Shown here: in pieces, positions 1 through 64,000 of the stretch
Position numbering within the stretch: position 1 is the first letter of the stretch
Layout: the number at the start of each line of letters is the position of its first letter
Assembly: GCA_963662465.1 (NCBI GenBank)
Contig: OY759599.1
Location: forward strand, 3,328,001 to 3,392,000
Direction: 5' to 3'
DNA: 64,000 bases
From: Desulfatiglandales bacterium
Lineage (GTDB): Bacteria; Desulfobacterota; DSM-4660; Desulfatiglandales; Desulfatiglandaceae
Notes under the pieces: model-generated
The model's input: the letters and a program-made list of their open reading frames with translations, nothing else
The model's database searches: none
What the model was told of the DNA's origin: nothing
Program-made: the position numbers and the translations under genes

Positions 1-1
1 T

Positions 2-103
2 GCGCATGAGATATTCTACAGAGAATTGGCCGATTGGGCAATCGAATTGCATGACCTCGCAATTCAATTGTCAGACTACCAAGATCCAAATCGATCAACA
101 TAA
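2..103 (+). CDS. 3' end of a cassette ORF (partial, unknown product)
   Basis: Open frame from the window edge ends at TAA 101-103, inside attC R'' ACATAAC. Confidence 0.55.
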   Translation, partial: AHEIFYRELADWAIELHDLAIQLSDYQDPNRST

Positions 104-157
104 CCTTACCACTTCAGCCAACGCCAATCAAAGGCGCGGCTGACTGGCCCGTTAGCC
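98..157 (+). other. attC site
   Basis: R'' ACATAAC (98-104), inner arms tcagcc/ggctga, R' GTTAGCC (151-157). R' is the exact complement of the next R'' GGCTAAC (608-614). Confidence 0.8.
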
Positions 158-194
158 CCTTAACCTTAATTCTTAAATTGTAAAGGAGAAATAA

Positions 195-600
195 AATGGG
201 GTAAGGTTTTTGTTTTATTGGCAATGGTCAATATGGTGTTGTCTTTTCCTGTTTTCGCTAAAACACCTTGTAAAATTTTATCTGAAATGAATAAACCCTA
301 TGAAAAAGGTGAACGTCAAAAGGTAATAGATATAGGAAAAAAATTGAAGGCATAAACAGATTTGGAAAAGATAAATGTACAAGATCTGTCTATGCCACAA
401 TTGCCACTTGTTACATGCTAATGGGTATTGATGAAAATAAAGCTGGTAATTTCAAAAAAGCGACAGAATATTTTAAATACGCATCGAAGTATAATCGTGC
501 GTTTGCGCTATCAATAGATTGCTTTGAAACCGGAGATTGCACAAAATCTAAAGAACTTTGGTCAAAATATTTGTGGATGTATGAATAAAACCAAATAGTT
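195..600 (+). pseudogene. Degraded cassette ORF, possibly an exported protein
   Basis: RBS AAGGAG plus ATG followed by an immediate stop and a broken, AT-rich reading frame, between matched R'/R''. Confidence 0.4.
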
Positions 601-607
601 AAAATGG

Positions 608-694
608 GGCTAACCCGGCGCTCAAGCAGATTTGCGGGGTCTCCTTTTCGTTCCGCCCCCTCCACCCTGCAAACCGCTGAGCCCTATAGCCCTC
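608..694 (+). other. attC site with damaged R'
   Basis: Near copy of attC 1447-1530. The GT of the R' GTT is missing; TAGCCCTC 687-694 still complements GAGGGCTA 1444-1451. Confidence 0.75.
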
Positions 695-805
695 TGTACA
701 ACTACCGCACAGGGAAAGATAGCCGTTATCATGAGCATAAAGAAAATTTTATGCGGTAGGATCAGAGATAAAAAGGAGACTTCAATCAGATTGAAGAAAT
801 AAAAA

Positions 806-1246
806 ATGCGAATATATTTAGATAATTGCTGTTTTAACAGACCTTATGACAACCAAACATATGAAATAATAAGACTTGAAACCGAAGCGAAAATATTTGT
901 TCAGAATTGTATCAAAGACAACCGAATAGAACTTGTTTGGTCTTTTATTTTAGATTTTGAAAATTCAGCAAACCCGTACAGGGAAAGAAGAGAATCAATA
1001 AAAGAATGGCGGTCAATATCTGCTGAAGATATTAAAGCCACAGAAAAGATAAGAAATTATGCAAATGAACTGCAAAATTTATACGGAATAAAGCCGAAAG
1101 ACTCTCTCCATTTAGCGTGTGCAATTGTGGCAAAAAGTGAATATTTTCTTACAACCGACAAAATTCTTATAAAAAAATCAAAGCATTTAAAAGAAATCAG
1201 AGTAATAAATCCGTTGGAATTTATTACTCTGCTGGAGGAAAAATGA
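806..1246 (+). CDS. PIN-domain (VapC-like) toxin
   Basis: IYLDNC N-terminus, DSLHLACA and FLTTD PIN motifs. Confidence 0.85.
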   Translation: MRIYLDNCCFNRPYDNQTYEIIRLETEAKIFVQNCIKDNRIELVWSFILDFENSANPYRERRESIKEWRSISAEDIKATEKIRNYANELQNLYGIKPKDSLHLACAIVAKSEYFLTTDKILIKKSKHLKEIRVINPLEFITLLEEK

Positions 1247-1452
1247 GAACAGATACTATAATAATGTATGAAGGTATGAAAGCTCTCCGTGGGAAACTTG
1301 ATATCATTGAAACAGAAAAATTTATAAGTCTGATTTTGAGAGAAAATTTTGACTATACAGAATGGCAACGGAATCTTTGGAAAGATAAAACTGTTGATGA
1401 AATTTTTTATGCTGCAAAAAACTATGATGAAAATATAAACAAAGAGGGCTAA
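1243..1452 (+). CDS. Putative antitoxin downstream of PIN toxin
   Basis: 69 aa, ATGA overlap with the toxin, DYTEWQR motif, stop codon inside attC R''. Confidence 0.7.
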   Translation: MRTDTIIMYEGMKALRGKLDIIETEKFISLILRENFDYTEWQRNLWKDKTVDEIFYAAKNYDENINKEG

Positions 1453-1530
1453 CCTGGCGCTCAAGCGGATTTGCGGGGTTCCGGTCGCTCCGCTCCCTCC
1501 ACCCCGCAAACCGCTTAGCTTAGCGTTGGC
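1447..1530 (+). other. attC site (target of intron stack)
   Basis: GGCTAAC-ctggc-GCTCAAGCGG...CCGCTTAGC-ttagc-GTTGGC. Confidence 0.9.
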
Positions 1531-3756
1531 GTGCGACGTGATGTCGCGTAAGTAGCTGTTTTGTATATTGATATAAACCATATAACAAAACCCTGTTTTC
1601 TGCAACAGGTATTCTACCGGGACATGCGTCCGGAGTAATCCGGGGGTGTGAAGCTCTCGGGACAATGAAGCCCGCGGAATCTTCCGGGAGAGGGAACCGT
1701 GAGGAGACCTCAACTCTGCAAGCATCATGCGGTAAGGGAGCTAGAATTGAGCAGTATGGTTAACACATGTGAATCGCTGCAGCGTCGTCACGAGAACAAG
1801 CCTAAGATGCTGAAAGGCTTGGACCAAACGGTATGTGGCCAGGTATGGGGGCTGCGAACTCCTCCATCGCGGATGTCGTGCCACCGGCGTACGGGCGGAA
1901 CCTAACCTGCTCGGGTACTTACGCGGAACATGGTAAGCCCGTAATCCTCCCCACGGGGAAAGCGAACCGCAAGGTGAGCCCATGGGGTTGCGGGTAAAGG
2001 ATGTCAGAAAAAAGCAAATGCCCCGTTGTAATGATGGGGATACGGATTGACGGTGTAATCACCTACATGATCCGGCTCGAAAGAGAGCAGACTTCTGACC
2101 GGTGTTCCATTGCGAGATAATTTGTAGAATCTTCAAACAGGGGAAAGCAAATGACGGTGGCCATTTTGGCGACTGGTGCACCTTTGGACGGAACAAACTG
2201 GTGGAAATCCATAAACTGGAGAACCGCCGGCGAGCACGTTAGAAGACTGCAGGTGCGTATCGCAAAGGCTGTGAAGGAAAAGCGATGGGGAAAGGTTAAG
2301 GCAATACAATGGCTTTTGACCCATTCGTTTTATGCCAAGTTGTTGGCCATCAAGCGCGTTACTTCCAACCGAGGTAAACGCACGCCGGGAGTGGATAAAG
2401 TTATATGGTCCACCCACATTGACAAAATGCAGGCGGCAAAAGACCTGCACCGAAGAACTTACCGACCCAAACCGCTGCGCCGAATTTACATACCCAAGAA
2501 AAACGGCAAGAAACGCCCATTGGGCATTCCCACCATGAAAGACAGAGCCATGCAGGCGTTGCACAAACTGGCCCTTGATCCGGTGGCGGAAACCACCGCC
2601 GATCCGAACTCTTATGGGTTCAGAGCCTATCGAGGATGTGCGGATGCCATCGGTCATTGTTTTATTTCTCTGGCCAAGAGCTACTCACCCGCATGGATTT
2701 TGGAGGGAGACATAAAGGCCTGTTTTGACGAAATCAGCCATCAATGGATGCTCGAAAATATCCCCATGGATAAACGGACGCTTCAGAAATGGCTGAAATC
2801 CGGTTATGTGGAAGGAGGCAAGCTCTATCCGACTTACAGAGGAACCCCGCAAGGCGGGATTATCTCTCCAACATTGGCTAATATGGTCCTGGATGGTCTG
2901 GAAGCGGCAGCCAAAAGTACCGCCCCGATAAGAATCCAGGGCAATATACGGTCCAAGATAAACGTAATCCGTTACGCTGATGATTTCATCATCACCGGGA
3001 ATTCCAGAGAGATGCTAAATGAGATCAAGCTGGAAATTGAAGCATTTATGGAGCGAAGAGGACTTTCGCTTTCAGCGGAAAAGACGTTGATCACAAGGAT
3101 AGAAGAAGGATTTGATTTTCTCGGACAGAATCCACGCAAATACCAGGGGAAGCTCTTGATAAAGCCCTCTCGTAAAAACGTGAAAGCCTTCTTAGGCAAT
3201 ATCCGGCAAACGATCCGAAAGCATGCGGCATCAAGAGCCGACACCCTGATTAAAGTGCTCAATCCCAAAATCAGGGGATGGGCCAATTACCACAGGCATG
3301 TGGTTTCCGGTAGAACTTTCGGGCTTGTAGATCACCGTATCTACAGCTATATTTGGCAATGGATGAGGAGGAAACATTCGGGCAAGAGTAAGAGTTGGCT
3401 GGTGGATAAATACTGGTCAAAAGGATCTCGTCCGTGGTCCTTTTCAGCGGTGATCAAGGACGGCTATGCGAAATCCGCTAGAATTGAACTTGAGAAAGCT
3501 TACGACGTCAAGATAAAACGCCATGTCAAAATTCGAGGGGATGCGAACCCCTTCGATCCGAAATATGAACACTATTTCAGGAAACGATATGCCCAACGCA
3601 GTCAGCAGAAGGCAGACAGGCGTAAAGAGCATAAAACGTCACAACCGGGTAGCCCCGAAAGGGCTTGCCTTTGGAATGCTTGAGCCGTGTGCGTTTAACG
3701 GCGCACGCACGGTTCTTAGAGGGCTGGGGGATGGCAACATCCCCTGGCTACTCGAC
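1531..3756 (+). mobile_element. Group II intron family A copy 1 (CL1-like/IIB), intact
   Basis: 5' GTGCG; domain V GAGCCGTGTGCGTTTAACGGCGCACGCACGGTTC; domain VI ending CTACTCGAC; RT ORF in domain IV. Confidence 0.93.
2151..3683 (+). CDS. ltrA: Group II intron reverse transcriptase/maturase, no HNH endonuclease domain
   Basis: RVT_N-type N-terminus (VRRLQVRIAKA), RPLGIP, PQGG, YADD, domain X LNPKIRGWANY. Confidence 0.95.
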   Translation: MTVAILATGAPLDGTNWWKSINWRTAGEHVRRLQVRIAKAVKEKRWGKVKAIQWLLTHSFYAKLLAIKRVTSNRGKRTPGVDKVIWSTHIDKMQAAKDLHRRTYRPKPLRRIYIPKKNGKKRPLGIPTMKDRAMQALHKLALDPVAETTADPNSYGFRAYRGCADAIGHCFISLAKSYSPAWILEGDIKACFDEISHQWMLENIPMDKRTLQKWLKSGYVEGGKLYPTYRGTPQGGIISPTLANMVLDGLEAAAKSTAPIRIQGNIRSKINVIRYADDFIITGNSREMLNEIKLEIEAFMERRGLSLSAEKTLITRIEEGFDFLGQNPRKYQGKLLIKPSRKNVKAFLGNIRQTIRKHAASRADTLIKVLNPKIRGWANYHRHVVSGRTFGLVDHRIYSYIWQWMRRKHSGKSKSWLVDKYWSKGSRPWSFSAVIKDGYAKSARIELEKAYDVKIKRHVKIRGDANPFDPKYEHYFRKRYAQRSQQKADRRKEHKTSQPGSPERACLWNA

Positions 3757-5981
3757 GTGCGACGTGATGTCGCGTAAGTAGCTGTTTTGTATATCAATAT
3801 AAACCATATAACAAAACCCTGTTTTCTGCAACAGGTATTCTACCGGGACATGCGTCCGGAGTAATCCGGGGGTGTGAAGCTCTCGGGACAATGAAGCCCG
3901 CGGAATTTTCCGGGAGAGGAAACCGTGAGGGGACCTCAACTCTGCAAGCATCATGCGGTAAGGGAGCTAGAATTGAGCAGTACGGTTAACACATGTGAAT
4001 CGCTGCAGCGTCGTCACGAGAACAAGCCTAAGATGCTGAAAGGCTTGGACCAAAAGGTACGTGGCCAGGAACGGAGGCTGCGAACTCCTCCGTCGCGGAT
4101 GTTGTGCCACCGGCGTAAAGGCGGAACCTAACCTGCTCTGGTACTTACGCGGAACATGGTAAGCCCGTAATCCTCCCCACGGGGAAAGCGAACCGCAAGG
4201 TGAGCCCATGGGGTTGCGGGTAAAGGATGTCAGAAAAAGCGAATGCCTCGTTGTAATGATGGGGATACGGATTGAAGGTGTAACTACCTACATGATCCGG
4301 CTCGAAAGAGAGCAGACTTCTGACCGGTGTTCCATTGCGAGATAATCTGTCGAATCTTTAAACAGGGGAAAGCAAATGACGGTGGCCGTTTTGGCGACTG
4401 GTGCACCTTTGGACGGAACAAACTGGTGGAAATCCATAAACTGGAAAACCGTCGGCGAGCACGTTAGAAGACTGCAGGTGCGTATCGCAAAGGCTGTGAA
4501 GGAAAAGCGATGGGGAAAAGTCAAGGTGATACAGTGGCTTTTGACTCATTCGTTTTATGCCAAGTTGTTGGCTATCAAGCGCGTTACTTCCAACCGGGGT
4601 AAACGCACACCGGGAGTGGATAAAGTCATATGGTCCACCCACATTGACAAAATGCAGGCGGTAAACGACCTGCGCCGAAGAGCCTACCGACCCAAACCGC
4701 TGCGCCGAATTTACATACCCAAGAAAAACGGCAAGAAACGCCCATTGGGCATTCCCACAATGAAGGACAGAGCCATGCAGGCGTTGTACAAATTGGCGCT
4801 TGATCCGGTGGCGGAAACCACCGCCGATCCGAACTCTTACGGGTTCAGACCCTATCGGGGATGTGCGGATGCCATCGGTCAGTGTTTTATTTCTCTGGCC
4901 AAGCGCCACTCACCCGTATGGATTCTGGAGGGAGATATAAAGGCCTGTTTTGATGAAATCAGCCATCAATGGATGCTCGAAAATATCCCTATGGATAAAC
5001 GGACGCTTCAGAAATGGCTGAAATCCGGTTATGTGGAAGGAGGCAAGCTCTATCCAACTTACAGAGGAACCCCGCAAGGCGGGATTATCTCTCCAACATT
5101 GGCTAATATGGTCCTGGATGGTCTGGAAGCGGCAGCCAAAAGTACCGCCCCGATAAGAATCCAGGGCAATATACGGTCCAAGATAAACGTAATCCGTTAC
5201 GCTGATGATTTCATCATCACCGGGAATTCCAGAGAGATGCTAAATGAGATCAAGCTGGAAATTGAAGCATTTATGGAGCGAAGAGGACTTTCGCTTTCAG
5301 CGGAAAAGACGTTGATCACAAGGATAGAAGAAGGATTTGATTTTCTCGGACAGAATCCACGCAAATACCAGGGGAAGCTCTTGATAAAGCCCTCTCGCAA
5401 AAACGTGAAAGCCTTTTTAGGCAATATCCGGCAAACAATCCGAAAGCATGCGGCATCAAGAGCCGACATTCTGATTAAAGTACTCAATCCCAAAATCAGG
5501 GGGTGGGCCAATTACCACAGGCATGTGGTTTCCGGTAGAACTTTCGGGCTTGTAGATCACCGTATCTACAGCTATATTTGGCAATGGATGAGGAGGAAAC
5601 ATTCGGGCAAGAGTAAGAGTTGGCTGGTGGATAAATACTGGTCAAAAGGATCTCGCCCGTGGTCCTTTTCAGCGGTGATCAAGGACGGCTATGCGAAATC
5701 CGCCAGAATTGAACTTGAGAAAGCTTACGACGTCAAGATAAAACGCCATGTCAAAATTCGAGGGGATGCGAACCCCTTCGATCCGAAATATGAACAATAT
5801 TTCAGGAAACGATATGCCCAACGCAGTCAGCAGAAGGCAGACAGGCGTAAAGAGCATAAAACGTCACAACCGGGTAGCCCCGAAAGGGCTTGCCTTTGGA
5901 ATGCTTGAGCCGTGTGCGTTTAACGGCGCACGCACGGTTCTTAGAGGGCTGGGGGATGGTGACATCCCCTGGCTACTCGAC
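3757..5981 (+). mobile_element. Group II intron family A copy 2, intact, abutting copy 1
   Basis: Junction CTCGAC|GTGCGAC at 3756/3757; same domain structure as copy 1. Confidence 0.93.
4376..5908 (+). CDS. ltrA: Group II intron reverse transcriptase/maturase
   Basis: 510 aa, close paralog of 2151-3683, YADD intact. Confidence 0.95.
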   Translation: MTVAVLATGAPLDGTNWWKSINWKTVGEHVRRLQVRIAKAVKEKRWGKVKVIQWLLTHSFYAKLLAIKRVTSNRGKRTPGVDKVIWSTHIDKMQAVNDLRRRAYRPKPLRRIYIPKKNGKKRPLGIPTMKDRAMQALYKLALDPVAETTADPNSYGFRPYRGCADAIGQCFISLAKRHSPVWILEGDIKACFDEISHQWMLENIPMDKRTLQKWLKSGYVEGGKLYPTYRGTPQGGIISPTLANMVLDGLEAAAKSTAPIRIQGNIRSKINVIRYADDFIITGNSREMLNEIKLEIEAFMERRGLSLSAEKTLITRIEEGFDFLGQNPRKYQGKLLIKPSRKNVKAFLGNIRQTIRKHAASRADILIKVLNPKIRGWANYHRHVVSGRTFGLVDHRIYSYIWQWMRRKHSGKSKSWLVDKYWSKGSRPWSFSAVIKDGYAKSARIELEKAYDVKIKRHVKIRGDANPFDPKYEQYFRKRYAQRSQQKADRRKEHKTSQPGSPERACLWNA

Positions 5982-6806
5982 TTGCGACACGAAGTCGCAT
6001 AGTTTGAGTGTATTCATGTAGTTAAATGTAGTACCCGGTATGTTCCTACCGGACCCTACGCAGGCATGCTGCCGTTGCGCTAATGACGGGGTGTGAAGCC
6101 CTGCGGACAACGTACCGAATTGGGTTTGAATGGTGACAGGAGAACCCCTCCGGGAATCCTCCCCGGTTAAGGGCCAGGGTCGGATGATATGGTGAAATTA
6201 ATTGAATGTCTTTAAGCGCCGATTACAAGCGACGGACCTACGAGGATTAATAGGTCTTATGCCGCTGCCCAGTGTCAGCGGATGTGGTCAGGTTGCAGGT
6301 CTGTCAACTGCCTGCACGGAACTGTTGTACCACCGGCGTAGAGGGCGCACCTAAGTCATCCATTGGATCAACTATGTGGAACGTGGAAACCCGGTCCCGT
6401 CGCCCCTTTTGGGGGCAGGCTAACCGCAAGGCATGCTGTTGGCGGGCCGGAATAGGAGGCTGAAAGAAGCGAATGCCGGGCTGTAATGGTCCGGATACCG
6501 GGTGAAACATTCCCGACTCCGTAAGGAGGCAGACGTTCAGCGTGGTGCCCGATCACGTGAACACCGGAGGAATCAGATGAAAGCCGGGAAAACAGCCAGT
6601 GAAACGGGCGAATGACGGCCCTTGAGGCTGGTGCGCCCCGCGCGCCTTTGGCTACTCTGACAGCCGGCTTGTAACGTGAAGTGGATGCAAATCCGCGGGA
6701 ATCCCAACCAGGGAAACCTTTTCGGGGGCTTGAGCCACGTGAGGTGAAAGTCTCATGCGTGGTTCTGAGGGGACTCGGAGATGGCAACATCCCCCGGCTA
6801 CCCGGC
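5982..6806 (+). mobile_element. ORF-less group II intron family B copy 1
   Basis: 5' TTGCG; domain V GAGCCACGTGAGGTGAAAGTCTCATGCGTGGTTC; ends CTACCCGGC; ORF remnant MTALEAGAP; second copy at 25258-26082. Confidence 0.88.
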
Positions 6807-6840
6807 CGGAGACATCATCAGGCATATACGGAGGTTAAAT

Positions 6841-7963
6841 ATGACGGAAGTCAGCAGTGAATTTTTTCGTGCATATGCTTTGCTGGAACAAGACTATGTG
6901 GATTGTAGGAATGAAATCGAAGCAACTGTGGTAGATGATCCTGAAAAGGAGAACGTTCTGAACAAACTGGTCGCAAAATATGAACCGATACGGCAAACAC
7001 GCATGCAGGGACTGGGCGAAATGATGGCTGGATTTTCAGAAGCGGAAAAAGCATTGCACCAACAGTGGATAAAAGAGACCGGCCACTGGAAAAACATACA
7101 GGAAGCCCCATTCTGCTGGCGGATTATTAACAAACCCGAGGGATACCCAGGCGACTACAAACTCATGGAGATGATTTATGACCAGCGCCAGGAAGGAAAA
7201 ACCGATTGGGAAAAATTTATTCACAAGCAGGCAGTTGATTCAGTAGCCTGTCAGGCTGTTCGAAACCGGAAAGAATTACTTCGCGACCAGATACTGCAAT
7301 TGAACGTGCGGGGGGGGGGGGGGGGGGGGTAAAATATTGTCACTGGCAGCTGGACCGGTAAGGGAGATAGAAGAGGTACTCAACATCGATACAAAGAACA
7401 GTAAGCCCCGTTTTCTGGCCCTGGACCATGATATCAGCTCGCTCCGACATGTGACATCAAGGTTCGCTGATAATCGCCTCACGTACGGCATTGCCAATGC
7501 CTTTCAGATGATCAAAAAGAACTATAGGGTGGCTTATCCGCGAAAATACGCTCTGTCGCACTGCAATCCCAGAACCGATTTCAAAGGGTTTAGAAAATTT
7601 CTGGCGCCGTTGCGGTACCAGGTGGAGGACCTGGCCAACCAAAGATTTGATTTGATCTATTCCGCCGGGTTGTATGACTATCTTCGCGATAAGGGGGCCA
7701 GGAGACTCACGAAGAACCTCTTTGATCTTTTAAACCCTGGTGGAACCTTAATCATCGGAAATTTCAGCCCCAATAATCCTCCTGACATGCGATTCGCCAT
7801 GGAGTACCTCTACGACTGGATGCTCATTTACAGGGACGAAAGCGAGATGTACCAGCTGGCGGACGGTATCCCGGAATCGGATATTGAACAAATGACGCTG
7901 CTTCAGGAACCGCGTGGCATCAACTACTTTCTGAAGATCGTGAAGCGGGGCTATACACATTGA
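6841..7963 (+). pseudogene. Class I SAM-dependent methyltransferase (PhcB-like), frameshifted at a G20 tract
   Basis: RBS GGAGG; KPEGYPGDY motif in the 5' half; ILSLAAGP, FDLIYSAGLYDYL and LNPGG in the 3' half; frames differ across 7310-7329. Confidence 0.75.
7310..7329. repeat. Poly-G (20) homopolymer
   Basis: Direct count. Confidence 0.9.
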
Positions 7964-8162
7964 TGAACAGTTTAAAAACTTTGGATTCAAGAGGGCAGCA
8001 GATTGAATGCTTGCTAAATAGTGGAATTGTGGATAATCTAAATGAAAATAAGAGAGGTAGTTGATTGTCGTTCAGATACCATTTGATATCTTCAAAACTG
8101 TAGGGTAAAGACCGAGTCGTGGAAGCACGATCTAATCGACGCGTACACGAAAAGGAGGAACC

Positions 8163-8411
8163 ATGCAATCCATTGCAATAAAAAAAACCGCCCTAAGAAA
8201 CTGTATCCTTCGCCTTCCCGACCAGGAAATCGATGCAGTGGAAAAGTTCATAACTAAACTTCTTGCCCAAAGGTTGGTGAAAAAACCCAGGCCGATCAGT
8301 CTGGAAGGTATCTGGAAGAACAAGGGATTTGAGAAGCTGAAGGACCTTGAATCAGAAATTGGGCAAATCAGGGCTGAAATTGGCAATTCGATCTTGAGAA
8401 GAGAATTCTGA
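8163..8411 (+). CDS. Putative antitoxin
   Basis: RBS AAGGAGG, LEGIWK motif, coupled to the downstream PIN gene. Confidence 0.7.
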   Translation: MQSIAIKKTALRNCILRLPDQEIDAVEKFITKLLAQRLVKKPRPISLEGIWKNKGFEKLKDLESEIGQIRAEIGNSILRREF

Positions 8412-8791
8412 TGCAATACCTGCTTGATACTGTCACAATTGTTCGCCATTTTTCCGCCATGGGCAGAATCGGGGAAAAGGCCCGTGAAATACTGAACAGT
8501 TCCGAAAACTCATTTATTATTTCCGTTATCAGTCTCATGGAAATCATGTATTTGTCAGAGAAGAACCGCATAGGTATTTCATTGACAGACACATTTGCCG
8601 AAATTGAATCATCATCCCTTTACAGCATCATTGACTTGACACCTGAGATTTTGAAGATCGCCGAAGTTACAGCCTTCAGAGAATTACATGATAGACTCAT
8701 TCTTTCGACTGCAAAATGGCTGGATATACCTCTTATTTCTAGCGACAAAAGCTTCCAGGGGATTGAGGGGATACAACTGATTTGGAATTAA
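8411..8791 (+). CDS. vapC: PIN-domain VapC toxin
   Basis: YLLDT, SLMEI, HDRLI, LISSD motifs. Confidence 0.88.
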   Translation: MQYLLDTVTIVRHFSAMGRIGEKAREILNSSENSFIISVISLMEIMYLSEKNRIGISLTDTFAEIESSSLYSIIDLTPEILKIAEVTAFRELHDRLILSTAKWLDIPLISSDKSFQGIEGIQLIWN

Positions 8792-9049
8792 AACATTGGC
8801 CTTTGTTTTTTTTTGGGCTAATCTGCGCCACAACATCTAGTTTTGCACACCCATACATGGGAAGATTTTTCGTTAAAGGAATATACTTTTTTTTAGCATA
8901 GCTGTGCGAAGTCCATATTGTTTAATGAGATTTCGGAGATGAATCGGACAAATTCGGGCCGAGCCTGCTATGCAAATAAGCGGAAATTTGCGTGACAAGA
9001 CGAAAGCATTTTATGCAATCATTCAGAGCAATTAGCATTGTCCGAGAGC

Positions 9050-9134
9050 GGTTAACCAAACGCTGCACCAGACGCCTGATACTTGGGCGGTTCCGGCGGG
9101 GGCAGGTGGAGGCGCTGGTGAGCTTGTCGTTGGC
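9050..9134 (+). other. attC site
   Basis: GGTTAAC-caaac-GCTGCACCAGACGCC...GGCGCTGGTGAGC-ttgtc-GTTGGC. Confidence 0.9.
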
Positions 9135-9767
9135 ATGCGACGTGATGTCGCGTAAGTAGCAGTTTTATATATTGATATAAACCATATAACAAAACCCTGT
9201 TTTCTGCAACAGGCATTCTACCGGGACATGCGTCCGGAGTAATCCGGGGGTGTGAAGCTCTCGGGACAATGAAGCCCGCGGAATTTTCCGGAAGAGGGAA
9301 CCGTGAGGGGACCTCAACTCTGCAAGCATCATGCGGTGAGGGAGCTAGAATTGAGCAGTACGGTTAACACATGTGAATCGCTGCAGCGTCGTCACGAGAA
9401 CAAGCCTAAGATGCTGAAAGGCTTGGACCAAAAGGTACGTGGCCAGGAACGGAGGCTGCGAACTCCTCCGTCGCAGATGTCGTGCCACCGGCGTAGGGGC
9501 GGAACCTAACCTGCTCGGGTACTTACGCGGAACATGGTAAGCCCGTAATCCTCCCCACGGGGAAAGCGAACCGCAAGGTGAGCCCATGGGGTTGCGGGTA
9601 AAAGATGTCAGAAAAAGCGAATGCCTTGTTGTAATGATGGGGATACGGATTGATGGTAATCACCGACATGATCCGGCTCGAAAGAGAGCAGACTTCTGAC
9701 CGGTGTTCCATTGCGAGATAATCTGTAGAATCTTCAAACAGGGGAAAGCAGCCAGTGAAACGGGCGA

Positions 9768-11626
9768 ATGACGGTGGCCGTTCTGGCGACTGGTGCACCT
9801 TTGGACGGAACAAACTGGTGGAAATCCATAAACTGGAAAACCGCCGGGGAGCATGTTAGAAGACTGCAGGTGCGTATCGCAAAGGCTGTGAAGGAAAAGC
9901 GATGGGGAAAAGTCAAGGTGATACAGTGGCTTTTGACTCATTCGTTTTATGCCAAGTTGTTGGCTATCAAGCGCGTTACTTCCAACCGGGGTAAACGCAC
10001 ACCGGGAGTGGATAAAGTCATATGGTCCACCCACATTGACAAAATGCAAGCGGTAAACGACCTGCGCCGAAGAGCCTACCGACCCAAACCGCTGCGCCGA
10101 ATTTACATACCCAAGAAAAACGGCAAGAAACGCCCATTGGGCATTCCCACAATGAAGGACAGAGCCATGCAGGCATTGTACAAATTGGCGCTTGATCCGG
10201 TGGCGGAAACCACCGCCGATCCGAACTCTTACGGGTTCAGACCCTATCGGGGATGTGCAGATGCCATCGGTCAGTGTTTTATTTCTCTGGCCAAGCGCTA
10301 CTCACCCGTATGGATTCTGGAGGGAGATATAAAGGCCTGTTTTGATGAAATCAGCCATCAGTGGATACTCGAAAATATCCCGATGGATAAACGGACGCTT
10401 CAGAAATGGCTGAAAGCCGGGTATGTAGAAGGAGGCAAGCTCTATCCGACATACAGAGGAACCCCGCAAGGCGGCTTATGCAAAGCTTTGCATAACCCGC
10501 CTTATGCCAAGTTGCCGATTATGCAAAGTAAACCGCTAAAGCTACCAGATTTCCAACACGTTCACTGAGTTTACTTTGCATAATATCACGGGTACCTCAA
10601 ACTTGAAATCCAATTAAACGATGCAGCATCCTTGGTTTATTTTGGATAAAATGATCTGGTTTTTTCCGACAAACGATTTTGTGAGCTTTTCGCTCAGTCA
10701 TCATTAGCAAAGATTATGCTAAGTAAATCAAAAAGAAACCCTTGAATTACAATGCGTTTTATGGCTTACTTTGCATAATTACTTTCTTTGCATAAGGCGG
10801 GATTATCTCTCCAACATTGGCTAATATGGTCCTGGATGGTCTGGAAGCGGCAGCCAAAAGCACCGCCCCGATAAGAATTCAGGGAAATATACGGTCCAAG
10901 ATAAACGTAATCCGCTACGCTGATGATTTTATCATCACCGGGAATTCCAGAGAGATGCTAAATGAGATCAAGCTGGAAATTGAAGCATTTATGGAGCGAA
11001 GAGGTCTTTCGCTTTCAGCGGAAAAGACGTTGATCACAAGGATAGAAGAAGGATTTGATTTTCTCGGACAAAGTTCACGCAAATACGGAGGAAAACTTTT
11101 GATAAAGCCCTCTCGCAAAAACGTGAAAGCCTTTTTAGGCAATATCCGGAAAACAATCCGAAAGCATGCGGCATCAAGAGCCGACATTCTGATTAAAGTA
11201 CTCAATCCCAAAATCAGGGGGTGGGCCAATTACCACAGGCATGTGGTTTCCGGTAGAACTTTCGGGCTTGTAGATCACCGTATCTACAGCTATATTTGGC
11301 AATGGATGAGGAGGAAACATTCGGGCAAGAGTAAGAGTTGGCTGGTGGATAAATACTGGTCAAAAGGATCTCGCCCGTGGTCCTTTTCAGCGGTGATCAA
11401 GGACGGCTATGCGAAATCCGCCAGAATTGAACTTGAGAAGGCTTACGACGTCAAGATAAAACGCCATGTCAAAATTCGAGGGGATGCGAACCCCTTCAAT
11501 CCGAAATATGAACAATATTTCAGGAAACGATATGCCCAACGCAGTCAGCAGAAGGCAGACAGGCGTAAAGAGCATAAAACGTCACAACCGGGTAGCCCCG
11601 AAAGGGCTTGCCTTTGGAATGCTTGA
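9768..11626 (+). pseudogene. ltrA: Intron RT split by insertion at PQGG
   Basis: Two ORF halves, 9768-10568 and 10817-11626. Confidence 0.92.
10476..10795. mobile_element. Miniature non-coding element, variant 1 (RIT-like ends)
   Basis: GGCGGC|20-bp palindrome|CCCGCC|body with TTATGC(A/C)AAG inverted ends|GGCGGG; absent from copies 1-2. Confidence 0.88.
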
Positions 11627-11761
11627 GCCGTGTGCGTTTAACGGCGCACGCACGGTTCTTAGAGGGCTGGGGGATGGCAACATCCCCTGGCTACTCGACC
11701 AGACCCGCTGGACAGCGGGGGAACTTAACGTCGAAAATTGGTAGAAATAGGTAAAATCGCA

Positions 11762-12937
11762 GTGGAAACGACGATTCAGGGCATCTTTCTTCTTGGCTAT
11801 GCCCTCTATAATCAGACGCATTGTCTTCCGGAACATATTCGTGAGGCGGCTCATCGTCTGATGTCCTGCCGCACGTCCATTCTGGGGAGGCACGTCCAGG
11901 CATGTCCGGATGGTCACTTCCAGAGGGTCTGGTATAACTCGTGTAAACACCGTATGTGCCCACTCTGCGCCTTCACCCAGGTTGAGCGGTGGCTGGCAAA
12001 ACAAAAGGCCCGACTCCTGAGTGCCGAGCATTTCCACGTTATTTTCACCATCTCCGATGAATTGCATGACTTATGGCGGCTGAACCGTAAAGTCATGGCC
12101 AATCTGCTGTTCAAAAGCACGACCGAGACCCTTTCCGAACTCCTTGGAGACCCGAAGCATTTGGGGGCCAAAGTCGGCATCATTGCCTCGTTGCATACCT
12201 GGAGCCGAAAATTGGATTTTCATCCCCATTTGCATTGTTTGGTGACGGCCGGTGGTCTGTCCGCCGGCGAGTGGATTGCTTCATCAAAAACGTTTCTTCT
12301 GCCGTTTGGCATTGTCCGGGCGGTTTTTCGAGGAAAATATCTCCACTATTTGAGAAAAGCCCTTGCCCGTGAAGAACTGATTCTGCCCGAAGGCATGGGA
12401 CCGCAGCAGGCGCGAAACCTGTTTAATAAGTTGGGGCGCCGTAAGAAGTGGAACGTTAAACTCAAGGAGACCTATTCATACGGAGAAGGGGTCTTAATTT
12501 ACCTGGCCCGGTATCTGAGAGGCGGACCGATCTCAAATAAACGCATCTTCCGCATTGAAAACGGAAACGTCACCTTCAATTACGGTCGTGAGCGGATAAG
12601 ACTCATTACTTTGCCGATTCAAACCTTTATCGGCCGCTACCTGCAACACGTTCCCCTGGCGAATTCCATGATGGTGCGTTCATACGGCCTTTACCATCAC
12701 AACGCAAAAAAAGAACTGGCACGCTGCCGGGAAATACTGGGACAACCGGCACTTGAAGATACGGAATTTCTGGACTGGCAGAGTCTGTGGCAGCAGCGAA
12801 GCGACGAGCAACCGGATTGTTGCCCAGTTTGCGGGAAACGTCTTATTACGTTGAAAATAGTTGCACCGGTAAGAAAGTCAAAAAGTCTTCCGAGGTTCAA
12901 TAAGGACCCGGATACGGTATATGCACAGGCAGCGTAA
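11762..12937 (+). CDS. IS91-family (Y2 HUH) transposase with N-terminal Zn-binding domain
   Basis: CRT..LG, NSCKHRMCPLC, HVIFTI, LHTW, HPHLH, YLARY; GTG start by analogy with the second copy. Confidence 0.9.
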   Translation: METTIQGIFLLGYALYNQTHCLPEHIREAAHRLMSCRTSILGRHVQACPDGHFQRVWYNSCKHRMCPLCAFTQVERWLAKQKARLLSAEHFHVIFTISDELHDLWRLNRKVMANLLFKSTTETLSELLGDPKHLGAKVGIIASLHTWSRKLDFHPHLHCLVTAGGLSAGEWIASSKTFLLPFGIVRAVFRGKYLHYLRKALAREELILPEGMGPQQARNLFNKLGRRKKWNVKLKETYSYGEGVLIYLARYLRGGPISNKRIFRIENGNVTFNYGRERIRLITLPIQTFIGRYLQHVPLANSMMVRSYGLYHHNAKKELARCREILGQPALEDTEFLDWQSLWQQRSDEQPDCCPVCGKRLITLKIVAPVRKSKSLPRFNKDPDTVYAQAA

Positions 12938-13178
12938 AACGATAATAAACATGAGCATATTCAAAAAGGCACTTGAATGGCGAGACGTTTGGTAAAGGGA
13001 TAAATAACGCGATATTTCAGGGTTTTTGACGGATCATGCAATTGAAAGCAGGAATTTTATCATCCTTAACCGGCCATGACGGGTTAAAAAAAGGTCACGC
13101 GACAGCTGAGAAGCTCCCTCAATCTCCATAGCCGATCTCCTGCTTCCGGCAAAGTATGTGCTGATGACCCGCAGCTCT

Positions 13179-13309
13179 GTCCAACACCCCGTTGAACTGG
13201 AAAACTGGTATTGGGAGATAAACCGAAATGCGTTGGTTCCTACGAAGTCACCAGCTGGAATGATAATATATTTTTTTGAACCCGTTTTCCAGTTAACTAA
13301 ACGATGGTT
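13179..13309 (+). other. attC site of IS91-like cassette, R' reads GAT
   Basis: GTCCAAC-acccc-GTTGAACTGGAAAAC...GTTTTCCAGTTAAC-taaac-GATGGTT. Confidence 0.75.
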
Positions 13310-13557
13310 GCAGTGGAAACACGCCGTGCTATTCAAATCTACAAAATGCTATAAATGCAGTTGAAAGTGGTGGAACGATCAGGGTAGGTAGGGGCTCTTT
13401 TACTGAGCCATACACCCTAAACAATCAAAAATCCATAAACGTGTATGGCGGATGGAATGAGACCTTTTCAATTCAAAGCCCGAATACAACTTTCCTGGTA
13501 ACGCCAAGAGTATCCAACGGTGGATTGAAGTTCGGGTGCGTCACCTTTAAACCGTAA
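13303..13557 (+). pseudogene. Start-less 3' gene fragment (84 codons)
   Basis: Open frame DGCSGNTPCYSNLQNAINAVESGGTIRV...VYGGWNETF...FKP* begins exactly at the attC crossover position. Confidence 0.55.
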
Positions 13558-13650
13558 GGCTTTTTAGTTGCCGTCGTCTAAAGACGACTTTCGGCCATTA
13601 CATGTAGTTCGTTTGGGCAAAATGAGAAGATTTTGGGAATGTAAATTATA

Positions 13651-13887
13651 ATGAGTGAATTCGAGGTCATTGGAGAGATAGGTGCCGTCGAGTTGATCGC
13701 TAGAGGCCCTGGTATCCGCGACATAACCCGATTGAACCGTCAATACGGAAAGGGGAAATGGAGAAAACTTAAGGGATACGCCCCTGTTCGTTTAAGAACA
13801 GGCCGCGTCCGAATGGCTGAGCTTCATTGGTATGAGGCCCATGGAATTGGCAAAAGAGAAATGAAACGAAAGCGGTATGTGGAATAA
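13651..13887 (+). CDS. Small basic hypothetical protein, putative TA toxin
   Basis: 78 aa, WRKLKG and ELHWYEAHGIG motifs, paired with a small acidic ORF. Confidence 0.7.
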   Translation: MSEFEVIGEIGAVELIARGPGIRDITRLNRQYGKGKWRKLKGYAPVRLRTGRVRMAELHWYEAHGIGKREMKRKRYVE

Positions 13888-13889
13888 TC

Positions 13890-14126
13890 ATGAAAGAATC
13901 CTTCGAAAAACAATATATATATGTCGTGTGTATCGATAACACCGACTATCCGACATCCCTAGAGCGGCACAAGATCTACAAAGTTGTTCCAGACGAGGAT
14001 GCAGCGGCAGATGGCGACATTAGAGTCATTGATGAAAGCGGAGAAGATTACCTCTACTCGTCAGAGAGGTTCGTTCCAATCCGTGTACCTGCTGCTGTAA
14101 GGAAATCGCTGGAGATGCTTGCTTAG
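13890..14126 (+). CDS. Small acidic hypothetical protein, putative TA partner
   Basis: 78 aa, RVIDESGEDYLY motif, 2 bp after the upstream ORF. Confidence 0.7.
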   Translation: MKESFEKQYIYVVCIDNTDYPTSLERHKIYKVVPDEDAAADGDIRVIDESGEDYLYSSERFVPIRVPAAVRKSLEMLA

Positions 14127-14732
14127 AGAAAGGCCGGGCTTGCTAATTTGGCCGATCAGGTGCGCCAATGCTAAGTTCAGGTTTTCGCACTGGGGTAGCT
14201 TTGGCGTGGATTATCCGGTTCTATGCCTTTGTTACGTCTGTATGCGTAGGGATTCGAATGTACAAAGGAATAAGTCGTCATGTTTTATGAAAGTGAGGCC
14301 TAATTACTCCGTGATCCCGTGTAGTTAAAAACTTCGAGATCGGTTATGGGGATAGGGAGGAGCCTCACAGCTCCCCCCTCCCACACCACCGTACATACGG
14401 GTCCGTATACGGCGATTCGGCTGGTCAGAGCAGGCAAGGATAAAACAGGTTCCGCCCTACCGGGTTTTCCAGAATGCGACGTTATCGACCTTTCAGCTAC
14501 TGCTGCATTAGACCAATAAGTACACGTTCTTTGACAACCACAACCATTTACCCCTGCCATTCGGCAGGTGGCACCGTTCGGGCCTTCACCGGAGTGAGGC
14601 CTCCCTTTATTCAGGGCTCGTTTCTCCGGCTTAATATGCCCTCTGCTGACTCCCGTTACGCGGTGGGCTCCCCTTTCGGTTCGCTCACTCGTAGTTTCCG
14701 CAATCTGTCGAGTCCATTTGTTTGTGTTTCCC

Positions 14733-16738
14733 CGCATAAGTCTAAATGTTGTGGGGTTGTATAACCCATCAAAATTAAAAGGCGTTTTCGGTAAACAAGA
14801 ATGCATTATGAACCTTCATAACTTGAATCCAAGGTAAGTCAAATGTTTGGCCGTTGGCTAATTCAAAGGGACTTTTATGAGCATTTTTTGCGCCAGGTAA
14901 AAATGGGACAAAATTCCTGATAGTCGCATGTGCTCGAAAGAAAAGACTTGCCCATTTCTTATCTCGAAAACTCTCAATTTGTTTTAGTTTACGTTTGATT
15001 CCTTTTAAATAATTGTCAACAATGGAGGTTGTTTGTTTTATCCCATTTCTATTTTTATGAGAGGTATAATGAGTGGCATTTTCTTTTAATTCTACTACCC
15101 TCTTTTTTAGTAATGGATGAGAAAATGCATCGTCATCTAATGCCTTAATCTTTACTTCCAAGTTAACTTTAGATGTGGATGTTTTCAAAACTTTCTTAAA
15201 TTTTTTATAAAGCTTGTCCACTTCTTGGTCGGTACATTTTGATTCTTTTTGATATTTTGATAGTGCATCGTAGAAGTTTTTCAAACAATGACGATGGCAA
15301 TATCCGACCCAAATGTTATGGAATACGGTCTTGATAGCATTGGTTGAGGCTTTCCACTTATCTTTTGTTACACCAAGGATTTTGAAGTCGATTTTTTGCA
15401 AAAAATCCTCAAATGAACCGCACAGGTTTTCTTCATCAACATGATCAACATAATCGGAGTGCCATACTAATAAATTTTCAGGATCGACCATAACTACAGA
15501 ATAAGTTCTTAAATTTGGTTCTTTTTCAAAGCCCTCATCTTCCTGTAGATATCCTGAGCCTTTCACTCCTGCTCTTGTTAGTATTGTTGCAGGATGAAGT
15601 GTTCCTGCCCATCGATTCCAGTTCAAGATGGTCTGTTTGCTTTTGACACTTTTTTTGCCAATAATTTTAAGGCTTTCGATGGCTCCTTGAATGCTCGCAT
15701 TAAAACGGTACATATTCCGAAATACGTGCCCAATAATCTCTATACCAAAATTCTTTTCCCTTGGGAGAAAGCTGGGAACAAGAGAGAACTTTTGTTTGCA
15801 CTTCCGGCATTGTATCATGCGGATTGGGAATGTCTGTTGTTCTCCTCCATTCATTATTGTTTTTCGAGGATTCCCGCGGAAACCAGATAAAATATATTCT
15901 TTAGGTCCAGAACATGTTGAATTATGGCCTGTGTGGTGATCATATTTATCGAGTTTATCTAATACTTCAATGCGAAACTTCTTACTATCTTTTACGAGAG
16001 CATGATAGCTTTCGGTGTTATTATAAGGAAAGATATATGTTTGATTTCCTCGTTTAGAAACAAGGTCTTCCATTTTCTTTTTTACATTTTCGATTATGGA
16101 TTTATCAAAAGATTTTAACATCCCTATCTCAAATGCAATACTGATTGTACTATCACGACTTTTTACATTATTCAATTTTTTAGTAATATTACTTATCATT
16201 GAACGAATTGAATAAAAGATTCTAATTTTCTGTCGATCCCGTTGTGTTTTTGGAATGCTTTTTTTCCCTTTTATTGGCTTACAAATATCCCATAATTGAC
16301 TTATTAACCTACCAAGTTCATCAATAAGAGCAGACAATGTTACATAAAAATATTGCAATGATTGAAACATCTCCCTTTCATTGATCCATGATCTGATGGC
16401 ATTAATGCATTTCTCAATTTCAAAGAAAATCTCAGGATACTGTTTTGGATCGTAATAACATTGTCTTGCAAGTCTGTTTTGAGCTTTGTCCAACATTGTC
16501 AAAGCTCTCTTAATATTATTAATCATGTGCAACCTCTCTAATTTAACATAGACTGTTGCACTATGATTATGCACACTTATCAAAAAAAGTCCCTAACTTT
16601 TTTCCGCTAAGGCGAATTCAGGAAAAAATGTTTGGCCTCACGAAATGCGCTTTGATTAGGATATTGATTCTGAACCGTTTAACAGATGAAATAATTTCAA
16701 TATGTTAGAGTAAACCCCACAACATTTAGACTTATGCG
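14733..16738 (-). mobile_element. Insertion sequence, IS256/ISH6 (Mutator-like) superfamily
   Basis: Perfect 26-bp TIR CGCATAAGTCTAAATGTTGTGGGGTT; 8-bp TSD TGTTTCCC (14725-14732, 16739-16746); empty site visible in intron copy 24351-25176. Confidence 0.9.
14775..16583 (-). CDS. Putative transposase (602 aa)
   Basis: Only long ORF between the TIRs; QEDEG, TKD, CHRH (CxxH) and TTSIVDN motifs; start codon uncertain. Confidence 0.8.
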   Translation of the reverse strand: MISVHNHSATVYVKLERLHMINNIKRALTMLDKAQNRLARQCYYDPKQYPEIFFEIEKCINAIRSWINEREMFQSLQYFYVTLSALIDELGRLISQLWDICKPIKGKKSIPKTQRDRQKIRIFYSIRSMISNITKKLNNVKSRDSTISIAFEIGMLKSFDKSIIENVKKKMEDLVSKRGNQTYIFPYNNTESYHALVKDSKKFRIEVLDKLDKYDHHTGHNSTCSGPKEYILSGFRGNPRKTIMNGGEQQTFPIRMIQCRKCKQKFSLVPSFLPREKNFGIEIIGHVFRNMYRFNASIQGAIESLKIIGKKSVKSKQTILNWNRWAGTLHPATILTRAGVKGSGYLQEDEGFEKEPNLRTYSVVMVDPENLLVWHSDYVDHVDEENLCGSFEDFLQKIDFKILGVTKDKWKASTNAIKTVFHNIWVGYCHRHCLKNFYDALSKYQKESKCTDQEVDKLYKKFKKVLKTSTSKVNLEVKIKALDDDAFSHPLLKKRVVELKENATHYTSHKNRNGIKQTTSIVDNYLKGIKRKLKQIESFRDKKWASLFFRAHATIRNFVPFLPGAKNAHKSPFELANGQTFDLPWIQVMKVHNAFLFTENAF

Positions 16739-17186
16739 TGTTTCCCGACCAATAGGCCGGGCTCGTCAGGGCTATGACTCGAAATGTTCCTGACGCCAGG
16801 GTTTTGTTTTACCGGTTTTCCCTTATATTCCGGTAGATTTCAGTTGCAGTTCCCTACGAGACGCAACGGGCCTCCCGGGGTAAACACGTGTCTTTCCGCA
16901 CACGAGCGCCGACAACGTGCCTGGCCTATAGTAGTTAGAGGACTTTGTTCTGTGTTGCGGACTCGTCCCACCAGACCCGCCTCACTCGATTTCTGTTCGT
17001 CGCCCCGTGCGTTTGCGGTGCCCTGCCGCAGCAAGGCCACTGCCTCTCCAGGCCCGTTACCGGGTACCCGGTTGTGATACCGCTACACCCTTCGCCACTA
17101 CCTGGCTGGGTCTGGGACTTGCGTAAAATATCGGAAGCATGGTACATTGCGCGCACCCTTAAGAACACGTGCCGTGCCCGGCACAC

Positions 17187-17270
17187 AACCAAACGCTCCA
17201 CCAGACGCCTGACAGTCCTGCGGTCCTGGCAGGGGCCGAAGGAGGAGGCGCTGGTGAGCTTGTCGTTGGC
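17187..17270 (+). other. attC site flanked by introns at both ends
   Basis: (GGTT 14342-14345)|AAC-caaac-GCTCCACCAGACGCC...GGCGCTGGTGAGC-ttgtc-GTTGGC. Confidence 0.9.
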
Positions 17271-17903
17271 ATGCGACGTGATGTCGCGTAAGTAGCTGTT
17301 TTATATATTGATATAAACCATATAACAAAACCCTGTTTTCTGCAACAGGCATTCTACCGGGACATGCGTCCGGAGTAATCCGGGGGTGTGAAGCTCTCGG
17401 GACAATGAAGCCCGCGGAATTTTCCGGAAGAGGGAACCGTGAGGGGACCTCAACTCTGCAAGCATCATGCGGTGAGGGAGCTAGAATTGAGCAGTACGGT
17501 TAACACATGTGAATCGCTGCAGCGTCGTCACGAGAACAAGCCTAAGATGCTGAAAGGCTTGGACCAAAAGGTACGTGGCCAGGAACGGAGGCTGCGAACT
17601 CCTCCGTCGCAGATGTCGTGCCACCGGCGTAGGGGCGGAACCTAACCTGCTCGGGTACTTACGCGGAACATGGTAAGCCCGTAACCCTCCCCACGGGGAA
17701 AGCGAACCGCAAGGTGAGCCCATGGGGTTGCGGGTAAAGGATGTCAGAAAAAGCGAATGCCTCGTTGTAATGATGGGGATACGGATTGATGGTAATCACC
17801 GACATGATCCGGCTCGAAAGAGAGCAGACTTCTGACCGGTGTTCCATTGCGAGATAATCTGTAGAATCTTCAAACAGGGGAAAGCAGCCAGTGAAACGGG
17901 CGA

Positions 17904-19761
17904 ATGACGGTGGCCGTTTTGGCGACTGGTGCACCTTTGGACGGAACAAACTGGTGGAAATCCATAAACTGGAAAACCGCCGGGGAGCATGTTAGAAGAC
18001 TGCAGGTGCGTATCGCAAAGGCTGTGAAGGAAAAGCGATGGGGAAAAGTCAAGGTGATACAGTGGCTTTTGACTCATTCGTTTTATGCCAAGTTGTTGGC
18101 TATCAAGCGCGTTACTTCCAACCGGGGTAAACGCACACCGGGAGTGGATAAAGTCATATGGTCCACCCACATTGACAAAATGCAAGCGGTAAACGACCTG
18201 CGCCGAAGAGCCTACCGACCCAAACCGCTGCGCCGAATTTACATACCCAAGAAAAACGGCAAGAAACGCCCATTGGGCATTCCCACAATGAAGGACAGAG
18301 CCATGCAGGCATTGTACAAATTGGCGCTTGATCCGGTGGCGGAAACCACCGCCGATCCGAACTCTTACGGGTTCAGACCCTATCGGGGATGTGCGGATGC
18401 CATCGGTCAGTGTTTTATTTCTCTGGCCAAGCGCTACTCACCCGTATCGATTCTGGAGGGAGATATAAAGGCCTGTTTTGATGAAATCAGCCATCAATGG
18501 ATGCTCGAAAATATCCCGATGGATAAACGGACGCTTCAGAAATGGCTGAAAGCCGGGTATGTAGAAGGAGGCAAGCTCTATCCGACATACAGAGGAACCC
18601 CGCAAAGCGGGTTATGCAAAGCTTTGCATAACCCGCCTTATGCAAAGAAAGTAATTATGCAAAGTAAACCGTAAAAGCCATAATAATTCAAGAGATTCTT
18701 GTTGATTTGCTTAGCATAATCTCCACTTATGGTGAATGAGAAAAAGTTCAAAAAATCATTAGACAAAACAAAGGAGCTATTTTTATCCAAAACAAACGAA
18801 GAATGCTGCATCATTTACTTGGCTTTCAAGTCTGAAGTAGTCGTGATATTATGCAAAGTAAATTCAGTGCATATGCTTGAAATATTGCACCTTAACTGAT
18901 TTACTTTGCATAATCGTTAACTTTGCATAAGGCGGGATTATCTCTCCAACATTGGCTAATATGGTCCTGGATGGTCTGGAAGCGGCAGCCAAAAGCACCG
19001 CCCCGATAAGAATTCAGGGAAATATACGATCCAAAATAAACGTAATCCGCTACGCTGATGATTTTATCATCACCGGGAATTCCAGAGAGATGCTAAATGA
19101 GATCAAGCTGGAAATTGAAGCATTTATGGAGCGAAGAGGTCTTTCGCTTTCAGCGGAAAAGACGTTGATCACAAGGATAGAAGAAGGATTTGATTTTCTC
19201 GGACAAAGTTCACGCAAATACGGAGGAAAACTTTTGATAAAGCCCTCTCGCAAAAACGTGAAAGCCTTTTTAGGCAATATCCGGAAAACAATCCGAAAGC
19301 ATGCGGCATCAAGAGCCGACATTCTGATTAAAGTACTCAATCCCAAAATCAGGGGGTGGGCCAATTACCACAGGCATGTGGTTTCCGGTAGAACTTTCGG
19401 GCTTGTAGATCACCGTATCTACAGCTATATTTGGCAATGGATGAGGAGGAAACATTCGGGCAAGAGTAAGAGTTGGCTGGTGGATAAATACTGGTCAAAA
19501 GGATCTCGCCCGTGGTCCTTTTCAGCGGTGATCAAGGACGGCTATGCGAAATCCGCCAGAATTGAACTTGAGAAGGCTTACGACGTCAAGATAAAACGCC
19601 ATGTCAAAATTCGAGGGGATGCGAACCCCTTCGATCCGAAATATGAACAATATTTCAGGAAACGATATGCCCAACGCAGTCAGCAGAAGGCAGACAGGCG
19701 TAAAGAGCATAAAACGTCACAACCGGGTAGCCCCGAAAGGGCTTGCCTTTGGAATGCTTGA
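17904..19761 (+). pseudogene. ltrA: Intron RT split by insertion
   Basis: Halves 17904-18674 and 18952-19761. Confidence 0.92.
18612..18930. mobile_element. Miniature non-coding element, variant 2 (body inverted relative to variant 1)
   Basis: AGCGGG|palindrome|CCCGCC|body|GGCGGG. Confidence 0.88.
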
Positions 19762-19979
19762 GCCGTGTGCGTTTAACGGCGCACGCACGGTTCTTAGAGG
19801 GCTGGGGGATGGCAACATCCCCTGGCTACTCGACTTGATGAGCTTCTGCAAAGGAGAAGGAAGATGTTAAGCGTGTATTTGCCGGTAATTGGAAACATCA
19901 ATAAGAGGCCTCGTATCTCGGACTTCGCTTCAGCGCGTTAGCCACTTGAAAATCAGCCTGTAAAGGAGAATGCTTAGCT

Positions 19980-20225
19980 ATGCCAGTAGTCTTCAGGTAC
20001 AAGGGATATCGTTTTTTCTTTTTCTCAAATGAAGGAGATCCACCTGAACCGATTCACATACATGTGCGACGTGGTGAGGCTACAGCAAAGTTCTGGATGT
20101 CACCTCAGATCAGCCTTGCGGAATCATACAATATGAACTCTTCTGAACTCCGCGAACTCATGCGAGTGGCTGAAAAAAACAGGAAACTCATTGAAAGGTA
20201 TTGGGATGAACACTTTAGCATTTAA
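19980..20225 (+). CDS. DUF4160-family protein (TA-like)
   Basis: MPVVFRYKGYRFFFFSNE..EPIHIHV..AKFW. Confidence 0.85.
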   Translation: MPVVFRYKGYRFFFFSNEGDPPEPIHIHVRRGEATAKFWMSPQISLAESYNMNSSELRELMRVAEKNRKLIERYWDEHFSI

Positions 20226-20475
20226 ACCACGTGCCAAAAAAGTGACTTTTGACTCGGACAACATGTGGGTAGCACTCACCGATGGACGTCAGCTCGGTGT
20301 TCCTATTGCTTACTTCCCACGACTCCTCAATGCAACTGAAGCTCAAAGAGATGATTACATCATCAGCGGCGGAGGTAGTGGCCTGCATTGGGAGGAACTC
20401 GACGAGGACATTTCTGTTAAAGGCCTTTTATTGGGAATTGGTGATAGGACTCGACCTGACAGAAAGGCGGCATGA
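20206..20475 (+). CDS. DUF2442-family protein (TA-like partner)
   Basis: LTDGRQLGVPIAYFPRL..GLHWEELDEDISV. Confidence 0.85.
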   Translation: MNTLAFKPRAKKVTFDSDNMWVALTDGRQLGVPIAYFPRLLNATEAQRDDYIISGGGSGLHWEELDEDISVKGLLLGIGDRTRPDRKAA

Positions 20476-20494
20476 CTGCTTTCAGCCACTTCCT

Positions 20495-20624
20495 TGCTAA
20501 CAGTAACTACAGCAGACAGTCAGAGCGCTGGCGTAGTTGGCAGATAAGCGTGATTCGAAATTGAAATTGATCTTTTTATTCCAAGATGCGCGAGCACTGG
20601 TCGTTGCTCAATATGGCGTTAATC
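20495..20624 (+). other. attC site (degenerate)
   Basis: R'' TGCTAAC nearly complements the upstream R' GTTAGCC (19937-19943); imperfect arms; R' GTTAATC. Confidence 0.6.
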
Positions 20625-20869
20625 GCAACCCGTCATTAGCATTTTTGAAGGGGAAAGAAACTGTTCAGCGCTCATTCGCCGATAACGGGGATAACGAATA
20701 AGGAAGAAGATCATTTTTTAAAGGCGAGTTGTGCAATGTCCATTTATTTCTATCATATTCCGCTGAATGTGCCAATAGCCATCGAATGTGAAAAAAATAA
20801 GTGATATGCTTATAGCTAGGTCCAAGCTTTTTTGTCATATAATTCCGTGGGGTTAAGAAAATCTATGAG

Positions 20870-20954
20870 CGCCAACCAAACGCTCCAGCGGACCCCTGAA
20901 AGTCTGTCGGTTCTAGCGGGGACCGGTGGAGGGGCCGCTGAACTTGTCGTTCGC
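20870..20954 (+). other. attC site
   Basis: CGCCAAC-caaac-GCTCCAGCGGACCCC...GGGGCCGCTGAAC-ttgtc-GTTCGC. Confidence 0.88.
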
Positions 20955-21587
20955 GTGCGACGTGATGTCGCGTAAGTAGCTGTTTTATATATTGATATAA
21001 ACCATACAACAAAACCCTGTTTTCTGCAACAGGTATTCTACCGGGACATGCGTCCGGAGTAATCCGGGGGTGTGAAGCTCTCGGGACAATGAAGCCCGCG
21101 GAATTTTCCGGAAGAGGGAACCGTGAGGGGACCTCAACTCTGCAAGCATCATGCGGTGAGGGAGCTAGAATTGAGCAGTACGGTTAACACATGTGAATCG
21201 CTGCAGCGTCGTCACGAGAACAAGCCTAAGATGCTGAAAGGCTTGGACCAAAAGGTACGTGGCCAGGAACGGAGGCTGCGAACTCCTCCGTCGCAGATGT
21301 CGTGCCACCGGCGTAGGGGCGGAACCTAACCTGCTCGGGTACTTACGCGGAACATGGTAAGCCCGTAATCCTCCCCACGGGGAAAGCGAACCGCAAGGTG
21401 AGCCCATGGGGTTGCGGGTAGAGGATGTCAGAAAAAGCGAATGCTCCGTTGTAATGATGGGGATACGGATTGATGGTAATCACCGACATGATCCGGCTCG
21501 AAAGAGAGCAGACTTCTGACCGGTGTTCCATTGCGAGATAATCTGTAGAATCTTCAAACAGGGGAAAGCAGCCAGTGAAACGGGCGA

Positions 21588-23445
21588 ATGACGGTGGCCG
21601 TTCTGGCGACTGGTGCACCTTTGGACGGAACAAACTGGTGGAAATCCATAAACTGGAAAACCGCCGGGGAGCATGTTAGAAGACTGCAGGTGCGTATCGC
21701 AAAGGCTGTGAAGGAAAAGCGATGGGGAAAAGTCAAGGTGATACAGTGGCTTTTGACTCATTCGTTTTATGCCAAGTTGTTGGCTATCAAGCGCGTTACT
21801 TCCAACCGGGGTAAACGCACACCGGGAGTGGATAAAGTCATATGGTCCACCCACATTGACAAAATGCAAACGGTAAACGACCTGCGCCGAAGAGCCTACC
21901 GACCCAAACCGCTGCGCCGAATTTACATACCCAAGAAAAACGGCAAGAAACGCCCATTGGGCATTCCCACAATGAAGGACAGAGCCATGCAGGCATTGTA
22001 CAAATTGGCGCTTGATCCGGTAGCGGAAACCACCGCCGATCCGAACTCTTACGGGTTCAGACCCTATCGGGGATGTGCGGATGCCATCGGTCAGTGTTTT
22101 ATTTCTCTGGCCAAGCGCTACTCACCCGTATGGATTCTGGAGGGAGATATAAAGGCCTGTTTTGATGAAATCAGCCATCAATGGATGCTCGAAAATATCC
22201 CGATGGATAAACGGACGCTTCAGAAATGGCTGAAAGCCGGGTATGTAGAAGGAGGCAAGCTCTATCCGACATACAGAGGAACCCCGCAAGGCGGGTTATG
22301 CAAAGCTTTGCATAACCCGCCTTATGCAAAGAAAGTAATTATGCAAAGTAAACCGTAAAAGCCATAATAATTCAAGAGATTCTTGTTGATTTGCTTAGCA
22401 TAATCTCCACTTATGGTGAATGAGAAAAAGTTCAAAAAATCATTAGACAAAACAAAGGAGCTATTTTTATCCAAAACAAACGAAGAATGCTGCATCATTT
22501 ACTTGGCTTTCAAGTCTGAAGTAGTCGTGATATTATGCAAAGTAAATTCAGTGCATATGCTTGAAATATTGCACCTTAACTGATTTACTTTGCATAATCG
22601 TTAACTTTGCATAAGGCGGGATTATCTCTCCAACATTGGCTAATATGGTCCTGGATGGTCTGGAAGCGGCAGCCAAAAGCACCGCCCCGATAAGAATTCA
22701 GGGAAATATACGGTCCAAGATAAACGTAATCCGCTACGCTGATGATTTTATCATCACCGGGAATTCCAGAGAGATGCTAAATGAGATCAAGCTGGAAATT
22801 GAAGCATTTATGGAGCGAAGAGGTCTTTCGCTTTCAGCGGAAAAGACGTTGATCACAAGGATAGAAGAAGGATTTGATTTTCTCGGACAAAGTTCACGCA
22901 AATACGGAGGAAAACTTTTGATAAAGCCCTCTCGCAAAAACGTGAAAGCCTTTTTAGGCAATATCCGGAAAACAATCCGAAAGCATGCGGCATCAAGAGC
23001 CGACATTCTGATTAAAGTACTCAATCCCAAAATCAGGGGGTGGGCCAATTACCACAGGCATGTGGTTTCCGGTAGAACTTTCGGGCTTGTAGATCACCGT
23101 ATCTACAGCTATATTTGGCAATGGATGAGGAGGAAACATTCGGGCAAGAGTAAGAGTTGGCTGGTGGATAAATACTGGTCAAAAGGATCTCGCCCGTGGT
23201 CCTTTTCAGCGGTGATCAAGGACGGCTATGCGAAATCCGCCAGAATTGAACTTGAGAAGGCTTACGACGTCAAGATAAAACGCCATGTCAAAATTCGAGG
23301 GGATGCGAACCCCTTCGATCCGAAATATGAACAATATTTCAGGAAACGATATGCCCAACGCAGTCAGCAGAAGGCAGACAGGCGTAAAGAGCATAAAACG
23401 TCACAACCGGGTAGCCCCGAAAGGGCTTGCCTTTGGAATGCTTGA
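21588..23445 (+). pseudogene. ltrA: Intron RT split by insertion
   Basis: Halves 21588-22358 and 22636-23445. Confidence 0.92.
22296..22614. mobile_element. Miniature non-coding element, variant 2
   Basis: GGCGGG|TTATGCAAAGCTTTGCATAA|CCCGCC|body|GGCGGG. Confidence 0.88.
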
Positions 23446-23607
23446 GCCGTGTGCGTTTAACGGCGCACGCACGGTTCTTAGAGGGCTGGGGGATGGTGAC
23501 ATCCCCGGCTACTCGACCCAGAATATTGGCTACAACTGGATCGCAGTGGCGACCAAATAAGTACACAGTGAAGTGTATAAAGATCCATATCCGAGGGCCG
23601 AAAATAG

Positions 23608-23988
23608 ATGGTAAATATTGACAAACATATTTTGTATTGGAAAAGCGGCGCAGAAGAAGATTTTCAAGTGGCAGATCAGCTTATCAGGTCCGGCAAAACC
23701 CGTCACGGACTTTTCTTTCTTCATCTAACACTTGAGAAAATTCTCAAAGCCCATGTTTGCCGCAACAGTAGGGATATCGCTCCAAGACTACACAATCTTG
23801 CAAGACTTTCAGAATTGACTGGAATTGTCTTCAAACAGGAAGATTCGGATTTTCTTGCAGAAATGAATCCGTTCAACATTGAGGGACGTTATCCCGAAAT
23901 GTGGGGACCTGTTCCGTCCCGCGAGGAAGCGGACACGCTACTGCTAAAATCAGGAGGGATATTCGAATGGCTCAAGAATCAATTATAA
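23608..23988 (+). CDS. HEPN domain protein
   Basis: FFLHLTLEKILKA, PRLHNL, EGRYP. Confidence 0.88.
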   Translation: MVNIDKHILYWKSGAEEDFQVADQLIRSGKTRHGLFFLHLTLEKILKAHVCRNSRDIAPRLHNLARLSELTGIVFKQEDSDFLAEMNPFNIEGRYPEMWGPVPSREEADTLLLKSGGIFEWLKNQL

Positions 23989-24290
23989 AATCAATCAGGA
24001 AATATCTGAACGAACTTCAACGGCTTGGCGTCCCAATCAAATTCGGCATTTTGTTCGGTTCACACGCTCGCAAAGACACAAACAAATGGAGTGACATAGA
24101 TTTGTTAGTAGTGTCACCTCGATATGATGAATCTTACAACCGAGAAGATATCAATATGCTTTGGCGGACCGCAGCCCGCACAGACAACCGGATAGAACCC
24201 GTCCCCGTAGGTCTTCACCGGTGGGAAACGGACGACGAAAGTACAATCATCGAAGCAGCACGACGCGAGGGAATACTGGTAAACGCATAA
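23967..24290 (+). CDS. Minimal nucleotidyltransferase (MNT) antitoxin
   Basis: LFGSHAR...SDIDLLVVS. Confidence 0.88.
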   Translation: MAQESIIKSIRKYLNELQRLGVPIKFGILFGSHARKDTNKWSDIDLLVVSPRYDESYNREDINMLWRTAARTDNRIEPVPVGLHRWETDDESTIIEAARREGILVNA

Positions 24291-24350
24291 GATATGACAA
24301 AAAACCACATGCTATTGAAAATAAGCATCCAAACTTACCCTATAGCGGTT

Positions 24351-25176
24351 ATAGGGATAGGGAGGAGCCTCACAGCTCCCCCCTCCCACCACCGTACATA
24401 CGGGTCCGTATACGGCGATTCGGCTGGTCAGAGCAGGCAAGGATAAAACAGGTTCCGCCCTACCGGGTTTTCCAGAATGCGACGTTATCGACCTTTCAGC
24501 TACTGCTGCATTAGACCAATAAGTACACGTTCTTTGACAACCACAACCATTTACCCCTGCCATTCGGCAGGTGGCACCGTTCGGGCCTTCACCGGAGTGA
24601 GGCCTCCCTTTATTCAGGGCTCGTTTCTCCGGCTTAATATGCCCTCTGCTGACTCCCGTTACGCGGTGGGCTCCCCTTTCGGTTCGCTCACTCGTAGTTT
24701 CCGCAATCTGTCGAGTCCATTTGTTTGTGTTTCCCGACCAATAGGCCGGGCTCGTCAGGGCTATGACTCGAAATGTTCCTGACGCCAGGGTTTTGTTTTA
24801 CCGGTTTTCCCTTATATTCCGGTAGATTTCAGTTGCAGTTCCCTACGAGACGCAACGGGCCTCCCGGGGTAAACACGTGTCTTTCCGCACACGAGCGCCG
24901 ACAACGTGCCTGGCCTATAGTAGTTAGAGGACTTTGTTCTGTGTTGCGGACTCGTCCCACCAGACCCGCCTCACTCGATTTCTGTTCGTCGCCCCGTGCG
25001 TTCGCGGTACCCTGCCGAAGCAAGGTCACTGCCTTCCCAGGCACCGTTACCGAATACCCGGTTGTGATACCGCTACACCCTTCGCCACTACCTGGCTGGG
25101 TCTGGGACTTGCGTAACATATCGGAAGCATGATATATTACGCGCACCCTTAAGAACACGTGCCGTGCCCGGCACAC
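24351..25176 (-). mobile_element. ORF-less group IIC-attC intron copy 2
   Basis: 826-nt uninterrupted copy; splits R'' GGTT|AAC. Confidence 0.88.
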
Positions 25177-25257
25177 AACCAAACGCTCCACCAGACGCCT
25201 GATAGTCCGGCGGTTCCGGCGAGGGCTGGCAGAGGCGCTGGTGAGCTTACCGTTGGC
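25177..25257 (+). other. attC site flanked by introns at both ends
   Basis: AAC-caaac-GCTCCACCAGACGCC...GGCGCTGGTGAGC-ttacc-GTTGGC. Confidence 0.9.
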
Positions 25258-26082
25258 TTGCGACACGGAGTCGCATAGTTTAAGTGTATTCATGTAGTTA
25301 CATGTATTACCCGGTATGTCCCTACCGGACCCTACGCAGGCATGCTGCCGTTGCGCTGATGACGGGGTGTGAAGCCCTGCGGACAACGTACCGAATTGGG
25401 TTTGAATGGCGACAGGAGAACCCCTCCGGGAATCCTCCCCGGTTAAGGGCCAGGGTCAGATGATATGGTGAAGGTATCTGAATGTCTTTAAGCGTCGATC
25501 ACAAGCGAAGGGCCTACGAGGATTAACAGGTCTTATGCCGCTGCCCAGTGTCAGCGGATGTGGTCAGGTTGCAGGTCTGCTAACTGCCTGCACGGAACTG
25601 TTGTACCACCGGCGTAGAGGGCGCACCTAAGTCATCCATTGGATCAACTATGTGGAACGTGGAAACCCGGTCCCGCCGCCCCTTTTGGGGGCAGGCTAAC
25701 CGTAAGGCATGCTGTTGGCGGGCCGGAGTAGGAGGCTGAAAAAAGCGAATGCCGGGCTGTAATGGTCCGGATACCGGGTGAAACATTCCCGGCTCCGTAA
25801 GGAGGCAAACGTTCAGCGTGGTGCCCGATCACGTGAACACCGGAGGAATCAGATGAAAGCGGGGAAAGCAGCCAGTGAAACGGGCGAATGACGGCCCTTG
25901 AGGCTGGTGCGCCCCGCGCGCCTTTGGCTACTCTGACAGCCGGCTTGTAACGTGAAGTAGATGCAAATCCGCGGGAATCCCAACCAGGGAAACCTTTTCG
26001 GGGGCTTGAGCCACGTGAGGTGAAAGTCTCATGCGTGGTTCTGAGGGGGGAATGGGACTGAGAGGTCCCTGACCTACCCGAT
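25258..26082 (+). mobile_element. ORF-less group II intron family B copy 2
   Basis: 5' TTGCG, domain V as in copy 1, ends CTACCCGAT. Confidence 0.88.
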
Positions 26083-26143
26083 CAGACCCGCTGGACAGCG
26101 GGGGAACTAACGTCGTAACTCCCAGTAAATAAAGGAGGTTTCA

Positions 26144-27319
26144 GTGGAAGCGACGATTCAGAGCATCTTTCTTATAGGCTATGCCCTCTATGATCAGACC
26201 CATCTTCTTCCGGAACATATTCGTGAAGCGGCACACCGTCTGATGAGTTGCCGCACATCTGCTCTGGGGGGTCACGTGCAGGCGTGCCCGGACGGTCACT
26301 TCAAAAGGCACTGGTACAACTCGTGTAAACATCGCATGTGCCCCCTCTGCGCTTTTACCCAGGTGAAACGTTGGCTGGCAAAACAAAAGGCTCGCATCTT
26401 AAACACCGAACATTTCCATGTTATTTTCACCATCTCCGATGAATTGCACGACTTATGGCGGTTGAACCGCAAGCTTATGGGCAATCTGCTGTTCAAAAGC
26501 GCCACTGAAACCCTTTCCGAACTCCTTGGAGATCCGAAGCATTTGGGGGGCAAAGTCGGCATCATCGCCTCACTGCATACCTGGAGCCGAAAACTGGACT
26601 TTCATCCGCATCTGCATTGTCTGGTAACGGCCGGTGGGCTGATCGCCGGCGAGTGGATCGCTTCATCAAAAAAATTCCTTTTGCCCTTTGGCATCGTCCG
26701 GGCGGTATTTCGAGGCAAGTACCTCTACTATTTGAGAAAAGCCCTGGATCGGAACGAACTGGTTCTGCCCGAGGGCATGGGGCCTCAGCAGGCCCGGAAC
26801 CTCTTCAATAAACTGGGCCGCCGCAAAAAATGGAACGTCAAGCTCAAAGAGACCTATTCATACGGTGAAGGCGTGTTGATTTACCTGGCGCGTTACTTGA
26901 GAGGCGGAGCAATTTCAAACAAACGCATCTACAGCATTGAAAACGGGAACGTGACCTTCAATTACGGTCGTGAGAAGGTAAAACTCATCTCCCTGCCGAT
27001 TCAAACCTTTATCAGCCGCTATCTGCAACACGTCCCCCTAGCAAATACCGTGATGGTGCGTTCATACGAACTCTATCATCACAGCTCAAAAGAAGAACTG
27101 GCACTCTGCCGGGAAATACTGGGTCAACCGCCTCTTGAAGATACGGAATTTCTGGATTGGCAGACCTTGTGGCAACAGCGAAGCGATGAGCAACCGGACC
27201 GTTGCCCTGTTTGTGGGAAGTGCCTCATAACTCTGGAAATATTGACGCCGGTCAAAAAGTTAAGAGAGCTTCCGAGGTTCAATAAAGTCCATGACATGAT
27301 ACATGCCCAAGCAGCATAG
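26144..27319 (+). CDS. IS91-family (Y2 HUH) transposase
   Basis: RBS AAGGAGG; same motifs as, and clearly paralogous to, 11762-12937. Confidence 0.9.
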   Translation: MEATIQSIFLIGYALYDQTHLLPEHIREAAHRLMSCRTSALGGHVQACPDGHFKRHWYNSCKHRMCPLCAFTQVKRWLAKQKARILNTEHFHVIFTISDELHDLWRLNRKLMGNLLFKSATETLSELLGDPKHLGGKVGIIASLHTWSRKLDFHPHLHCLVTAGGLIAGEWIASSKKFLLPFGIVRAVFRGKYLYYLRKALDRNELVLPEGMGPQQARNLFNKLGRRKKWNVKLKETYSYGEGVLIYLARYLRGGAISNKRIYSIENGNVTFNYGREKVKLISLPIQTFISRYLQHVPLANTVMVRSYELYHHSSKEELALCREILGQPPLEDTEFLDWQTLWQQRSDEQPDRCPVCGKCLITLEILTPVKKLRELPRFNKVHDMIHAQAA

Positions 27320-27342
27320 ATTAAGCATGCGCAGTCGAAAGG

Positions 27343-27446
27343 CAGGGCAAATTTGTTCTATTTGTAAACCTTTGATATCAAAACCTTATGAAGGACACAT
27401 CAATTCAAACAAATCAATGGATTAGCGTTAGAACAAATTCACCGTG
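27343..27446. mobile_element. 104-bp MITE
   Basis: Imperfect 18-bp TIR CAGGGCAAATTTGTTCTA / TAGAACAAATTCACCGTG; 10-bp TSD AGTCGAAAGG. Confidence 0.8.
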
Positions 27447-27859
27447 AGTCGAAAGGTCTTTAGTCGAGTGAAAGGTTTTTGATGTCGAGGTGTTTGGTAA
27501 ACTGCCTAATAACACGATATTTTGGCATTTTTAGCGGGACCATGCGATCAAAAAAAGAAATTTTATCATTTTTAACTGGCTTAGACCGGAATGATGGGTC
27601 AAAAAGAAGTCATGCGGTAGCTGCAAAGATCGTTTAATCTCCATAGCGGCGATCCTGCTCCCATTAACCTATGTGCGTGTGACTCGCGGGTCTGTCCAAC
27701 CAGCCGTTGAACGAAGCTTCGCAAACGCCAAAGCGGTAAAAAGTTTAGTGCTAACAAACCAGTTAAGTTGTTGCGGTTATTGGCATTATGTTGCTAAATC
27801 CAAAAAAAACAGCGGAAAGCAATCTCTAACAGCAAGTAGTGTGCCAAAACGACAACCAT

Positions 27860-27988
27860 GTTCAACCAATGGTTCAAGTCTGATATTTTTCGTCCCAAAA
27901 ATTGCATTTGAGATTTTGTCGCCGTTTTTTACGTTGGGAGGGCAGCAATTTTTGGGCCGAAAAATTACAGCTTAACTCAATGTTATGC
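27860..27988 (+). other. attC site (last visible)
   Basis: GTTCAAC-caatg-GTTCAAG..CCCAAAAATTGC...GCAATTTTTGGG..CTTAAC-tcaat-GTTATGC. Confidence 0.8.
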
Positions 27989-28105
27989 CTCCCCAAAAAT
28001 CAGTAAGGAGTTGAAACGAAATGCAAAATCGGGGAGCTGAATAGAAAAGCGGTTTGGGGCTATTTCGGCGACAATCTAAACGAATATTTTTGAGGAGAAA
28101 ATAAA

Positions 28106-28561
28106 ATGCAAATAAGAATCAAACTTTTTTGTTTTATGATGGCGATGTTTGCATCTATGAGTTTTATCGTTTTGACGTCAGCATTAGCAGATTCGACTAC
28201 TGTCACAAGCACTGGCATTAAATTTCCCGATGGGACAACACAAACGACCGCAGCCTCTGGAGGAGCTTCATCATTCTGGTCGCAATCAGGCAGCAATATT
28301 TACTATAACAGCGGCAACGTAGGCATCGGCACGACGAGTCCGGAAACAATGATGCATATTAAAGACGAAATAAATAATCCGATTGTTTTTGTTGATGCTC
28401 GGCCGAGTGGGAGCAATGATGCAATGATTACATTTCACACTGGCGGTCGTGCTGTATCTATGGGGCTTGAAGATGGGGGCGAGGGTGAGACCTTATTTCA
28501 TATAACTAATGGCGATAGAAATTTGGATAATGATGTATTCTTGTTAACTATTTGTCAATGA
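28106..28561 (+). CDS. Exported protein with GNVGIGTTSP repeat, probably 3'-truncated
   Basis: RBS GAGGAG, signal peptide, GIKFPDGTTQTTA and YYNSGNVGIGTTSP; runs into the Fic remnant. Confidence 0.65.
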   Translation: MQIRIKLFCFMMAMFASMSFIVLTSALADSTTVTSTGIKFPDGTTQTTAASGGASSFWSQSGSNIYYNSGNVGIGTTSPETMMHIKDEINNPIVFVDARPSGSNDAMITFHTGGRAVSMGLEDGGEGETLFHITNGDRNLDNDVFLLTICQ

Positions 28562-29831
28562 AGTTGAAGAGGACCTCTGCCTGGGCCGTCACATCCATAT
28601 AGCAGTACCAGTAGGCCGTATCGTTATGGACTTTCATACGGCCTTCTTCATCCAGCGAGAATTCAACCATCGGCATGAGTGGCCTTGAAAAGGCCTCCAG
28701 GGAACCATCATAGTCTACAGGGTTTTTCAGCATGGTCGCTGAAATCGGAAACATAATAATGCCTTCAGGTGTAAAGCCTCTTCGTGCAAGAATTTATGGA
28801 CCAGGAATCGGTGGATTCGGCCGTTGCCGTCTTCAAAAGGGTGCAAAAAAAACAAATCCATAGGCGATGGCAGCGGCATGGATAACCGGGGACACATCGC
28901 CTGTATCCATCCGCTGATGGCCGACAATCAGACCGTCCATCAGGTCTGGGAAATCTTCAGGCTTCGGACAAACAAAATGAATTCTTTCGTTTTGCCATGC
29001 AACCGTTTCGCCGACATAGTTCTGTGTTACACGGTAATCGGGATCCTGAAACCGAGGGTCCGCGATCCGGTTTTGAACCTCAATCAGTTTCGGTTTCTCG
29101 CAGAAGTCTTCACGCTCAGCCGATTGAAGCAGTGCCACAAAGCGCTCGGTCCGCTGCGGCGTGGGCTTGGCATGTTCGATTTCAAAAGAGGATTTTGTCT
29201 CCTTTGTGTAGAGATAGCCAAGTGCCCGTCTTAGTAATTGGGGGGAGTATCCCGAGATCACCTGGCTTCATCGGCCGGACAGATCGTTCCTTTCGAACTC
29301 CCACAAAGTATAACTGCGCCTGACCATGGGGCAGAACCGGCGATTGCCCAACAAATTATCGTTTATCCTCTGCCGTCGAACCTGGCGGGCCGGTGCAACC
29401 GTGTAGTATTCATCTGCTTCGAGCAGATTGATGTAGTTGCCGCGCTTCAGGTCGCTCAGTGGCAATTTCTTCCCTGTAAGGAATTCGTACAGATACCAGA
29501 CTCGCCTGGCATACTTTCCGGTCGGCTTGGACCGAACATAATCAAGGATATCCTCTTCCGGAATGTTTTGAAACAAAGTGGCCAGTATCGCGAGGTTTGT
29601 AGCATCGTATTTGAATGCAAATTCAAGATGATGGCCGGTTTTGTCCCCGGGCCAGTATCTGGGCGGGTAAATCTCTATAACGACACCCGCTCTCGATTCG
29701 ACACGGTGAATCCCGCTGGCCGTCACCAGGGATCTGTGCCGGTTCGGGATAACATCCAGGTTGTAATCCTCAATGAGGGCGGCATAGCCCGCAAGTCTGT
29801 AGGTGGTTATATTTCCGGCGGTATCGGACAT
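28548..29831 (-). pseudogene. Fic-family protein, fragmented
   Basis: HPFEDGNGRIHR motif; spread over four ORF pieces. Confidence 0.85.
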
Positions 29832-29945
29832 GGCCCCTTCTGGAAAAACGATGATGGTCCTGGATTTTCTATTATTTTTGAGAGAGCGTCAAGCAAAACA
29901 GTTACACATCTGGCGATTTGCTTACACCGGGAACAGAGTTCCTGA

Positions 29946-31550
29946 TCATTTATGACGCCCACGGCCAAACATGGCGGCAACCGCTGAAATTTCCCGGCAT
30001 CCCAAAACACGGGCAACCAAAAAATACACCACAATTCCAATGATCACAAGGGCTGAAAGGCTTGTAATTTTTTCTGAAAGGCCGCTCGCGGCAGTTGTGT
30101 AAAACCATTGGGCGCGGCAATAAAAAAGAATCAGCCCCATCACCAGGCTGGCTGAAACCGATTTTAAGAAGGACTTTAAAACGGGTGCAAGATTATTTAG
30201 AAATTTCTTTTTTCTGAGAAAAACGACCAAACACACAAATTGAACGGTCGATGCTATCGATAACGCCAATGCAAGTCCCGCATGTTTCAAGGGACCCATG
30301 AGCAGCAGACTCGAAATCACGTTCACGCCCAGCGCAATAAAGGCGACCTTGACCGGTGTTTTCGTATCCTGGAGGGCGTAAAATGCGGAGAGTAACACCC
30401 GCATGCCGGAAAAGGCCCAGAGGCCCGCGGTGTAACAAGCCAGGGCATCCGTTGTCATGGCCGAAGATTCAGCGCCAAAGGCGCCCCGTTGAAACAGCAG
30501 CTCGACAATGGGCCTTCCCAATATGAGCAGACCGACCGTAGACGGCAGCGTAATGAAAAACACAAGACATAAGGCGTGGTTCAGCGTTCCCTGAAACTGA
30601 GGATGGTTTTTCAAGGCCGCATCGGCGGCAAGAGATGGCAGGGCGGCCGTGGCGATGGCAATGGCAAAAATGCCCAAAGGGAACTGAACCAGCCGGTCCG
30701 CGTAATAGAGCCAGGAAATACTCCCTTCCGGAAGAAATGAGGCCAGGAGGGTTCCCACAAACTGGTTGAGCTGATACACGGCCGACCCAAAAACAGCCGG
30801 GAGCATTAACCGCCCTATTCGTCTTACCGCCGGATGAAGCGGTTTCCATTTTGGAAAAAGCCTCAAACCCGCGCCAAAAATCCATGGCAGCTGCAATGCC
30901 GCCTGCAGAGCGCCTCCCAGGATAACCCCCATTGCTACCCCGACAATGGGTTCAACACAGTGGGGAGAAATAAAACAGGCAGCGCCGATAATGCCCACAT
31001 TCAAAAAAATGGGCGCGGCGGCGGGGGCTGCAAAATGCCTCAGAGAATTGAGTACCCCCATAAAAAAAGCCACAATGCCGATAAAAAAAATGTAGGGGAA
31101 CGTAATTTGGGTGAGTAGAACCGTCAAATCATACTTGATGCCGGAACTTCCAAAACCAAAGGCCTGAATTTTTACAATCCACGGCGCAAACAGGATCCCT
31201 AAGATCGTGACAACCACCAGGATCAGGGAAAGAACCGTGAACACAATTCTGGCCAGTTCAAAAGCATCCGCCTTGCTTTTTAACGTTAAGTATTCCGTAA
31301 AAACAGGAATGAACGCAATGGTCAGGGATCCTTCCGCAAAAAGACGCCTCAACAGATTTGGAATGCGAAGGGCCACAAAGAAAGCATCGGCCGCCATACC
31401 CGACCCAAAAAAAGAGGCAAGCACCATATCGCGAACAAGCCCCAGGATTCGGCTCATGAGCGTAAAGAGCCCAATGACGCCGGCTGTGCCGCTGAGTGTT
31501 TTTGTCTGCAATTTATGCGATTGAGCTGACATCAAAAACCCTGAATGCAA
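29946..31550 (-). CDS. murJ: Lipid II flippase MurJ
   Basis: SRILGLVRD, RIPNLLRRLFAEG, YYADRLVQFPLG. Confidence 0.95.
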   Translation of the reverse strand: MHSGFLMSAQSHKLQTKTLSGTAGVIGLFTLMSRILGLVRDMVLASFFGSGMAADAFFVALRIPNLLRRLFAEGSLTIAFIPVFTEYLTLKSKADAFELARIVFTVLSLILVVVTILGILFAPWIVKIQAFGFGSSGIKYDLTVLLTQITFPYIFFIGIVAFFMGVLNSLRHFAAPAAAPIFLNVGIIGAACFISPHCVEPIVGVAMGVILGGALQAALQLPWIFGAGLRLFPKWKPLHPAVRRIGRLMLPAVFGSAVYQLNQFVGTLLASFLPEGSISWLYYADRLVQFPLGIFAIAIATAALPSLAADAALKNHPQFQGTLNHALCLVFFITLPSTVGLLILGRPIVELLFQRGAFGAESSAMTTDALACYTAGLWAFSGMRVLLSAFYALQDTKTPVKVAFIALGVNVISSLLLMGPLKHAGLALALSIASTVQFVCLVVFLRKKKFLNNLAPVLKSFLKSVSASLVMGLILFYCRAQWFYTTAASGLSEKITSLSALVIIGIVVYFLVARVLGCREISAVAAMFGRGRHK

Positions 31551-31557
31551 AAAAACC

Positions 31558-31585
31558 TTGACATATATAATAAATTTGCTATTAT
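31558..31585 (+). promoter_or_regulatory. Sigma70-type promoter of rpsT
   Basis: TTGACA-16 nt-TATTAT with TG extension. Confidence 0.6.
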
Positions 31586-31673
31586 TTTTAGTTCAAAATA
31601 AACAGTTTGTTGTGAGTAAAAAAAATAAAAACCAACATCCTTTACCCCAAAAAACATTTCAAGGAGACTCAGC

Positions 31674-31949
31674 TTGGCGAACCATAAATCTGCCCTGAAG
31701 AGGGCGAAACAAAACGAAGTTCAGAGAATTCAGAACAAAGGGTACAAAACCAAGGTTAAAAAAGCTGTTAAAGAGGTCAGAACCGCTATCACTGAAAGCA
31801 CACCGACCCAAGCTGGAGAGACGCTTATCAAGGCCGTTTCCATTATCCAGAAAGCCGCTTCAAAGGGCGTTATTCACAAAAATCAGGCTGCGAGAAGAGT
31901 CTCCAGGCTAACACTTCAGGTCAACAAGCTGTCTGCCTCGGAATCCTGA
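31674..31949 (+). CDS. rpsT: 30S ribosomal protein S20
   Basis: MANHKSALKR..KGVIHKNQAARR. Confidence 0.97.
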   Translation: MANHKSALKRAKQNEVQRIQNKGYKTKVKKAVKEVRTAITESTPTQAGETLIKAVSIIQKAASKGVIHKNQAARRVSRLTLQVNKLSASES

Positions 31950-31958
31950 TTGGCGGGA

Positions 31959-32957
31959 TTATAACGACAACACGAAATTTTCAAGAATCAGATGCGCCTG
32001 AGATCCCGACTTCAGGCGCCCGTCAGCCTGGTAAAGCAACACCAAGGCCTTTTCCAGGTCCTCTTCTCGCCAGCTTCGCGCCTGGTCAAGGATCTTATTG
32101 ACCAGAAAGCCGGGTACTCCCAATTTTTTTGCCAGCTCTCCCCGAGGGATACGCTCGGATGTAAAAACTTTGGCCTGAAAAATAATACGGATTTGCCGGG
32201 TCAGCATGCCGATAATCCCAAAGGCCGCATCCCGCCCTTCTTCTTCCAGATACCGGTTCAGGATGGACAATGATTGGGCTTTTCGGCGGTGGGAAATCTC
32301 ATCCATCAGCTCAAAAATAGTGAACATCCTACTAAATATACTGAGTTCTTTTATTTCCGCAGTCCCGATTTCCTTGCTGCCATGGCGAAGATAAAGCTTT
32401 TCAAGTTCCATGTGAAGCGTCCGGGAACCATTGCCGGCGATTTCCTGGAGGTGACGACAGGCTTCCATGTTGATATTTAATCCCAGTTCCCGGGCCGTTG
32501 CTTTTATCCAGGGCAGCACTTGTCGGTCATTCAATTCCTTGAAATTGACGGTGTAGCCGAGTTTTTTGCTAAAATTGAAAAATTTCAGTCTAAAATCGGG
32601 TTTTAACGCCACAAAAATCAGGCAGGTAGAATCCACCGGCTTTTCCAGATATGGAAGGAATGCCTCCAGGTTCACGGATGCGATACGATCCGTACGCCTG
32701 ACGATGACAAGACGGTTTGACGATAAAAACGGCATAGAGCGGGCCGCATCAAGGATGTCGCCCGGGTTTATGCTGCCATCCCCGTCAAAAATGTGAAGAT
32801 TGAAGTCTCTGGCTGATTCAGGAAGAAATGTTTCTCGGATTTGGTTTAAGACTTTTTCCAGGAGAAAATCATCAGGGCCGTAAAAAAGATATACCGACCC
32901 CAGACCACCCCTTTTGAGATGGTTTAAAACAATTTCCGGCGTTAACTCAGCAGGCAT
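31959..32957 (-). CDS. holA: DNA polymerase III subunit delta
   Basis: VYLFYG, PFLSSNRLVIV, TIFEL; synteny with lptE/leuS. Confidence 0.9.
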   Translation of the reverse strand: MPAELTPEIVLNHLKRGGLGSVYLFYGPDDFLLEKVLNQIRETFLPESARDFNLHIFDGDGSINPGDILDAARSMPFLSSNRLVIVRRTDRIASVNLEAFLPYLEKPVDSTCLIFVALKPDFRLKFFNFSKKLGYTVNFKELNDRQVLPWIKATARELGLNINMEACRHLQEIAGNGSRTLHMELEKLYLRHGSKEIGTAEIKELSIFSRMFTIFELMDEISHRRKAQSLSILNRYLEEEGRDAAFGIIGMLTRQIRIIFQAKVFTSERIPRGELAKKLGVPGFLVNKILDQARSWREEDLEKALVLLYQADGRLKSGSQAHLILENFVLSL

Positions 32958-33514
32958 CAGAATCTTTCCATGGTCTTCAGATAGATCCTTTCAGCCAACA
33001 ACTGTGCGATTCTTTTAGTGGCTTGCCGCTGGTTATAGCGGGTTTTAAGGGGATCTGAATCCACGGAAAAGGAAGCTTTCTCTTCCATATCCGGGTCATT
33101 CCATATGATTTTTCCGGTTTTTCGATCCACCAGTTTTGCTTCAAGCTTGATCTTCAGCCAGCGTGAACTCGTGACGTCAAAGGTGCTATCCGTAACCCTG
33201 TAGCTCAGAGGTTCGGTTTTGATATTCGTAACCTTTCCAATCAAAACCGCAGCAGCCGATTCCTTTGAAACCAGCGGCACCTGGGAATGACTGACGAATT
33301 CCCGACAGACCATCTTGGTAAAATCCCCTTCAAAACCAAGCGAAGAGGAAGGACTCTCCATGAGCGGTATGGCCATGCTGGGGATGGTTATTCTCGTGGG
33401 CTTTCCGGTTGCCTGCAGATGATAACCGCAACCGGAGACCAGGCTCAGGCAAACCAGCGCAACAGGCAAAATCCTTCTGATTGAAATTCGATAATTGACC
33501 AAGATATCCATCAC
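32957..33514 (-). CDS. lptE: LPS assembly lipoprotein LptE
   Basis: Lipobox VSGCGYHL; lies between leuS and holA. Confidence 0.85.
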   Translation of the reverse strand: MMDILVNYRISIRRILPVALVCLSLVSGCGYHLQATGKPTRITIPSMAIPLMESPSSSLGFEGDFTKMVCREFVSHSQVPLVSKESAAAVLIGKVTNIKTEPLSYRVTDSTFDVTSSRWLKIKLEAKLVDRKTGKIIWNDPDMEEKASFSVDSDPLKTRYNQRQATKRIAQLLAERIYLKTMERF

Positions 33515-33545
33515 TTAAAACCTAAAACGTAAAACTTAAAACCGC
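33513..33545. repeat. Heptamer tandem repeat (TAAAACN), inverted partner at 36641-36673
   Basis: 30/33 match to the reverse complement of the partner. Confidence 0.8.
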
Positions 33546-36121
33546 TAAACAACCACATTCACCAGTTTTTTCTGAACCACGATAACGCGCTTGATAGATT
33601 TCCCCTTTAAAAAACGCTGGATTTTTTCATCCGCCAGGGCAAGGGCCTCAAGTTCCTTGTCGCTGCTGGAAGCTGATACCTCAATTCTATTTCTCACTTT
33701 ACCATTTACCTGTAAAATGATCAGCTTTTTTTCGGTTATTAGCGCCGCTTCATGATAGGTTGGCCAGGAAACGTTCAGCAAAAAATCTTTATGGCCCAGC
33801 ATTTGCCAAAGTTCATCCGTGATATGGGGAACCAGGGGTGAAAGCAAAAGGATGGCGGTTTCAATGGCCTTACGGACCACGGACCAGTCGACGGCATCTT
33901 TTTGACCATCAGCATTCAGGAATTGATTGGTTTCATTAACCAATTCCATGACCGCTGAAATCGCCGTATTGAAATGAAACCGGTTTTCAATGTCGCTGGT
34001 GACCTTCTTGATGGTTTCGTGGGTCTTTCGATGGACGGACTTCACGGGCTCCGTGAGCTCGGGGCCGCCATCATGGGCCGTCACTTTTTTCAGATCTTCC
34101 AGGTGATCGGAGACCAGTCGCCATACCCTTTGAAGAAACCTGTAGGAACCATCAACCCCTTGTTCACTCCATTCCAGATCCTTATCCGGCGGCGATGCAA
34201 ACAGGCAGAACATCCGAACCGTATCGGCGCCGTAACGGTCGATCAATTCCTGGGGATCCACCACATTCTTTTTGGATTTGGACATTTTCACGATATTCCC
34301 GTCGATGACTTCCGCACCGCACCGGGAACACCGGCCTTCAACCACTTCTTTTGGAAAAAGGTAACCGTGTTCAGGACATTCCTGAGTGGCTTTACAGACC
34401 ATGCCCTGGGTTAAAAGATGGGTGAACGGTTCTTTTATGCTGATGTGCCCCAGATCATTGAGAACCCGTGTGTAAAAACGGGAGTAAAGCAGATGCAAAA
34501 TAGCGTGCTCAATACCGCCGATATACTGGTCCACGGGGAGCCAGTAATCAACCCGTTTTGCATCCAGGGGACCTTCCTTATAATCGGGACATGCGTAGCG
34601 ATCAAAATACCATGAGGACTCCACAAAGGTGTCCATGGTATCCGTTTCACGCCTGGCATTGCCGTTACATTTTGGGCAGGTCGTTTCAAAGAAAGACGGC
34701 TCGAAAGGCAGGGGGGAACCGCCATTGGGCCTCAATTCCAGATCCAGGGGAAGTACGACGGGCAGGTCTTTTTCGGGTACCGGAACGATGCCGCATTTTT
34801 CGCAATGGATCATGGGGATCGGAGCGCCCCAGTATCGTTGCCGTGAAATGCCCCAGTCCCTGATGCGAAAATTCACGGTTTTATGGCCGATGCCTTTGTT
34901 TTCAAGATAATCCGCAATGCTGTCCAGGGCCGCAAGGTTGCGTTGTCCGTTGAAAGGACCGGAATTCACCAGAATCCCCTGATCCACATAGGCTTCCGTC
35001 ATCTTCGTTTCGTCAAGATCGGAATCCTCGGGCTTAATGACCACCCGAAGCTTTAAACCGTATTTCCGGGCAAACTCGAAATCCCGCTGATCATGGGTGG
35101 GGACCGCCATGATGGCGCCGGTGCCATAATCGAAGAGAACGAAATTGGCCACGAAGATGGGGATTTCTTCCCGGGTCACCGGATTCAGGCAATGCCTCCC
35201 GGTAAAGACGCCTTCTTTGGCCGTAAAATCCGCGGTTCGCATGAAACTGTCCATCTTTAACGTGCGATCCACAAAATCAAACACCTCTTTTTCCTGGGGC
35301 AATCCCTTGATAATTTCCTTCACCATGGGGTGTTCGGGCGCCAGACACATGAAGGTAGCGCCGAACAGGGTATCCTGGCGGGTGGTGAAAACTTCAATGG
35401 CATCCTCCGCACCCACCATGGGAAACCGGATGGCCGCGCCATGGCTTTTGCCGATCCAGTTTTTCTGCATGCTCATGACCCGATCCGGCCAGCCCGGCAG
35501 TTTTTCACAGTATGCCAGCATATCATCGGCATAATCGGTAATCTTGAGGAACCAGCTGTTCATCTCTTTGATGCTGACTTCCTGCTCAGGGTGCCGCCAG
35601 CAGCAACCCTCTTCAACCTGCTCGTTGGCCAGAACCGTCTGGCATTTTTCACACCAGTTCACGTGGGTTTTCTTACGATAAGCAAGGCCTTTCTCATACA
35701 TTTGGAGAAAAACCAATTGCTCCCATCGATAATACTCCGGATCGCAGGTGGCCAATTCACGATCCCAGTCATAGCTGAATCCCATCCGTTTCAATTGGAT
35801 TCTCATGGCGTCGATATTGTCGTAGGTCCATCGCGCCGGATGGGTGTTGTTTTCGATGGCGGCATTTTCCGCCGGCATGCCGAATGCGTCCCACCCCATG
35901 GGATGAAGCACGTTTTTTCCGCACATCCTCTTGTATCTGGCAACCACATCGCCGATGGTGTAATTTCTCACATGGCCGATATGTATTTTCCCCGACGGGT
36001 AGGGAAACATCTCCAGAAGATAATATTTTTCTTTTAACGGGTCTTCTTCCGCCTTGAAAAGGCCTTGTTTTTCCCAATGGGCTTGCCATCTGGGTTCCAG
36101 TTCCAGAGGATTATATTTCAT
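33545..36121 (-). CDS. leuS: Leucine--tRNA ligase (in frame with upstream nusB)
   Basis: MFPYPSG..HIGH, KMSKS. Confidence 0.97.
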
Positions 36122-36619
36122 GTCGCCGTTCCCTGTATTATCTGATTCTTTCGGTTCGATAGAAATCGTTTCGGCGCCTAAATCGATTTCCGCATCTATT
36201 TCAGCGCCCATGGTGTTGTAAACGTTGTCCAGTACGCCGTTGATATACCTGCTGGAATCCTCGCCTCCGAATTTATTCCCGATTTCAACGGCTTCGTCAA
36301 GGGAAACCCTGGGTGGAATATCCTCCAAAAACATGACCTCATAGGTTGCCAGCCGGAGGATGCTTCGATCCAGCCGGGTCATTCTTTCCAGTCGCCAATG
36401 CTTGGACGAACGCCTGATGACCTTATCCAGGGTTGTTTTCTTGTCGCAAACACCCCGAATCAGCTGCCACGAAAAATCCGTTATCGATTCCGCCACTTCG
36501 AAATTTTCACAAATGAGGCGGAAGGCTTCTGACGGATCATCATCGCTGTATTCCAGATGAAAAAGAACCTGAACCGCCAGTTCACGGGCTCTTCTTCTTT
36601 CCCCTGCAAAATGTTTCAT
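36122..36619 (-). CDS. nusB: Transcription antitermination factor NusB (no stop before leuS)
   Basis: [31 protein letters not shown]. Confidence 0.9.
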
Positions 36620-36640
36620 TTAATCCTAAGGCGGAAAACC

Positions 36641-36673
36641 GCAGTTTTAAGTTTTAGGTTTTAAGTTTTAAGT
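36641..36673. repeat. Heptamer tandem repeat (GTTTTAR)
   Basis: Direct reading. Confidence 0.8.
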
Positions 36674-36685
36674 CATTAACATTTA

Positions 36686-37153
36686 TCATGGCAGATCTTT
36701 GAGAAGGCTGACCATTTCAATGGCGGCCATTGCGGATTCAAATCCTTTGTTTCCTGCTTTTGAGCCGGCGCGTTCGATAGCCTGCTCGATATTGTCCGTG
36801 GTCAAAACGCCAAAGGAGATGGGAATGCCCGTCTCCAGAGAAACGGTCGCAATGCCTTTGCTCACTTCATTGGCCACATAATCGAAATGGGATGTGGCGC
36901 CCCTGATGACGGCGCCCACACAGATGATGGCATCATATTGGGCACTCTGGGCCAGTTTTTTGGCCACGACCGGCATTTCAAAGGCGCCTGGGACCCAAAA
37001 TGCCGTGATGTCGCTTTTGTCACAATCGTGCCGGACCAGCGCGTCGATGGCGCCCGCCATTAATTTGCTCGAAATGAATTCGTTAAAGCGACTCGCAATA
37101 ATGGCAAACCGCATTTCCTTTGCAATAAGCCGACCTTCTATAATTTTGACCAT
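36686..37153 (-). CDS. ribH: 6,7-dimethyl-8-ribityllumazine synthase
   Basis: [23 protein letters not shown]; start MVKII after RBS AAGGAGG. Confidence 0.96.
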
Positions 37154-37230
37154 ACGGTCCTCCTTTGTCGGGCTGCCGAGCAAACACACAGGTTTACCCC
37201 TACATATTGGGTAGGCACAGGAGCCTACCC

Positions 37231-38454
37231 CTACGCGATCCCCACTTGATGTAAGAGATGTCCCAACTTTTGACATTTGGTTGTCAGGTATCGGATGTTT
37301 TCCGGTTTAGGGGTACACTCGATGGGCACTCTGCCGGTCACTTTTAATCCGTAACCCTCGAGACCCACTATTTTTTTTGGATTATTGGTAATCAGTTTCA
37401 TTTTCCGAACGCCCAGGGATACCAGGATCTGTGCGCCAACGCCATAGTCCCTCAAATCCGCGGCAAAGCCCAGTTCCTCATTGGCTTCAACCGTGTCAAA
37501 TCCCTGATCCTGAAGAGCATAGGCTTTCAATTTGTTGGCAAGGCCAATCCCCCTACCCTCCTGCTGGAGGTACAGGATAACGCCTCGCCCCTCCTCCTGG
37601 ACCATACTCATGGCCCTCTTCAACTGTTCTCCGCAATCGCAACGATAGGAATCGAAGACATCTCCAGTCAGACATCCCGAATGAACCCGAACCAGAATAT
37701 CCTTATTCGGATCAATTTCTCCTTTTACCAGGGCAAGGTGTTCATAATCGTCAATGTCATTGACAAAAGCCATGGCTCGGAATTCTCCGAAAGGCGTTTG
37801 CAGGGGCGTCTCAGCGCCTCGCTGAACAAAGGACTCGGTTCTCATCCGGTAGCTGATAACATCGGCGACCGAAGCGATTTTGAGGTCGTGTTCCCGGGCG
37901 AATGTTTGAAGATCGGGAAGCCTTGCCATGGAACCGTCATCGTTCATGATGCCGCAAATGGCGGCGGCCGGTTTTAAACCCGCCAGGCGTGCCAAATCCA
38001 CGGATCCTTCCGTCTGACCCGTTCTGAACAGGACACCGCCCCTTCTGGCCCGGAGTGGAAAAACAAATCCCGGCTGGACCAGGTCTTCCGGTTTGGCATC
38101 ATCGGCAACAGCGGCCAGAATGGCATCTGCTTTGCCGGCGGCGCTCATGCCCGAAGACACCCCGCGCGCAGCGTCAATGGAAACCGTAAAGGCGGTCTTG
38201 TAGGGGGAGCGGTTGTCCTGAACCATCTGTTTGAGATTCAGTTGTTCGACAATGGTGGGATCGAGCGCCAGACAGATCAGGCCCCGACCATAACGGGACA
38301 TAAAATTAATGGCTTCGGGGGTAACCATTTCAGCCGCCATGGTCAGGTCCCCTTCATTTTCCCGATCCTCGTCGTCCACAAGGATAACCATCTTCCCCTG
38401 CTTCAAATCTTCAATAACTTCTTCAATTTTGCTCATGTTCATTTTATTTACCAA
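37231..38454 (-). CDS. ribBA: RibBA (DHBP synthase domain degenerate / GTP cyclohydrolase II)
   Basis: [32 protein letters not shown]. Confidence 0.92.
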
Positions 38455-39106
38455 ATCCGTATTTTAAAAGGGTCTCAAGGTCGATTCCGGAAGACTTTCC
38501 GGATTTCCGATCGGATCGGTTAATGGAAAGCAGTTTCTCCACATATTTTCCGATTAAGTCTGTTTCGATGTTTACCGGTTCACCAACATTTTTTTTCAAA
38601 AGCGTCGTTTGCGTTCCCGTGTGGGGGATGATATTTACCTCAAAAAACGTTTTTTCACAAGCATTAATGGTCAAACTGATGCCATCAACGGCAATGGAGC
38701 CTTTTTCAATGATATAGCGAGAGAGTGCTTCATCCATTTCGATTTTTAAAAGCCAGGAATCATGTCGGGACTCCTTTTTAAGAATCTTTCCGATTCCATC
38801 CACATGCCCCAACACCAGGTGCCCGCCAAGACGATCCGTAAGACGCAGGGCCCGCTCCAGGTTAACATGATCGCCCTGCCCCATTAAACCCAGGGTGGTT
38901 CGCGAAAGGGTTTCCCCGGAAACATCCATATAAAGAGCGCCCCGTTCCATTTTGGACACCGTTAGACACACACCACTGACCGCAACACTGTCGCCCAATT
39001 TGCATTCCGTCATTTTAAATAATGGCGTAATGCAAACCTGCATATGATCCTGCATGCGACGTATGTTCTTTATCCTGCCCAGTCCCTCGGCCAGTCCTGT
39101 AAACAT
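38444..39106 (-). CDS. ribE: Riboflavin synthase
   Basis: [28 protein letters not shown]. Confidence 0.96.
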
Positions 39107-39195
39107 TCACAATCCTCCTCAACTATATCATAACTTGGGCATGCCGAAATCCAGGCACGGTTAACCTATGCCTCGCAACATAAAGTGTCAAGTTG

Positions 39196-40185
39196 TCAAT
39201 TCAGGTCGAGGGCAATTTTCAAGACGTCCGATCGGGAGGCGCCGTCAAAGGCTTCTCCGGCATGTTCGATGGGATAAAAAGCCGTTATGAGTCTTTTCAG
39301 GGGGATATCCGGGTAGGCGTTCAACAATTTAAGCCCGGTTTCAAAAGCGCCGCATCTGGAACCGACAATCGTTTGCTCATTCACCACCACGGCGGATAAA
39401 TTCATCATTTCCCCTTTAGAAACCGTTGACTTAAGGACAATGATGCCCCGGGGCCGGCAAATAGCCATGGCTTCGGAAAGCCCTGTCATCGAACCGGTAG
39501 CCTCCACCACAATGTCCGCGCCATATAAATCTCGATGAACCCCATGGACCGTTTTAAGGGTCCGCCATTTCGCTTTCTCCATTTTATCGGGATGATGCCC
39601 CGCAAGCGTTATGTCGGAAAGAATCGTATTCAGCACCCAGGCGCAGAGCATGCCCAATGGTCCATCGCCGAGAACCAGAGCGCGTTCAGTCCCCGTCAGT
39701 TGAAGTTGATCCAGTATTTCACAAGCCGCGGAGAGCGGTTCAATCAGCAAGGCTGTTTCATCGGAGATGGAAGGGGGCACGATCCGAAGATTTGAGATGG
39801 GCAGAACGCAATAATCAGCCATGCAGCCGTCCAAACCGCGAATGCCCAGCGCCTTGCCATGGGCGCAATGCCGCTTTAGTCCCCTTTTGCACCACTCACA
39901 TTCACCGCATGAAACATTAATCTCGCCCACAACCCGGCGACCCACCCAGTCGGCACAATCACATTGATCGACAACCCCCACGAATTCATGCCCAAGAATC
40001 CCCTTGAACTGCTGATACCCTTTTAGAATTTCCATGTCCGTACCGCAAATCCCCGCAAGACCCACTCGGATTCGCGCCCAGTTTTCCGGAACTTCAGGAA
40101 TGGGGTAATGTTGTGAAAACCGCAGTCGTCCGTCAAAAACCACGGCCCGCATGAATTCATTGTCTGACACGGATGTTTTTCTCAC
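39196..40185 (-). CDS. Zn-dependent alcohol dehydrogenase family protein
   Basis: GICGTD, GHEFVG, CxxCxxC, GxGxxG. Confidence 0.9.
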   Translation of the reverse strand: MRKTSVSDNEFMRAVVFDGRLRFSQHYPIPEVPENWARIRVGLAGICGTDMEILKGYQQFKGILGHEFVGVVDQCDCADWVGRRVVGEINVSCGECEWCKRGLKRHCAHGKALGIRGLDGCMADYCVLPISNLRIVPPSISDETALLIEPLSAACEILDQLQLTGTERALVLGDGPLGMLCAWVLNTILSDITLAGHHPDKMEKAKWRTLKTVHGVHRDLYGADIVVEATGSMTGLSEAMAICRPRGIIVLKSTVSKGEMMNLSAVVVNEQTIVGSRCGAFETGLKLLNAYPDIPLKRLITAFYPIEHAGEAFDGASRSDVLKIALDLN

Positions 40186-41117
40186 TAAAGCACTTCTCCC
40201 CTGACCCTGTCTCTTCCCTCATCCTTGGCCCGATAAAGGGCTTTATCCGCCCGATCAATGATGGCTTCATGGGACATCTTTTCATTATGCGCAGAAGACG
40301 CGAAGCCCGCCACGCCGAAACTGGCAGTAATGCGTATCTGTTCTCCTCCATATGAGGCAACACTTTCAGAAACAATCTTACGGAGTCTTTCCGCGGATAA
40401 CATTGCGCGTTCAAAATCCGTTTCAGGCAAAACCATCAGGAATTCTTCTCCACCATACCGCGCAACCCAGTCAACATCCTTTCGCAGCCCTTTCCGGATG
40501 GATTGAACAAAGGTTTTAAGAACCAGATCTCCCGCCTGATGACCATGGGTATCGTTGACGCGTTTGAAATGATCGATATCCGCCATCACAAGTGATATGG
40601 GTCGACCATAGCGCCTGGCTCGGGCGATTTCCTTTGCAAGGTATTCGTCCATATAGGTACGATTGTAGCAACCGGTAAGTTTATCCGTGATGGACAGGAT
40701 TCTGATTTTTTCATAGGCCTCTTTCAGGGATTTTTCCAGGTTCAGAACGCGCGTTGCCGTCTTCAGCCTGGCGATCAGCTCGGCGCGATCAAAGGGTTTG
40801 GTCAAGTAATCATCGGCGCCGGCTTCAAGACCGACGATAATATCATTCTTGGAATCCCTGGCGGTCACCAGAAAAATGAAGACATAACCTTCAGTGCGCT
40901 GTTCTCTGATCGCCTTGCACAATTGCAGCCCGTCCATTTCCGGCATACCCCAATCCGTCAGAACAATCGGAAAAAAATTCTTCTTGAAAATCTTCAGGGC
41001 TTCCCGACCGTTTTTTGCGGAGACCACATCATAACCGGCTCGGCGCAAGGTCATCTCCATCAATTTCCGGGAAACGGGATTGTCTTCAGCAACGAGAATT
41101 GGAAAAGGGTTTTTCAA
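40185..41117 (-). CDS. Response regulator diguanylate cyclase (REC-GGDEF)
   Basis: REC domain plus RYGGEEF. Confidence 0.93.
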   Translation of the reverse strand: MKNPFPILVAEDNPVSRKLMEMTLRRAGYDVVSAKNGREALKIFKKNFFPIVLTDWGMPEMDGLQLCKAIREQRTEGYVFIFLVTARDSKNDIIVGLEAGADDYLTKPFDRAELIARLKTATRVLNLEKSLKEAYEKIRILSITDKLTGCYNRTYMDEYLAKEIARARRYGRPISLVMADIDHFKRVNDTHGHQAGDLVLKTFVQSIRKGLRKDVDWVARYGGEEFLMVLPETDFERAMLSAERLRKIVSESVASYGGEQIRITASFGVAGFASSAHNEKMSHEAIIDRADKALYRAKDEGRDRVRGEVL

Positions 41118-41200
41118 AGGTTATCTCCTTGGATGCCCTTTGGGAAATTCATTTGAAAATTTACCATGATTCTTTTGTGATTTACCATGAAAATACAGCC

Positions 41201-41228
41201 ATTAGCAGTTAGCTGTTAGCCGTTAGCT
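41201..41228. repeat. Heptamer tandem repeat (RTTAGCN)x4
   Basis: attagca gttagct gttagcc gttagct. Confidence 0.7.
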
Positions 41229-41443
41229 TAAAAGCGGTAGATGTTATTTTCATGTTGGGGGGTGAATCTCGCATAATGGGGGTTTACCATAAGTGTAATT
41301 TTTTGTTAAGGAGATATTTGCTGCGGAAAACAAAACAGAAAAATGAAAAAGCAGAAAACACCCGTACCGCGGGAAGTCAACGTCTTGACTCCACCAATGC
41401 CTGGCACTATATTCCTAACGGTTAACGGTTACAAAATTTAAAA

Positions 41444-42361
41444 TTGGAGCCTCATATGCACGAAACATTTATACCCATAAAACAGGATATCCCCGGATTT
41501 AACCCTTTTTTCGGCGCCTGGGTCTGCCGGGGAGATCTAAATATGGTGGTGGACGTGGGACCCGCGAGTACAGCTGATCGCCTGGTTGATTCACTGAAAT
41601 CAACGGGTATCAAACGTTTGGATTATGTCTTGCTGACCCACATTCACATTGACCATGGGGGAGCACTGGCCGGGGTCCTGGCCCATTACCCTGAGGCCAA
41701 AGTCATTTGCCATAAAAAAGGAATTCCGCATCTGGTAAATCCATCGAAGTTATATGAAGGCAGCCTGAAAGTACTGGGAAATCTGGCGCGGACTTATGGT
41801 TCACCGGGCCCCATTGCTGAAGACAGGCTGGTGCCCCATACGGAATGTGAAGTTGATGGACTGGAAGTGATCGAAACCCCCGGACATGCCCTTCACCACC
41901 TGAGTTTCACCTATCAAAAAAAACTTTACGCCGGCGAAGCCGGGGGGAATTATTTTCTTGTGGGGAAACAGGAATATCTGCGGCCGGCAACCCCTCCCAG
42001 GTTTTTTCTTGACGTGTTCATGGCAAGCGTCGATCGTCTTCTGGCCCTTCCGGATCAACCCATCCGCTATGCCCATGTGGGGGGCGCTGAAAGCGCTCAT
42101 CGGTTGCTGGGACGATTCAGAAATCAATTGACGCTCTGGGCGGCCATCATCGGTGAATTGGTAACTGCGGGGGGACAAAAAGCAGACACCATCCAGGATT
42201 GCGTAGACCGATTATTAAAAAATGATCCCAACCTTGCGGCATTTGAAATCATGGACACAAATACCCAAAAAAGAGAAAAAACGTTCATGGCAAATGCCGT
42301 CAAAGGGTTTGTGGAATTTTTTGAAGAAAATCAAAAAGGCGTTGAAAAACGTAACAACTGA
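41444..42361 (+). CDS. MBL-fold metallo-hydrolase
   Basis: THIHIDH, TPGH. Confidence 0.9.
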   Translation: MEPHMHETFIPIKQDIPGFNPFFGAWVCRGDLNMVVDVGPASTADRLVDSLKSTGIKRLDYVLLTHIHIDHGGALAGVLAHYPEAKVICHKKGIPHLVNPSKLYEGSLKVLGNLARTYGSPGPIAEDRLVPHTECEVDGLEVIETPGHALHHLSFTYQKKLYAGEAGGNYFLVGKQEYLRPATPPRFFLDVFMASVDRLLALPDQPIRYAHVGGAESAHRLLGRFRNQLTLWAAIIGELVTAGGQKADTIQDCVDRLLKNDPNLAAFEIMDTNTQKREKTFMANAVKGFVEFFEENQKGVEKRNN

Positions 42362-42364
42362 ATC

Positions 42365-43048
42365 ATGAAAAAAAATGACTTTTTTGAAAAAACCAACTTC
42401 CAGTCACTTATTGAAGCGGATGGAACCGATCGTATTCAGGACAAACTGAATATTGTCGATGTATTTTTGAACACGGAAGGCCACATTACCCTGGAAGAGA
42501 TGTTGCGTCTTCTTCGGGAAAAAGGCTATGATTTTGAATCGGGTTTTGTCAAACACTGCATGCATCGAATGGTGGAGTTGGGGTTCGCGCAACGTGAACA
42601 GTTTGAGGGACAGCCCATCCGTTATGAGCATCGCCATCTGGGCAGACATCACGATCATATGGTGTGTACCAAGTGCGGAAAAATTGTTGAATTCGCCAAC
42701 GAACAAATCGAGAGACTGCAAATGGAAGTCGCTGCGGGATATGGCTTTCACATGCTTCAGCACCGGATGGAAATATATGGTCTTTGCTCAGACTGTTACT
42801 CAAAACGAACCCCGTTGATGCCGTTGATCCTGGCCAAACCCGGCGAAAGGGTCGTCGTACGAGAAGTGGCCGGATGCAGATACAAGCAAACCAGACTGAC
42901 CTCAATGGGATTGAAACCCGGCGATCATGTTGAAATCATCAATAATACCGGCGGCGGCAGGGTTATTTTAGGGCTTGAAAACACACGCCTGGCCATCGGC
43001 AGGGGGATGGCCAACAAAATCATGGTTTCCCTGTCGGAAGATTCTTGA
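42365..43048 (+). CDS. Fur-family regulator with C-terminal FeoA domain
   Basis: HHDHMVCTKCG, YGLCSDC; RLTSMGLKPG..LAIGRGMA. Confidence 0.88.
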   Translation: MKKNDFFEKTNFQSLIEADGTDRIQDKLNIVDVFLNTEGHITLEEMLRLLREKGYDFESGFVKHCMHRMVELGFAQREQFEGQPIRYEHRHLGRHHDHMVCTKCGKIVEFANEQIERLQMEVAAGYGFHMLQHRMEIYGLCSDCYSKRTPLMPLILAKPGERVVVREVAGCRYKQTRLTSMGLKPGDHVEIINNTGGGRVILGLENTRLAIGRGMANKIMVSLSEDS

Positions 43049-43069
43049 AAATAATTATAATTCGATACG

Positions 43070-43744
43070 TTACACTGCTTTCTGTAATAGTTCCCTGAGC
43101 CTGTCCCGAATGGCCCTGATGCATTTTTCCCCCCCGCTTCGATAGGCATAACGGGCCTTTCTTTCCGCACTCACCCAATCCGGACAATGTCTCAAGGCCA
43201 GTTTCACGATCGCCATCTCATCATCCAGTATAAATCTTCGGAAAATCAGATTGAGAGGCGGGAACCAAAGTTCTTCCCTGGAAATGGCCGCGGCCCAATC
43301 GACGACATAGGGTATCCCGTCAGACCCCAACAGGGTATTGGGGGCCCGTTTCAAGTCGCAGTGGGCGACACCCCGACGGTGAAAGGCATTAACCAGGGTT
43401 TCCATTGCTTCAAAAAATGTATAGGGAAGATGCATCTCTTTTTCCAGATTTTCGAGACTCCTACCTGGGATTTCCTCAACCGCCAGGGCAAGGCCCCCGA
43501 TAACGCCGTAAAACCCGGGCACACCTTTAACGCCGCTGAGCTTTTGATAAGCCCTGGCCTCGCGCCGGATCAGGAAACGACCGACGGTATTCCTAAAAAA
43601 GAATCTGTTGCCGCTAAAATCCTTGACCACGGCTCGGATGCCGTTTTTTTCAACAATCCAGATGGTGGGTCTGGTATTGGAGGCTTTTCTAAGGATACCA
43701 CAATTTGCGGTTGGAAGATCCGATAATTTCAATGTATTAAACAT
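43070..43744 (-). CDS. RIO/Kdo-like kinase-fold protein
   Basis: VVKD, HRRGVAHCDLK, VVDW. Confidence 0.75.
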   Translation of the reverse strand: MFNTLKLSDLPTANCGILRKASNTRPTIWIVEKNGIRAVVKDFSGNRFFFRNTVGRFLIRREARAYQKLSGVKGVPGFYGVIGGLALAVEEIPGRSLENLEKEMHLPYTFFEAMETLVNAFHRRGVAHCDLKRAPNTLLGSDGIPYVVDWAAAISREELWFPPLNLIFRRFILDDEMAIVKLALRHCPDWVSAERKARYAYRSGGEKCIRAIRDRLRELLQKAV

Positions 43745-43812
43745 ACAGTTAAAAAATCCGGTTCATTGCGGATTAACGTGAAATCGCGCTTTGGGATTGT
43801 TTCAGTTCGGGC

Positions 43813-43872
43813 TGTAGGTGCGACTTTAGTCGCACAGGGTAGGCTTAATGTGCGACTAAAGTCGCACCTACA
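43813..43872. repeat. REP doublet (REPIN-like, GTAG family)
   Basis: 24-bp perfect inverted repeat; each arm is GTAG followed by hairpin GTGCGAC-TTTA-GTCGCAC. Confidence 0.8.
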
Positions 43873-44203
43873 ATCGGCTCAGAAGCCAAATCTCACGCAA
43901 ATCCACGATGAGCCAAAAATCCTTTCTAAAACCTTATATTGAATCAAAGGCTCGCGGTTGTCAACACAAAGAAAAAGAGAAAAAAATGCTGACGATAACG
44001 GATTTGGGGAATGATTGGAAAACCGTAAATGTAAACCGAGAAATAAAGGACGCCCGCAAGGATTCCGGATTGCCGCCATGGAACCAGCAATCACAAAAAC
44101 ATCAATTCTTTTTGCAATCCCGACAAAAATAAAGTAAGAATTAGTCTTGGTTCATGGAAGCAACATCAATGGAATGAATTTTATTAAGGAGGAGGAAAAA
44201 AGC

Positions 44204-45031
44204 ATGAAAAAAGCAGGGATTTTGATCACGTTATTGTTGACGCTGACCCTAATGGCCGGATGCGTACACACAAAAGGAGAAGGAACAACGGCTCAACCGG
44301 TTACCACCCTTGACCGCATTGCCCAAAGCGGACAATTGGTGGTAGGAACCGCCGGCAGTATGCCGCCGCTGAATATGACCACCAAAGCCGGCAAAGTCAT
44401 CGGTCTCGAACCGGATATCGCCAATGAAATGGCCATCGCCATGGGCGTGAAGGCAACATTTAAAACCATGCCCTTTGCCGAGCTTCTGCCCGCCCTCGAA
44501 GCGGGGAAAGTGGACATGGTGCTTTCCAGCATGACCATCACCGGCAAGCGAAACATGAAAGTCGCCTTTGTGGGACCCTATTTTATTTCAGGCAAAACTT
44601 TTTTGACCACGGAAACCTGGGTTGCCTCCGCAAAAAATCCTGAAGAGGTAAACAGCCCCAGCACCAAACTGACGGTGCTGAGAGGCTCCACCAGCCAGGA
44701 ATTTGTGCAGGAAGCCTTTCCAAAAGCCACCCTGCTCCCGGCAAAGGATTACGATGAATCCGTTGCCATGGTGCTTCAAGGCAAGGCGGACGCCATGATC
44801 GCGGATTATCCCATCTGTCTGCTGTCCGTCATCCGCTACCCGGATAATAATCTGATCTCGGTTGTGCCGCCCTATACCTATGAGCCCATCGGCATTGCCA
44901 TTCAAAAGAATGATACCCTGCTGACCAATTGGCTGGAGAATTTCCTGGGCGCCATGGCGGGAAGCGGGGATTTGAAAGAGTTGCAGGAGAAATGGTTTAA
45001 GGGTGGCAGCTGGATTAATGAACTCCCTTAG
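44204..45031 (+). CDS. Amino-acid ABC transporter substrate-binding lipoprotein (family 3)
   Basis: Lipobox LMAGC, SBP_bac_3-like motifs. Confidence 0.9.
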   Translation: MKKAGILITLLLTLTLMAGCVHTKGEGTTAQPVTTLDRIAQSGQLVVGTAGSMPPLNMTTKAGKVIGLEPDIANEMAIAMGVKATFKTMPFAELLPALEAGKVDMVLSSMTITGKRNMKVAFVGPYFISGKTFLTTETWVASAKNPEEVNSPSTKLTVLRGSTSQEFVQEAFPKATLLPAKDYDESVAMVLQGKADAMIADYPICLLSVIRYPDNNLISVVPPYTYEPIGIAIQKNDTLLTNWLENFLGAMAGSGDLKELQEKWFKGGSWINELP

Positions 45032-45066
45032 TATCCATCTCTACATTATCCGATGCTGAACTGTTT

Positions 45067-45093
45067 ACGCCCCCGAAAGGGGGCGTTTTTTTT
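45067..45093 (+). terminator. Intrinsic terminator
   Basis: CGCCCCC-GAAA-GGGGGCG followed by T8. Confidence 0.85.
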
Positions 45094-45096
45094 GAT

Positions 45097-46158
45097 TTAG
45101 GGATAAATGCCGGGATGCAGAAGCCCTTCCGTCTCACCCAGGCCGAACATGATGTTCATATTCTGAACCGCACTGCCCGCCTGACCTTTGACCAGGTTAT
45201 CAATCAAGCTCACTACGATCAGTTTTCCGGTTCGTTCATCAACATTCAGGGAAAGATTGCAGAAGTTGCTGCCGCGAACATGATTGCTGATCTGGACTTT
45301 TTCGGGACCGAAAACCCGAATGAAGGGTTCATCGCGGTAAAAGGATTCATAGGCAGCCTTCACTGTTTCCAGGGTCTGCCCCTCCCCCAGTTGGGCGTAC
45401 AGGGTCGTTAAAATACCCCGGCACAGGGGAACCACATGGGGGGTAAAGGTGATGCGAACGTCCTTTCCGGCCACCAGGCCGATCTCTCGTTCAATTTCAT
45501 AAACATGCTGGTGCCCGGATATTCGGTACGCATTCATGGCATCATAACGCGCCGGATAGTGAAAGGTGGCGTTGGGCGTTTTTCCCGCGCCGGAAACACC
45601 GGTTTTGGCATCGCAGATAATGCTTCCCGGATCGATGAGATTAAATTTCATGGCAGGGGACAGCCCGAGGATACAGCTTACCGCAAAGCAACCGGGATTG
45701 CCCACCAGACTGGATTCTGCAATTTCTTTTCGATGGAGTTCCGCAAGACCGTACACCGTCTGAGCCAGGAGTTCCGGGGATGCGTGCGCCTTGTCCCGCC
45801 CGATCCTCTCGGCATATCCGTGATATACATCAGGATCATTGAAGCGAAAATCTCCGCTATAATCAACGACTTTAATGCCTTTCCGCAACCAGTGGCCGGC
45901 GCCTTGCTGGCCAACGCCGTCCGGCGTGGAAAAGAAAACCACATCGAAATCATCCGGGCAGTTCGAATCGTCCGGATCCATAATCACCGTGTCGCAAAAC
46001 CCGGTGAGATGGGGGTAAAGATCACTCATGGGTTTTCCAATATCCTGTTTGTCGATGAGCGCCCGGATTTCCGCATGGGGATGGGCGCTTAAAAGTTCTA
46101 CAGCGCCGCAGCCGCCGTACCCCCCTGCCCCGATAATGCCTACCTTTATTTTGTCCAT
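45097..46158 (-). CDS. argC: N-acetyl-gamma-glutamyl-phosphate reductase
   Basis: NPGC, GVSGAG, IDNLVKGQAG. Confidence 0.95.
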   Translation of the reverse strand: MDKIKVGIIGAGGYGGCGAVELLSAHPHAEIRALIDKQDIGKPMSDLYPHLTGFCDTVIMDPDDSNCPDDFDVVFFSTPDGVGQQGAGHWLRKGIKVVDYSGDFRFNDPDVYHGYAERIGRDKAHASPELLAQTVYGLAELHRKEIAESSLVGNPGCFAVSCILGLSPAMKFNLIDPGSIICDAKTGVSGAGKTPNATFHYPARYDAMNAYRISGHQHVYEIEREIGLVAGKDVRITFTPHVVPLCRGILTTLYAQLGEGQTLETVKAAYESFYRDEPFIRVFGPEKVQISNHVRGSNFCNLSLNVDERTGKLIVVSLIDNLVKGQAGSAVQNMNIMFGLGETEGLLHPGIYP

Positions 46159-46167
46159 GAAATACCT

Positions 46168-47211
46168 CTATACATTAAACCGATAGTTAATAATATCGCC
46201 ATCCTTGACCACATACTCTTTTCCTTCCAGCCGCACCAGTCCCGCTTTTTTCGCTGCCTGAAAGGATCCTTCGGCCTTCAAATCATCGAAGGCCACCACC
46301 TCGGCCCGAATGAACCCCTGCCGGATATCGGAATGCACCTCTCCCGCCGCTTCCAGGGCCGGTATGCCGCCTAAAATGGGCCAAGCCTTCACTTCATCGG
46401 CGCCGACCGTAAAAAAAGAGATGCGGTTCAACATCCCATATGAATGCCGGATAACCCTGTCCAAAGCCGATTCTTGAATATGATAGGCTTCCAGAAACTC
46501 TATGGCTTCATCGGCCGGCATGGCCGCAAGATCCATCTCAAGTTTGCCCCTGACAACAACAAACGGAGGCTTTTCCCGTTGAGCGGCCCAGGCGGGTAGA
46601 TCTTCGTCTTCATCCCCATTGTTGATGAGTACCAGCATGGGTTTGGCGGAAAGAAACGTAAATCCTCTGAGAAGGGGATCCGTTGAGATTTCCGGCGCCT
46701 TTCTGAGGGGCTCACCCTTTTCCAGCATTTCCCGGCATGCGGTCAAGAGCGGCATTTCCGCCTCCCCTTCTTTTCGCCCTCTTTTCAGATCCAGCGCTAT
46801 CCGCTCCATGCGCTTTTCCACGACCCCCAAATCGCTCAGCATCATTTCGTCTTCGACCTTTTGAAAATCCGCATCGCTATTTGCCGGGCCGGACCCGGGA
46901 TCCTCAAAATTGCGCACCACGTGTAAGATGCCATCACAGGTGCGAATCTGGTTCCAGAACTCCCCTTCGGATTTTGCGTCGGAAACGCCCGGCATCAGTG
47001 AGGGAAGCAGATATTCTATTTTCGCATAGGCGATTTTTTTGGGTTGGTACATTTCCACCAGAAAATCGATGCGCTCATCTAAAACCGTAATGGTGGCAAT
47101 TCTGGTGTCTTTACGCGAATTCCCTGGGACACTATCCCCCCGTGCGCCGGTTAACGCGGCAAAAATGGTTGATTTTCCAGACTTTGGACGTCCCGCGATT
47201 CCCAGTTTCAT
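46168..47211 (-). CDS. YchF-like Obg-family ATPase (divergent)
   Basis: GRPKSGKST, HSDIRQGFIRAEV, RLEGKEYVVKDGD. Confidence 0.85.
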   Translation of the reverse strand: MKLGIAGRPKSGKSTIFAALTGARGDSVPGNSRKDTRIATITVLDERIDFLVEMYQPKKIAYAKIEYLLPSLMPGVSDAKSEGEFWNQIRTCDGILHVVRNFEDPGSGPANSDADFQKVEDEMMLSDLGVVEKRMERIALDLKRGRKEGEAEMPLLTACREMLEKGEPLRKAPEISTDPLLRGFTFLSAKPMLVLINNGDEDEDLPAWAAQREKPPFVVVRGKLEMDLAAMPADEAIEFLEAYHIQESALDRVIRHSYGMLNRISFFTVGADEVKAWPILGGIPALEAAGEVHSDIRQGFIRAEVVAFDDLKAEGSFQAAKKAGLVRLEGKEYVVKDGDIINYRFNV

Positions 47212-47216
47212 TGTTT

Positions 47217-47957
47217 TTATAAACCTCCTTTTGAACGTTTCAACAGTACGTAAACAGCGCCGGTGCCGCCATCGTAGGGTTTGGCCGTGGAAAACGCCAG
47301 TATGATTTTCCTGACGGGCCCCCGGCTCAACCATGTGGGGAGCCGATTTTTCAGTACAGGGGTGTGGTTTTCCGAATTCAATCCCTTACCATGAACGATC
47401 AGCACGCACCTGAGTCCACGACCATGACTCTGCATGAGAAAATCCCTGATGCGAGCCTCGGCCGCTTCCTGGGTCAATCTGTGTAAATCCACATAATCCT
47501 GAATGGGAAACAACCCATCCTTCAACTGTTGCATGAGTCTCGGGTCAACCCCCTTCACACAACCTTCCATGTATTCATCGCTGAAGGTAATGTCCATTTC
47601 AGCCGTGCCGCTAATGAGGTCGGAAAGGTGGGCCATGACTTCCAGATCCCCATTCCTCGGTGAATGGGGTGGCTTCAGGGCTTCCTCGTCAGGGGTTTTG
47701 ATGATGATGCGGTTATTTCGGTTTATGGGCTCAACACCGTCCATGGCTTCAATGAACAGCAAATCTTCATCCGTAAAAAGCGCTTTTTCTTTTTTCTTGA
47801 TCTTAAGCGCTGTTCCTTCAAGGGGTTCAGCCCCCTGATGTGCGCCTTTTCTCAAGGGCGCCAACTTCTCAAGGGCAGGGTTGAAAAGCGCTTCTTCGGG
47901 GAAACGTTTTTGCCCTTGCGCAGTGTTCTTTTTGCCTTTTTTTTTCCTGCGAGGCAT
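47217..47957 (-). CDS. Smr domain protein
   Basis: DLH, IVHGKG, DGGTGAVYVLL. Confidence 0.9.
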   Translation of the reverse strand: MPRRKKKGKKNTAQGQKRFPEEALFNPALEKLAPLRKGAHQGAEPLEGTALKIKKKEKALFTDEDLLFIEAMDGVEPINRNNRIIIKTPDEEALKPPHSPRNGDLEVMAHLSDLISGTAEMDITFSDEYMEGCVKGVDPRLMQQLKDGLFPIQDYVDLHRLTQEAAEARIRDFLMQSHGRGLRCVLIVHGKGLNSENHTPVLKNRLPTWLSRGPVRKIILAFSTAKPYDGGTGAVYVLLKRSKGGL

Positions 47958-48078
47958 CCTTTTTCACCTTATCTCGTGATCTCCGCACCGGTAACGCGAA
48001 GGATTTGACTTGAAATTCATTGTAATTTTTATTTATAACATAAAATTGACCGATTTGGTCCTATAAAAATATTTTTAC

Positions 48079-48726
48079 GTGGAGATTGGAACAGTGGCCA
48101 AGATTGATGATTATACAGAGGCAGTGGCACTCGGAAAAAAGGGTCTTATGGAAAAAGACCCGAAGCAAATCGCCGATGACAGCGGTGCAATCCATGATGT
48201 GGACGACGATGGGAAAATCATCCTCTCCATTGATTTTTTAAATAGAAATATCATTTTTTCCTGGCCGGAACTGGATTTTCGTTACGGCGCCGATGGCGCG
48301 GAGGTGCCGATTCAACAACAGATTCTACTGCTTCACCACCTGAATCTTGCCAAGAATATCAAAATATCCAGTGAATGGATCGCTTACCAGGAAGTGCCCG
48401 ACGGCAAATTCTACCTGGATGCATTTCTCAGGCGGGCCAAAAACCCCATGGTACAGGGCTTTGGCAACAATCCGGAACTGCTGGTGAAACTTGCGACCGA
48501 AGTATACGGGGCCACATTGCTGGATCAGGGAGATCTGGCTGTAGTGGTCCAAGCCTTGCCCCGGATCCCGGTGGCCTTAATTTTATGGAAAGGGGACGAT
48601 GAATTTTCCCCGGAAGGAACGATCCTTTTTGACCGGTCCGTTTCCCGGATGCTCTCCGCTGAAGACATCGCCTGGCTTGCGGGAATGATTATTTACCCAC
48701 TGCTGGGAATGGCTTCCGGAAAATAA
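48079..48726 (+). CDS. DUF3786-family protein
   Basis: LPRIPV..LWKGDDEF..ILFD..EDI. Confidence 0.8.
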   Translation: MEIGTVAKIDDYTEAVALGKKGLMEKDPKQIADDSGAIHDVDDDGKIILSIDFLNRNIIFSWPELDFRYGADGAEVPIQQQILLLHHLNLAKNIKISSEWIAYQEVPDGKFYLDAFLRRAKNPMVQGFGNNPELLVKLATEVYGATLLDQGDLAVVVQALPRIPVALILWKGDDEFSPEGTILFDRSVSRMLSAEDIAWLAGMIIYPLLGMASGK

Positions 48727-48745
48727 CGCTTTTTTGAGGTGAACC

Positions 48746-49246
48746 ATGAATTCAGATAAGCCTTTAATCGGCGTGATTATGGGAAGCGTTTCCGATGCCG
48801 ATATCATGAAGGGGTGCGTTGATGTACTGAAGGATATGGGTATCCCCCATGAAGTAAAAATCTTGTCCGCCCACAGGACACCCGAACAGACCCGGGAATA
48901 TGCAATAAGTGCCGCCGAACGCGGCATTCAAGTGATTATTGCGGGGGCAGGATGGGCCGCGCACCTGGCCGGCGCCATTGCCGCCCAGACCACCCTTCCC
49001 GTTATCGGCATCCCCATTGACTCGTCCCCTCTGAAAGGCATGGATGCCCTTTTGTCCACGGTCCAGATGCCTTCGGGCATTCCAGTAGCCACGGTAGCGC
49101 TGGGAAAAGGGGGCGCCAAAAACGCAGCCGTCCTCGGGGCGCAGATTCTGGCTTTGAAATACCCATTTGCAGCGGAAGAAGTGGCCCGCTATCGAAAGGC
49201 CTTGACGGACGCGGCATCGGAAAAAATAGACTCTTGGGATATATGA
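48746..49246 (+). CDS. purE: N5-CAIR mutase
   Basis: [24 protein letters not shown]. Confidence 0.96.
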
Positions 49247-49860
49247 AAAAACAAGTGATTGAAGCGGCCAACATCCTGAAATCAGGGGGGTTGGTAGCCT
49301 ATCCAACGGAATCTTTTTACGGACTTGCCGTGGATGTCGGCAACGAAGATGCCATTTTGAGGCTTTTTCGCGTAAAAAAAAGAGAGGCGCATGAACCCGT
49401 TTTGATTCTGATCCCTTCCGTTGAATCTTTGGAACGCTATGTGCTGCATATTCCCGAAACAGCCAAACGAATGATCGAAACATTCTGGCCCGGGGGGTTG
49501 ACGCTGGTTTTTAAAGCGGGTAAAGGTGTTTCATCACTTCTCACTGCAGGAACGGGAAAAATCGGCGTCAGGCTATCGAGCCATCCCGTTGCCATGGCGC
49601 TGCTCCATTGCATGGAAACGGCGATTACGGGCACCAGCGCCAATATTTCAGGAGAACCTCCCTGCGATACCGCCGATGGGGTTGACCGGATTTTTGGGGA
49701 GAGTGTAGACCGGATACTGGATGGGGGGAAAACGCCGGGGCAAAAACCCTCAACGGTTCTGGATATGACGACCCTGCCCTATCGTATTTTGCGGGAAGGG
49801 ATGATCTCAAGAGAGGCACTGCTGCCTTATTGTGAATCGTTAATTGGAGAGAAAAAGTAA
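49243..49860 (+). CDS. tsaC: L-threonylcarbamoyladenylate synthase (Sua5/YrdC)
   Basis: YPTESFYGL, FWPG, TSANISG, PSTV. Confidence 0.92.
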   Translation: MKKQVIEAANILKSGGLVAYPTESFYGLAVDVGNEDAILRLFRVKKREAHEPVLILIPSVESLERYVLHIPETAKRMIETFWPGGLTLVFKAGKGVSSLLTAGTGKIGVRLSSHPVAMALLHCMETAITGTSANISGEPPCDTADGVDRIFGESVDRILDGGKTPGQKPSTVLDMTTLPYRILREGMISREALLPYCESLIGEKK

Positions 49861-49862
49861 TC

Positions 49863-50804
49863 ATGAATCCTGCAATGCCAAAAATTGAAGATCGGGCAAG
49901 AATCAAGGCATCCATTAAAAAGCTGCTCAAAGAAAGAAACGCCATTCTGTTGGCCCATAATTATGAGCCGGCTGAAATACAAGACATTGCAGACCTTTGC
50001 GGTGATTCCCTTGAATTATCCATTAAAGCATCTCAAACCGACGCGGACGTGATTGTTTTTTGCGGGGTTCATTTCATGGCGGAAACTGCCTCAATTCTCT
50101 GCCCTCATAAGACCATTCTGCTCCCTTCAGCCGATGCGGGTTGTCCCATGGCGGACATGATCACGGCGAAGGGGTTGATCGAGAAAAGAAAAGAGATGCC
50201 GGACGCCGTGGTGATCAGCTATGTGAACACCAGCGCGGACGTCAAAGCGGAAAGCGATATGTGCTGTACCTCCGCCAATGTAATTCAGGTTGCCGAGTCC
50301 GTTGCTCCCAACACACCCATTTTAATGACGCCCGACAAAAACCTGGCGCAGTATGCCAAAAGCCGCACAGGGCGGAACATCCATTACTGGCAGGGATATT
50401 GTCCCATCCATAACAACCTGAAGGTAGAACAGGTGATGAAAGTGAAAATGGCCCATCCGGGGGCGCCTTTTCTCGCTCATCCGGAATGTCCGCCGGAAAT
50501 CCTCGATCTTGCCGATGAGATTAAAAGTACATCGGGCATCCTCGCGTATGCGGCCCATTCGAACCAAAAAGAATTTATCATCGGCACTGAAGTGGGAATC
50601 CTGCATCCGCTTAAAAACGCCAACCCGGGAAAAACATTTATTCCAGCCGATCCCGGCATGATTTGCCCTGATATGAAAAAAATCGGTTTAGCCCAAATCC
50701 AACTTTCCCTTGAAACCATGGGTCCGGAAGTGCGGGTTCCCGAAAATATCAGGGTCAGGGCCAAGGCGGCAGTCGAGAGAATGCTGGCGATTCGGGCGAA
50801 ATAA
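49863..50804 (+). CDS. nadA: Quinolinate synthase
   Basis: LAHNY, GDSLEL, FCGVHFMAE, AHPEC. Confidence 0.96.
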   Translation: MNPAMPKIEDRARIKASIKKLLKERNAILLAHNYEPAEIQDIADLCGDSLELSIKASQTDADVIVFCGVHFMAETASILCPHKTILLPSADAGCPMADMITAKGLIEKRKEMPDAVVISYVNTSADVKAESDMCCTSANVIQVAESVAPNTPILMTPDKNLAQYAKSRTGRNIHYWQGYCPIHNNLKVEQVMKVKMAHPGAPFLAHPECPPEILDLADEIKSTSGILAYAAHSNQKEFIIGTEVGILHPLKNANPGKTFIPADPGMICPDMKKIGLAQIQLSLETMGPEVRVPENIRVRAKAAVERMLAIRAK

Positions 50805-50835
50805 CGCTTCATTTCCCATGAGGGAGACACTCCCA

Positions 50836-52563
50836 ATGAATGAACCACCCAAAATAAAGTCCAATCTGGAATACCTTCGAAAACTCTTTATCATGCCCGA
50901 TTCTCCTGATAAATTCATTGAGTTTGGCAATGAACTGCTGGCGATGATTCATGATTTTTTCCAGGAAAAAGGGGGCATTCACAGCAGTATCAGCCTGCCC
51001 GAACTCAGCAGAATTTTCAACCGGAAATCCATACCCGATGAGCCCCATCTCATCAAAGATGTTTTAGCCGAGATTAAACACAAGATTATCGCGCACTCGG
51101 TTAAAGTGGGCAATCCCTATTATATCGGCCACATGATCAGCGCGGTTCCCTATTTCATGATTCTGCTGGAAATGATCATCGCAGCCCTGAACCAGAATCA
51201 GGTCAAGATTGAAACAGCGAAAGCTTCCAGTTTTGTGGAGCGGGAACTGGTGGCCTGGCTTCACCGCCTGGTTTTTAATCGCAACGATCAATTTTATGAA
51301 AAAAATATTCAAAATCACCGGATTGCACTGGGAAATGTCACCTCCGACGGCACCCTGGCAAATGTAACCGCGCTTCTGGTGGCAAGGGAAAAGGCCTTTC
51401 CCCCCGATGGGAATTTTACCGGTTTCCGTATGGCGGGGATGCATCGTGCGCTTCAACATTATGGATATGACAGGGGCGTGGTGATGGTGTCGACACGGGG
51501 GCATTATTCCATCAAAAAGGCGGTGAATCTGCTGGGTTTGGGCGAAGAAAATGTTGTCACCATTCCGGTTGATGAAAAAAACAGGATTCATATCAGCAGC
51601 CTCCGCCGCAAAATCGATTCTTTCAAGGAACCCGGCCGGCAAGACAGGACCAAGATCATCGCCATTGTGGGAATTGCGGGGACCACCGAAACCGGCAATG
51701 TGGATGACCTTTACACGTTGGGAAAAATTGCCCGTGAAACAGGCGCCCATTTTCATGTGGATGCCTGTTGGGGCGGTTCAGCCTTACTGGCCGATGAATA
51801 TCGAGAGCTGTTAAGGGGGATTGAAAAGGCTGACTCGGTATCCATTGATGCGCATAAACTGCTTTATTGTCCCATGACCATGGGCCTCATCCTGTTTCGA
51901 AACGAGAAAGATCTGAATACGATAAGGCATTCATCAAAATATATTATCAGGCGAAATTCCGTGGATATGGGCCGCTTTACGGTGGAAGGCTCCAGGCCTT
52001 TTGCCGCTTTGAAGCCCTGGGCTTCCCTTAAAATTATCGGGCGAGAGGGTTATGGGATTCTCATGAAGCAGGCTCAAAAGGCCACCGAAAATTTACTGAG
52101 TATGATCGTGCATTGTGGAAATTTTGAAGCGTTGAATGATCCGGACCTGTTTATCCTGACCTACCGTTTCCTGCCCGCACCCCTCAAAAGTCATATGGCG
52201 GTTCTAAAAGAAACCGTCAGCAGGACAAGCGGTCAAAAAAGGAGGACCGCCGAACAGAAAATCAAAAAAATCAATTGCCTGGTGAATGGCTTGAATATCA
52301 AGCTTCACAAAGCCCTCAGGCGGGATGACACCTCATTTGTTTCCCGGACCACCCTGGAATCCACTCGCTACAGGCCGCAGGATATTGTGGTGTTGAGGGC
52401 GGTCCTCATGAATCCCCTGATCAACCGGAAGGTGTTGAGGGAGATTGTGGATACACAAAATCGCATCGGGTTAAACATCTGGAAGGAATTTGAACCCGCC
52501 TACCGGAAAATGATCATCTCCCCTTTCCTCGCCGGTAGTCCCGCAACAGGCGAAGCCCCTTGA
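50836..52563 (+). CDS. panP: Group II PLP-dependent decarboxylase, PanP-like aspartate 1-decarboxylase
   Basis: LNQNQVKIETAK, GTTETG, HVDACWGG, DAHK. Confidence 0.8.
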   Translation: MNEPPKIKSNLEYLRKLFIMPDSPDKFIEFGNELLAMIHDFFQEKGGIHSSISLPELSRIFNRKSIPDEPHLIKDVLAEIKHKIIAHSVKVGNPYYIGHMISAVPYFMILLEMIIAALNQNQVKIETAKASSFVERELVAWLHRLVFNRNDQFYEKNIQNHRIALGNVTSDGTLANVTALLVAREKAFPPDGNFTGFRMAGMHRALQHYGYDRGVVMVSTRGHYSIKKAVNLLGLGEENVVTIPVDEKNRIHISSLRRKIDSFKEPGRQDRTKIIAIVGIAGTTETGNVDDLYTLGKIARETGAHFHVDACWGGSALLADEYRELLRGIEKADSVSIDAHKLLYCPMTMGLILFRNEKDLNTIRHSSKYIIRRNSVDMGRFTVEGSRPFAALKPWASLKIIGREGYGILMKQAQKATENLLSMIVHCGNFEALNDPDLFILTYRFLPAPLKSHMAVLKETVSRTSGQKRRTAEQKIKKINCLVNGLNIKLHKALRRDDTSFVSRTTLESTRYRPQDIVVLRAVLMNPLINRKVLREIVDTQNRIGLNIWKEFEPAYRKMIISPFLAGSPATGEAP

Positions 52564-53893
52564 CGCCTTCCACCGGGTCATTGAATACAGGAAAGATATT
52601 CAGTCTGTTGAAGTCCTCAATGTACCGCCTGTCGGAAAAAAAACTGAGCGCTATGGGCTTACGGTATTTCCGGCTCAAATTTCTGATGAAGTTCAGCATC
52701 TGCTCGGGAGTGGCCATTTCCCCGCCAAAAATCTTCGCCATCTCAGGCTCATACATAAATGACAACACAAGGCCGTCAATGTTGTCCAACGAAAGACATT
52801 GCTTCAGCGTAAATAGCAACGCACTGATATCGTGGACGTCGCCAAAATCCATGGGGTTTGACATGCGGATGACCCCCGCCCGCCGAAAGCTCTCGATTTT
52901 ATGGATGAGTTCATGGGGCAAAGAAGGGCATGAAAACCCATATTTTTCACACGCATCCCCGAGGATTACGGAAAACCCGCCCGACATGGAGATAACGGCC
53001 AAACGATCTCCGTTCATGGGGGGGAGTTGCAGCGCTTTAGCGGCAACCGGCATATGGGACAGCTCCCGCACGCGCAAAACCCCAGCCTGTTTCAAAGCAC
53101 AGTCCACGATTCGGTCGTCATTTGAAAGGGCCGCGGTATGGGAATAGGCAACTACGGACGCTGTTTGACTCACATTGGACTTAAAAATGACAATCGGTTT
53201 TTTCGATTTCCGGGCCAACGTCATCAGTTTTTTCCCGTCTTCAATACTCTCCAGATACATGTGGATCTGATCCGTATCCACATCTTCCATGAGATATTCC
53301 AGAAAATCGATTTCATTTAGGTCCAACTTATTGCCCATACTGATGATTTTTGAAAATCCCACATGTTCTTCGGAAAAAAGATAGGCCGACTGGGTGGTGA
53401 CGCCGCCGCTCTGCACAATCAGTCCCACAAGCCCCTTCTTGAAGCTTTTGACCCGCATGGGGTTGAATGGGGTACAAAGACCGGAGGCGGTACAGATGAC
53501 GCCGATGCAGTTGGGGCCGATAAATCGAATGCCGTATTCCCGGGCCACCCGGATAATATTTTTCTCCGCCTCGTTATCCCGGTGTTCAAATTCACGGAAT
53601 CCTCCGGTGGAAACAACGGCATGGCGTATCCCTTTTTTTCCACAGGTTTCAAGCGTTTCCGCTACAAACCGCGCCGGCACCAGAATCACCGCCAGATCGA
53701 TCCCCCCGGGCAGCGCGTCGGGGTTGGTGATGATTTTTTTTCCATGCACATAGCCGTTTTCCAGCCCAATTGGATAAATTGCGCCTTTGAAACCCATCTC
53801 AAGGGAATTTGAAATAATGGTTTTGCCCAGATTTCTTGAATTATCCGCCACGCCAAAAACTGCCAGGGAAGAAGGATTGAAGAATTTTCTCAT
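52514..53893 (-). CDS. Acyl-CoA synthetase (NDP-forming) alpha subunit-like
   Basis: CoA-binding N-terminus, GPNCIG, QSGG, SHTAAL. Confidence 0.85.
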
Positions 53894-54495
53894 ATTATTT
53901 CACCTATATCGTACCGTTCATTTTCATTGATTTTCACACGAGCATAAATATTCCGCAAGGACAATTCAACGCCCACGGATTTAAGGGTGAACACGTCGGA
54001 TTGCGATTTGTATTCATCCAGAACCCATTGGCCTTTGTCATTTTTTTGAAAATGCTCTACATGAAGGGAATACTGGTCCACCAGAATATAGTCTTTTAAA
54101 GAAACGATGTTGCGATAGGCCATAAACTTGCTTCCCCGGTCATAATCCTTCGTGGAGTTGGAAAGGATCTTAAAGAGTACAATGGGGTTTGTAATGACAT
54201 CGTCCCCTTCCCCCAAAAATTCAACCTCATGGCATACAACGCTCACGTCGGGATAAACGTAGTGACGGGCCTTGTTCACCTGAATTTTCATGTCGCTTGC
54301 AAGGACATGACATGGGGAATTCCGAAGCGCACCGTGCAGGGCGGATGAAATATTCACGGCGATCAGATTGTGATTGAAGGAAGCGCCGGTCATGGCAAAG
54401 ATCTCACCATCACAATACTCGTTCTTGTTTTCCGCGTGTCTCTCCAGCTCAAAATAGGCTTCAGGGGAAACATATTTCTTTTCCGGTTGCGCCAT
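53890..54495 (-). CDS. Uma2-family endonuclease
   Basis: [26 protein letters not shown]. Confidence 0.88.
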
Positions 54496-54739
54496 TGGGT
54501 TCCCTCCTTCTGAAATACAACAGACCCCCGTCGACTTAAAATATCCCGCACTTTTTCAAAGGGATATCCGTCATTGTTGGCATCCTTCCCGTTTTGAACA
54601 CGATTCACAGGATTAAACACGATGAACAGGATTAGAATCCGGCGTCCGGACAAGTTCCTTCAAAGCCCTTTACACCCTTTTGTTTGCGTTTCATCAGCCA
54701 AGGGCAATCCTGTCCATCATTTAATCTTTCAAATCGTGT

Positions 54740-56515
54740 TCAAACATTTTGTCCCGGCTTGCGACTGTAGCCAACAGCATCACGCAATGTCGTCCTCAGC
54801 TCCTCCAAGCCGAAAGGCTTGGAAATTGCGCCGCAAAAACCGTGTTCCCGAAAGTTGCTGACAATAGGGTCATTGGTGTAACCGGTCGCAACAATCGCCT
54901 TAACGTCAGGATCAATCTCCAACAATTTCACGATCGTCTCGACCCCTCCCATGCCGATTTTATTGGTCAAGTCCAGGATAACCACATCAAAAGGTTTCTC
55001 CGATTCCATTGCCTTTCCGTATCTTTCAATCGCTTCAAAACCTTCCACGGCGACCTCCGCCTCATATCCGAGGTGCGTCAGCAACCTGTCCGTGACCTCC
55101 CGAACCTTTTCCTCATCGTCCATCACCAGAATTCTTTGGATTGTTGATTGGCGATTGGGCGCCAACATCATTACGCCGGGCGCCGGGCGCTTTGCTCTCC
55201 GGGCGTTCGGAAGCGGGGAGGTAGATGGAAAGCGTTGTTCCTTTCCCCAATTCAGAGGCGACCGTGATGATGCCATCGTGTTTCTTTACAATTGAATCAG
55301 ATACCGCAAGCCCTAATCCCATCCCTTTTTCAGCACCCATCTCTTTGAACGACAGCAGATATCAGAACGTTTTAAAGAAGCGCCCACGGCGTCTTTTACC
55401 AGGTCGCCCATGCGGACGCTTTTCTTTATGGGTCCTCCCCCCTTGGCAAATGTAATCAACCGGGCCGTCAACGCCTTTGTCTTAAGGGATGCCTTTTCCG
55501 CCTTGATCAGGTATTCAAGGGCCTTGCTCTCCGGCTTCAAGTTCATTCCGGCCAGGGAAATATTGCCCAAAACGGCGGTCATAAGATTATTGAAATCATG
55601 GGCAATGCCACCCGCGAGGACACCAAGCGCTTTAAGTTTTCGGGCCTTTAGAAGGGCCTCTTCGGCCGCCTTGCGCATGGTGATGTCAGCCATGACTCCG
55701 AGGTTCCCGAGGTAGTTGTCCTCCGAATCGTAAAAGGGTCTGGGAGAACATAACACGAAGATCTTTTCCCCATCGGCCCGGACCAACTCAAGTTCATACT
55801 TTTCCGCTTTCCCCTGCCCGCGCCTCACATACTCCTCTTGAACCTTTGCTTGATATGCCTCGCTCGCTAATTCATGAAACCGACGACCCATAAGCCTCTC
55901 GCGGGTATGGCCCATCATTTCCGCGAACCGTTCGTTTATAAAGGTCATGCGCCAGTTTTCGTCCACCTCCACCAGTCCTTCATTCATGGTGTCCACCAGG
56001 GTGCGATACCGGTCCCTTGACAATCGAAGTTCCGATTGCGTTGTGCGAAGTTCCTCATTTTGCATTTCCAATTCGACCTGGTGCGCACGCAGCTCGTTTT
56101 TCAAGCGGTTGTTTGACAATATTAATCCGCGCTTTTCCAAAGCCCTGTTTACCGATAAAAGGAGGGCATCGATATCTTCCAGGGGCTTGGTCAGGTAATC
56201 ATAGGCCCCGTCGTCCCTTAATGCCTGAATGGCATTTTCCAGGGTGGCATAACCGGTGAGAATGATGATCTCCACATCTTCGGCCAATCTCTTGACTTCC
56301 CTGACAACCGCCAGACCGTCCATGCCCGGCATTTTCATGTCCGTGATAACAAGATCAAAGTTTTCGGTTTTGAAAATCCGGATGGCTTCCCCGCCACTCA
56401 GGGCCTTTTGTACCGCAAACCCTTCTTCGGTTAAAATGGATTCAAGCAATTCAAGGATTTCCGGTTCATCGTCGATGATGAGAATTCTTTCATTCATTTT
56501 ATTCACTCCTTTCAA
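54740..56515 (-). pseudogene. Hybrid sensor kinase (REC-PAS-HisKA-HATPase-REC), internally deleted and frameshifted
   Basis: AHDFNN H-box; HATPase N/G1 boxes missing near 55340; G2 box and final REC in other frames. Confidence 0.8.
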
Positions 56516-58216
56516 TCGGTAATGTGATCCGAAACGTTGTTCCAGCCGGCCCGGTTTCGCTCACCTCGATCTCGCCCCCATGCGCCTTGATGATCCCGTA
56601 ACTGATGGAAAGCCCCAACCCCGTCCCCTGGCCCACCTCTTTGGTGGTGAAAAAAGGATCGAAAATATCTTTCAGTGCCTCTTGGGGTATCCCGCAGCCA
56701 TTGTCCCGGACGAGGATCTCGATTGCGGATTGCGGATTGCGGATTGCGGATTTTCCCACCGGAAATGTGGTGGGTTTTGGGCTGCTTTCCGTGTCACGCA
56801 CCCTTGTGCTGATCTCTATTTTTCCCCTATATTCAGGAGCTTTCCCATTTTCCTCCGGATCCCCATTCCGAAATCCGAAATCCGAAATCCAATGGCGTCC
56901 CGGGCATTGGTGAGCAAATTGAGAAGGATCTGCTCCAGCTGGTTGGGGTCTCCCAGAACCTTGGGAAGATCGTTGGAAAAATCCAGCGACACCTCGATGT
57001 TTCTCAGCTTGAGTTGCTCGCCGATCATCATAAAGGAATCCTGAATGATCCCGTTCACATCCACGGGCGCAAACGCCCCTTTTGATTGACGCGAAAAAGT
57101 CCGCAAATGGTTGATGATATTCATCATCCGCTTGGTGTTTTTTTCAATGGCGTTCAAACTTTCAACCAGTGCGGCCGTATCCAGGGAATTTTTGCCCTGT
57201 CTTCTTAAGGTGAGCTGAGCCGTACCTCGAATAACCATCAGGGGCTGATTCAATTCATGGGCCACGCCCGCGGCCAGCTCGCCGATGGAGGCCAGTTTCG
57301 CCGACTGGACCAACTGGGTCTGAACGTTCTTGAGATCATCGTAGGCCTTTTGGAGCGCCTCCTCCGCCTGTTTACGGTCCGTAATGTCAAACCAGCAGCC
57401 GATAATCTCCACTGGTTTTCCCTCGCCGTCCCGCACAAGCGTGATCTCGTCGCGCATCCAGCGATAACTTCCGTCTTTGTGGGGGAACCGATACTCGTGT
57501 ATGAGGCGCCCATACTCAAAAACACGAGCCGCCCCGGCAAGGACGCGAGGGGCATCTTCAGGGTGAATACGGTCAGCCCAAAATCCTGAATCCTCAATGA
57601 ACTCACGAGGCTGATAACCCAGCTGTCGGGTGATGTTGTCGCTGATGAAGGTGCCCCCATAGTTTCCCTCGGCCTTGCAGGTATAGATCACCGCCGGGCT
57701 GGACGAAACCAGATACTGGAATCGCGCTTTGCTTTCCCGCAGCGCCGCCTCCGTCCGCTTGTGCTCAGAAATATCCGTCACGGTTCCAATCATGCGCAAG
57801 GGTTGGCCGGTCGCATCCCTCTCAACCACACGACCTCGACCCAGCACCCATTTCCATTCCCCGGTTTTGGTACGAAGTCGGTGTTCTTTTTGCCAGGAAT
57901 CAGTTTTTCCTTTAAGGTGATCTTGGAGCGTTAAGAGTGCAAGCGCCTGATCCTCCGGATGAATTCTATTTTCCCATGAACCATATTCTGAAGCGACATC
58001 TGATTCGCCCAAAATCTTTGACCACGACGGGCTATAATAAACTTCACCCGATAGCACTTTCCAATCCCACAGACCATCAGTCGTTGCATCCATGGCAAGC
58101 CGATAGATTTCTCCGCTCTCCCGCAACGCCTCCTGGGCGTGTTTACAGTCAGCGGTTTCGCTTTCTAATGCCTTTACCCGATTTTCCAATTCCTGGTAGG
58201 TTGGTTTTTTGACCAT
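56499..58216 (-). pseudogene. PAS-PAS sensor histidine kinase, frameshifted in HATPase at a heptamer repeat
   Basis: AHELNQP and NARDA in 56816-58216; DNGCG, FFTTK and GTGLGL in 56499-56801. Confidence 0.85.
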
Positions 58217-58250
58217 CAGGAAACTCTCCTCAAGACAGCCTCAAATGCCG

Positions 58251-59660
58251 TCATGGCTCATCCTTTGATCGCGGCAATTTGACAATAAAGGTGGAACCTC
58301 TCTTCAATCGGCTATCCACATGCACCGTTCCCCCGTGGGCATGAACGATGGCCTTCACAAAACTGAGCCCAAGTCCCAACCCTCTCTTGGATCTGCTGGC
58401 ATCGCCGCGATACAGACGCTCCCATATCCTGGAAACCTCGTTTTCAGCAATGCCCATGCCTTCATCGGATACGGAAACAACAACGTTTAACCCCTCTTCA
58501 CGGGCATCGATTTTCACGGTTCCGCCGTTACCCCCATATTTCAGGGCATTATCCAGCAGGTTGGCCAGCACCTGCAGCAGCCGGGTTCGATCGGCATGGA
58601 TCATCAGCATATCGGGTGAGTTCACAACCACCGTCGTGTCCTGATCTTCCGCCACAATCTCATAAAGGTCTACCACATCGCGGATCATCTGGGAAACAGA
58701 CAGGAGGGTTTTTTCCAATCGCATGGCCCCGGTTTCCGCTTCCGCCACATCCATTAAGGTATTGAGCATGGTCAGCACCCGCTCCGATTCTTCCATGCAA
58801 TCGGCGAGCGCTTCCTGGCAGTCCTCCCGGTTTTCAGGGTCCTGGAGGGCAACTTCCGCCACGCCCCGAAGGCGCGTCATGGGCGTCCGCAAATCGTGGG
58901 CCACATTGTCCAAGGAATTGTGCATGGCCTGGATAAGCAAATCGTTTTTATCCAGCATCCGGTTAAACAGCCCCACCAGTTCGTCCATCTCTCCCCGTTC
59001 CCGGCGAACCGGCACACGAAGGCTCATTTCGCCGGTTTTCAGGATATTCTTGACGGTCTCAATGAGATTCCGGATGGGCTTCATGGCGCGAAAGGCGACC
59101 ATCCCCCCGCCGATAACGCCCAGCAAAAGAATGGGAATCATGAATATAATGAAGACGGTTCTAAAATAGGAGAGGAGTTCCCGGCTTCGGGCCGAACTCT
59201 TTCCCACCTGAAGGGTAAGGCCGCCGGGCAAAGGCGCCATACCCACAGTCCAGGAGCCTTTTTCAGCGGTCCCTTCCAAGGAAAGCCAGAAATCTTTTTT
59301 ACCCGGCTGGACCGCCCCTAAACGGCGAGGGTCGAGCCCTTCAAATCCAGGGGGAAATTTCACAAACAGAACCTGGTTCAAGGGTCCCACGATACGAACG
59401 AAAAAAATATCTCCCGCCGGGTTGATTTGTTCATCAAAGCGCGCCTTGAGGGCTCGAATCCCTCCTTCTTCATACCAGGCCTGGTATTCCAGAATCCGGT
59501 CCTTGACGATCTCCCGCTCCCGCTGTTCAACCAGATTGCCGATCAGATAATAGGCCACCACGAAGAGTCCGCCCGAGGCAATGACAAAAAAGAGCGCATA
59601 CATAACGCTCAATTTCAGACTGAAGGTCAGCCCCGCCCGGCTACGGCGCCTTGACGACAT
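58251..59660 (-). CDS. HAMP sensor histidine kinase
   Basis: Two TM segments, AHDLRTP, NALKY, GLGLGL. Confidence 0.93.
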   Translation of the reverse strand: MSSRRRSRAGLTFSLKLSVMYALFFVIASGGLFVVAYYLIGNLVEQREREIVKDRILEYQAWYEEGGIRALKARFDEQINPAGDIFFVRIVGPLNQVLFVKFPPGFEGLDPRRLGAVQPGKKDFWLSLEGTAEKGSWTVGMAPLPGGLTLQVGKSSARSRELLSYFRTVFIIFMIPILLLGVIGGGMVAFRAMKPIRNLIETVKNILKTGEMSLRVPVRRERGEMDELVGLFNRMLDKNDLLIQAMHNSLDNVAHDLRTPMTRLRGVAEVALQDPENREDCQEALADCMEESERVLTMLNTLMDVAEAETGAMRLEKTLLSVSQMIRDVVDLYEIVAEDQDTTVVVNSPDMLMIHADRTRLLQVLANLLDNALKYGGNGGTVKIDAREEGLNVVVSVSDEGMGIAENEVSRIWERLYRGDASRSKRGLGLGLSFVKAIVHAHGGTVHVDSRLKRGSTFIVKLPRSKDEP

Positions 59661-60315
59661 AACCCATACCGCGCACCGTGTGGATCAGTTTTTTATCAAA
59701 CCCCTTATCGATTTTGTTGCGCACACGACAGACCAGGACATCCACCACATTGGTCTGGGGATCGAAGCTGTAGTCGTAGACATGTTCCAGAATGGATGTT
59801 TTGGAAACGATACGCCCCTTATTTCGCACCAGGTGTTCCAACAGGGCAAATTCCCGGGACGGCAGGCTGATCTCCTGCTTTCCCCGTTCCACCTCACGGG
59901 TCAACAAATCCAGGGTCAGGTCTCCGGCATGAAGCGTCGACGGTTCCGCAACTCGGGTTGACCGTCGAATGAGCGCGTGAATGCGGGCCAGGAGTTCGGA
60001 GAATGAAAACGGCTTGGTCATATAATCATCCCCACCGGTTTGAAGGCCCTTGACCCGATCGTCCACGGACCGTTTTGCGCTGAGAATAATCACGGGGGTG
60101 GTGATCTTTTTCTGTCTGAGCCTCTCAATAAGGGATAATCCGTCAAGCCCCGGCAGCATGATATCGACAACAGCCGCATCATAGGGTTCGGTCTGTCCCA
60201 GATGAAGACCGTCCACCCCATCATGGACCACATCCACGGCGAACCCAGCCTCTTTTAAACCATTTGCAATAAAGGAGGCGATTTTAGGGTCATCTTCAAC
60301 GACTAAAATTCTCAT
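59641..60315 (-). CDS. OmpR/CusR-family response regulator
   Basis: REC plus winged helix, HTVRGMGY. Confidence 0.93.
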   Translation of the reverse strand: MRILVVEDDPKIASFIANGLKEAGFAVDVVHDGVDGLHLGQTEPYDAAVVDIMLPGLDGLSLIERLRQKKITTPVIILSAKRSVDDRVKGLQTGGDDYMTKPFSFSELLARIHALIRRSTRVAEPSTLHAGDLTLDLLTREVERGKQEISLPSREFALLEHLVRNKGRIVSKTSILEHVYDYSFDPQTNVVDVLVCRVRNKIDKGFDKKLIHTVRGMGYVVKAP

Positions 60316-60368
60316 CAGGAGCTTCCCCTGTCATGAACCGGAATTTCATCAGATGTTGTAAAGCCCCC

Positions 60369-60403
60369 AAAAAAAAGCGCCCCCTCGAAATTCGAGGGAG
60401 CGC
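60369..60403 (-). terminator. Intrinsic terminator after csp
   Basis: GC-rich hairpin followed by T8 on the minus strand. Confidence 0.7.
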
Positions 60404-60427
60404 CTGGACAGTCAAAAAAGCTATAAG

Positions 60428-60628
60428 TTACGATACCTTAACATTCGCAGCCGAAGGACCTTTCTGCCCCTGCTCGATATCAAAGGTAACCCGATCCCCC
60501 TCGTTCAAGGACTTGAAGCCTTCCATGAGGATGGCGGAATGATGAACAAACACATCCGGGCCATCTTCCTGTTCGATAAAGCCAAAACCCTTCTGATCGC
60601 TGAACCACTTTACAGTCCCATTTGCCAT
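60428..60628 (-). CDS. Cold-shock protein
   Basis: GTVKWF..KGFGFI..DVFVHHS. Confidence 0.95.
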
Positions 60629-60838
60629 TGTGACGTCTCCTTTTCTTTCCAAATAAATCCACACTACCATACTTGCGGCTGCCACTTTGAAAATGGTATT
60701 TCGTCTGAGAACGAAGCCAGCCTACGAGCTAGGGGGAGGAAAATTAATAATGGTTTGGAAATTACCATGATTTAAAAAAAAATCAAGCTTTTTTTCACCA
60801 ATTTCTAATTCACACTGCATTTTTTTATAAATACCCCT

Positions 60839-62089
60839 TTAGGCCTCGCACCACAGCCCACATAATCGAACAATCACCTCCGCGCCCTTTTCAAGGGCAA
60901 TCACTGGAATCCACTCGGTTTTTGAGTGAATCATCATGGCGCCGGTAAAGATATTCGGCGTGGGCAACCCCATAAAGCAGAGTCGCGCCCCGTCCGTCCC
61001 CCCGCGAATGGGATTTTCCCGTACAACTATCCCCGAGGCCTTTATGGCCATTCGGGCCTTCTCCGCCACCTCTGGATACCGACGCAAAACCTCCCGCATG
61101 TTATGGTATTGATCTTTGGCGTTAACATCGATCCGAAGTCCCGGATAGCGCAATTCAAATACCTTGGCCAATTGTTTCAGGCAATCCATACGACGCTGAT
61201 TTTCGGCGCCGGCGAAATCCCGAATAATGAACTTGATCGTGGCTGAATTCTCATCGCCTTTTATTTGGGTCAAATGATAAAAGCCTTCACGATTCTCCGT
61301 ATGTTCAGGGCTTTCCCATTCAGGGAGCGCCGCAACAAAACGGGCGGCCAGGGCCGCGGCATTCACCATTCTATTTTTAGCATAACCGGGGTGAATATTG
61401 CGACCATGAAAAACCAGGGTCAATTCCCAGGCGTCAAAACACTCCTGCTCAATGTCCCCCATCATGCCGCCATCCATGGTGTATCCAAATTTTCCCAGCC
61501 GTTTCGTTTGAATGAAATCCGTACCGGCGCCAATCTCTTCATCCGGGGTAAAGACAATTCGCAATTCCGGGTGGGGCAGTTCCGGAAAAGCTTGAAATGC
61601 GCTCAAGGCGGCCATAATCTCGGCAATGCCCGCCTTGTCGTCGGCGCCCAGGAGGGTGCGCCCATCGCTTGTAATGAGCGTTTCACCGATGAACTGCAAC
61701 AGCTCCGGCGATTCCAAAGGCGTTAAAGCAGGGGCGCCGGAACCTGGAAACCGAATATCGCGCCCATCATAATCCGTAATCACCACGGGCGTCACATCCG
61801 CGCCGGATTCCGAAGGAGACGTGTCCAAATGCGAACAAAAGGTAATAGCGGGACCCACAAAACCTTCAGAGGCCGGCAAGACAGCATACCCATAGCAGTG
61901 GGCATCAAGCTCGACATCTGATAACCCCAGATCAAGGAGTTCTTCCCTCAAAAGTCGGCCCAGCACCCATTGACCCTCCGAGGAAGGATACATGTTGGCA
62001 TCCGGATCGGATTGCGTATCAATCCGCACGTACCGTAAAAAACGTTCACGGGCCTCCTTTCGCAAAAAGGCCCTTATTTTCTTATTCAT
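60839..62089 (-). CDS. pepT: Peptidase T
   Basis: HLDT, LLGADDKAG, FTPDEEIG, IRGGTDG. Confidence 0.95.
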   Translation of the reverse strand: MNKKIRAFLRKEARERFLRYVRIDTQSDPDANMYPSSEGQWVLGRLLREELLDLGLSDVELDAHCYGYAVLPASEGFVGPAITFCSHLDTSPSESGADVTPVVITDYDGRDIRFPGSGAPALTPLESPELLQFIGETLITSDGRTLLGADDKAGIAEIMAALSAFQAFPELPHPELRIVFTPDEEIGAGTDFIQTKRLGKFGYTMDGGMMGDIEQECFDAWELTLVFHGRNIHPGYAKNRMVNAAALAARFVAALPEWESPEHTENREGFYHLTQIKGDENSATIKFIIRDFAGAENQRRMDCLKQLAKVFELRYPGLRIDVNAKDQYHNMREVLRRYPEVAEKARMAIKASGIVVRENPIRGGTDGARLCFMGLPTPNIFTGAMMIHSKTEWIPVIALEKGAEVIVRLCGLWCEA

Positions 62090-62111
62090 GAAGCAATCCT
62101 TTCCTGTTTTT

Positions 62112-63215
62112 TCAACTTTTACCGGACCCCAGGTTTTTCAGCTCATCATCGTAATGCCGAATCATACGCTGCCATGAAAATCGATTCATTTCACGAGAAA
62201 GCGTTGCCGCTTTGCGTTCCGATCCAAAGGTTCCGGAAAGCACCCGGGCCAGTTTTTCAACCAGTTCCTTCTGGCTTCGGTAGAGAAAATCATCGTGGCA
62301 GGATTCAGGAATAATCTCCGGATAAGACAAGCGGTGAGGCAGCAGGGGAATGCATCCGGCGCTAATCGCCTCCACTACGGAAATCCCGAAATTTTCCTGC
62401 CTTGCAGTACTGATAACGACCGTCCCCTCCCTCAACCACTTTTCATAAACCTCTTTGGCCGGTTCATATCCATATTGAACAATCCTTTTTCCATACCGTT
62501 TTCGGGCCGTCGTAAACGCCTTTGGGCAGTTCTGGAAATTCTCTCCCAGAAGGGCCAAACGAAAATCGAGACCCCGTTTCACCATCTCATCCAGGGCCAG
62601 GAAAAAATCTTTCGGGTTCTTGTCAAACTCCCACCGGTGATTCCAGATAATCAAAGGCGGCACTGAAGGGACTGAAGGGACTGAAGAAACCGCCTTGTTC
62701 TCAGAAAAAAGCCGGCATCCGGGATGCAGCACAGCGGCCCGTGAACGAATCTCATCCTTCACCCAGGTCGGTCTGTAATCGGGCATCATTTTCAAAAACT
62801 TCGGAAGTTTTGCAAAAAATGCATCAAAATGGGTTTGCGAATTAAAGAGGATGCGATTTGCGGCAAGTGCCGTGGTCATATCGGTAAAACCGAAATGAAC
62901 ATCCATGGCCTCTCCAGGGGGCAGGGGATAGGTAATCTGACTCTCATGAAAATAAACCAGGGCCGGAGGACAACATACTCCCGCAAGGGACCTGAAATCG
63001 GACAGACTCATGAGATCGCTGGTGATCAGGCCGTCATAATCTTCAAGGCAGGGAATCTTTTTCAAAAAGTAGAGTGCCGCCCCCCGCATGCGCCATTTCC
63101 AGAAGCGGGCGGGAAGGGTCAAAAGATCGATCCGGTATCGTGAATGGTCCACCCACCCCTCGGCAAAGTCCCGATGGGACCCACCGAAAAAGGGTTCCAT
63201 AAAAAGAAATCTCAT
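62112..63215 (-). CDS. DUF3524 / GT-B glycosyltransferase (GTDC1-like)
   Basis: EPFFGGSH, WKWRMR, WNHRWEFDKNP, ENFGISVVEA. Confidence 0.85.
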   Translation of the reverse strand: MRFLFMEPFFGGSHRDFAEGWVDHSRYRIDLLTLPARFWKWRMRGAALYFLKKIPCLEDYDGLITSDLMSLSDFRSLAGVCCPPALVYFHESQITYPLPPGEAMDVHFGFTDMTTALAANRILFNSQTHFDAFFAKLPKFLKMMPDYRPTWVKDEIRSRAAVLHPGCRLFSENKAVSSVPSVPSVPPLIIWNHRWEFDKNPKDFFLALDEMVKRGLDFRLALLGENFQNCPKAFTTARKRYGKRIVQYGYEPAKEVYEKWLREGTVVISTARQENFGISVVEAISAGCIPLLPHRLSYPEIIPESCHDDFLYRSQKELVEKLARVLSGTFGSERKAATLSREMNRFSWQRMIRHYDDELKNLGSGKS

Positions 63216-63308
63216 GGTTTACCTTTCATCCTGATCGCCTATGTGATAATTTCGCCAAACCGTTTCAACCGGAAGCAACCACATATCGCAATCACAGGGT
63301 GCAGTACA

Positions 63309-63346
63309 CTGCCCCCTGCCCCCTGCCCCCTGCCCCCTGCCCCCTG
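63309..63346. repeat. Heptamer tandem repeat (CTGCCCC)x5
   Basis: Direct reading. Confidence 0.85.
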
Positions 63347-63634
63347 TAAACGGCAACCATATATCATTGAATACAACATATCAATAACATCGGACATGAA
63401 ACCAATGGAAACCTGCCCCAAAAAAGGCTTAAAGACATTTACATCACCGGCGATTTTTTGTCCTTTCCATCCCGCGCCCTTTACGATATGGAATCGGCGC
63501 TGCGGGGCGCCTCCCTGGACCGTAAGCACCTGCACAGCATTATCCGGGACTTTTTTCATTCTTGACCCCCGTAGTAGCTCGCATTAGAATGGATCAGAGA
63601 AAGGGTAAACGGAATTTTTATTGGGGAAAAACAT

Positions 63635-63847
63635 ATGGAACAAATCGTCGTTCAAATAAAAGATCAGCAAAAAGGCCGGATTCTACTGGAATTGCTAAGG
63701 ACTTTGGATTTCGTCCATGTGGTAAGACCTACGGAGCAGGAAGCCGAGGAACCAGTGGATTTTTTTTCATTTTCCGGTTTATGGGCAAATCGGGACATCC
63801 ACATTGACGACATTCGCCATAAGGCATGGCCGAGGCAGCAGCCATGA
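63635..63847 (+). CDS. Putative antitoxin
   Basis: 70 aa, GLWANR motif, ATGA overlap with PIN gene. Confidence 0.7.
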   Translation: MEQIVVQIKDQQKGRILLELLRTLDFVHVVRPTEQEAEEPVDFFSFSGLWANRDIHIDDIRHKAWPRQQP

Positions 63848-64000
63848 TTCTGTGTGATACCAACATCCTCATCGAATTTTACAAGGGTCGCCAACAGGTA
63901 CTTGAAACACTGAAACACATCGGCCAATCGAACCTGGCCATAAGTGTCATCACACAAGCTGAGCTGTATTTTGGCGCTTTAAACAAATCAGAGCTCAAAA
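63844..64000 (+). CDS. vapC: PIN-domain toxin (partial)
   Basis: MILCDTNILIEF..SVITQAELYFGA. Confidence 0.85.
   Translation, partial: MILCDTNILIEFYKGRQQVLETLKHIGQSNLAISVITQAELYFGALNKSELK

What the first reader, a model, noticed from the sequence alone, without database searches (positions are those of the whole stretch)
1447..26082. CL1-like group II introns whose EBS1/EBS2 read the top-strand R' arm of integron attC sites
Seen: five attC sites carry a same-strand intron immediately after GTT(G/C)GC (1530/1, 9134/5, 17270/1, 20954/5, 25257/8). In family A a stem that covaries between copies (ATGGGGG/CCTCCAT vs ACGGAGG/CCTCCGT) presents GCGAAC (1854-1859). This pairs 6/6 with the exon GTTCGC (20949-20954) and 5/6 with GTTGGC. 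ACAAGC (1796-1801) pairs 6/6 with GCTTGT one base upstream, at 9122-9127 and at the equivalent position before 17265. Established: the well-known attC-targeting introns are class IIC; they use a short EBS1 plus a hairpin and insert on the bottom strand in R''. Inference: this is a second, sequence-programmed strategy. It keeps the G/TT crossover intact and places the intron at the 5' end of the downstream cassette, co-oriented with array transcription, so it could splice out and also hitch-hike on IntI-excised cassettes. I cannot exclude that isolated non-IIC attC introns have been reported.
Basis: partly seen in the sequence, partly recalled or inferred. Interest (0 to 1): 0.9.

Follow-up and report, generated by a model that had tools for sequence, protein, structure and literature searches.

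The report
Group IIB introns homing to integron attC
Mobile self-splicing introns of a class not normally linked to integrons sit, facing the same way as the genes, just past the recombination point of integron cassette sites, which one of their RNA loops is built to recognise by base pairing.

Summary
The window has seven co-oriented group II introns, not five, at five attC sites. One site carries a head-to-tail stack of three. All begin right after GTTNNN of the attC R' core. Their reverse transcriptase is chloroplast-like/IIB1 and has no endonuclease domain. It scores 568 bits against the TeI4h enzyme and at most 114 against class C enzymes.

A covarying hairpin presents a loop hexamer ending in AAC, which pairs with GTTNNN. 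This holds across three families in this genome and about 15 lineages elsewhere. Occupied sites are enriched for GTTNGC. In one related family the AAC sits one base further along the loop, and the insertion point shifts by one base.

The proposed EBS2 is convincing for family B but doubtful for family A. Hitch-hiking on cassettes is inferred, not shown.

It is not wholly new. One IIB1/CL1 intron after an attC, UHB.I2, was published in 2021 (PMC7923331), without this pairing logic. This scan had already noted the same lineage in other windows of this genome. I rate it a new variant of a known kind.

The parts
1447..1530 (+). attC site; the R' core GTTGGC ends at 1530
   Evidence: The bottom strand folds as a hairpin, z=-3.3.
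1531..3756 (+). Intron A1, family A, CL/IIB1. Intact 510-aa RT ORF at 2151-3683.
   Evidence: RF02012 at 1591-1740 and RF00029 at 3680-3756. RVT_N, RVT_1 and GIIM domains, no endonuclease domain. Two other genome copies are 100% identical over the first 620 nt and the RT.
1854..1859 (+). EBS1 (GCGAAC) of A1, in the 9-nt loop of the Id3-like hairpin. The same offset, +323 from the intron start, gives 4080-4085, 9458-9463, 17594-17599 and 21278-21283 in A2-A5.
   Evidence: All 7 of 7 stem pairs covary across 16 introns.
1796..1801 (+).
3757..5981 (+). Intron A2, stacked directly behind A1. Intact RT ORF at 4376-5908.
   Evidence: 96.8% identical to A1.
5982..6806 (+). Intron B1, family B, ORF-less, 5' TTGCG, stacked behind A2. 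EBS1 GTCAAC at 6303-6308; ACAAGC at 6225-6230.
9050..9134 (+). attC site; core GTTGGC at 9129-9134 and GCTTGT at 9122-9127.
9135..11699 (+). Intron A3. Its first base is A. The RT is split by a 331-nt insert at 10468-10798. An IS91-type transposase cassette follows (ORF 11738-12937).
14340..17186 (-). Bottom-strand intron (RF02001 type) inserted at R'' of the attC at 17187. It holds a 602-aa non-RT ORF at 14775-16583. The ends are approximate.
17187..17270 (+). attC site flanked by introns on both sides, in opposite orientation.
17271..19834 (+). Intron A4. Its first base is A. The RT is split by a 330-nt insert at 18604-18933.
20870..20954 (+). attC site; core GTTCGC at 20949-20954, a 6/6 match to EBS1 of family A.
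20955..23517 (+). Intron A5. The RT is split by an insert at 22288-22617.
   Evidence: Contigs of other copies skip 325 nt here.
24345..25176 (-). ORF-less bottom-strand intron (RF02001 type) at R'' of the attC at 25177. The ends are approximate.
25177..25257 (+). attC site; core GTTGGC ends at 25257.
25258..26082 (+). Intron B2, ORF-less, 5' TTGCG. EBS1 GCTAAC at 25579-25584; ACAAGC at 25501-25506. A second IS91-type cassette follows (ORF 26144-27319).

Best explanation
These are members of a clade of chloroplast-like (CL/IIB1) group II introns that lack the endonuclease domain and use ordinary IIB homing by base pairing. Their homing site has become the top-strand R' end of integron attC sites.

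How it works:
- The 3' half of EBS1 is fixed as AAC and reads the near-universal GTT core.
- The 5' half varies between families (GCG, GCT, GTC, CTC and others). It reads the first bases of the downstream cassette.
- Reverse splicing therefore places the intron 6 nt after the G of GTT (5 nt in one related family), co-oriented with the cassettes. The folded attC and the G/TT crossover are left intact.
- Intact RT copies, including A1 and A2 in this window, probably drive ORF-less copies and copies with a disrupted RT in trans.
- Because the whole target lies in the 5' exon, a filled site can be hit again. That would give the A1-A2-B1 stack.

Shown here: placement, intron class, the EBS1 hairpin and its match to the exons, enrichment at matching cores, and the clade-wide habit.

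Inferred: splicing from cassette transcripts, trans-mobilisation, and travel with cassettes through IntI.
For: Class:
- The RT has RVT_N, RVT_1 and GIIM domains and no HNH domain.
- It scores 568 bits against the TeI4h RT, 144 against LtrA and at most 114 against IIC RTs.
- TeI4h is described as CL/IIB1 (PMC2882425, passages).

EBS1:
- The hairpin is paired in 95.5% of cells, 7 of 7 pairs change on both sides, and 0 of 500 shuffles reach the observed values.
- The loop hexamer, taken at a fixed register, pairs with its own exon at a mean of 5.47/6 in 15 lineages. With shuffled exons the mean is 3.43, and 0 of 20000 shuffles reach the observed value. For three lineages I used the best-matching copy.
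- Within this genome, 18 copies at attC sites pair at a mean of 5.28/6, against 4.31 for random empty sites (0 of 20000).

Register shift: in G162/G163 the AAC lies one base further 5' in the loop, and the intron sits after GTTNN in 6 of 6 loci.

Occupancy: 12 of 18 GTTNGC sites are filled, against 5 of 36 others.

Independent insertion events: the 3' exons of the A copies examined all differ.

Copies in this genome: of 28, 20 are at attC arms, 4 at attI-like junctions, 3 stacked behind another intron, and 1 unclear.

Clade: an RT clade with 97/98 support holds 9 lineages at attC R', 1 elsewhere and 2 with the 5' exon not visible. Outside this genome, 13 of 22 loci with a visible 5' exon are at an attC R' end. 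I judged attC by eye.

Recent activity: three copies are 100% identical at three different arrays.
Against: - No experiment or RNA evidence is available. The laid runs were contigs and give no verdict on splicing.
- Several copies pair poorly with their exon: 3/6 and 4/6 cases, and meta_L051 at 4/6.
- The EBS2 of family A is doubtful.
- The enrichment weakens as the attC definition tightens: p=0.19 for 25 exact arms.
- Copies in one genome are not fully independent.
- Most copies here are ORF-less, have a split RT, or are interrupted after DV. Positions 1 of A3 and A4 (A) and of family B (T) depart from the consensus G. A natural T1 is mobile in TeI4h (PMC2882425, Table 1 passage).
- attC calls outside this genome used no covariance model.
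- The RT tree has only 18 rows, chosen by likeness to this RT.
Confidence: 0.8

Rival explanations
1. Recognition by structure, as in class C introns. The extruded or single-stranded attC hairpin, here the top strand, is the main determinant. The intron lands just past its base, and the short pairing only fine-tunes the site.
For: - Every attC-sited copy lies at the 3' foot of a hairpin.
- Sonbol and Siam raise this idea for UHB.I2 (PMC7923331, sections 11 and 12).
- Some copies pair at only 3-4/6.
- The RT lacks an endonuclease domain, like IIC enzymes.
Against: - Clade relatives at non-attC sites show 6/6 EBS1 pairing with their own exons (L055, L056).
- The insertion point moves with the position of AAC in the loop.
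- Desulfamplus relatives insert inside the left arm, not after the hairpin.
- Occupancy tracks the NNN sequence.
- A stacked intron is re-inserted although the downstream sequence is another intron.
Confidence: 0.12
2. Passive spread. One or a few ancient insertions at a cassette 5' end were multiplied by cassette duplication and IntI shuffling, without attC-directed retrohoming.
For: - The intron lies inside the mobile cassette unit.
- Four copies sit at attI-like junctions where the upstream sequence offers no IBS2 match.
- Cassettes are amplified in this genome.
Against: - Each A copy precedes a different cassette.
- Three families with different EBS1 loops each match their own cores.
- Two different families, A3 and B2, sit in front of the same IS91-type cassette. 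Its 15 intron-free copies read A, not C, at position -1.
- There are stacks of introns at single sites.
- Identical copies lie in different arrays.
Confidence: 0.05

Closest known systems
UHB.I2, a IIB1/CL1 intron in a soda-lake metagenome cassette array (Sonbol and Siam 2021, PMC7923331; I read the abstract, sections 7, 11 and 12, and passages; supplements not seen)
   Same: CL1/IIB1 class, RT without endonuclease domain, same orientation as the cassettes, immediately after an attC. Its 5'-UUGCG start matches family B here.
   Different: - It is a single copy on a contig edge.
- The authors found no conserved exon logic and suggested a role for the hairpin.
- Here there are 28 copies in three families, EBS1 reads GTTNNN, and the habit is clade-wide.
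Group IIC-attC introns such as S.ma.I2 (PMC3001079 abstract; PMC4424553 and PMC7923331 passages)
   Same: Group II introns specialised on integron attC sites, with RTs lacking the endonuclease domain. The window carries such bottom-strand introns at two of the same attC sites.
   Different: - Class C RT and ribozyme.
- Bottom strand, at R'', opposite to cassette transcription.
- Short EBS1 plus hairpin recognition.
- The introns here are CL/IIB1, on the top strand at R', co-oriented, with 6-bp EBS1 pairing.
TeI3/TeI4 introns of Thermosynechococcus elongatus (PMC2882425, passages)
   Same: - CL/IIB1, and the closest solved RT.
- Proliferation into families that differ in their EBS sequences.
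- ORF-less copies mobilised by driver RTs.
- A natural T at position 1 that is still mobile.
- An EBS2 that is hard to read from the structure.
   Different: - The T. elongatus targets are diverse genomic sites, not integron sites.
- The TeI4h RT has an endonuclease domain.
- Its introns form twintrons rather than head-to-tail stacks.

Membership tests
Group II intron, chloroplast-like CL1 / IIB1 | Intron-encoded RT with RT and maturase (X) domains | tested here: met
   RVT_N, RVT_1 and GIIM. TIGR04416 scores 362 bits against a cut-off of 300.
Group II intron, chloroplast-like CL1 / IIB1 | RT groups with CL/IIB1 references rather than ML or class C | tested here: met
   568 bits against the TeI4h RT, 144 against LtrA and at most 114 against IIC RTs. 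No labelled class reference set was available, so the split between CL1 and CL2 rests on the literature statement that TeI4h is IIB1.
Group II intron, chloroplast-like CL1 / IIB1 | Ribozyme domains D1 and D5/D6 | tested here: met
   RF02012 and RF00029 are found above the gathering score in all 7 introns.
Group II intron, chloroplast-like CL1 / IIB1 | EBS1 loop pairing with the last 6 nt of the 5' exon | tested here: met
Group II intron, chloroplast-like CL1 / IIB1 | EBS2-IBS2 pairing | tested here: inconclusive
   In family B, ACAAGC lies in the junction 5' of the Id2-like hairpin. It pairs 6/6 with GCTTGT at several sites but only 4/6 at B1 and B2. In family A it overlaps a conserved stem. 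A systematic scan was stopped.
Group II intron, chloroplast-like CL1 / IIB1 | EBS3-IBS3 pair with the first 3' exon base | not tested
   The first 3' exon bases vary: C, T, G and A.
Group IIC-attC introns | Class C RT | tested here: not met
   IIC RTs score at most 114 bits, against 568 for the CL enzyme.
Group IIC-attC introns | Bottom-strand insertion at R'', opposite to the cassettes | tested here: not met
   Top strand, after R', same strand as the cassette ORFs.
Integron attC site (the target) | Imperfect inverted repeat closed by AAC/GTT cores, with bulged bases on the folded bottom strand | tested here: met
   The arms covary between sites.
Integron attC site (the target) | An array of co-oriented cassettes next to intI and attI | tested here: met
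   An intI of 444 bits (cut-off 265) lies at 3287696-3288643. The attI junction is at about 3288830. PIN, HEPN and IS91-type cassettes are present.
Integron attC site (the target) | Match to the IntegronFinder attC covariance model | not testable with these tools
   That model is not held here.

The most novel reading that the evidence does not exclude
A whole clade of IIB1 introns may be dedicated integron riders. Their EBS1 loop copies the R'' half-site, the natural partner of R', so any cassette boundary is a potential homing site.

Having landed at the first bases of a cassette, they would then move a second way, as cargo of IntI-excised cassettes. That would explain the copies at attI junctions.

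In this genome they fill about a third of the attC sites. They stack at single sites and share sites with class C introns, so they may shape how arrays grow, are expressed and recombine.
Probability: 0.35. Interest if true: 0.75.

Novelty: new variant of a known kind. Interest (0 to 1): 0.62.

Why it matters
A 2015 review lists three target specificities for bacterial group II introns and assigns attC targeting to class C alone (PMC4424553, passages). Here a homing-type IIB lineage reaches the same target by plain base pairing, on the other strand and at the other end of the site.

This gives a testable rule: NNNAAC reads GTTNNN. It also shows a second route by which retroelements colonise integrons, and a natural case of two mobility systems, retrohoming and IntI recombination, acting on one unit. 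IIB introns can be reprogrammed, so an intron that is naturally aimed at cassette boundaries could become a tool for marking or probing integron arrays.

Tried and rejected
- **Class C identity:** rejected.
- **MFE folding of D1:** it did not give a usable D1 model. I used comparative alignment instead.
- **Public runs:** 22 runs were listed. The four I laid were contigs only. They gave no verdict on splicing and no empty sites for these loci. The joints seen come from other genomic copies.
- **Wide scans with the RT:** the genome-contig scan gave 9 loci and the metagenome scan gave 5. The pattern-based scans reach close relatives only, so the sample is small.
- **Systematic EBS2 scan:** EBS2 statements therefore rest on reading the alignments by eye.
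- **Source of the bottom-strand introns' RT:** I looked for an RT-bearing copy of them and found none. All 15 BLAST matches are ORF-less or fragments.
- **Base at position -1:** I first treated the difference between the 15 intron-free IS91-type cassettes (GTTGGA) and the two filled ones (GTTGGC) as unexplained. It fits selection for a C that pairs with the first G of EBS1, but this is not shown.
- **Literature:** five searches found only PMC7923331 for a non-class-C intron at attC. Subscription journals are not covered.
Full report
**What is there**

Rfam finds seven group II introns on the + strand between 1531 and 26082, each with a D1 match (RF02012) and a D5/D6 match (RF00029). It also finds two on the - strand, with RF02001 and RF00029.

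The + strand introns fall into two families:

| Family | Copies (window coordinates) | Features |
|---|---|---|
| A | A1 1531-3756, A2 3757-5981, A3 9135-11699, A4 17271-19834, A5 20955-23517 | 94-99% identical to each other |
| B | B1 5982-6806, B2 25258-26082 | 825 nt, ORF-less, start TTGCG |

A1, A2 and B1 are stacked head to tail behind one attC.

A1 and A2 carry intact 510-aa RT genes. In A3-A5 the RT is split by an insert of about 330 nt.

**The target is an integron attC**

- Each 5' exon ends with an imperfect inverted repeat, closed by AAC on the left and GTT on the right.
- The bottom strands fold into hairpins with bulged bases. The arms change in a compensating way between sites.
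- The genome has at least five integron integrases above the TIGR02249 cut-off. One lies 40 kb upstream of the window on the opposite strand. An attI junction lies next to it.
- The ORFs between sites are on the + strand. They include PIN, HEPN and IS91-type transposase cassettes. The array stops before a murJ gene at about 29.9 kb.

**Class**

- The RT has RVT_N, RVT_1 and GIIM domains and no endonuclease domain.
- Among solved structures it scores 568 bits against the TeI4h RT, over residues 8-485. It scores 144 against LtrA and at most 114 against class C enzymes.
- TeI4h is described as CL/IIB1, with EcI5 as its nearest relative (PMC2882425, passages).
- The refutation test 'RT groups with class C' therefore fails. 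I had no labelled reference set, so the CL1 label rests on this likeness and on the literature.

**EBS1**

Across 16 introns from this genome, related genomes and metagenomes, the hairpin that presents GCGAAC in family A is conserved. All 7 of its 7 pairs change on both sides, 95.5% of cells are paired, and 0 of 500 shuffles reach the observed values.

The loop is variable. A hexamer at a fixed register (2+6+1 in 9-nt loops, 3+6+2 in 11-nt loops) matches the last six bases of that intron's own 5' exon:

| Comparison | Own exon | Control | Shuffles reaching observed |
|---|---|---|---|
| 15 lineages | 5.47/6 | 3.43 with shuffled exons | 0 of 20000 |
| 18 attC-sited copies in this genome | 5.28/6 | 4.31 with random empty sites | 0 of 20000 |

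For three of the 15 lineages I used the best-matching copy. The control for the second row includes some non-attC matches.

Loop and core pairs:
- Family A has GCGAAC and sits at GTTCGC, GTTGGC and GTTAGC.
- Family B has GCTAAC, GTCAAC or CTCAAC.
- A third family elsewhere in the genome has a loop that pairs with GTTCGAG.
- Relatives at ordinary, non-attC sites (L055, L056) pair 6/6 with quite different exons. This confirms which loop is EBS1.

The strongest single result is a register shift. In genomes G162 and G163 the AAC lies one base further 5' in the loop, and the intron sits after GTTNN instead of GTTNNN in 6 of 6 loci.

**Occupancy**

Taking the window's 15-nt right arm by coordinates, the genome has 54 arms within two mismatches, and 17 of them carry an intron.

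| attC arm definition | GTTNGC sites filled | Other sites filled | Fisher p |
|---|---|---|---|
| 2 mismatches or fewer | 12 of 18 | 5 of 36 | 1.6e-4 |
| 1 mismatch or fewer | 8 of 14 | 5 of 27 | 0.017 |
| Exact match | 5 of 8 | 5 of 17 | 0.19 |

The looser 3-mismatch set gives p=1e-7 but contains non-attC matches.

The 3' exons of the A copies all differ, so these are separate insertions.

The IS91-type cassette occurs 17 times. The 15 intron-free copies read GTTGGA before the cassette body. The two filled copies, one with A3 and one with B2, read GTTGGC. This fits a need for C at position -1, opposite the first G of EBS1, but other histories are possible.

**EBS2**

The complementarity between ACAAGC and GCTTGT is real.

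- In family B, ACAAGC lies in the single-stranded junction just 5' of a conserved hairpin. This is where the Trueperaceae, Desulfamplus and L056 introns carry segments complementary to their own exons at about -13 to -8. B1 and B2 themselves pair only 4/6 there.
- In family A, ACAAGC overlaps the 5' strand of that conserved hairpin. Relatives that do not target attC carry the same stem sequence. A-like relatives in other genomes keep it although their attC arms lack GCTTGT.

I therefore rate the EBS2 of family A as doubtful. These comparisons were made by eye, because a systematic scan was stopped. The TeI4h authors also could not read EBS2 from the structure (PMC2882425, passage).

**Beyond this genome**

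- The genome holds 28 such copies: 20 at attC arms, 4 at attI-like junctions, 3 stacked behind another intron, and 1 unclear.
- Elsewhere, 13 of 22 loci with a visible 5' exon sit at an attC-like R' end, 3 sit inside an attC left arm (a Desulfamplus MAG), and 6 sit at other sites. I judged attC by eye. Three further loci lack the 5' exon, and one distant archaeal hit was not examined.
- I built an RT tree of 18 rows, one per distinct RT. I left out duplicate copies L026, L028, L030, L060-L062 and L064, and the other family A copies of G000.
- In that tree a clade with 97/98 support holds families A and B and the L054 lineage. It has 9 rows at attC R', 1 elsewhere and 2 unknown.

**Mechanism and what is inferred**

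- Because the RT lacks the endonuclease domain, it must rely on replication-fork primers. This is established for such introns (PMC4424553, passage).
- The stack at 1530 and the varied first bases of the 3' exons suggest that the target lies wholly in the 5' exon.
- The four attI-junction copies have no upstream match to ACAAGC. They are most simply explained by IntI inserting a cassette that already carried the intron, but direct homing through EBS1 alone is not excluded.
- Splicing has not been shown.

**Prior knowledge**

- Reviews assign attC targeting to class C only (PMC4424553, passages).
- Sonbol and Siam (2021) reported one IIB1/CL1 intron, UHB.I2. It starts 5'-UUGCG, is co-oriented with the cassettes and lies just after an attC. 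They found no exon conservation and suggested a role for the hairpin (PMC7923331; abstract, sections 7, 11 and 12, and passages; supplements not seen).
- Five literature searches found nothing further.
- Earlier reports of this scan on other windows of the same genome reached the same reading. I saw them after forming mine.

Noticed in passing
window 10468-10798, 18604-18933, 22288-22617; also G000 3215908-3216238 and 4989413-4989744: An element of about 330 nt with hairpin ends splits the RT gene at the same conserved motif, near residue 235-238 of the RT. It occurs in both orientations. It is found in family A and also in two other group II RT genes that are only about 36% identical to it. 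It therefore seems to target the DNA that encodes this motif. Contigs of other copies skip exactly 325 nt, with 8 ambiguous bases.
   Followed up: partly
window 14340-17186 (-) and 24345-25176 (-): Bottom-strand RF02001-type introns sit at the R'' end of the same attC sites that carry A4 and B2 at R'. A single attC is thus flanked by two intron classes in opposite orientation. All 15 genomic matches are ORF-less or fragments, and no cognate RT was found.
   Followed up: partly
window 14775-16583 (-): A 602-aa ORF lies inside the bottom-strand intron. It has only weak DUF6431 and IS256-like matches and is not an RT. It is probably an inserted transposase-like gene.
   Followed up: no
L027, L029, L030 (Desulfamplus MAG): Related IIB introns (RT about 50% identical) are inserted inside the left arm of attC sites in 3 of 4 copies, splitting the site. 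EBS1 and a junction segment match that arm. This is a second top-strand position within attC.
   Followed up: partly
L053 2289-2310: A metagenome relative (RT 64% identical) ends 20 nt before the first repeat of a CRISPR array. The contig starts at the intron 5' end, so its target is not visible.
   Followed up: no
G000 genome-wide; ori about 5.76 Mb and ter about 1.80 Mb by GC skew: In 26 of 28 copies, the sense strand is the nascent lagging strand, so the top strand is the leading-strand template. Array orientation may dictate this. It would imply priming by the leading strand.
   Followed up: partly
window 11700-12937 and 26083-27319; G000 4413958-4425221: IS91-type (Y2_Tnp plus zinc-binding domain) transposase genes are packaged as integron cassettes. 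There are 17 copies in the genome, eight of them in tandem at one attI. Two of the 17 carry an intron at their first bases.
   Followed up: partly
G000 3315470, 3323085, 5887276, 6378633, 6751541: Five family B copies are interrupted at the same point after domain V by the same foreign sequence.
   Followed up: no
window 6690-6806: B1 has a domain VI like that of family A and the B master copy, not like B2. It ends GC rather than AY, which suggests recombination between intron families.
   Followed up: no

Follow-up and report, generated by a model that had tools for sequence, protein, structure and literature searches.

The inserts that interrupt three group II intron reverse transcriptase (RT) genes in the window, that is, in the whole 64-kb stretch of DNA from a Desulfatiglandales bacterium analysed here, are almost certainly miniature Recombinase-In-Trio (RIT) elements. 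Sequence comparison traces them to a RIT origin and establishes that they occupy the PQGG codons of the RT, lie there in both orientations, truncate the RT and obey a common junction rule. They appear to be non-autonomous, internal-deletion derivatives of a ritA-ritB-ritC lineage, and the explanation as a whole, a mini-RIT at the PQGG codons which moves through a circle carrying two crossover cores, is quite probable. Throughout the text, bare coordinates are window positions and G000 is the genome containing the window.

Anatomy of the elements

The host RT ORFs lie on the plus strand, at 9768..11626 (interrupted by the element E1), 17904..19761 (E2) and 21588..23445 (E3), together with two intact RTs of the same family (2151..3683 and 4376..5908, plus strand), both with an empty GGCGGG target. 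E1 starts with a left hexamer GGCGGC (10470..10475, plus strand), foreign to the host RT family, whose native hexamer is GGCGGG. It is followed by a perfect 20-bp palindrome, P (10476..10495, no strand assigned), which may be read as back-to-back recombinase arms, and by an inner hexamer CCCGCC (10496..10501; GGCGGG on the minus strand), a putative second crossover spacer. The body (10502..10795, 294 bp, minus strand) has its ritC-side end adjoining P and contains six TTATGCNAAG motifs, and the right hexamer GGCGGG (10796..10801, plus strand) corresponds to the native GG codons of the RT.

E2 and E3 share this layout, with the ritA-side end of the body adjoining P in both cases. E2 comprises a left hexamer AGCGGG (18606..18611, plus strand; a point mutation or a carried hexamer), P (18612..18631), the inner hexamer CCCGCC (18632..18637, minus strand), the body (18638..18930, plus strand) and a native right hexamer GGCGGG (18931..18936, plus strand). 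In E3, the left hexamer is GGCGGG (22290..22295, plus strand), followed by P (22296..22315), CCCGCC (22316..22321, minus strand), the body (22322..22614, plus strand) and the native GGCGGG (22615..22620, plus strand). The coordinates and motifs given in the preliminary description were all recovered, as was its inverted and diverged E1 body, which is 80.3% identical to those of E2 and E3. The E2 body is 100% identical to that of E3 and to an oppositely oriented copy at G000:292487-292779.

P occurs three times in the window and never in 100 shuffles, and TTATGCNAAG occurs 29 times, the shuffle mean being 0.40. Counting placed 24 of the 29 motifs inside the elements (six per body, as had been described, and two per palindrome) and the other five in RT ORFs. 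The body had also been called non-coding: it contains no ORF, but a remnant of the ritC 3' end, about 40 bp long, persists in it (about 10595-10634, minus strand, in E1; about 22483-22522 in E3). A strict attC pattern scan gave no convincing sites.

Parentage in a recombinase trio

The parent is best represented by L086, a 3440-bp trio from another genome: the E1 body matches its first 118 bp with 86.6% identity and its last ~130 bp (133 bp including the ritC 3' end) with 82.7%. The ORFs of L086 (414, 338 and 352 aa) overlap, contain RH...Y in each case and match tyrosine-recombinase models; their products find their best matches, in order, in the A, B and C proteins of the pHG1 trio (30, 25 and 35% identity). 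From its position and a passage of PMC2864759, this pHG1 trio is probably that of the published rit genes. The trios of L019, L050, L063 and L089 are 64-68% identical to that of L086, full-length relatives sit at the same RT codons in other genomes, and the same P stands at the head of many trios. RIT bodies range from 3440 to 3681 bp (L086, L019, L050 and L063), that of L162 being 3545 bp. The parent trio has exactly three catalytic tyrosine recombinases (338-414 aa), with no fourth ORF among those of at least 200 aa.

According to the passages on size, published RIT elements measure about 3,500 bp (PMC3414803, PMC2864759). The parent (about 3.45 kb) has in common with them the A-B-C order of three overlapping tyrosine recombinase genes, whereas the mini lacks all three. 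The features of a RIT found in the parent or the mini are thus the A-B-C order with RH...Y, a size of ~3.5 kb, inverted ends plus palindrome, and homology extending beyond the end motifs. Each of the complete minis (7/7) has P at one end and, at either end, a doubled motif with a spacing of 17 bp. One end of the pHG1 trio has the same layout, hexamer, 20-bp palindrome, inverted hexamer and doubled TTATGCC; the end anatomy of the mini is generic to RITs and also present on pHG1. Inside the mini the ritABC gene set is absent and there is no ORF, which makes it a derivative and not an autonomous RIT. The homology to both ends of L086 bears out the earlier proposal of a non-autonomous mini-RIT with a tyrosine-recombinase parent, which was to be abandoned if the elements had the ends of a DDE insertion sequence, or if the inner hexamer were fixed and recombinase-encoding parents lacking; instead, the hexamer varies and such parents exist.

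The proposed genome search for mini-type ends around three recombinases yielded no such parent in G000. There, doubled TTATGC at 17-bp spacing has 16 matches, all of them mini ends except one, which is unrelated; no cognate recombinase was found in G000, where L086 proteins match at only 25-35%, and other trios, whose ends are different, figure among the 58 Phage_integrase matches. Among related genomes, many of them incomplete assemblies, the mini end pattern was found in 0/100.

The target codons

G000 contains seven complete minis and a partial one, every one at PQ|GG, distributed over three group II RT families. Elsewhere, 28 of 118 loci with palindrome matches have the match after PQ codons (one additional CCNCAR match was left out of this set), with an RT match adjoining in 25/28. 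The PQGG codons of the intron RT, already named as the target from the window alone, are thus confirmed in G000 and at these 28 PQ-type loci. In viral contigs, two palindrome matches were found, neither inside an RT. Translation of the RT into the mini meets a stop after 256-266 aa, upstream of the YADD motif; of the suggestion that the element disarms introns, this truncation of the ORF is the part that stands.

The inner hexamer encodes Gly-Gly at 26 of the 28 PQ-type loci, its third positions being free. With a spacer made up of two codons, GGN-GGN, mismatches would fall mostly at wobble positions.

Junction hexamers

At sites where the native hexamer is fixed by empty alleles, the right hexamer was never foreign (0/14), while the left one was foreign in 5/13 and the inner one in 6/13. 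Compared with the right junction by Fisher's test, this gives p 0.016 for the left and p 0.006 for the inner hexamer, the sites not being independent; when AGCGGG is dropped, the left value becomes 4/13 (p 0.041). Among the foreign hexamers, 9/11 recur at another insertion site of the same genome. Family gamma of genome G103 was excluded from the count, its sole empty relative (95%) being without four bases at the site. The hexamer pattern of this family agrees with the junction rule.

The inner hexamer had been taken for the inverted local target, which fails at 2/7 complete G000 sites; moreover, inner and left hexamers differ at 20/28 PQ-type loci elsewhere. Likewise, the GGCGGC at 10470, described as a mutation, is better read as carried from G000:4989421, since it equals the right-junction hexamer of that site (G000:4989742). 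A hop from a site of the 4989421 type is predicted to yield what E1 shows: GGCGGC on the left and GGCGGG inside, the same orientation and a 98.3% identical body. One contig of sequencing run X21 counts against the carried reading: in it, the empty allele of the 4989421 RT has GGCGGG and not GGCGGC. This check used the assembled contigs of four of 24 runs, X19 and X20, which may be the source sample, being excluded from the counts. As had been proposed, a mutation may well account for AGCGGG at 18606. No source site was found for AGCGGG, for TAATGG (both in the test set) or for GGAGGC (site 3215916). For the 3215916 RT, intact relatives have GGGGGG, one change from either junction hexamer, and therefore do not discriminate between the two junctions.

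Proposed movement through a two-core circle

A route through a circle with two cores is fairly probable. The mobile unit would be the body with its inner hexamer and P, leaving as a circle, by excision or copy-out, closed on the native hexamer of the donor (end-h-P-h'-end). Such a circle would carry two 6-bp crossover cores in inverted orientation around a common P, either of which could recombine with a fresh PQGG target even if the 6-bp spacer matched imperfectly. The core used would set the orientation of the body and, as both spacers point towards P, P would always come to lie on the 5' side. Of the two spacers, the one used would become the left hexamer and the other would remain in place as the inner hexamer, so that a single copy may preserve a record of as many as two previous targets. 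Acting in trans, the recombinases would presumably come from a cognate RIT absent from the G000 assembly.

Several observations favour this route. In G000, G102 and G103, bodies of identical sequence are found in either orientation, P lying always on the same side. The predicted end-h-P-h'-end junction was found at seven metagenome loci. Of these, L141 holds a trio in permuted form around such a junction, with a 55-bp terminal overlap; against this, it is indistinguishable from a tandem array and its first 54 bases are unexplained, and L135, L137 and L140 resemble tandem arrays. Two predicted by-products were also found: P between two RT 5' halves (L045) and a body between two RT 3' halves (L187). 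The plasmid carrying L187 contains no P at up to two mismatches, so the reciprocal half of the rearrangement was not found there.

Alternatively, the mini might have entered the intron family of the window once or twice and then been copied with the intron, by retrohoming in trans, cassette shuffling or gene conversion. A 3'-half haplotype is common to all six mini-bearing copies and absent from the five intact ones, a split expected once in 462 cases at random, with the reservation that the copies are not independent, and no cognate recombinase is present in G000. Some spread with the intron is hence possible. Nevertheless, bodies of different lineages are 80-85% identical in hosts that diverge by about 1%; a set of three bodies, one of them inverted, shows 100% identity although 9-15 positions in the 5' half distinguish their hosts; and the same body is found in two unrelated RT families. 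Within each subfamily, moreover, the intact copies of the intron do not differ from one another, so they may simply be younger than the recombinase. As the main account, copying with the intron is unlikely.

The preliminary description regarded the element as possibly invertible. In that case, a single integration with an inverted target copy would be followed by flipping of the body between the inner and right hexamers. Inverted hexamers do flank the body, and the occurrence of identical bodies in both orientations would fit. An unrelated G000 family, RIT-B, whose P has an asymmetric centre, is of interest here. In its sole intact inverted copy (7140208), P has the same direction as in the three non-inverted copies, as expected if the body alone had flipped; this counts against pure integration by either core, for which a flipped P is predicted. 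The inner hexamer of that copy, however, differs from the native one at 4/6 positions, and in a 405-bp RIT-B remnant (5169979) P is flipped, with one mismatch. The RIT-B junction pattern was found elsewhere in 0/122 genomes, many of them incomplete assemblies. In general, flipping in place conflicts with inner hexamers that are often not the local target, would on occasion place a foreign hexamer at the right junction, where none was seen (0/14), and does not predict the end-P-end junctions. An opposite-strand joint on a contig of run X1 is another copy and not switching at one locus. Inversion in place is not needed and has no direct support, and it is judged quite improbable.

Finally, a MITE of the DDE type that duplicates a 6-bp target in the ordinary way, its palindrome due to chance or secondary rearrangement, would account for the terminal inverted repeats and for the 6-bp direct repeat of E3, but is highly improbable: the parent encodes no DDE enzyme but three tyrosine recombinases, the flanking hexamers are often unequal and match other sites, and many trios are headed by the same P. 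As a candidate identity, a DDE insertion sequence or MITE was rejected, with no DDE transposase parent, no identical target duplication and the L086 homology against it.

Comparison with known systems

In bacterial MITEs, ends are kept, genes are deleted and mobilisation occurs in trans. The mini-RIT likewise has ends without genes; unlike MITEs, it has a tyrosine-recombinase parent, and the repeat on its flanks does not represent a genuine target duplication. The coupling sequences of Tn916 are 6-bp, mismatch-tolerant overlaps brought from the previous site via a circle; Tn916 is conjugative, uses one integrase plus Xis, inserts into AT-rich targets of low specificity and has no palindrome module. 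The carried 6-bp overlap with mismatches is thus common to both, whereas the palindrome module and the several recombinases set the RIT lineage apart from Tn916, with its single integrase.

SE elements and Tn554 also use several tyrosine recombinases and are target-specific, and in the passages that describe them 6 bp of the donor flank are copied to the opposite junction of the new site while the target's own 6 bp remain at the other (PMC10214605). In the same way, 6 bp are carried here at one junction and the target 6 bp kept at the other. As described in those passages, SE and Tn554 have one joint and one carried hexamer, in contrast with the extra palindrome and second hexamer found here, which would provide two cores and both orientations; neither of their gene sets as given there (IntA/Tfp/IntB/Srap in SE, TnpA/B/C in Tn554) is found in the parent of the mini.

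RITs are known to disrupt genes of other mobile elements, radC and the tnpA of IS66 being named in the relevant passage (PMC2864759). In the main texts of the literature consulted, no RIT targeting of group II RT PQGG codons was found, and the passages on RITs offer no mechanism. A comparative study from 2023 on transposons with tyrosine recombinases names the target specificity of RITs, their empty site and their movement as points not tested (PMC10214605).

Significance

In these minis, a mobile element preys on a second one at its most conserved motif, and RIT movement becomes directly testable with them, given a minimal cis unit of ~325 bp, the target PQ|GG, a candidate RitABC set of the L086 type and predictions for each junction base. 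On an even balance of probability, a widespread RIT lineage could be a dedicated hyperparasite of group II introns, its two-core circle logging the two most recent targets as left and inner hexamer and its spare core being able to recombine with a second intron copy, fuse RT halves and so rearrange the chromosome; the minis would then act as recorders of transposition history and as brakes on intron spread. This offers a candidate route to rearrangements between intron copies. The junctions of these inserts appear to hold six-base samples of earlier landing sites, and thereby provide a testable picture of how RITs, which have been little studied, move.

Miniature elements and their ancestry

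The three inserts of about 0.3 kb (E1, E2 and E3, left hexamers at 10470, 18606 and 22290) are a real feature, present in the window precisely as the preliminary description had it: a left hexamer, a 20-bp perfect palindrome (P), an inner hexamer, a body and a right hexamer. P occurs three times in the window and in none of 100 shuffles; the end motif occurs 29 times, the shuffle mean being 0.40. In each case the PQ codons of a group II intron reverse transcriptase (RT) immediately precede the insert and the RT is truncated at 256-266 aa, and the E1 body is indeed inverted and diverged (80.3% identity to E2/E3).

The whole assembly (GCA_963662465.1, G000) holds seven complete copies and one with the P end deleted, six in the RT family of the window and two (3215916, 4989421) in unrelated RT families. 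The bodies form three lineages with 80-85% identity between them; those of 3215916 and 4989421 are equal, and that of 292786 is 100% identical to E2/E3, yet its opposite end adjoins P. In all seven complete copies P lies 5' with respect to the RT. The most numerous RT family of G000 (454600 etc., PQGA; 13 copies listed) and a four-copy PQGG family (356682 etc., GGTGGG) are without the insert.

Scanning species-representative genomes for P gave at least 118 loci (flanks of up to 5 kb for 80 of these and of about 300 bp for the other 38). Among the matches listed, record titles include delta- and gammaproteobacteria, Clostridia, Chlamydiae and Ktedonobacteraceae, many recombinase trios with differing ends and targets are headed by P, and at least 28 loci have P directly after PQ codons, with an adjacent RT match in 25 of the 28; L109, where the codon pattern matched without an RT, was left out. 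Complete trios lie between two RT halves at L019, L050, L063 and L086, and the trio proteins of L019, L050, L063 and L089 are 64-68% identical to those of L086. Since the E1 body matches L086 over the first 118 bp (87%) and the last ~130 bp (83%, last ritC codons included), L086 proteins 1-3 have as best matches trio proteins A, B and C of plasmid pHG1 in the same order, and one pHG1 trio end shows the same layout of hexamer, palindrome, inverted hexamer and doubled motif, the insert is, judged by its sequence, a deletion derivative of a RIT (ritA-ritB-ritC element), a mini-RIT from an RT-targeting lineage whose end anatomy is generic for RITs.

Further minis of 283-296 bp occur at PQGG: L017, in the same genome as L086, L040, and L161, L163 and L068, whose genome also has the 3545-bp element L162, to which the likeness is at the ends only. 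Searches of G000 with the end motifs and the L086 proteins found no cognate trio. A more distant RIT (L026:1590-5020, 28-39% protein identity to L086) has the same palindrome and occupies the same PQGG motif; its register is shifted and its P lies 3', which suggests convergent targeting. Moreover, the identical palindrome is kept, among the matches listed, by RITs of widely differing end motifs and targets (L017-L134), suggesting that P and the RIT ends may be bound by different subunits.

Junction hexamers

The hexamers of the seven complete copies in G000, in the order left / inner (reverse complement) / right, are GGCGGC / GGCGGG / GGCGGG (E1), AGCGGG / GGCGGG / GGCGGG (E2), GGCGGG / GGCGGG / GGCGGG (E3 and 292786), GGCGGG / GGAGGC / GGGGGT (3215916), GGCGGG / GGCGGG / GGCGGC (4989421) and GGCGGG / GGGGGT / GGCGGG (6842832). 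Three target families, each with empty alleles elsewhere in its genome, served to score native hexamers: the RT of the window (five intact copies in G000), the site used by RIT-B, an unrelated full-length RIT of G000 (one empty copy), and RT family alpha of genome G102 (four empty copies). Right junctions were non-native at 0 of 14 sites, left junctions at 5 of 13 (the L158 left hexamer, with one G of a run missing, being scored as native) and inner ones at 6 of 13, so that the inner hexamer is not generally the inverted local target that it had been taken for. The Fisher p against the right junction is 0.016 for the left (0.041 if the E2 left hexamer is a mutation) and 0.006 for the inner, the sites not being independent.

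Of the 11 foreign hexamers, 9 recur at a different insertion site in that genome, seven as the right junction of the other site and two at a remnant; for AGCGGG and TAATGG in this set, and for GGAGGC at 3215916, no source site was found. In G103, placed outside the junction count for want of a clean empty allele, two RT families each have the other's right hexamer as left hexamer. In 20 of the 28 listed PQ-type loci the left and inner hexamers are not the same; the inner one still encodes Gly-Gly in 26 of the 28, as expected if inner hexamers were samples of earlier RT targets. Contigs of sequencing runs X21 and X1 (different studies) are without the 327-bp insert at 4989421 and imply a native GGCGGC, the intervening letters being marked as not known; a second X21 contig has GGCGGG in a related allele, and in an X1 contig an inverted body adjoins the right flank.

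A proposed two-core circle

From these sequences we infer a route in which recombination between left and right junctions, the right hexamer being kept, would yield, whether by excision or by copy-out, a circle with the joint end-h-P-h'-end (h and h', hexamers), that is, two inverted cores sharing P. Integration through either core would give target-h-P-h'-body-native hexamer; P would then always be 5', and the body could take either orientation. E1 comes out of the model if the donor is of the 4989421 type, and L157, L158 and L050 if they stem from other copies in G102; the G102 fit is a loose test, there being only two hexamer states. Among metagenome contigs searched for the predicted joint, seven loci had it. 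In L141 the order of the trio is permuted about the joint and the two termini overlap by 55 bp, as would be seen with either an assembled circle or a collapsed tandem; its first 54 bases are unexplained. L137 and L140 have the look of tandems, as does the PQGG-type L135 with its two diverged trios. The other three, L136, L138 and L139, were partial or too short to be classified.

The spare core would also produce fusions of RT halves; L045 has P between two RT 5' halves, and L187 (Bacillus plasmid) has two RT 3' halves with a body in between. At L164 (G103:5557185) an RT 5' half is joined by P to non-RT DNA through GGCGGC, the inner hexamer of the L068 mini 8.7 kb away.

The simple model leaves some body-less forms unaccounted for: L029:5001-5046, in an RT PQGG, and L118:301-346 have two tandem palindromes, the second flanked like a body, and at L018:5001 direct hexamer repeats flank a single palindrome. 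At G000:4723182 a lone, likewise body-less RIT-type 20-bp palindrome adjoins the C-terminal fragment of an integrase.

RIT-B has its own palindrome and target, and the right-native rule also holds in it. Full-length copies are at G000:1582172-1585584, 2491143-2494554, 4393523-4401667 and 7140234-7143646, one holding a ~4.7-kb insertion, with a remnant at 5169549-5169979 and an empty site at 7133578. Its palindrome, asymmetric at the centre, is flipped in the remnant and, against the two-core model, unflipped in the one intact inverted copy, so that either P inverts on its own or some inversions occur in place. A third RIT-like family (G000:281938, 2870075, 7045550), with AAATCCAAAC/TTATCCAAAC ends and a palindrome, apparently lies at RHSF codons of other integrase genes.

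Host introns

The minis may have spread together with the intron, given that the six copies of the window's intron with a mini all have in common a 3' haplotype absent from the five intact ones; against this, hosts of identical bodies differ at 9-15 positions. Because of these differences, we read the mini-bearing cohort as older introns, hit while a recombinase was present. The host intron at G000:6841703-6843559 is a mosaic, 5' like one intact subfamily and 3' like the mini-bearing cohort, the switch seeming to lie upstream of PQGG.

Positions 1-29300 of the window resemble a cassette array, with PIN, HEPN/nucleotidyltransferase and DUF4160/DUF2442 pairs and IS91-like transposases. Group II introns lie there directly 3' of attC-like hairpins ending in GTTGGC/GTTCGC, in the orientation of the cassettes, and one follows another intron in tandem (3757). 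The 342-aa frames matching Phage_integrase at G000:3287735 and 4425759 may be integron integrases.

Significance

A carried 6-bp sequence, as in the RIT hexamers, has a precedent in Tn916. SE elements and Tn554, in the available text of PMC10214605, are another. As far as the available text of the papers goes (PMC3414803, PMC5737581, PMC10214605, PMC8138268, PMC2864759), RITs are trios of recombinases of ~3.5 kb with inverted repeats that a palindromic sequence overlaps, and mobilome coverage was raised, the circle not being resolved. Insertions in radC and IS66 tnpA appear in the accessible part of PMC2864759, and that of the 2023 paper (PMC10214605) calls RIT movement untested. Our literature search found nothing on RITs that are miniature, target RTs or carry hexamers, and Ricker 2013 may cover part of the anatomy. 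The value of the finding lies in the junction rule, with which the mechanism of RITs becomes testable.

What the first reader, a model, noticed from the sequence alone, without database searches (positions are those of the whole stretch)
11700..27712. IS91-family HUH transposases packaged as attC cassettes
Seen: two diverged paralogs (11762-12937 and 26144-27319). After removing the intron, each starts GTTGGC|CAGACCCGCTGGACAGCGGGGGAAC, which includes the hairpin CCGCTG-GA-CAGCGG. They share a conserved ~200-bp 3' region containing AATCTCCATAGC and end in TCTGTCCAAC-N5-GTTGAAC (R''-L''). In copy 2, GCGGGTCTGTCCAAC is almost the exact reverse complement of the cassette start. Inference: a rolling-circle transposase unit mobilised by IntI, or an IS91-like element that mimics or targets attC. 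Both chemistries act on single-stranded hairpins.
Basis: partly seen in the sequence, partly recalled or inferred. Interest (0 to 1): 0.7.

Follow-up and report, generated by a model that had tools for sequence, protein, structure and literature searches.

The report
Rolling-circle transposase travelling as integron cassette
An IS91-type rolling-circle transposase gene is built as a complete integron gene cassette, 17 times in this genome and in relatives from many bacterial phyla, and it likely copies itself into single-stranded circles that the integron's own integrase would then insert.

Summary
Observation confirmed. The genome holds 17 copies of this IS91-type (HUH, two-tyrosine) gene. 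All start at an integron G|TT crossover, 15 end in a full attC, 4 of 7 attI-like sites start with it, and one attI carries 8 identical tandem copies; none is inserted in IS91 fashion. Relatives at 39-87% identity share the build (attC in 72 of 79 testable loci, shuffles 62 of 1600). They lack the recombinase gene of their sister group and form one clade with gcISKpn22, a clinical cassette that is named but, in the papers I could search, not explained. They keep an oriIS-like motif and a terIS-like hairpin, so the cassette circle reads as an IS91 ter-ori junction split by attC. IntI most likely inserts it; the HUH enzyme likely amplifies bottom-strand circles (inferred, 0.55). No circles or excess depth were seen in contigs, and close relatives hold single copies. 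The scan noted this before on other DNA: the tandem in this genome, and recombinase-bearing relatives elsewhere. New variant of a known kind.

The parts
9050..9135 (+). attC of the preceding cassette; crossover G at 9129, first cassette bases GTTGGC 9129-9134
9135..11699 (+). sense-strand group II intron inserted six bases into copy 1; its reverse transcriptase ORF is interrupted by a small inverted-repeat element
   Evidence: Rfam RF02012 and RF00029
11705..11718 (+). copy 1 5' hairpin next to the cassette start; terIS-like (inferred)
   Evidence: a hairpin at this place in 27 of 33 clade representatives against 778 of 6600 shuffles
11762..12937 (+). copy 1 IS91-type HUH gene, 391 aa; H156-L-H158, Y247 and Y251 invariant
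13121..13132 (+). copy 1 conserved motif TnnAAWnYCCATAG; oriIS-like (inferred from its match to IS91, IS801-like and IS1294-like ends)
13179..13309 (+). copy 1 attC: R'' 13179-13185, L'' 13191-13198, L' 13291-13297, crossover G 13303 (followed by AT instead of TT)
   Evidence: same attC with G|TT in nine other copies
25173..25258 (+). attC of the cassette preceding copy 2; crossover G at 25252
25258..26082 (+). ORF-less sense-strand group II intron inserted six bases into copy 2
26088..26101 (+). copy 2 5' hairpin; terIS-like (inferred)
26144..27319 (+). copy 2 IS91-type HUH gene, 391 aa, 86% identical to copy 1, dN/dS 0.11
27343..27446 (.). 105-bp MITE with a 10-bp target duplication, a later insertion in copy 2
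27636..27647 (+). copy 2 oriIS-like motif
27686..27712 (+). copy 2 right end: 15-bp inverted repeat of the cassette start, R'' 27694-27700 and L'' 27706-27712; the rest of its attC is missing
27706..27988 (+). unrelated ORF-less cassette that starts inside copy 2's L'' box and ends in its own attC (27860-27988)

Best explanation
The unit is an integron gene cassette that carries an intact IS91-type HUH gene between a G|TT start and its own attC; IntI likely inserts it, and the HUH enzyme likely copies it into single-stranded bottom-strand circles that IntI would insert again. Shown by sequence: cassette ends, attC, position at attI and attC, no recombinase gene of its own, conserved catalytic residues, and retained oriIS-like and terIS-like signals on the same strand as in IS91. 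Inferred: in the circle the terIS-like hairpin with its GTYC tetranucleotide is separated from the oriIS-like motif only by attC and 22-71 nt; the enzyme would bind the motif, nick at or near the R box and displace the bottom strand, from an excised circle or straight from the chromosome. That strand is the one IntI recombines. Insertion at attI would place the gene under the cassette promoter and feed the cycle, which would give tandem copies.
For: 17 of 17 genome copies start at a G|TT crossover (4 attI, 13 attC; two after removing an intron); 15 of 16 full-length copies end in a complete attC; no orphan ends. 3 of 3 full-length intI genes, and 4 of 7 attI-like sites, have it as first cassette; two platforms differ at 68 of 1227 nt while their cassettes differ at 0 of 1604. 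Intron-free, non-HUH cassette starts after the 74 attC hits occur 1-3 times. Clade: start motif in 100 of 116 loci with enough flank; attC geometry in 72 of 79 against 62 of 1600 shuffles; no tyrosine recombinase gene adjoining the HUH gene in the 150 loci counted. Motif within 100 nt of R'' in 61 of 85 loci against 1 of 845 ORF windows; its first ten positions fit the oriIS ends of IS91, IS801-like and IS1294-like elements. dN/dS about 0.11; HUH and both tyrosines invariant in 52 of 52 sequences; fold like Rep nucleases and relaxases (best Z 9.9, rmsd 4.6, 174 aligned). IS91 inserts only its bottom single-stranded circle (PMC13181058); IntI recombines only the attC bottom strand (PMC11023631). 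The sister group pairs the same ends and motif with its own recombinase, of the IntI-like subgroup (10.1101/542381).
Against: No circle junction for the non-tandem subtypes, and the single-copy first cassette sits at single-copy depth (42 and 34 against flanks of 39 and 46) in contigs of runs X1 and X2; contigs drop rare forms. Only 2 of 40 relatives hold a close copy, one each, so the 17-copy load is peculiar to this genome. IntI alone duplicates cassettes into first position (PMC8024014). The bias to array heads outside this genome is modest: another attC within 1.4 kb upstream in 24 of 66 loci, downstream in 22 of 37 (Fisher p 0.038; paired 4 against 7, p 0.55; false positives 19 of 120). 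No conserved tetranucleotide follows the oriIS-like motif, its distance to R'' varies (22-71 nt), and no nick site was identified. 51 of 78 clade loci with 1.4 kb or more upstream show no intI upstream within the DNA held.
Confidence: 0.55

Rival explanations
1. It is an ordinary cassette moved and duplicated by IntI alone (copy-and-paste insertion at attI, then homologous amplification). The HUH gene is kept for a benefit to the host, or acts on other DNA, and does not copy the cassette.
For: IntI duplicates cassettes into first position without help (PMC8024014). Most other genomes show one or two copies. No circles or excess depth seen.
Against: A non-coding oriIS-like motif and a 5' hairpin are kept in cis across 39-87% protein divergence, which a trans-acting cargo gene would not need. 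Other intron-free cassette starts in this genome have 1-3 copies. Five diverged subtypes occur, three of them at attI sites.
Confidence: 0.22
2. The HUH enzyme both excises and inserts the unit at G|TT sites by itself; the attC-like hairpin is its own recognition structure and IntI is dispensable (mimicry).
For: Both ends carry GTYC, the tetranucleotide cut by IS801, IS1294 and IS1294b (PMC13181058). About 42 of 66 foreign loci are not preceded by an attC by eye, and many have no intI nearby.
Against: Every junction in this genome is the IntI crossover, in cassette orientation, at attI or attC, and none of 17 is elsewhere, whereas the genome's classical IS91 family is scattered at CTTG-like targets. 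The right end keeps L boxes with the bulged base and R spacing typical of attC. Many of the non-attC flanks resemble attI sites seen beside intI in other loci (by eye).
Confidence: 0.13
3. The eight-copy tandem is an assembly artefact and the rest are passive relics of past IS91 insertions into attC sites.
For: The eight units are identical. The runs that hold the region are probably the source sample, so they are not independent.
Against: The tandem junction is in contigs of X1 and X2, and one shared position has depth 453 against about 41 for single copy in X1, as expected for about ten further copies; X2 does not show this at that position. Each subtype carries the same attC at different sites, and the gene is under purifying selection.
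Confidence: 0.05

Closest known systems
gcISKpn22, fourth cassette of class 1 integron In722 (PMC6262049 and PMC12772345, passages read)
   Same: IS91-family gene with no recombinase, between a G|TT start with hairpin and its own attC; related motif upstream of R''; 37% identical; falls in the same clade, on a long branch.
   Different: Only a catalogue name in the passages read, with no mechanism or family described. It is a single last-position copy, found in 11 plasmid records, all 100% identical. Here there are 17 copies, five subtypes, attI-first positions and a tandem of eight.
[quoted passage not shown]
   Same: Sister clade. Same left end (GAAC, three bases, hairpin), same CCATAG motif, right end GTTC followed by a hairpin; in 5 of 7 elements with both ends read, the 3-6 flanking bases are complementary (by eye).
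   Different: They encode their own recombinase, 27-34% identical to IntI, 23-200 nt upstream. The cassette clade has none and keeps a canonical G|TT and attC. That ISShvi3 belongs to this two-gene group is recalled, not tested.
Canonical IS91 family: IS91, IS801, IS1294, IS1294b (PMC13181058, introduction and passages read)
   Same: HUH two-tyrosine enzyme with zinc-binding domain; ori-like motif downstream of the gene; hairpin plus GTTC or GTCC at the upstream end; bottom-strand logic.
   Different: 22-28% protein identity. Canonical elements end a few bases after the ori motif at a CTTG or GTTC target and have no terminal inverted repeats. These units run on through R'' and a whole attC and sit only at integron crossovers.
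Other elements that exploit attC: class C-attC group II introns, sense IIB introns such as UHB.I2 (PMC7923331, passages read), IS1111-attC elements (mentioned in PMC9229058)
   Same: Use integron arrays as a niche; the introns share this array.
   Different: They insert into or beside someone else's attC with their own enzyme. This unit brings its own attC and occupies attI.

Membership tests
Integron gene cassette | Starts at a G|TT crossover after attI or attC | tested here: met
   17 of 17 genome copies; start motif in 100 of 116 clade loci with at least 200 nt upstream
Integron gene cassette | R'' complementary to the cassette's own start | tested here: met
   14-15 of 15 bases in genome copies; covariation 234 against 174 +/- 7 in 28 representatives
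Integron gene cassette | Own attC with L boxes, bulged base and R spacing | tested here: met
   15 of 16 full-length genome copies, window copy 2 being cut at L''; 72 of 79 clade loci against 62 of 1600 shuffles
Integron gene cassette | Found in arrays with intI and attI | tested here: met
   First cassette at 3 of 3 full-length intI genes; intI upstream in 27 of 78 clade loci
Integron gene cassette | Excised and inserted by IntI | not testable with these tools
   Needs an experiment; no circle junction seen in contigs
Integron gene cassette | No promoter of its own | tested here: inconclusive
   Only weak 9-of-12 consensus matches, one starting at the cassette's first bases
IS91 family (canonical) | HUH motif, two catalytic tyrosines, zinc-binding domain | tested here: met
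   PF04986 and PF14319 above cut-off; H156, H158, Y247, Y251 invariant in 52 of 52; HUH fold
IS91 family (canonical) | oriIS motif at the end downstream of the gene | tested here: inconclusive
   TnnAAWnYCC core lines up with IS91, IS801-like and IS1294-like ends, then ATAG instead of TAT; it lies 22-71 nt inside R'', not at the end
IS91 family (canonical) | terIS: subterminal palindrome next to a GTTC, GTCC or CTCG cut site | tested here: met
   Hairpin in 27 of 33 representatives beside bottom-strand GTYC or GTGC; definition from PMC13181058; cutting there is not shown
IS91 family (canonical) | Inserts next to a CTTG or GTTC target, element ending just after oriIS | tested here: not met
   0 of 17 genome copies; no conserved bases after the motif in 32 representatives
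IS91 family (canonical) | No terminal inverted repeats | tested here: not met
   Ends are inverted repeats of 7-15 bp
IS91 family (canonical) | Rolling-circle activity with single-stranded circles | not testable with these tools
   Only contigs were available for this genome
Two-gene IS91 plus tyrosine recombinase elements | Recombinase gene directly upstream of the HUH gene | tested here: not met
   Absent in all 17 genome copies and in the 150 loci counted as clade; L014 (39%, with recombinase) was left out of that count and groups with the two-gene elements
Two-gene IS91 plus tyrosine recombinase elements | Same end motifs (GAAC plus hairpin; CCATAG; GTTC plus hairpin) | tested here: met

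The most novel reading that the evidence does not exclude
A self-replicating integron cassette: an ancient, multi-phylum clade of HUH elements that replicate as single-stranded circles and use IntI as their integrase, taking over attI. With the sister elements that carry their own IntI-like recombinase and fold an attC-like end, it would show how the integron's single-strand recombination system is tied to rolling-circle elements, and it would give the recombinase of two-gene IS91 elements a role.
Probability: 0.4. Interest if true: 0.85.

Novelty: new variant of a known kind. Interest (0 to 1): 0.66.

Why it matters
Integron cassettes are regarded as passive cargo (own knowledge). A cassette that makes its own single-stranded copies would be a parasite of the integron that competes for the expression site, and its enzyme could in principle copy neighbouring cassettes if termination fails, as it does in IS91 (PMC13181058). 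One member is already in a clinical class 1 integron. The finding also offers a testable role for the IntI-like recombinases of two-gene IS91 elements and a lead on the shared origin of attC-type folded sites and rolling-circle elements.

Tried and rejected
A first fold-based attC test was too lenient (80 of 134 control sites passed) and was replaced by a geometric test. The first strict version missed attCs with a longer L'-R' spacer (39 of 79, shuffles 28 of 1600); the widened version gave 72 of 79 against 62 of 1600. A genome-wide attC census by pattern was noisy; the BLAST-seeded census (74 hits) is a lower bound, and cassettes that start with an intron could not be scored for copy number. 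Three attempts to score the upstream neighbour gave different counts of adjacent attC (41 of 98, 9 of 63, 18 of 66); I report and call the head-of-array bias suggestive only. The idea that the element runs GAAC to GAAC like IS1294, with its end inside L'', was rejected as the main route: L'' varies across the clade, one genome copy reads GTTCAAC there, and only window copy 2 ends at L''; a 7-bp match to the next cassette's start explains that case equally well. The idea that elements end at CCATAG was rejected: no copy or orphan end does so. A joint skipping 1628 nt in X1 and X2 looks like an empty site but rests on 25 letters and fits a paralogous attC-intron junction, so it was not used. No solved structure is related by sequence. 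The careful tree did not finish in two runs; support values are SH-aLRT from the quick search, and since the two groups are sisters the tree does not show whether the recombinase was lost or gained. No complex prediction was sent. Nine literature searches found no description of a family or mechanism; ISfinder, TnCentral, INTEGRALL, most subscription papers and all supplements were not seen and may hold one.
Full report
Observation. The two ORFs are 391-aa proteins, 86% identical, with Y2_Tnp and Zn_Tnp_IS91 domains above Pfam's cut-offs. Each follows a sense-strand group II intron that sits six bases past the crossover of an attC. Two corrections: the usual start is GTTGGA, and only copy 1 has a whole attC. 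Copy 2 is cut at L'', where an unrelated ORF-less cassette begins.

The genome. The window lies in a single 8.16-Mb contig with 17 copies of the unit. All 17 start at a G|TT crossover: 4 at attI-like sites and 13 at attC, two of these after removing the intron. Sixteen reach R'' and 15 carry a full attC of about 130 nt; one copy is broken inside the gene. Each subtype keeps the same attC wherever it sits, so the attC travels with the gene. The three full-length intI genes each have the unit as first cassette; of 7 attI-like sites found with two attI queries, 4 do. One attI is followed by eight identical copies at a period of 1609 nt. Two integron platforms differ at 68 of 1227 nt while their first cassettes differ at 0 of 1604, which points to recent separate insertions or conversion. 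Among 74 attC hits, the other intron-free cassette starts occur 1-3 times; those starting with an intron could not be scored. No orphan end and no insertion away from a crossover was found, whereas a second, classical IS91-like family in the same genome is scattered at CTTG-like targets. dN/dS between subtypes is about 0.11.

The clade. A 52-sequence alignment fetched 73 genome loci and 80 metagenome loci, the best of 186 and of at least 588. With the phylum search, 150 loci at 39% identity or more were counted, near-duplicates included; L014 (two-gene type), L010 and L036 (repeats) were left out, as were partial matches. None has a recombinase gene adjoining the HUH gene. A cassette start lies upstream in 100 of 116 loci with enough flank, and attC geometry follows R'' in 72 of 79 testable loci against 62 of 1600 shuffles. 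Hosts span Thermodesulfobacteriota, Nitrospirota, Acidobacteriota, Pseudomonadota, Bacillota, Spirochaetota and others. Left and right ends change together (234 complementary positions against 174 +/- 7; 28 representatives; kin not independent). In a quick maximum-likelihood tree of 73 representatives of 161 proteins, the 52 recombinase-less rows form one branch (SH-aLRT 96), sister to two-gene elements with a tyrosine recombinase (98), with canonical IS91, IS801-like and IS1294-like proteins apart. Sampling was by likeness to the query, and the tree does not give the direction of change.

Retained IS91 signals. HUH and both tyrosines are invariant in 52 of 52 sequences. The model (pLDDT 83) is closest to parvovirus Rep nucleases and relaxases (best Z 9.9, rmsd 4.6, 174 aligned). 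A motif TnnAAWnYCCATAG lies 22-71 nt before R''; anchored on R'' alone it is found in 61 of 85 loci against 1 of 845 ORF windows, and many of the 24 misses are one-base variants. Its first ten positions fit the oriIS ends of IS91, IS801-like and IS1294-like elements read from plasmid records, on the same side and strand. At the start, a hairpin follows the first ten bases in 27 of 33 representatives (shuffles 778 of 6600); on the bottom strand it precedes GTYC, the layout given for terIS of IS801, IS1294 and IS1294b (PMC13181058, introduction read). The two-gene sister elements have the same ends and motif, and a hairpin after their right end. Their recombinases belong to the IntI-like subgroup (10.1101/542381, passages). 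So the cassette circle is an IS91-like ter-ori junction with attC in between. This reading is inference from sequence.

Mechanism. Shown: cassette build, integron positions, intact enzyme, conserved cis motifs. From the literature: IS91 inserts only its bottom single-stranded circle (PMC13181058) and IntI recombines only the folded bottom strand of attC (PMC11023631, passages). Inferred: IntI inserts the unit (about 0.85), and the HUH enzyme supplies extra bottom-strand circles, from an excised circle or from the chromosome (whole model 0.55). Insertion at attI would express the gene and repeat the cycle. The nick site is unknown.

Against this reading. Contigs of four runs laid on a 9-kb stretch with intI and two subtypes show the single-copy first cassette at single-copy depth and no circle junction; they do contain the tandem junction, and one shared position in X1 has the depth expected for about ten further copies. 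Contigs drop rare forms, and X1 and X2 are probably the source sample. Only 2 of 40 relatives hold a close copy, one each. IntI alone can duplicate a cassette into first position (PMC8024014, passages). Outside this genome the bias to array heads is modest: 24 of 66 loci have another attC within 1.4 kb upstream and 22 of 37 downstream (Fisher p 0.038; paired test p 0.55; false positives 19 of 120). An intI was found upstream in 27 of 78 loci, and in about 14 of these the cassette looks first by eye.

What is known. An earlier scan note (e1-7817244) pointed to gcISKpn22 in integron In722. I checked it: an IS91-family gene as fourth cassette, 37% identical, with the same ends and a related motif, inside the clade on a long branch, present in 11 identical plasmid records. 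The two papers that mention it give the name only (PMC6262049, PMC12772345; passages). [quoted passage not shown] Nine searches of the held library found no account of a family or of its mechanism. ISfinder, TnCentral, INTEGRALL, most subscription journals and supplements were not seen. Scan notes on this genome's tandem and on two-gene relatives in other genomes exist; they are not independent evidence.

Verdict. The unit meets the sequence definition of an integron cassette and fails two defining features of canonical IS91 (target and ends), while keeping its enzyme and cis signals. It is a new variant of a known kind: one member is catalogued, but I found neither the clade nor the ter-attC-ori layout described. 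Interest 0.66; the self-replicating-cassette reading has probability about 0.4 and would deserve 0.85.

Noticed in passing
window 14733-16738: A 2.0-kb element with about 25-bp terminal inverted repeats and a 7-bp duplication, encoding a 602-aa protein with only a weak DUF6431 hit, sits inside a minus-strand group II intron; 24 hits longer than 1 kb in the genome at over 99% identity.
   Followed up: partly
window about 10470-10800, 18610-18935, 22295-22620: A roughly 325-bp inverted-repeat element interrupts the reverse transcriptase ORF of three sense introns at the same position; 7 hits in the genome.
   Followed up: partly
window 9129-9134 and 25252-25257: Both intron-bearing copies read GTTGGC where all 15 intron-free copies read GTTGGA. 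Recombination between intron copies, which would bring in another cassette's first six bases, could explain it; untested.
   Followed up: no
window 27343-27446: 105-bp MITE with 9-10-bp target duplications; 13 further near-identical copies in the genome.
   Followed up: partly
window 1531-6806: Three sense-strand group II introns lie head to tail after one attC, each starting right at the 3' end of the previous one.
   Followed up: no
G000:C1 380867 and at least 10 further sites: A second, classical IS91-like family is scattered over the genome; its ori-like end lies upstream of the gene after a CTTG-like target, and a hairpin plus GTTC lies downstream, the reverse of IS91's layout.
   Followed up: partly
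L043, about 3700-3780: A clade cassette sits right after the folded right end of a two-gene-type IS91 element, as if that end had served as attC.
   Followed up: no
L142, L161, L165, L167, L169, L176 (left flanks): In one subclade the left flank often reads CCGATAA (or a one-base variant) plus 5-6 bases before the start, like one arm of a dif or attI core (resemblance recalled), with no attC upstream.
   Followed up: no
G000:C1 3747477, 3423312, 3494537: attI-like sites with no intI beside them; the first starts with the HUH cassette.
   Followed up: partly

What the first reader, a model, noticed from the sequence alone, without database searches (positions are those of the whole stretch)
14342..26082. 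Single attC sites occupied at both ends by back-to-back introns of different classes
Seen twice (attC 17187-17270 and 25177-25257). An ORF-less IIC intron on the minus strand splits R'' GGTT|AAC; its EBS1 loop AACC (top-strand GGTT 17070-17073 and 25060-25063) pairs with the bottom-strand exon GGTT. A CL1-like intron follows R' on the plus strand. Removing the IIC intron restores CGGTTAACCAAACGCT, identical to the uninterrupted R'' at 9049. Both AAC and GTT triplets survive. Inference: two intron classes share one recombination site, and no IIC RT is in the window, so it must act in trans.
Basis: partly seen in the sequence, partly recalled or inferred. Interest (0 to 1): 0.75.

Follow-up and report, generated by a model that had tools for sequence, protein, structure and literature searches.

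The report
Two introns sharing one integron site
Two kinds of self-splicing jumping genes have landed back to back on opposite ends of the same integron recombination site without destroying it, most likely as independent colonists of two separate niches rather than as partners.

Summary
Real, but mostly a by-product. Both attC sites carry a class C intron on the bottom strand at R'' (GTT|R) and a CL1/IIB intron on the top strand at R' (GTTNNN|). AAC, GTT and the L box survive. An exact IIC-less allele occurs in one public run.

The first IIC holds a 2-kb IS. The integrase crossover lies between the introns, so they ride different cassettes. The only cognate IIC RT in this genome is frameshifted; a same-genus genome has it intact.

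Genome-wide, 4 of 55 main-family attC sites are double, against 2.0-2.7 expected from independent insertion (P 0.08-0.23). Doubles recur in a same-genus genome (3 sites) and in metagenomes (6 sites). A 2010 table already lists a IIC-attC intron with a divergent second intron, unanalysed.

New: a IIC-attC variant shifted one base, which spares AAC, and the division of attC into two intron niches. This scan reported IIB homing to R' earlier elsewhere in this genome.

The parts
14346..17186 (-). IIC-1: class C (IIC-attC type) intron without RT, inserted GTT|A in the bottom strand of R''; interrupted by an IS
   Evidence: GTGTG start, AT end; RF02001 16884-17066, RF00029 14346-14417; 812/828 identical to IIC-2 once the IS is set aside
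14733..16738 (-). 2006-bp insertion sequence inside IIC-1: 26-bp terminal inverted repeats, 8-bp duplication TGTTTCCC (14725-14732, 16739-16746), 602-aa ORF 14775-16583
   Evidence: 20 full-length copies at least 99.7% identical in the genome; only weak family hits, both under cut-off: DUF6431, IS256 transposase
16953..16956 (-). EBS1 of IIC-1 (AACA in loop GCAACACA, intron nt 229-236); pairs 3 of 4 with exon GGTT
   Evidence: hairpin loop of the RF02001 model; covariation with the exon across lineages
17187..17270 (+). attC site 1: AAC 17187-17189, L''/L' stem, GTT 17265-17267, tail GGC; crossover expected between 17265 and 17266
   Evidence: 70.8 bits against a profile of the genome's main attC family; bottom-strand L box pair probability 0.9; tail complements the R'' of the next attC, 3 of 3
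17271..19834 (+). IIB-1: CL1-like intron after GTTGGC; EBS1 GCGAAC 17594-17599, candidate EBS2 ACAAGC 17536-17541; RT in two pieces (17904-18674, 18952-19761)
18612..18936 (.). non-coding inverted-repeat element inserted in the RT gene at the PQG|G motif
20874..20951 (+). attC with a IIB intron only (intron 20955-23517); closes the DUF2442 cassette that begins with IIB-1
23518..24350 (+). HEPN/nucleotidyltransferase cassette, the upstream cassette on which IIC-2 rides
   Evidence: Pfam; 89% identical twin without IIC at genome about 6763400-6764200
24351..25176 (-). IIC-2: 826-nt ORF-less class C intron, inserted GTT|A; EBS1 AACA at 24942-24945
   Evidence: (fold z -4.2); exact empty allele in run X4
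25177..25257 (+). attC site 2: AAC 25177-25179, GTT 25252-25254, tail GGC
   Evidence: 72.9 bits; L box pair probability 0.73; 67/81 identical to site 1
25258..26082 (+). IIB-2: 825-nt ORF-less intron of the same CL1-like group; EBS1 GCTAAC 25579-25584, candidate EBS2 25501-25506
26083..27319 (+). start of the downstream cassette: IS91-type transposase gene
   Evidence: Y2_Tnp and Zn_Tnp_IS91
9054..9134 (+). control: same-family attC with uninterrupted R'' and a IIB intron only (9135-11699)
2151..5908 (+). two intact 510-aa CL1-like RT genes (2151-3683, 4376-5908) in tandem introns behind the attC at 1451-1527; possible helpers of the IIB copies

Best explanation
Two unrelated retro-mobile intron lineages colonise the same integron arrays independently, each reading a different end and strand of attC. 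A class C lineage reverse-splices into the bottom strand just 3' of the attC hairpin, using EBS1 AACA on (T/G)GTT and probably EBS3 U on the next purine. This is one base outside the published TTGT|T site, so AAC stays whole. A CL1/IIB lineage reverse-splices into the top strand three bases after GTT, with EBS1 on GTTNNN and probably EBS2 on the L'/spacer. The footprints do not overlap, so either can follow the other. The crossover G|TT lies between them: the IIC travels at the 3' end of the upstream cassette, the IIB at the 5' end of the downstream one. A double site arises by two insertions or by integrase joining two single carriers. ORF-less copies were moved by full-length relatives in trans. 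Shown: anatomy, classes, boundaries, EBS1 covariation, cassette ownership, frequencies. Inferred: EBS2, EBS3, trans action, that double sites still recombine.
For: All 10 IIC 5' ends in the genome abut AAC; 3' exons begin with A (8 of 10) or G (2 of 10). EBS1 loop vs exon: AACA/NGTT here and in G010, G024, G037; ACCA/TGGT in a second G010 lineage; ACAA/TTGT in L029, L060, L063. Of 29 IIB 5' ends, 22 lie exactly 3 nt after GTT, 4 in a shifted register, 3 behind another intron. The 3 nt after GTT complement the next attC's R'' at 114 of 123 positions (41 sites without a top-strand intron) and 32 of 42 (14 flagged sites), against 55 of 123 and 23 of 42 for the same site. Doubles: 4 of 55 vs 1.96 expected, P 0.08; wider set of 74 sites, 2.6 expected, P 0.23; within-array shuffling, 2.7 expected, P 0.22. 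Predicted R and L box pairing at three double sites is not abolished. Four IIB copies sit at attI-like sites that pair with the candidate EBS2 at 2 of 6 or less, as expected if integrase carried them there. Three intact intI reading frames were translated.
Against: Doubles exceed expectation in both genomes (4 of 6 IIC-bearing main-family sites here; 3 of 4 in fetched parts of G010), and numbers are too small to exclude a several-fold enrichment. The candidate EBS2 is paired in the energy-minimum folds and differs in other lineages. 27 of 29 IIB copies face the leading-strand template although their RT has no endonuclease domain, so the priming route is unexplained. R box pairing falls from about 0.7 to 0.45 at one of three sites. 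No splicing, transcription or recombination was observed.
Confidence: 0.72

Rival explanations
1. The pair is a partnership: an outward promoter in the IIC 5' end transcribes attC plus the IIB precursor, and antisense transcription from the IIB side gives the otherwise silent IIC its precursor, so doubles are favoured donors.
For: IIC-attC introns carry active outward promoters, and S.ma.I2 is reported untranscribed in its host (PMC3001079, sections 14 and 17). An extended -10-like motif (TGnTAYATT) lies at intron nt 39-47, facing the IIB, in 10 of 10 copies. Doubles are in nominal excess in two genomes. All 6 metagenome doubles have the same CL1-like partner although the pattern asked only for DTGCG.
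Against: No significant excess within arrays. The consensus scan found 0 promoter-like sites around site 1 and 1 (0.8 expected) around site 2. The ten copies are 94-99% identical, so the motif's conservation says little. 14 of 18 IIB-bearing and 2 of 6 IIC-bearing main-family sites are single.
Confidence: 0.12
2. Doubles mark dead attC sites: one insertion blocks integrase, the cassette is frozen and collects further elements.
For: Partners are often broken: IS in IIC-1, insertion in the IIB-1 RT, a 199-nt IIB stub at genome 2371487, a IIC remnant at G010 C4 607964. Longer cassettes can excise less often (PMC5371416 passages).
Against: AAC, GTT, both spacers and the L box are kept, and predicted folding holds. 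IIB copies at attI-like sites suggest movement after insertion. Broken copies are also common at single sites.
Confidence: 0.1
3. The doubles are copies of one ancestral composite (IIC-attC-IIB) spread by duplication, or an assembly artefact of repeats.
For: Many near-identical intron copies allow recombination and misassembly; cassette ends match less well across IIB copies (32 of 42) than elsewhere (114 of 123).
Against: The two window attC sites differ (67/81), their IIB partners belong to different subfamilies (377/641 over the first 600 nt) and their IIC copies differ at 16 positions. G010 and the metagenome doubles use other attC sequences and a second IIC lineage.
Confidence: 0.04

Closest known systems
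Group IIC-attC introns such as S.ma.I2 (PMC3001079: sections 14 and 17 and passages read; PMC7923331: parts 1-4 of 7 read)
   Same: Class C RT, bottom-strand insertion at R'' after the attC hairpin, opposite to cassette transcription.
   Different: Published consensus is TTGT|T, which splits A|AC. This lineage inserts at NGTT|R, has EBS1 AACA, leaves AAC whole, and spreads mainly as an ORF-less form. Quiroga and Centron 2009 and Leon and Roy 2009 were seen only as reference entries and may list other registers.
Shewanella putrefaciens AAWY01000044 entry (PMC3001079 Table 3: 5' exon gene 'Second group II intron', divergent; PMC9229058 passage: a CL1 or class E intron in the S. putrefaciens 200 integron)
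   Same: Probably the same back-to-back arrangement of a IIC-attC intron and a second intron.
   Different: Only a table entry and one sentence; no junction, spacing or mechanism given. I could not see the sequence or Figure S2, so whether one attC separates them is unverified.
UHB.I2, a IIB1/CL1 intron of a soda-lake metagenome (PMC7923331)
   Same: CL1, no endonuclease, UUGCG start, directly after an attC, cassette orientation.
   Different: A single case without a IIC partner or R' pairing analysis. Here 29 copies place the target inside R'.
Bacterial twintrons and ORF-less introns helped in trans (PMC4424553, passages)
   Same: Repeated homing to one spot; ORF-less copies beside relatives with an RT.
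   Different: The introns here are not nested; they are divergent, on opposite strands, about 80 bp apart.

Membership tests
attC site | RYYYAAC and GTTRRRY core triplets with 5-nt spacers | tested here: met
   AAC-N5-L'' and L'-N5-GTT at both sites; flanks only loosely fit RYYY/RRRY
attC site | bottom-strand hairpin with L box and an extrahelical base | tested here: met
   7 of 7 L box pairs after removing one base; pair probability 0.73-0.9. Whole-site fold z-scores are modest, -1.1 and -1.75
attC site | part of an integrase-built cassette array | tested here: met
   intI 40 kb upstream; cassette ends complement each other
attC site | recombined by IntI with both introns in place | not testable with these tools
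   folding predictions only
group IIC intron | short domain 5 with CGC triad | tested here: met
group IIC intron | class C RT in the cognate element | tested here: met
   best match GsI-IIC, 336 bits vs 107 for 6ME0; element 97% identical to IIC-2 over 629 nt; similarity ranking, no tree
group IIC intron | 3-4 bp EBS1/IBS1 and a DNA hairpin in place of IBS2 | tested here: met
   AACA pairs 4 of 4 at 4 sites and 3 of 4 at 6 sites
IIC-attC lineage | insertion in the attC bottom strand at R'' | tested here: met
   10 of 10 5' ends abut AAC; 9 lie on attC calls, one (443329) on a degenerate hairpin
IIC-attC lineage | consensus site TTGT|T | tested here: not met
   register is NGTT|R in all copies here and in G010, G009, G024, G037
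IIC-attC lineage | RT falls in the monophyletic IIC-attC clade | not tested
   no reference set fetched; plasmid search gave about 60% best identity and was not followed up
CL1/IIB1 intron | CL1-type RT | tested here: met
   6ME0 568 bits vs 144 next; RVT_N, RVT_1, GIIM, no HNH hit; 6ME0 as CL1 is recalled; no tree
CL1/IIB1 intron | AGC triad domain 5 and 6-bp EBS1 in a hairpin loop | tested here: met
CL1/IIB1 intron | EBS2/IBS2 pairing | tested here: inconclusive
   ACAAGC complements GCTTGT at -13 to -8 but is paired in predicted folds
twintron | one intron nested inside another | tested here: not met
   introns are separated by the attC

The most novel reading that the evidence does not exclude
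attC is a divided niche on which three intron lineages have tuned their exon-binding loops to land just outside the bases the integrase needs, so that they hitchhike on cassettes; and back-to-back pairs transcribe each other's precursors, making the double site a self-sustaining two-intron unit that integrase assembles and takes apart.
Probability: 0.12. Interest if true: 0.75.

Novelty: new variant of a known kind. Interest (0 to 1): 0.47.

Why it matters
It gives a natural experiment for two open points. First, how class C introns set their insertion register: two registers with matching EBS1 loops sit side by side in one relative genome. Second, whether introns ride integron cassettes or disable them: both lineages spare the core triplets, and the crossover separates them. 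Many homologous intron copies at both cassette ends also offer the substrate for the proposed intron-assisted cassette formation. The double occupancy itself is expected once two such lineages meet.

Tried and rejected
My first idea that this loop is the alpha loop was dropped as untested.

A plain attC scan was noisy: 303 real vs 163 shuffled hits at 6 pairs and -0.15 kcal/mol/nt. I therefore used a family profile and a hand-picked wider list. In one search one of the 14 flagged sites (5899251) is not an intron, three belong to a third family, 25 of 80 sites had no next attC within 7 kb and were not scored, and 7 pairs are identical IS91 repeats.

Pooling G000 and G010 gave P 0.026. Not relied on: the G010 regions were chosen because they hold introns and the table counted one empty site too many.

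Promoter scans found nothing above chance. The pair pattern in genome contigs gave 8 hits, 1 true (L028, same junction as L015, counted once); that pattern missed introns starting GTACG. In the class, 2 of 209 genomes matched. A IIB-end pattern hit 3 of 401 phylum genomes; the two outside G000 show no IIC upstream, one being cut by a contig end. Plasmid searches with both RTs gave only distant hits and were not followed.

Laid runs were contigs only. The RNA run shows presence of pieces, not splicing or strand. Joints skipping IIB-2 have sides of 21-22 nt and may come from other IS91 copies.

Paper searches listed no study of double occupancy; only the open library was searched. Supplement text of PMC9229058 did not describe the array; its figure S2 could not be seen. 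A word search of earlier scan notes returned nothing.
Full report
Setting. The window is G000:C1:3328001-3392000 of a one-contig 8.16-Mb genome. Its first 28 kb are the end of an integron array. An intI gene lies 40 kb upstream, and five intI matches pass the family cut-off. Cassettes include PIN, DUF2442, HEPN/nucleotidyltransferase and IS91-type genes. Rfam finds seven plus-strand and two minus-strand group II introns in the window.

The observation. Both doubles exist. IIC-1 spans 14346-17186 (-) and IIC-2 24351-25176 (-); each starts GTGTG and ends AT. Removing them gives CGGTTAACCAAACGCT, as at 9049. The spacers score 71 and 73 bits against a profile of the genome's main attC family. Each is followed by GTTGGC and a plus-strand intron (17271-19834, 25258-26082). 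One contig of run X4 skips exactly 24351-25176, with a 24-nt short side.

Classes. The plus-strand RT matches the RT of PDB 6ME0 at 568 bits, against 144 for LtrA and 114 or less for class C; Pfam shows no endonuclease domain. That 6ME0 is a CL1/IIB protein is recalled. The minus-strand family has one RT-bearing copy at genome 443329-445451, closest to GsI-IIC. IIC-2 has a short domain 5 with a CGC triad and folds better than 20 of 20 shuffles. No tree was built.

IIC targeting. All 10 5' ends in the genome abut AAC. The exon ends GGTT (6) or TGTT (4), and the 3' exon starts A (8) or G (2). The published site is TTGT/T (PMC7923331), which splits A|AC; this lineage inserts one base further out. 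The homologous 8-nt loop of the RF02001 model reads GC-AACA-CA in this lineage (G000, G010, G024, G037; exon NGTT), GC-ACCA-CA in a second G010 lineage (exons TGGT, TTGT, GGGT, AGGT; GT|T register) and GC-ACAA-CA/TA in L029, L060 and L063 (exon TTGT). A second position changes from A to U along with the 3' exon base (T to purine); I infer it is EBS3. Restored R'' bases complement the start of their own cassette 3 of 3 at 294151, 2371411 and 6765345; at 3221162 and at window site 2 they match 1 of 3, where an attC seems to be missing in between. All 10 copies face the lagging-strand template by GC skew, as expected for endonuclease-less introns.

The helper. Six full-size ORF-less copies share one replaced domain 4 and differ at 10-53 of about 828 positions, so the ORF-less form itself spread. 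The cognate RT gene is frameshifted in its maturase part; G010 holds an intact copy (L032). Two other RT families in the genome are only about 40% identical to it. Trans action is inferred and probably lies in the past.

IIB targeting. Of 29 5' ends, 22 lie exactly three bases after GTT, four in a shifted register and three behind another intron. EBS1 loops end in AAC and pair with GTTNNN; at the two window sites they pair 5 of 6 and 6 of 6 (one G-U). They are mostly unpaired in folds. A conserved ACAAGC complements GCTTGT at -13 to -8, the L'/spacer of the main attC family, but folds do not expose it, so EBS2 is unconfirmed. Four copies sit at attI-like sites without that match. Five intact 510-aa RT genes remain. 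27 of 29 copies face the leading-strand template, an unexplained priming problem. Earlier scan notes reported this R' homing elsewhere in the genome; I had noted it before looking.

Who owns what. The three bases after GTT complement the next attC's R'' far better than the same site's: 114 vs 55 of 123 positions at 41 sites without a top-strand intron, and 32 vs 23 of 42 at 14 flagged sites (caveats under Tried and rejected). This fits the crossover at G|TT (established knowledge, recalled; cassette boundaries at GTTRRRY in PMC3053210, passages). So the IIC belongs to the upstream cassette and the IIB to the downstream one. At site 1 the tail GGC matches the attC at 20874 3 of 3. Folding three double sites with and without introns gave L box probabilities of 0.62-0.95 throughout. 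R box pairing rose with both introns at the two window sites (0.05 to 0.44, 0.01 to 0.14) and fell at the third (0.7 to 0.45). These are predictions only.

Is the pairing special? Among 55 main-family sites, 18 carry a CL1 intron, 6 a IIC and 4 both (294151, 2371411, 3345187, 3353177). Expected: 1.96 (P 0.08); 2.6 in a wider set of 74 (P 0.23); 2.7 when shuffled within arrays (P 0.22). A moderate excess cannot be excluded. The window's two doubles are independent: different attC, different IIB subfamilies, different cassettes.

Elsewhere. G010 has three doubles in the regions fetched: one with this IIC lineage, two with the canonical-register lineage, one of these a remnant. The pair pattern matched 2 of 209 genomes of the class. 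In metagenome contigs 8 of 13 hits are doubles, at 6 distinct sites: L063/L072, L069 and L064 with Rfam hits on both sides, L061 and L071 with the IIC cut by the contig end, L062/L066 by end sequences only. L065 is ambiguous, three are IIC only, one is spurious. All six use canonical-register IICs and the same CL1-like partner. No denominator exists for these.

Literature. IIC-attC introns and their outward promoters are known (PMC3001079). Its Table 3 lists, for S. putrefaciens, a divergent 'second group II intron' next to a IIC-attC intron, and PMC9229058 mentions a CL1 or class E intron in that species' integron. A CL1 intron directly after an attC was reported once (PMC7923331). So the arrangement has probably been seen, but six searches of the open library listed no analysis of it. 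[quoted passage not shown]

Verdict. A real and recurring arrangement, best explained by independent homing of two classes to opposite ends of attC (0.72). The new parts are the AAC-sparing IIC register with its matching EBS1 and the split of the site across the crossover. New variant of a known kind; interest 0.47.

Noticed in passing
window 10476-10806, 18612-18936, 22296-22620; genome 292476, 2365510 (partial), 3215916, 4989421, 6842523: A roughly 320-bp non-coding element with TTATGCAAAG/CTTTGCATAA ends; all 8 copies found lie in group II RT genes, the 7 whole ones at the PQG|G motif, in two RT families and with the inner segment in either orientation. It looks like a site-specific parasite of RT genes; no autonomous partner was sought beyond the end motif.
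   Followed up: partly
genome 3214479-3217006, 6743339-6745478, 6785904-6788043: A third intron family (504-aa reading frame, 5' end GCGCC) also sits at GTTNNN| of attC in cassette orientation; class not tested.
   Followed up: partly
window 1531-6806: Three introns in tandem behind one attC (two with intact RT, one ORF-less); their EBS1 fits the attC end, not the preceding intron, so later arrivals probably pushed earlier ones downstream.
   Followed up: partly
window 11700-13305 and 26083 onward; genome 3288828, 4412355-4425223, 6790914-6792511: IS91-type transposase genes built as cassettes with their own attC, next to intI at three integrons, eight times in tandem at one. Intron-free copies start GTTGGA; the two intron-bearing copies start GTTGGC.
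   Followed up: partly
L032 (G010:C7:87583-89697): The intact RT-bearing IIC is inserted at GTT| in the opposite strand of sequence resembling domain 1 of the ORF-less IIB intron, not in an attC.
   Followed up: no
G010, L039, L054-L057: A second ORF-less IIC-attC lineage (5' end GTACG, canonical GT|T register) with at least 7 5' ends in the fetched regions.
   Followed up: partly
genome 2371487, 3306436, 4983328, 5886487: IIB 5' junctions shifted by -5 to +1 bases; at 2371487 the intron's own TT completes the GTT core, so it starts at the crossover point. First intron bases vary (G, A, T).
   Followed up: no
genome 296438, 3205567, 3745852, 4412354, 5899305; L029: Several intron-free cassettes begin GTTNNN-GTGC, like an intron 5' end at the exact IIB position; possibly scars.
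   Followed up: no
genome 453892-7118062, 12 intact reading frames: Another RT family whose introns follow a repeated CCCACGCAGAGCGTGGGAAC hairpin, not attC.
   Followed up: no
window 7308-7330: A run of about 23 G breaks a methyltransferase-like gene (6781-7963); variable tract or assembly error.
   Followed up: no
window 27212 region, about 105 bp (27342-27447): A short repeat with about 14 copies genome-wide interrupts the end of the second IS91 cassette.
   Followed up: no
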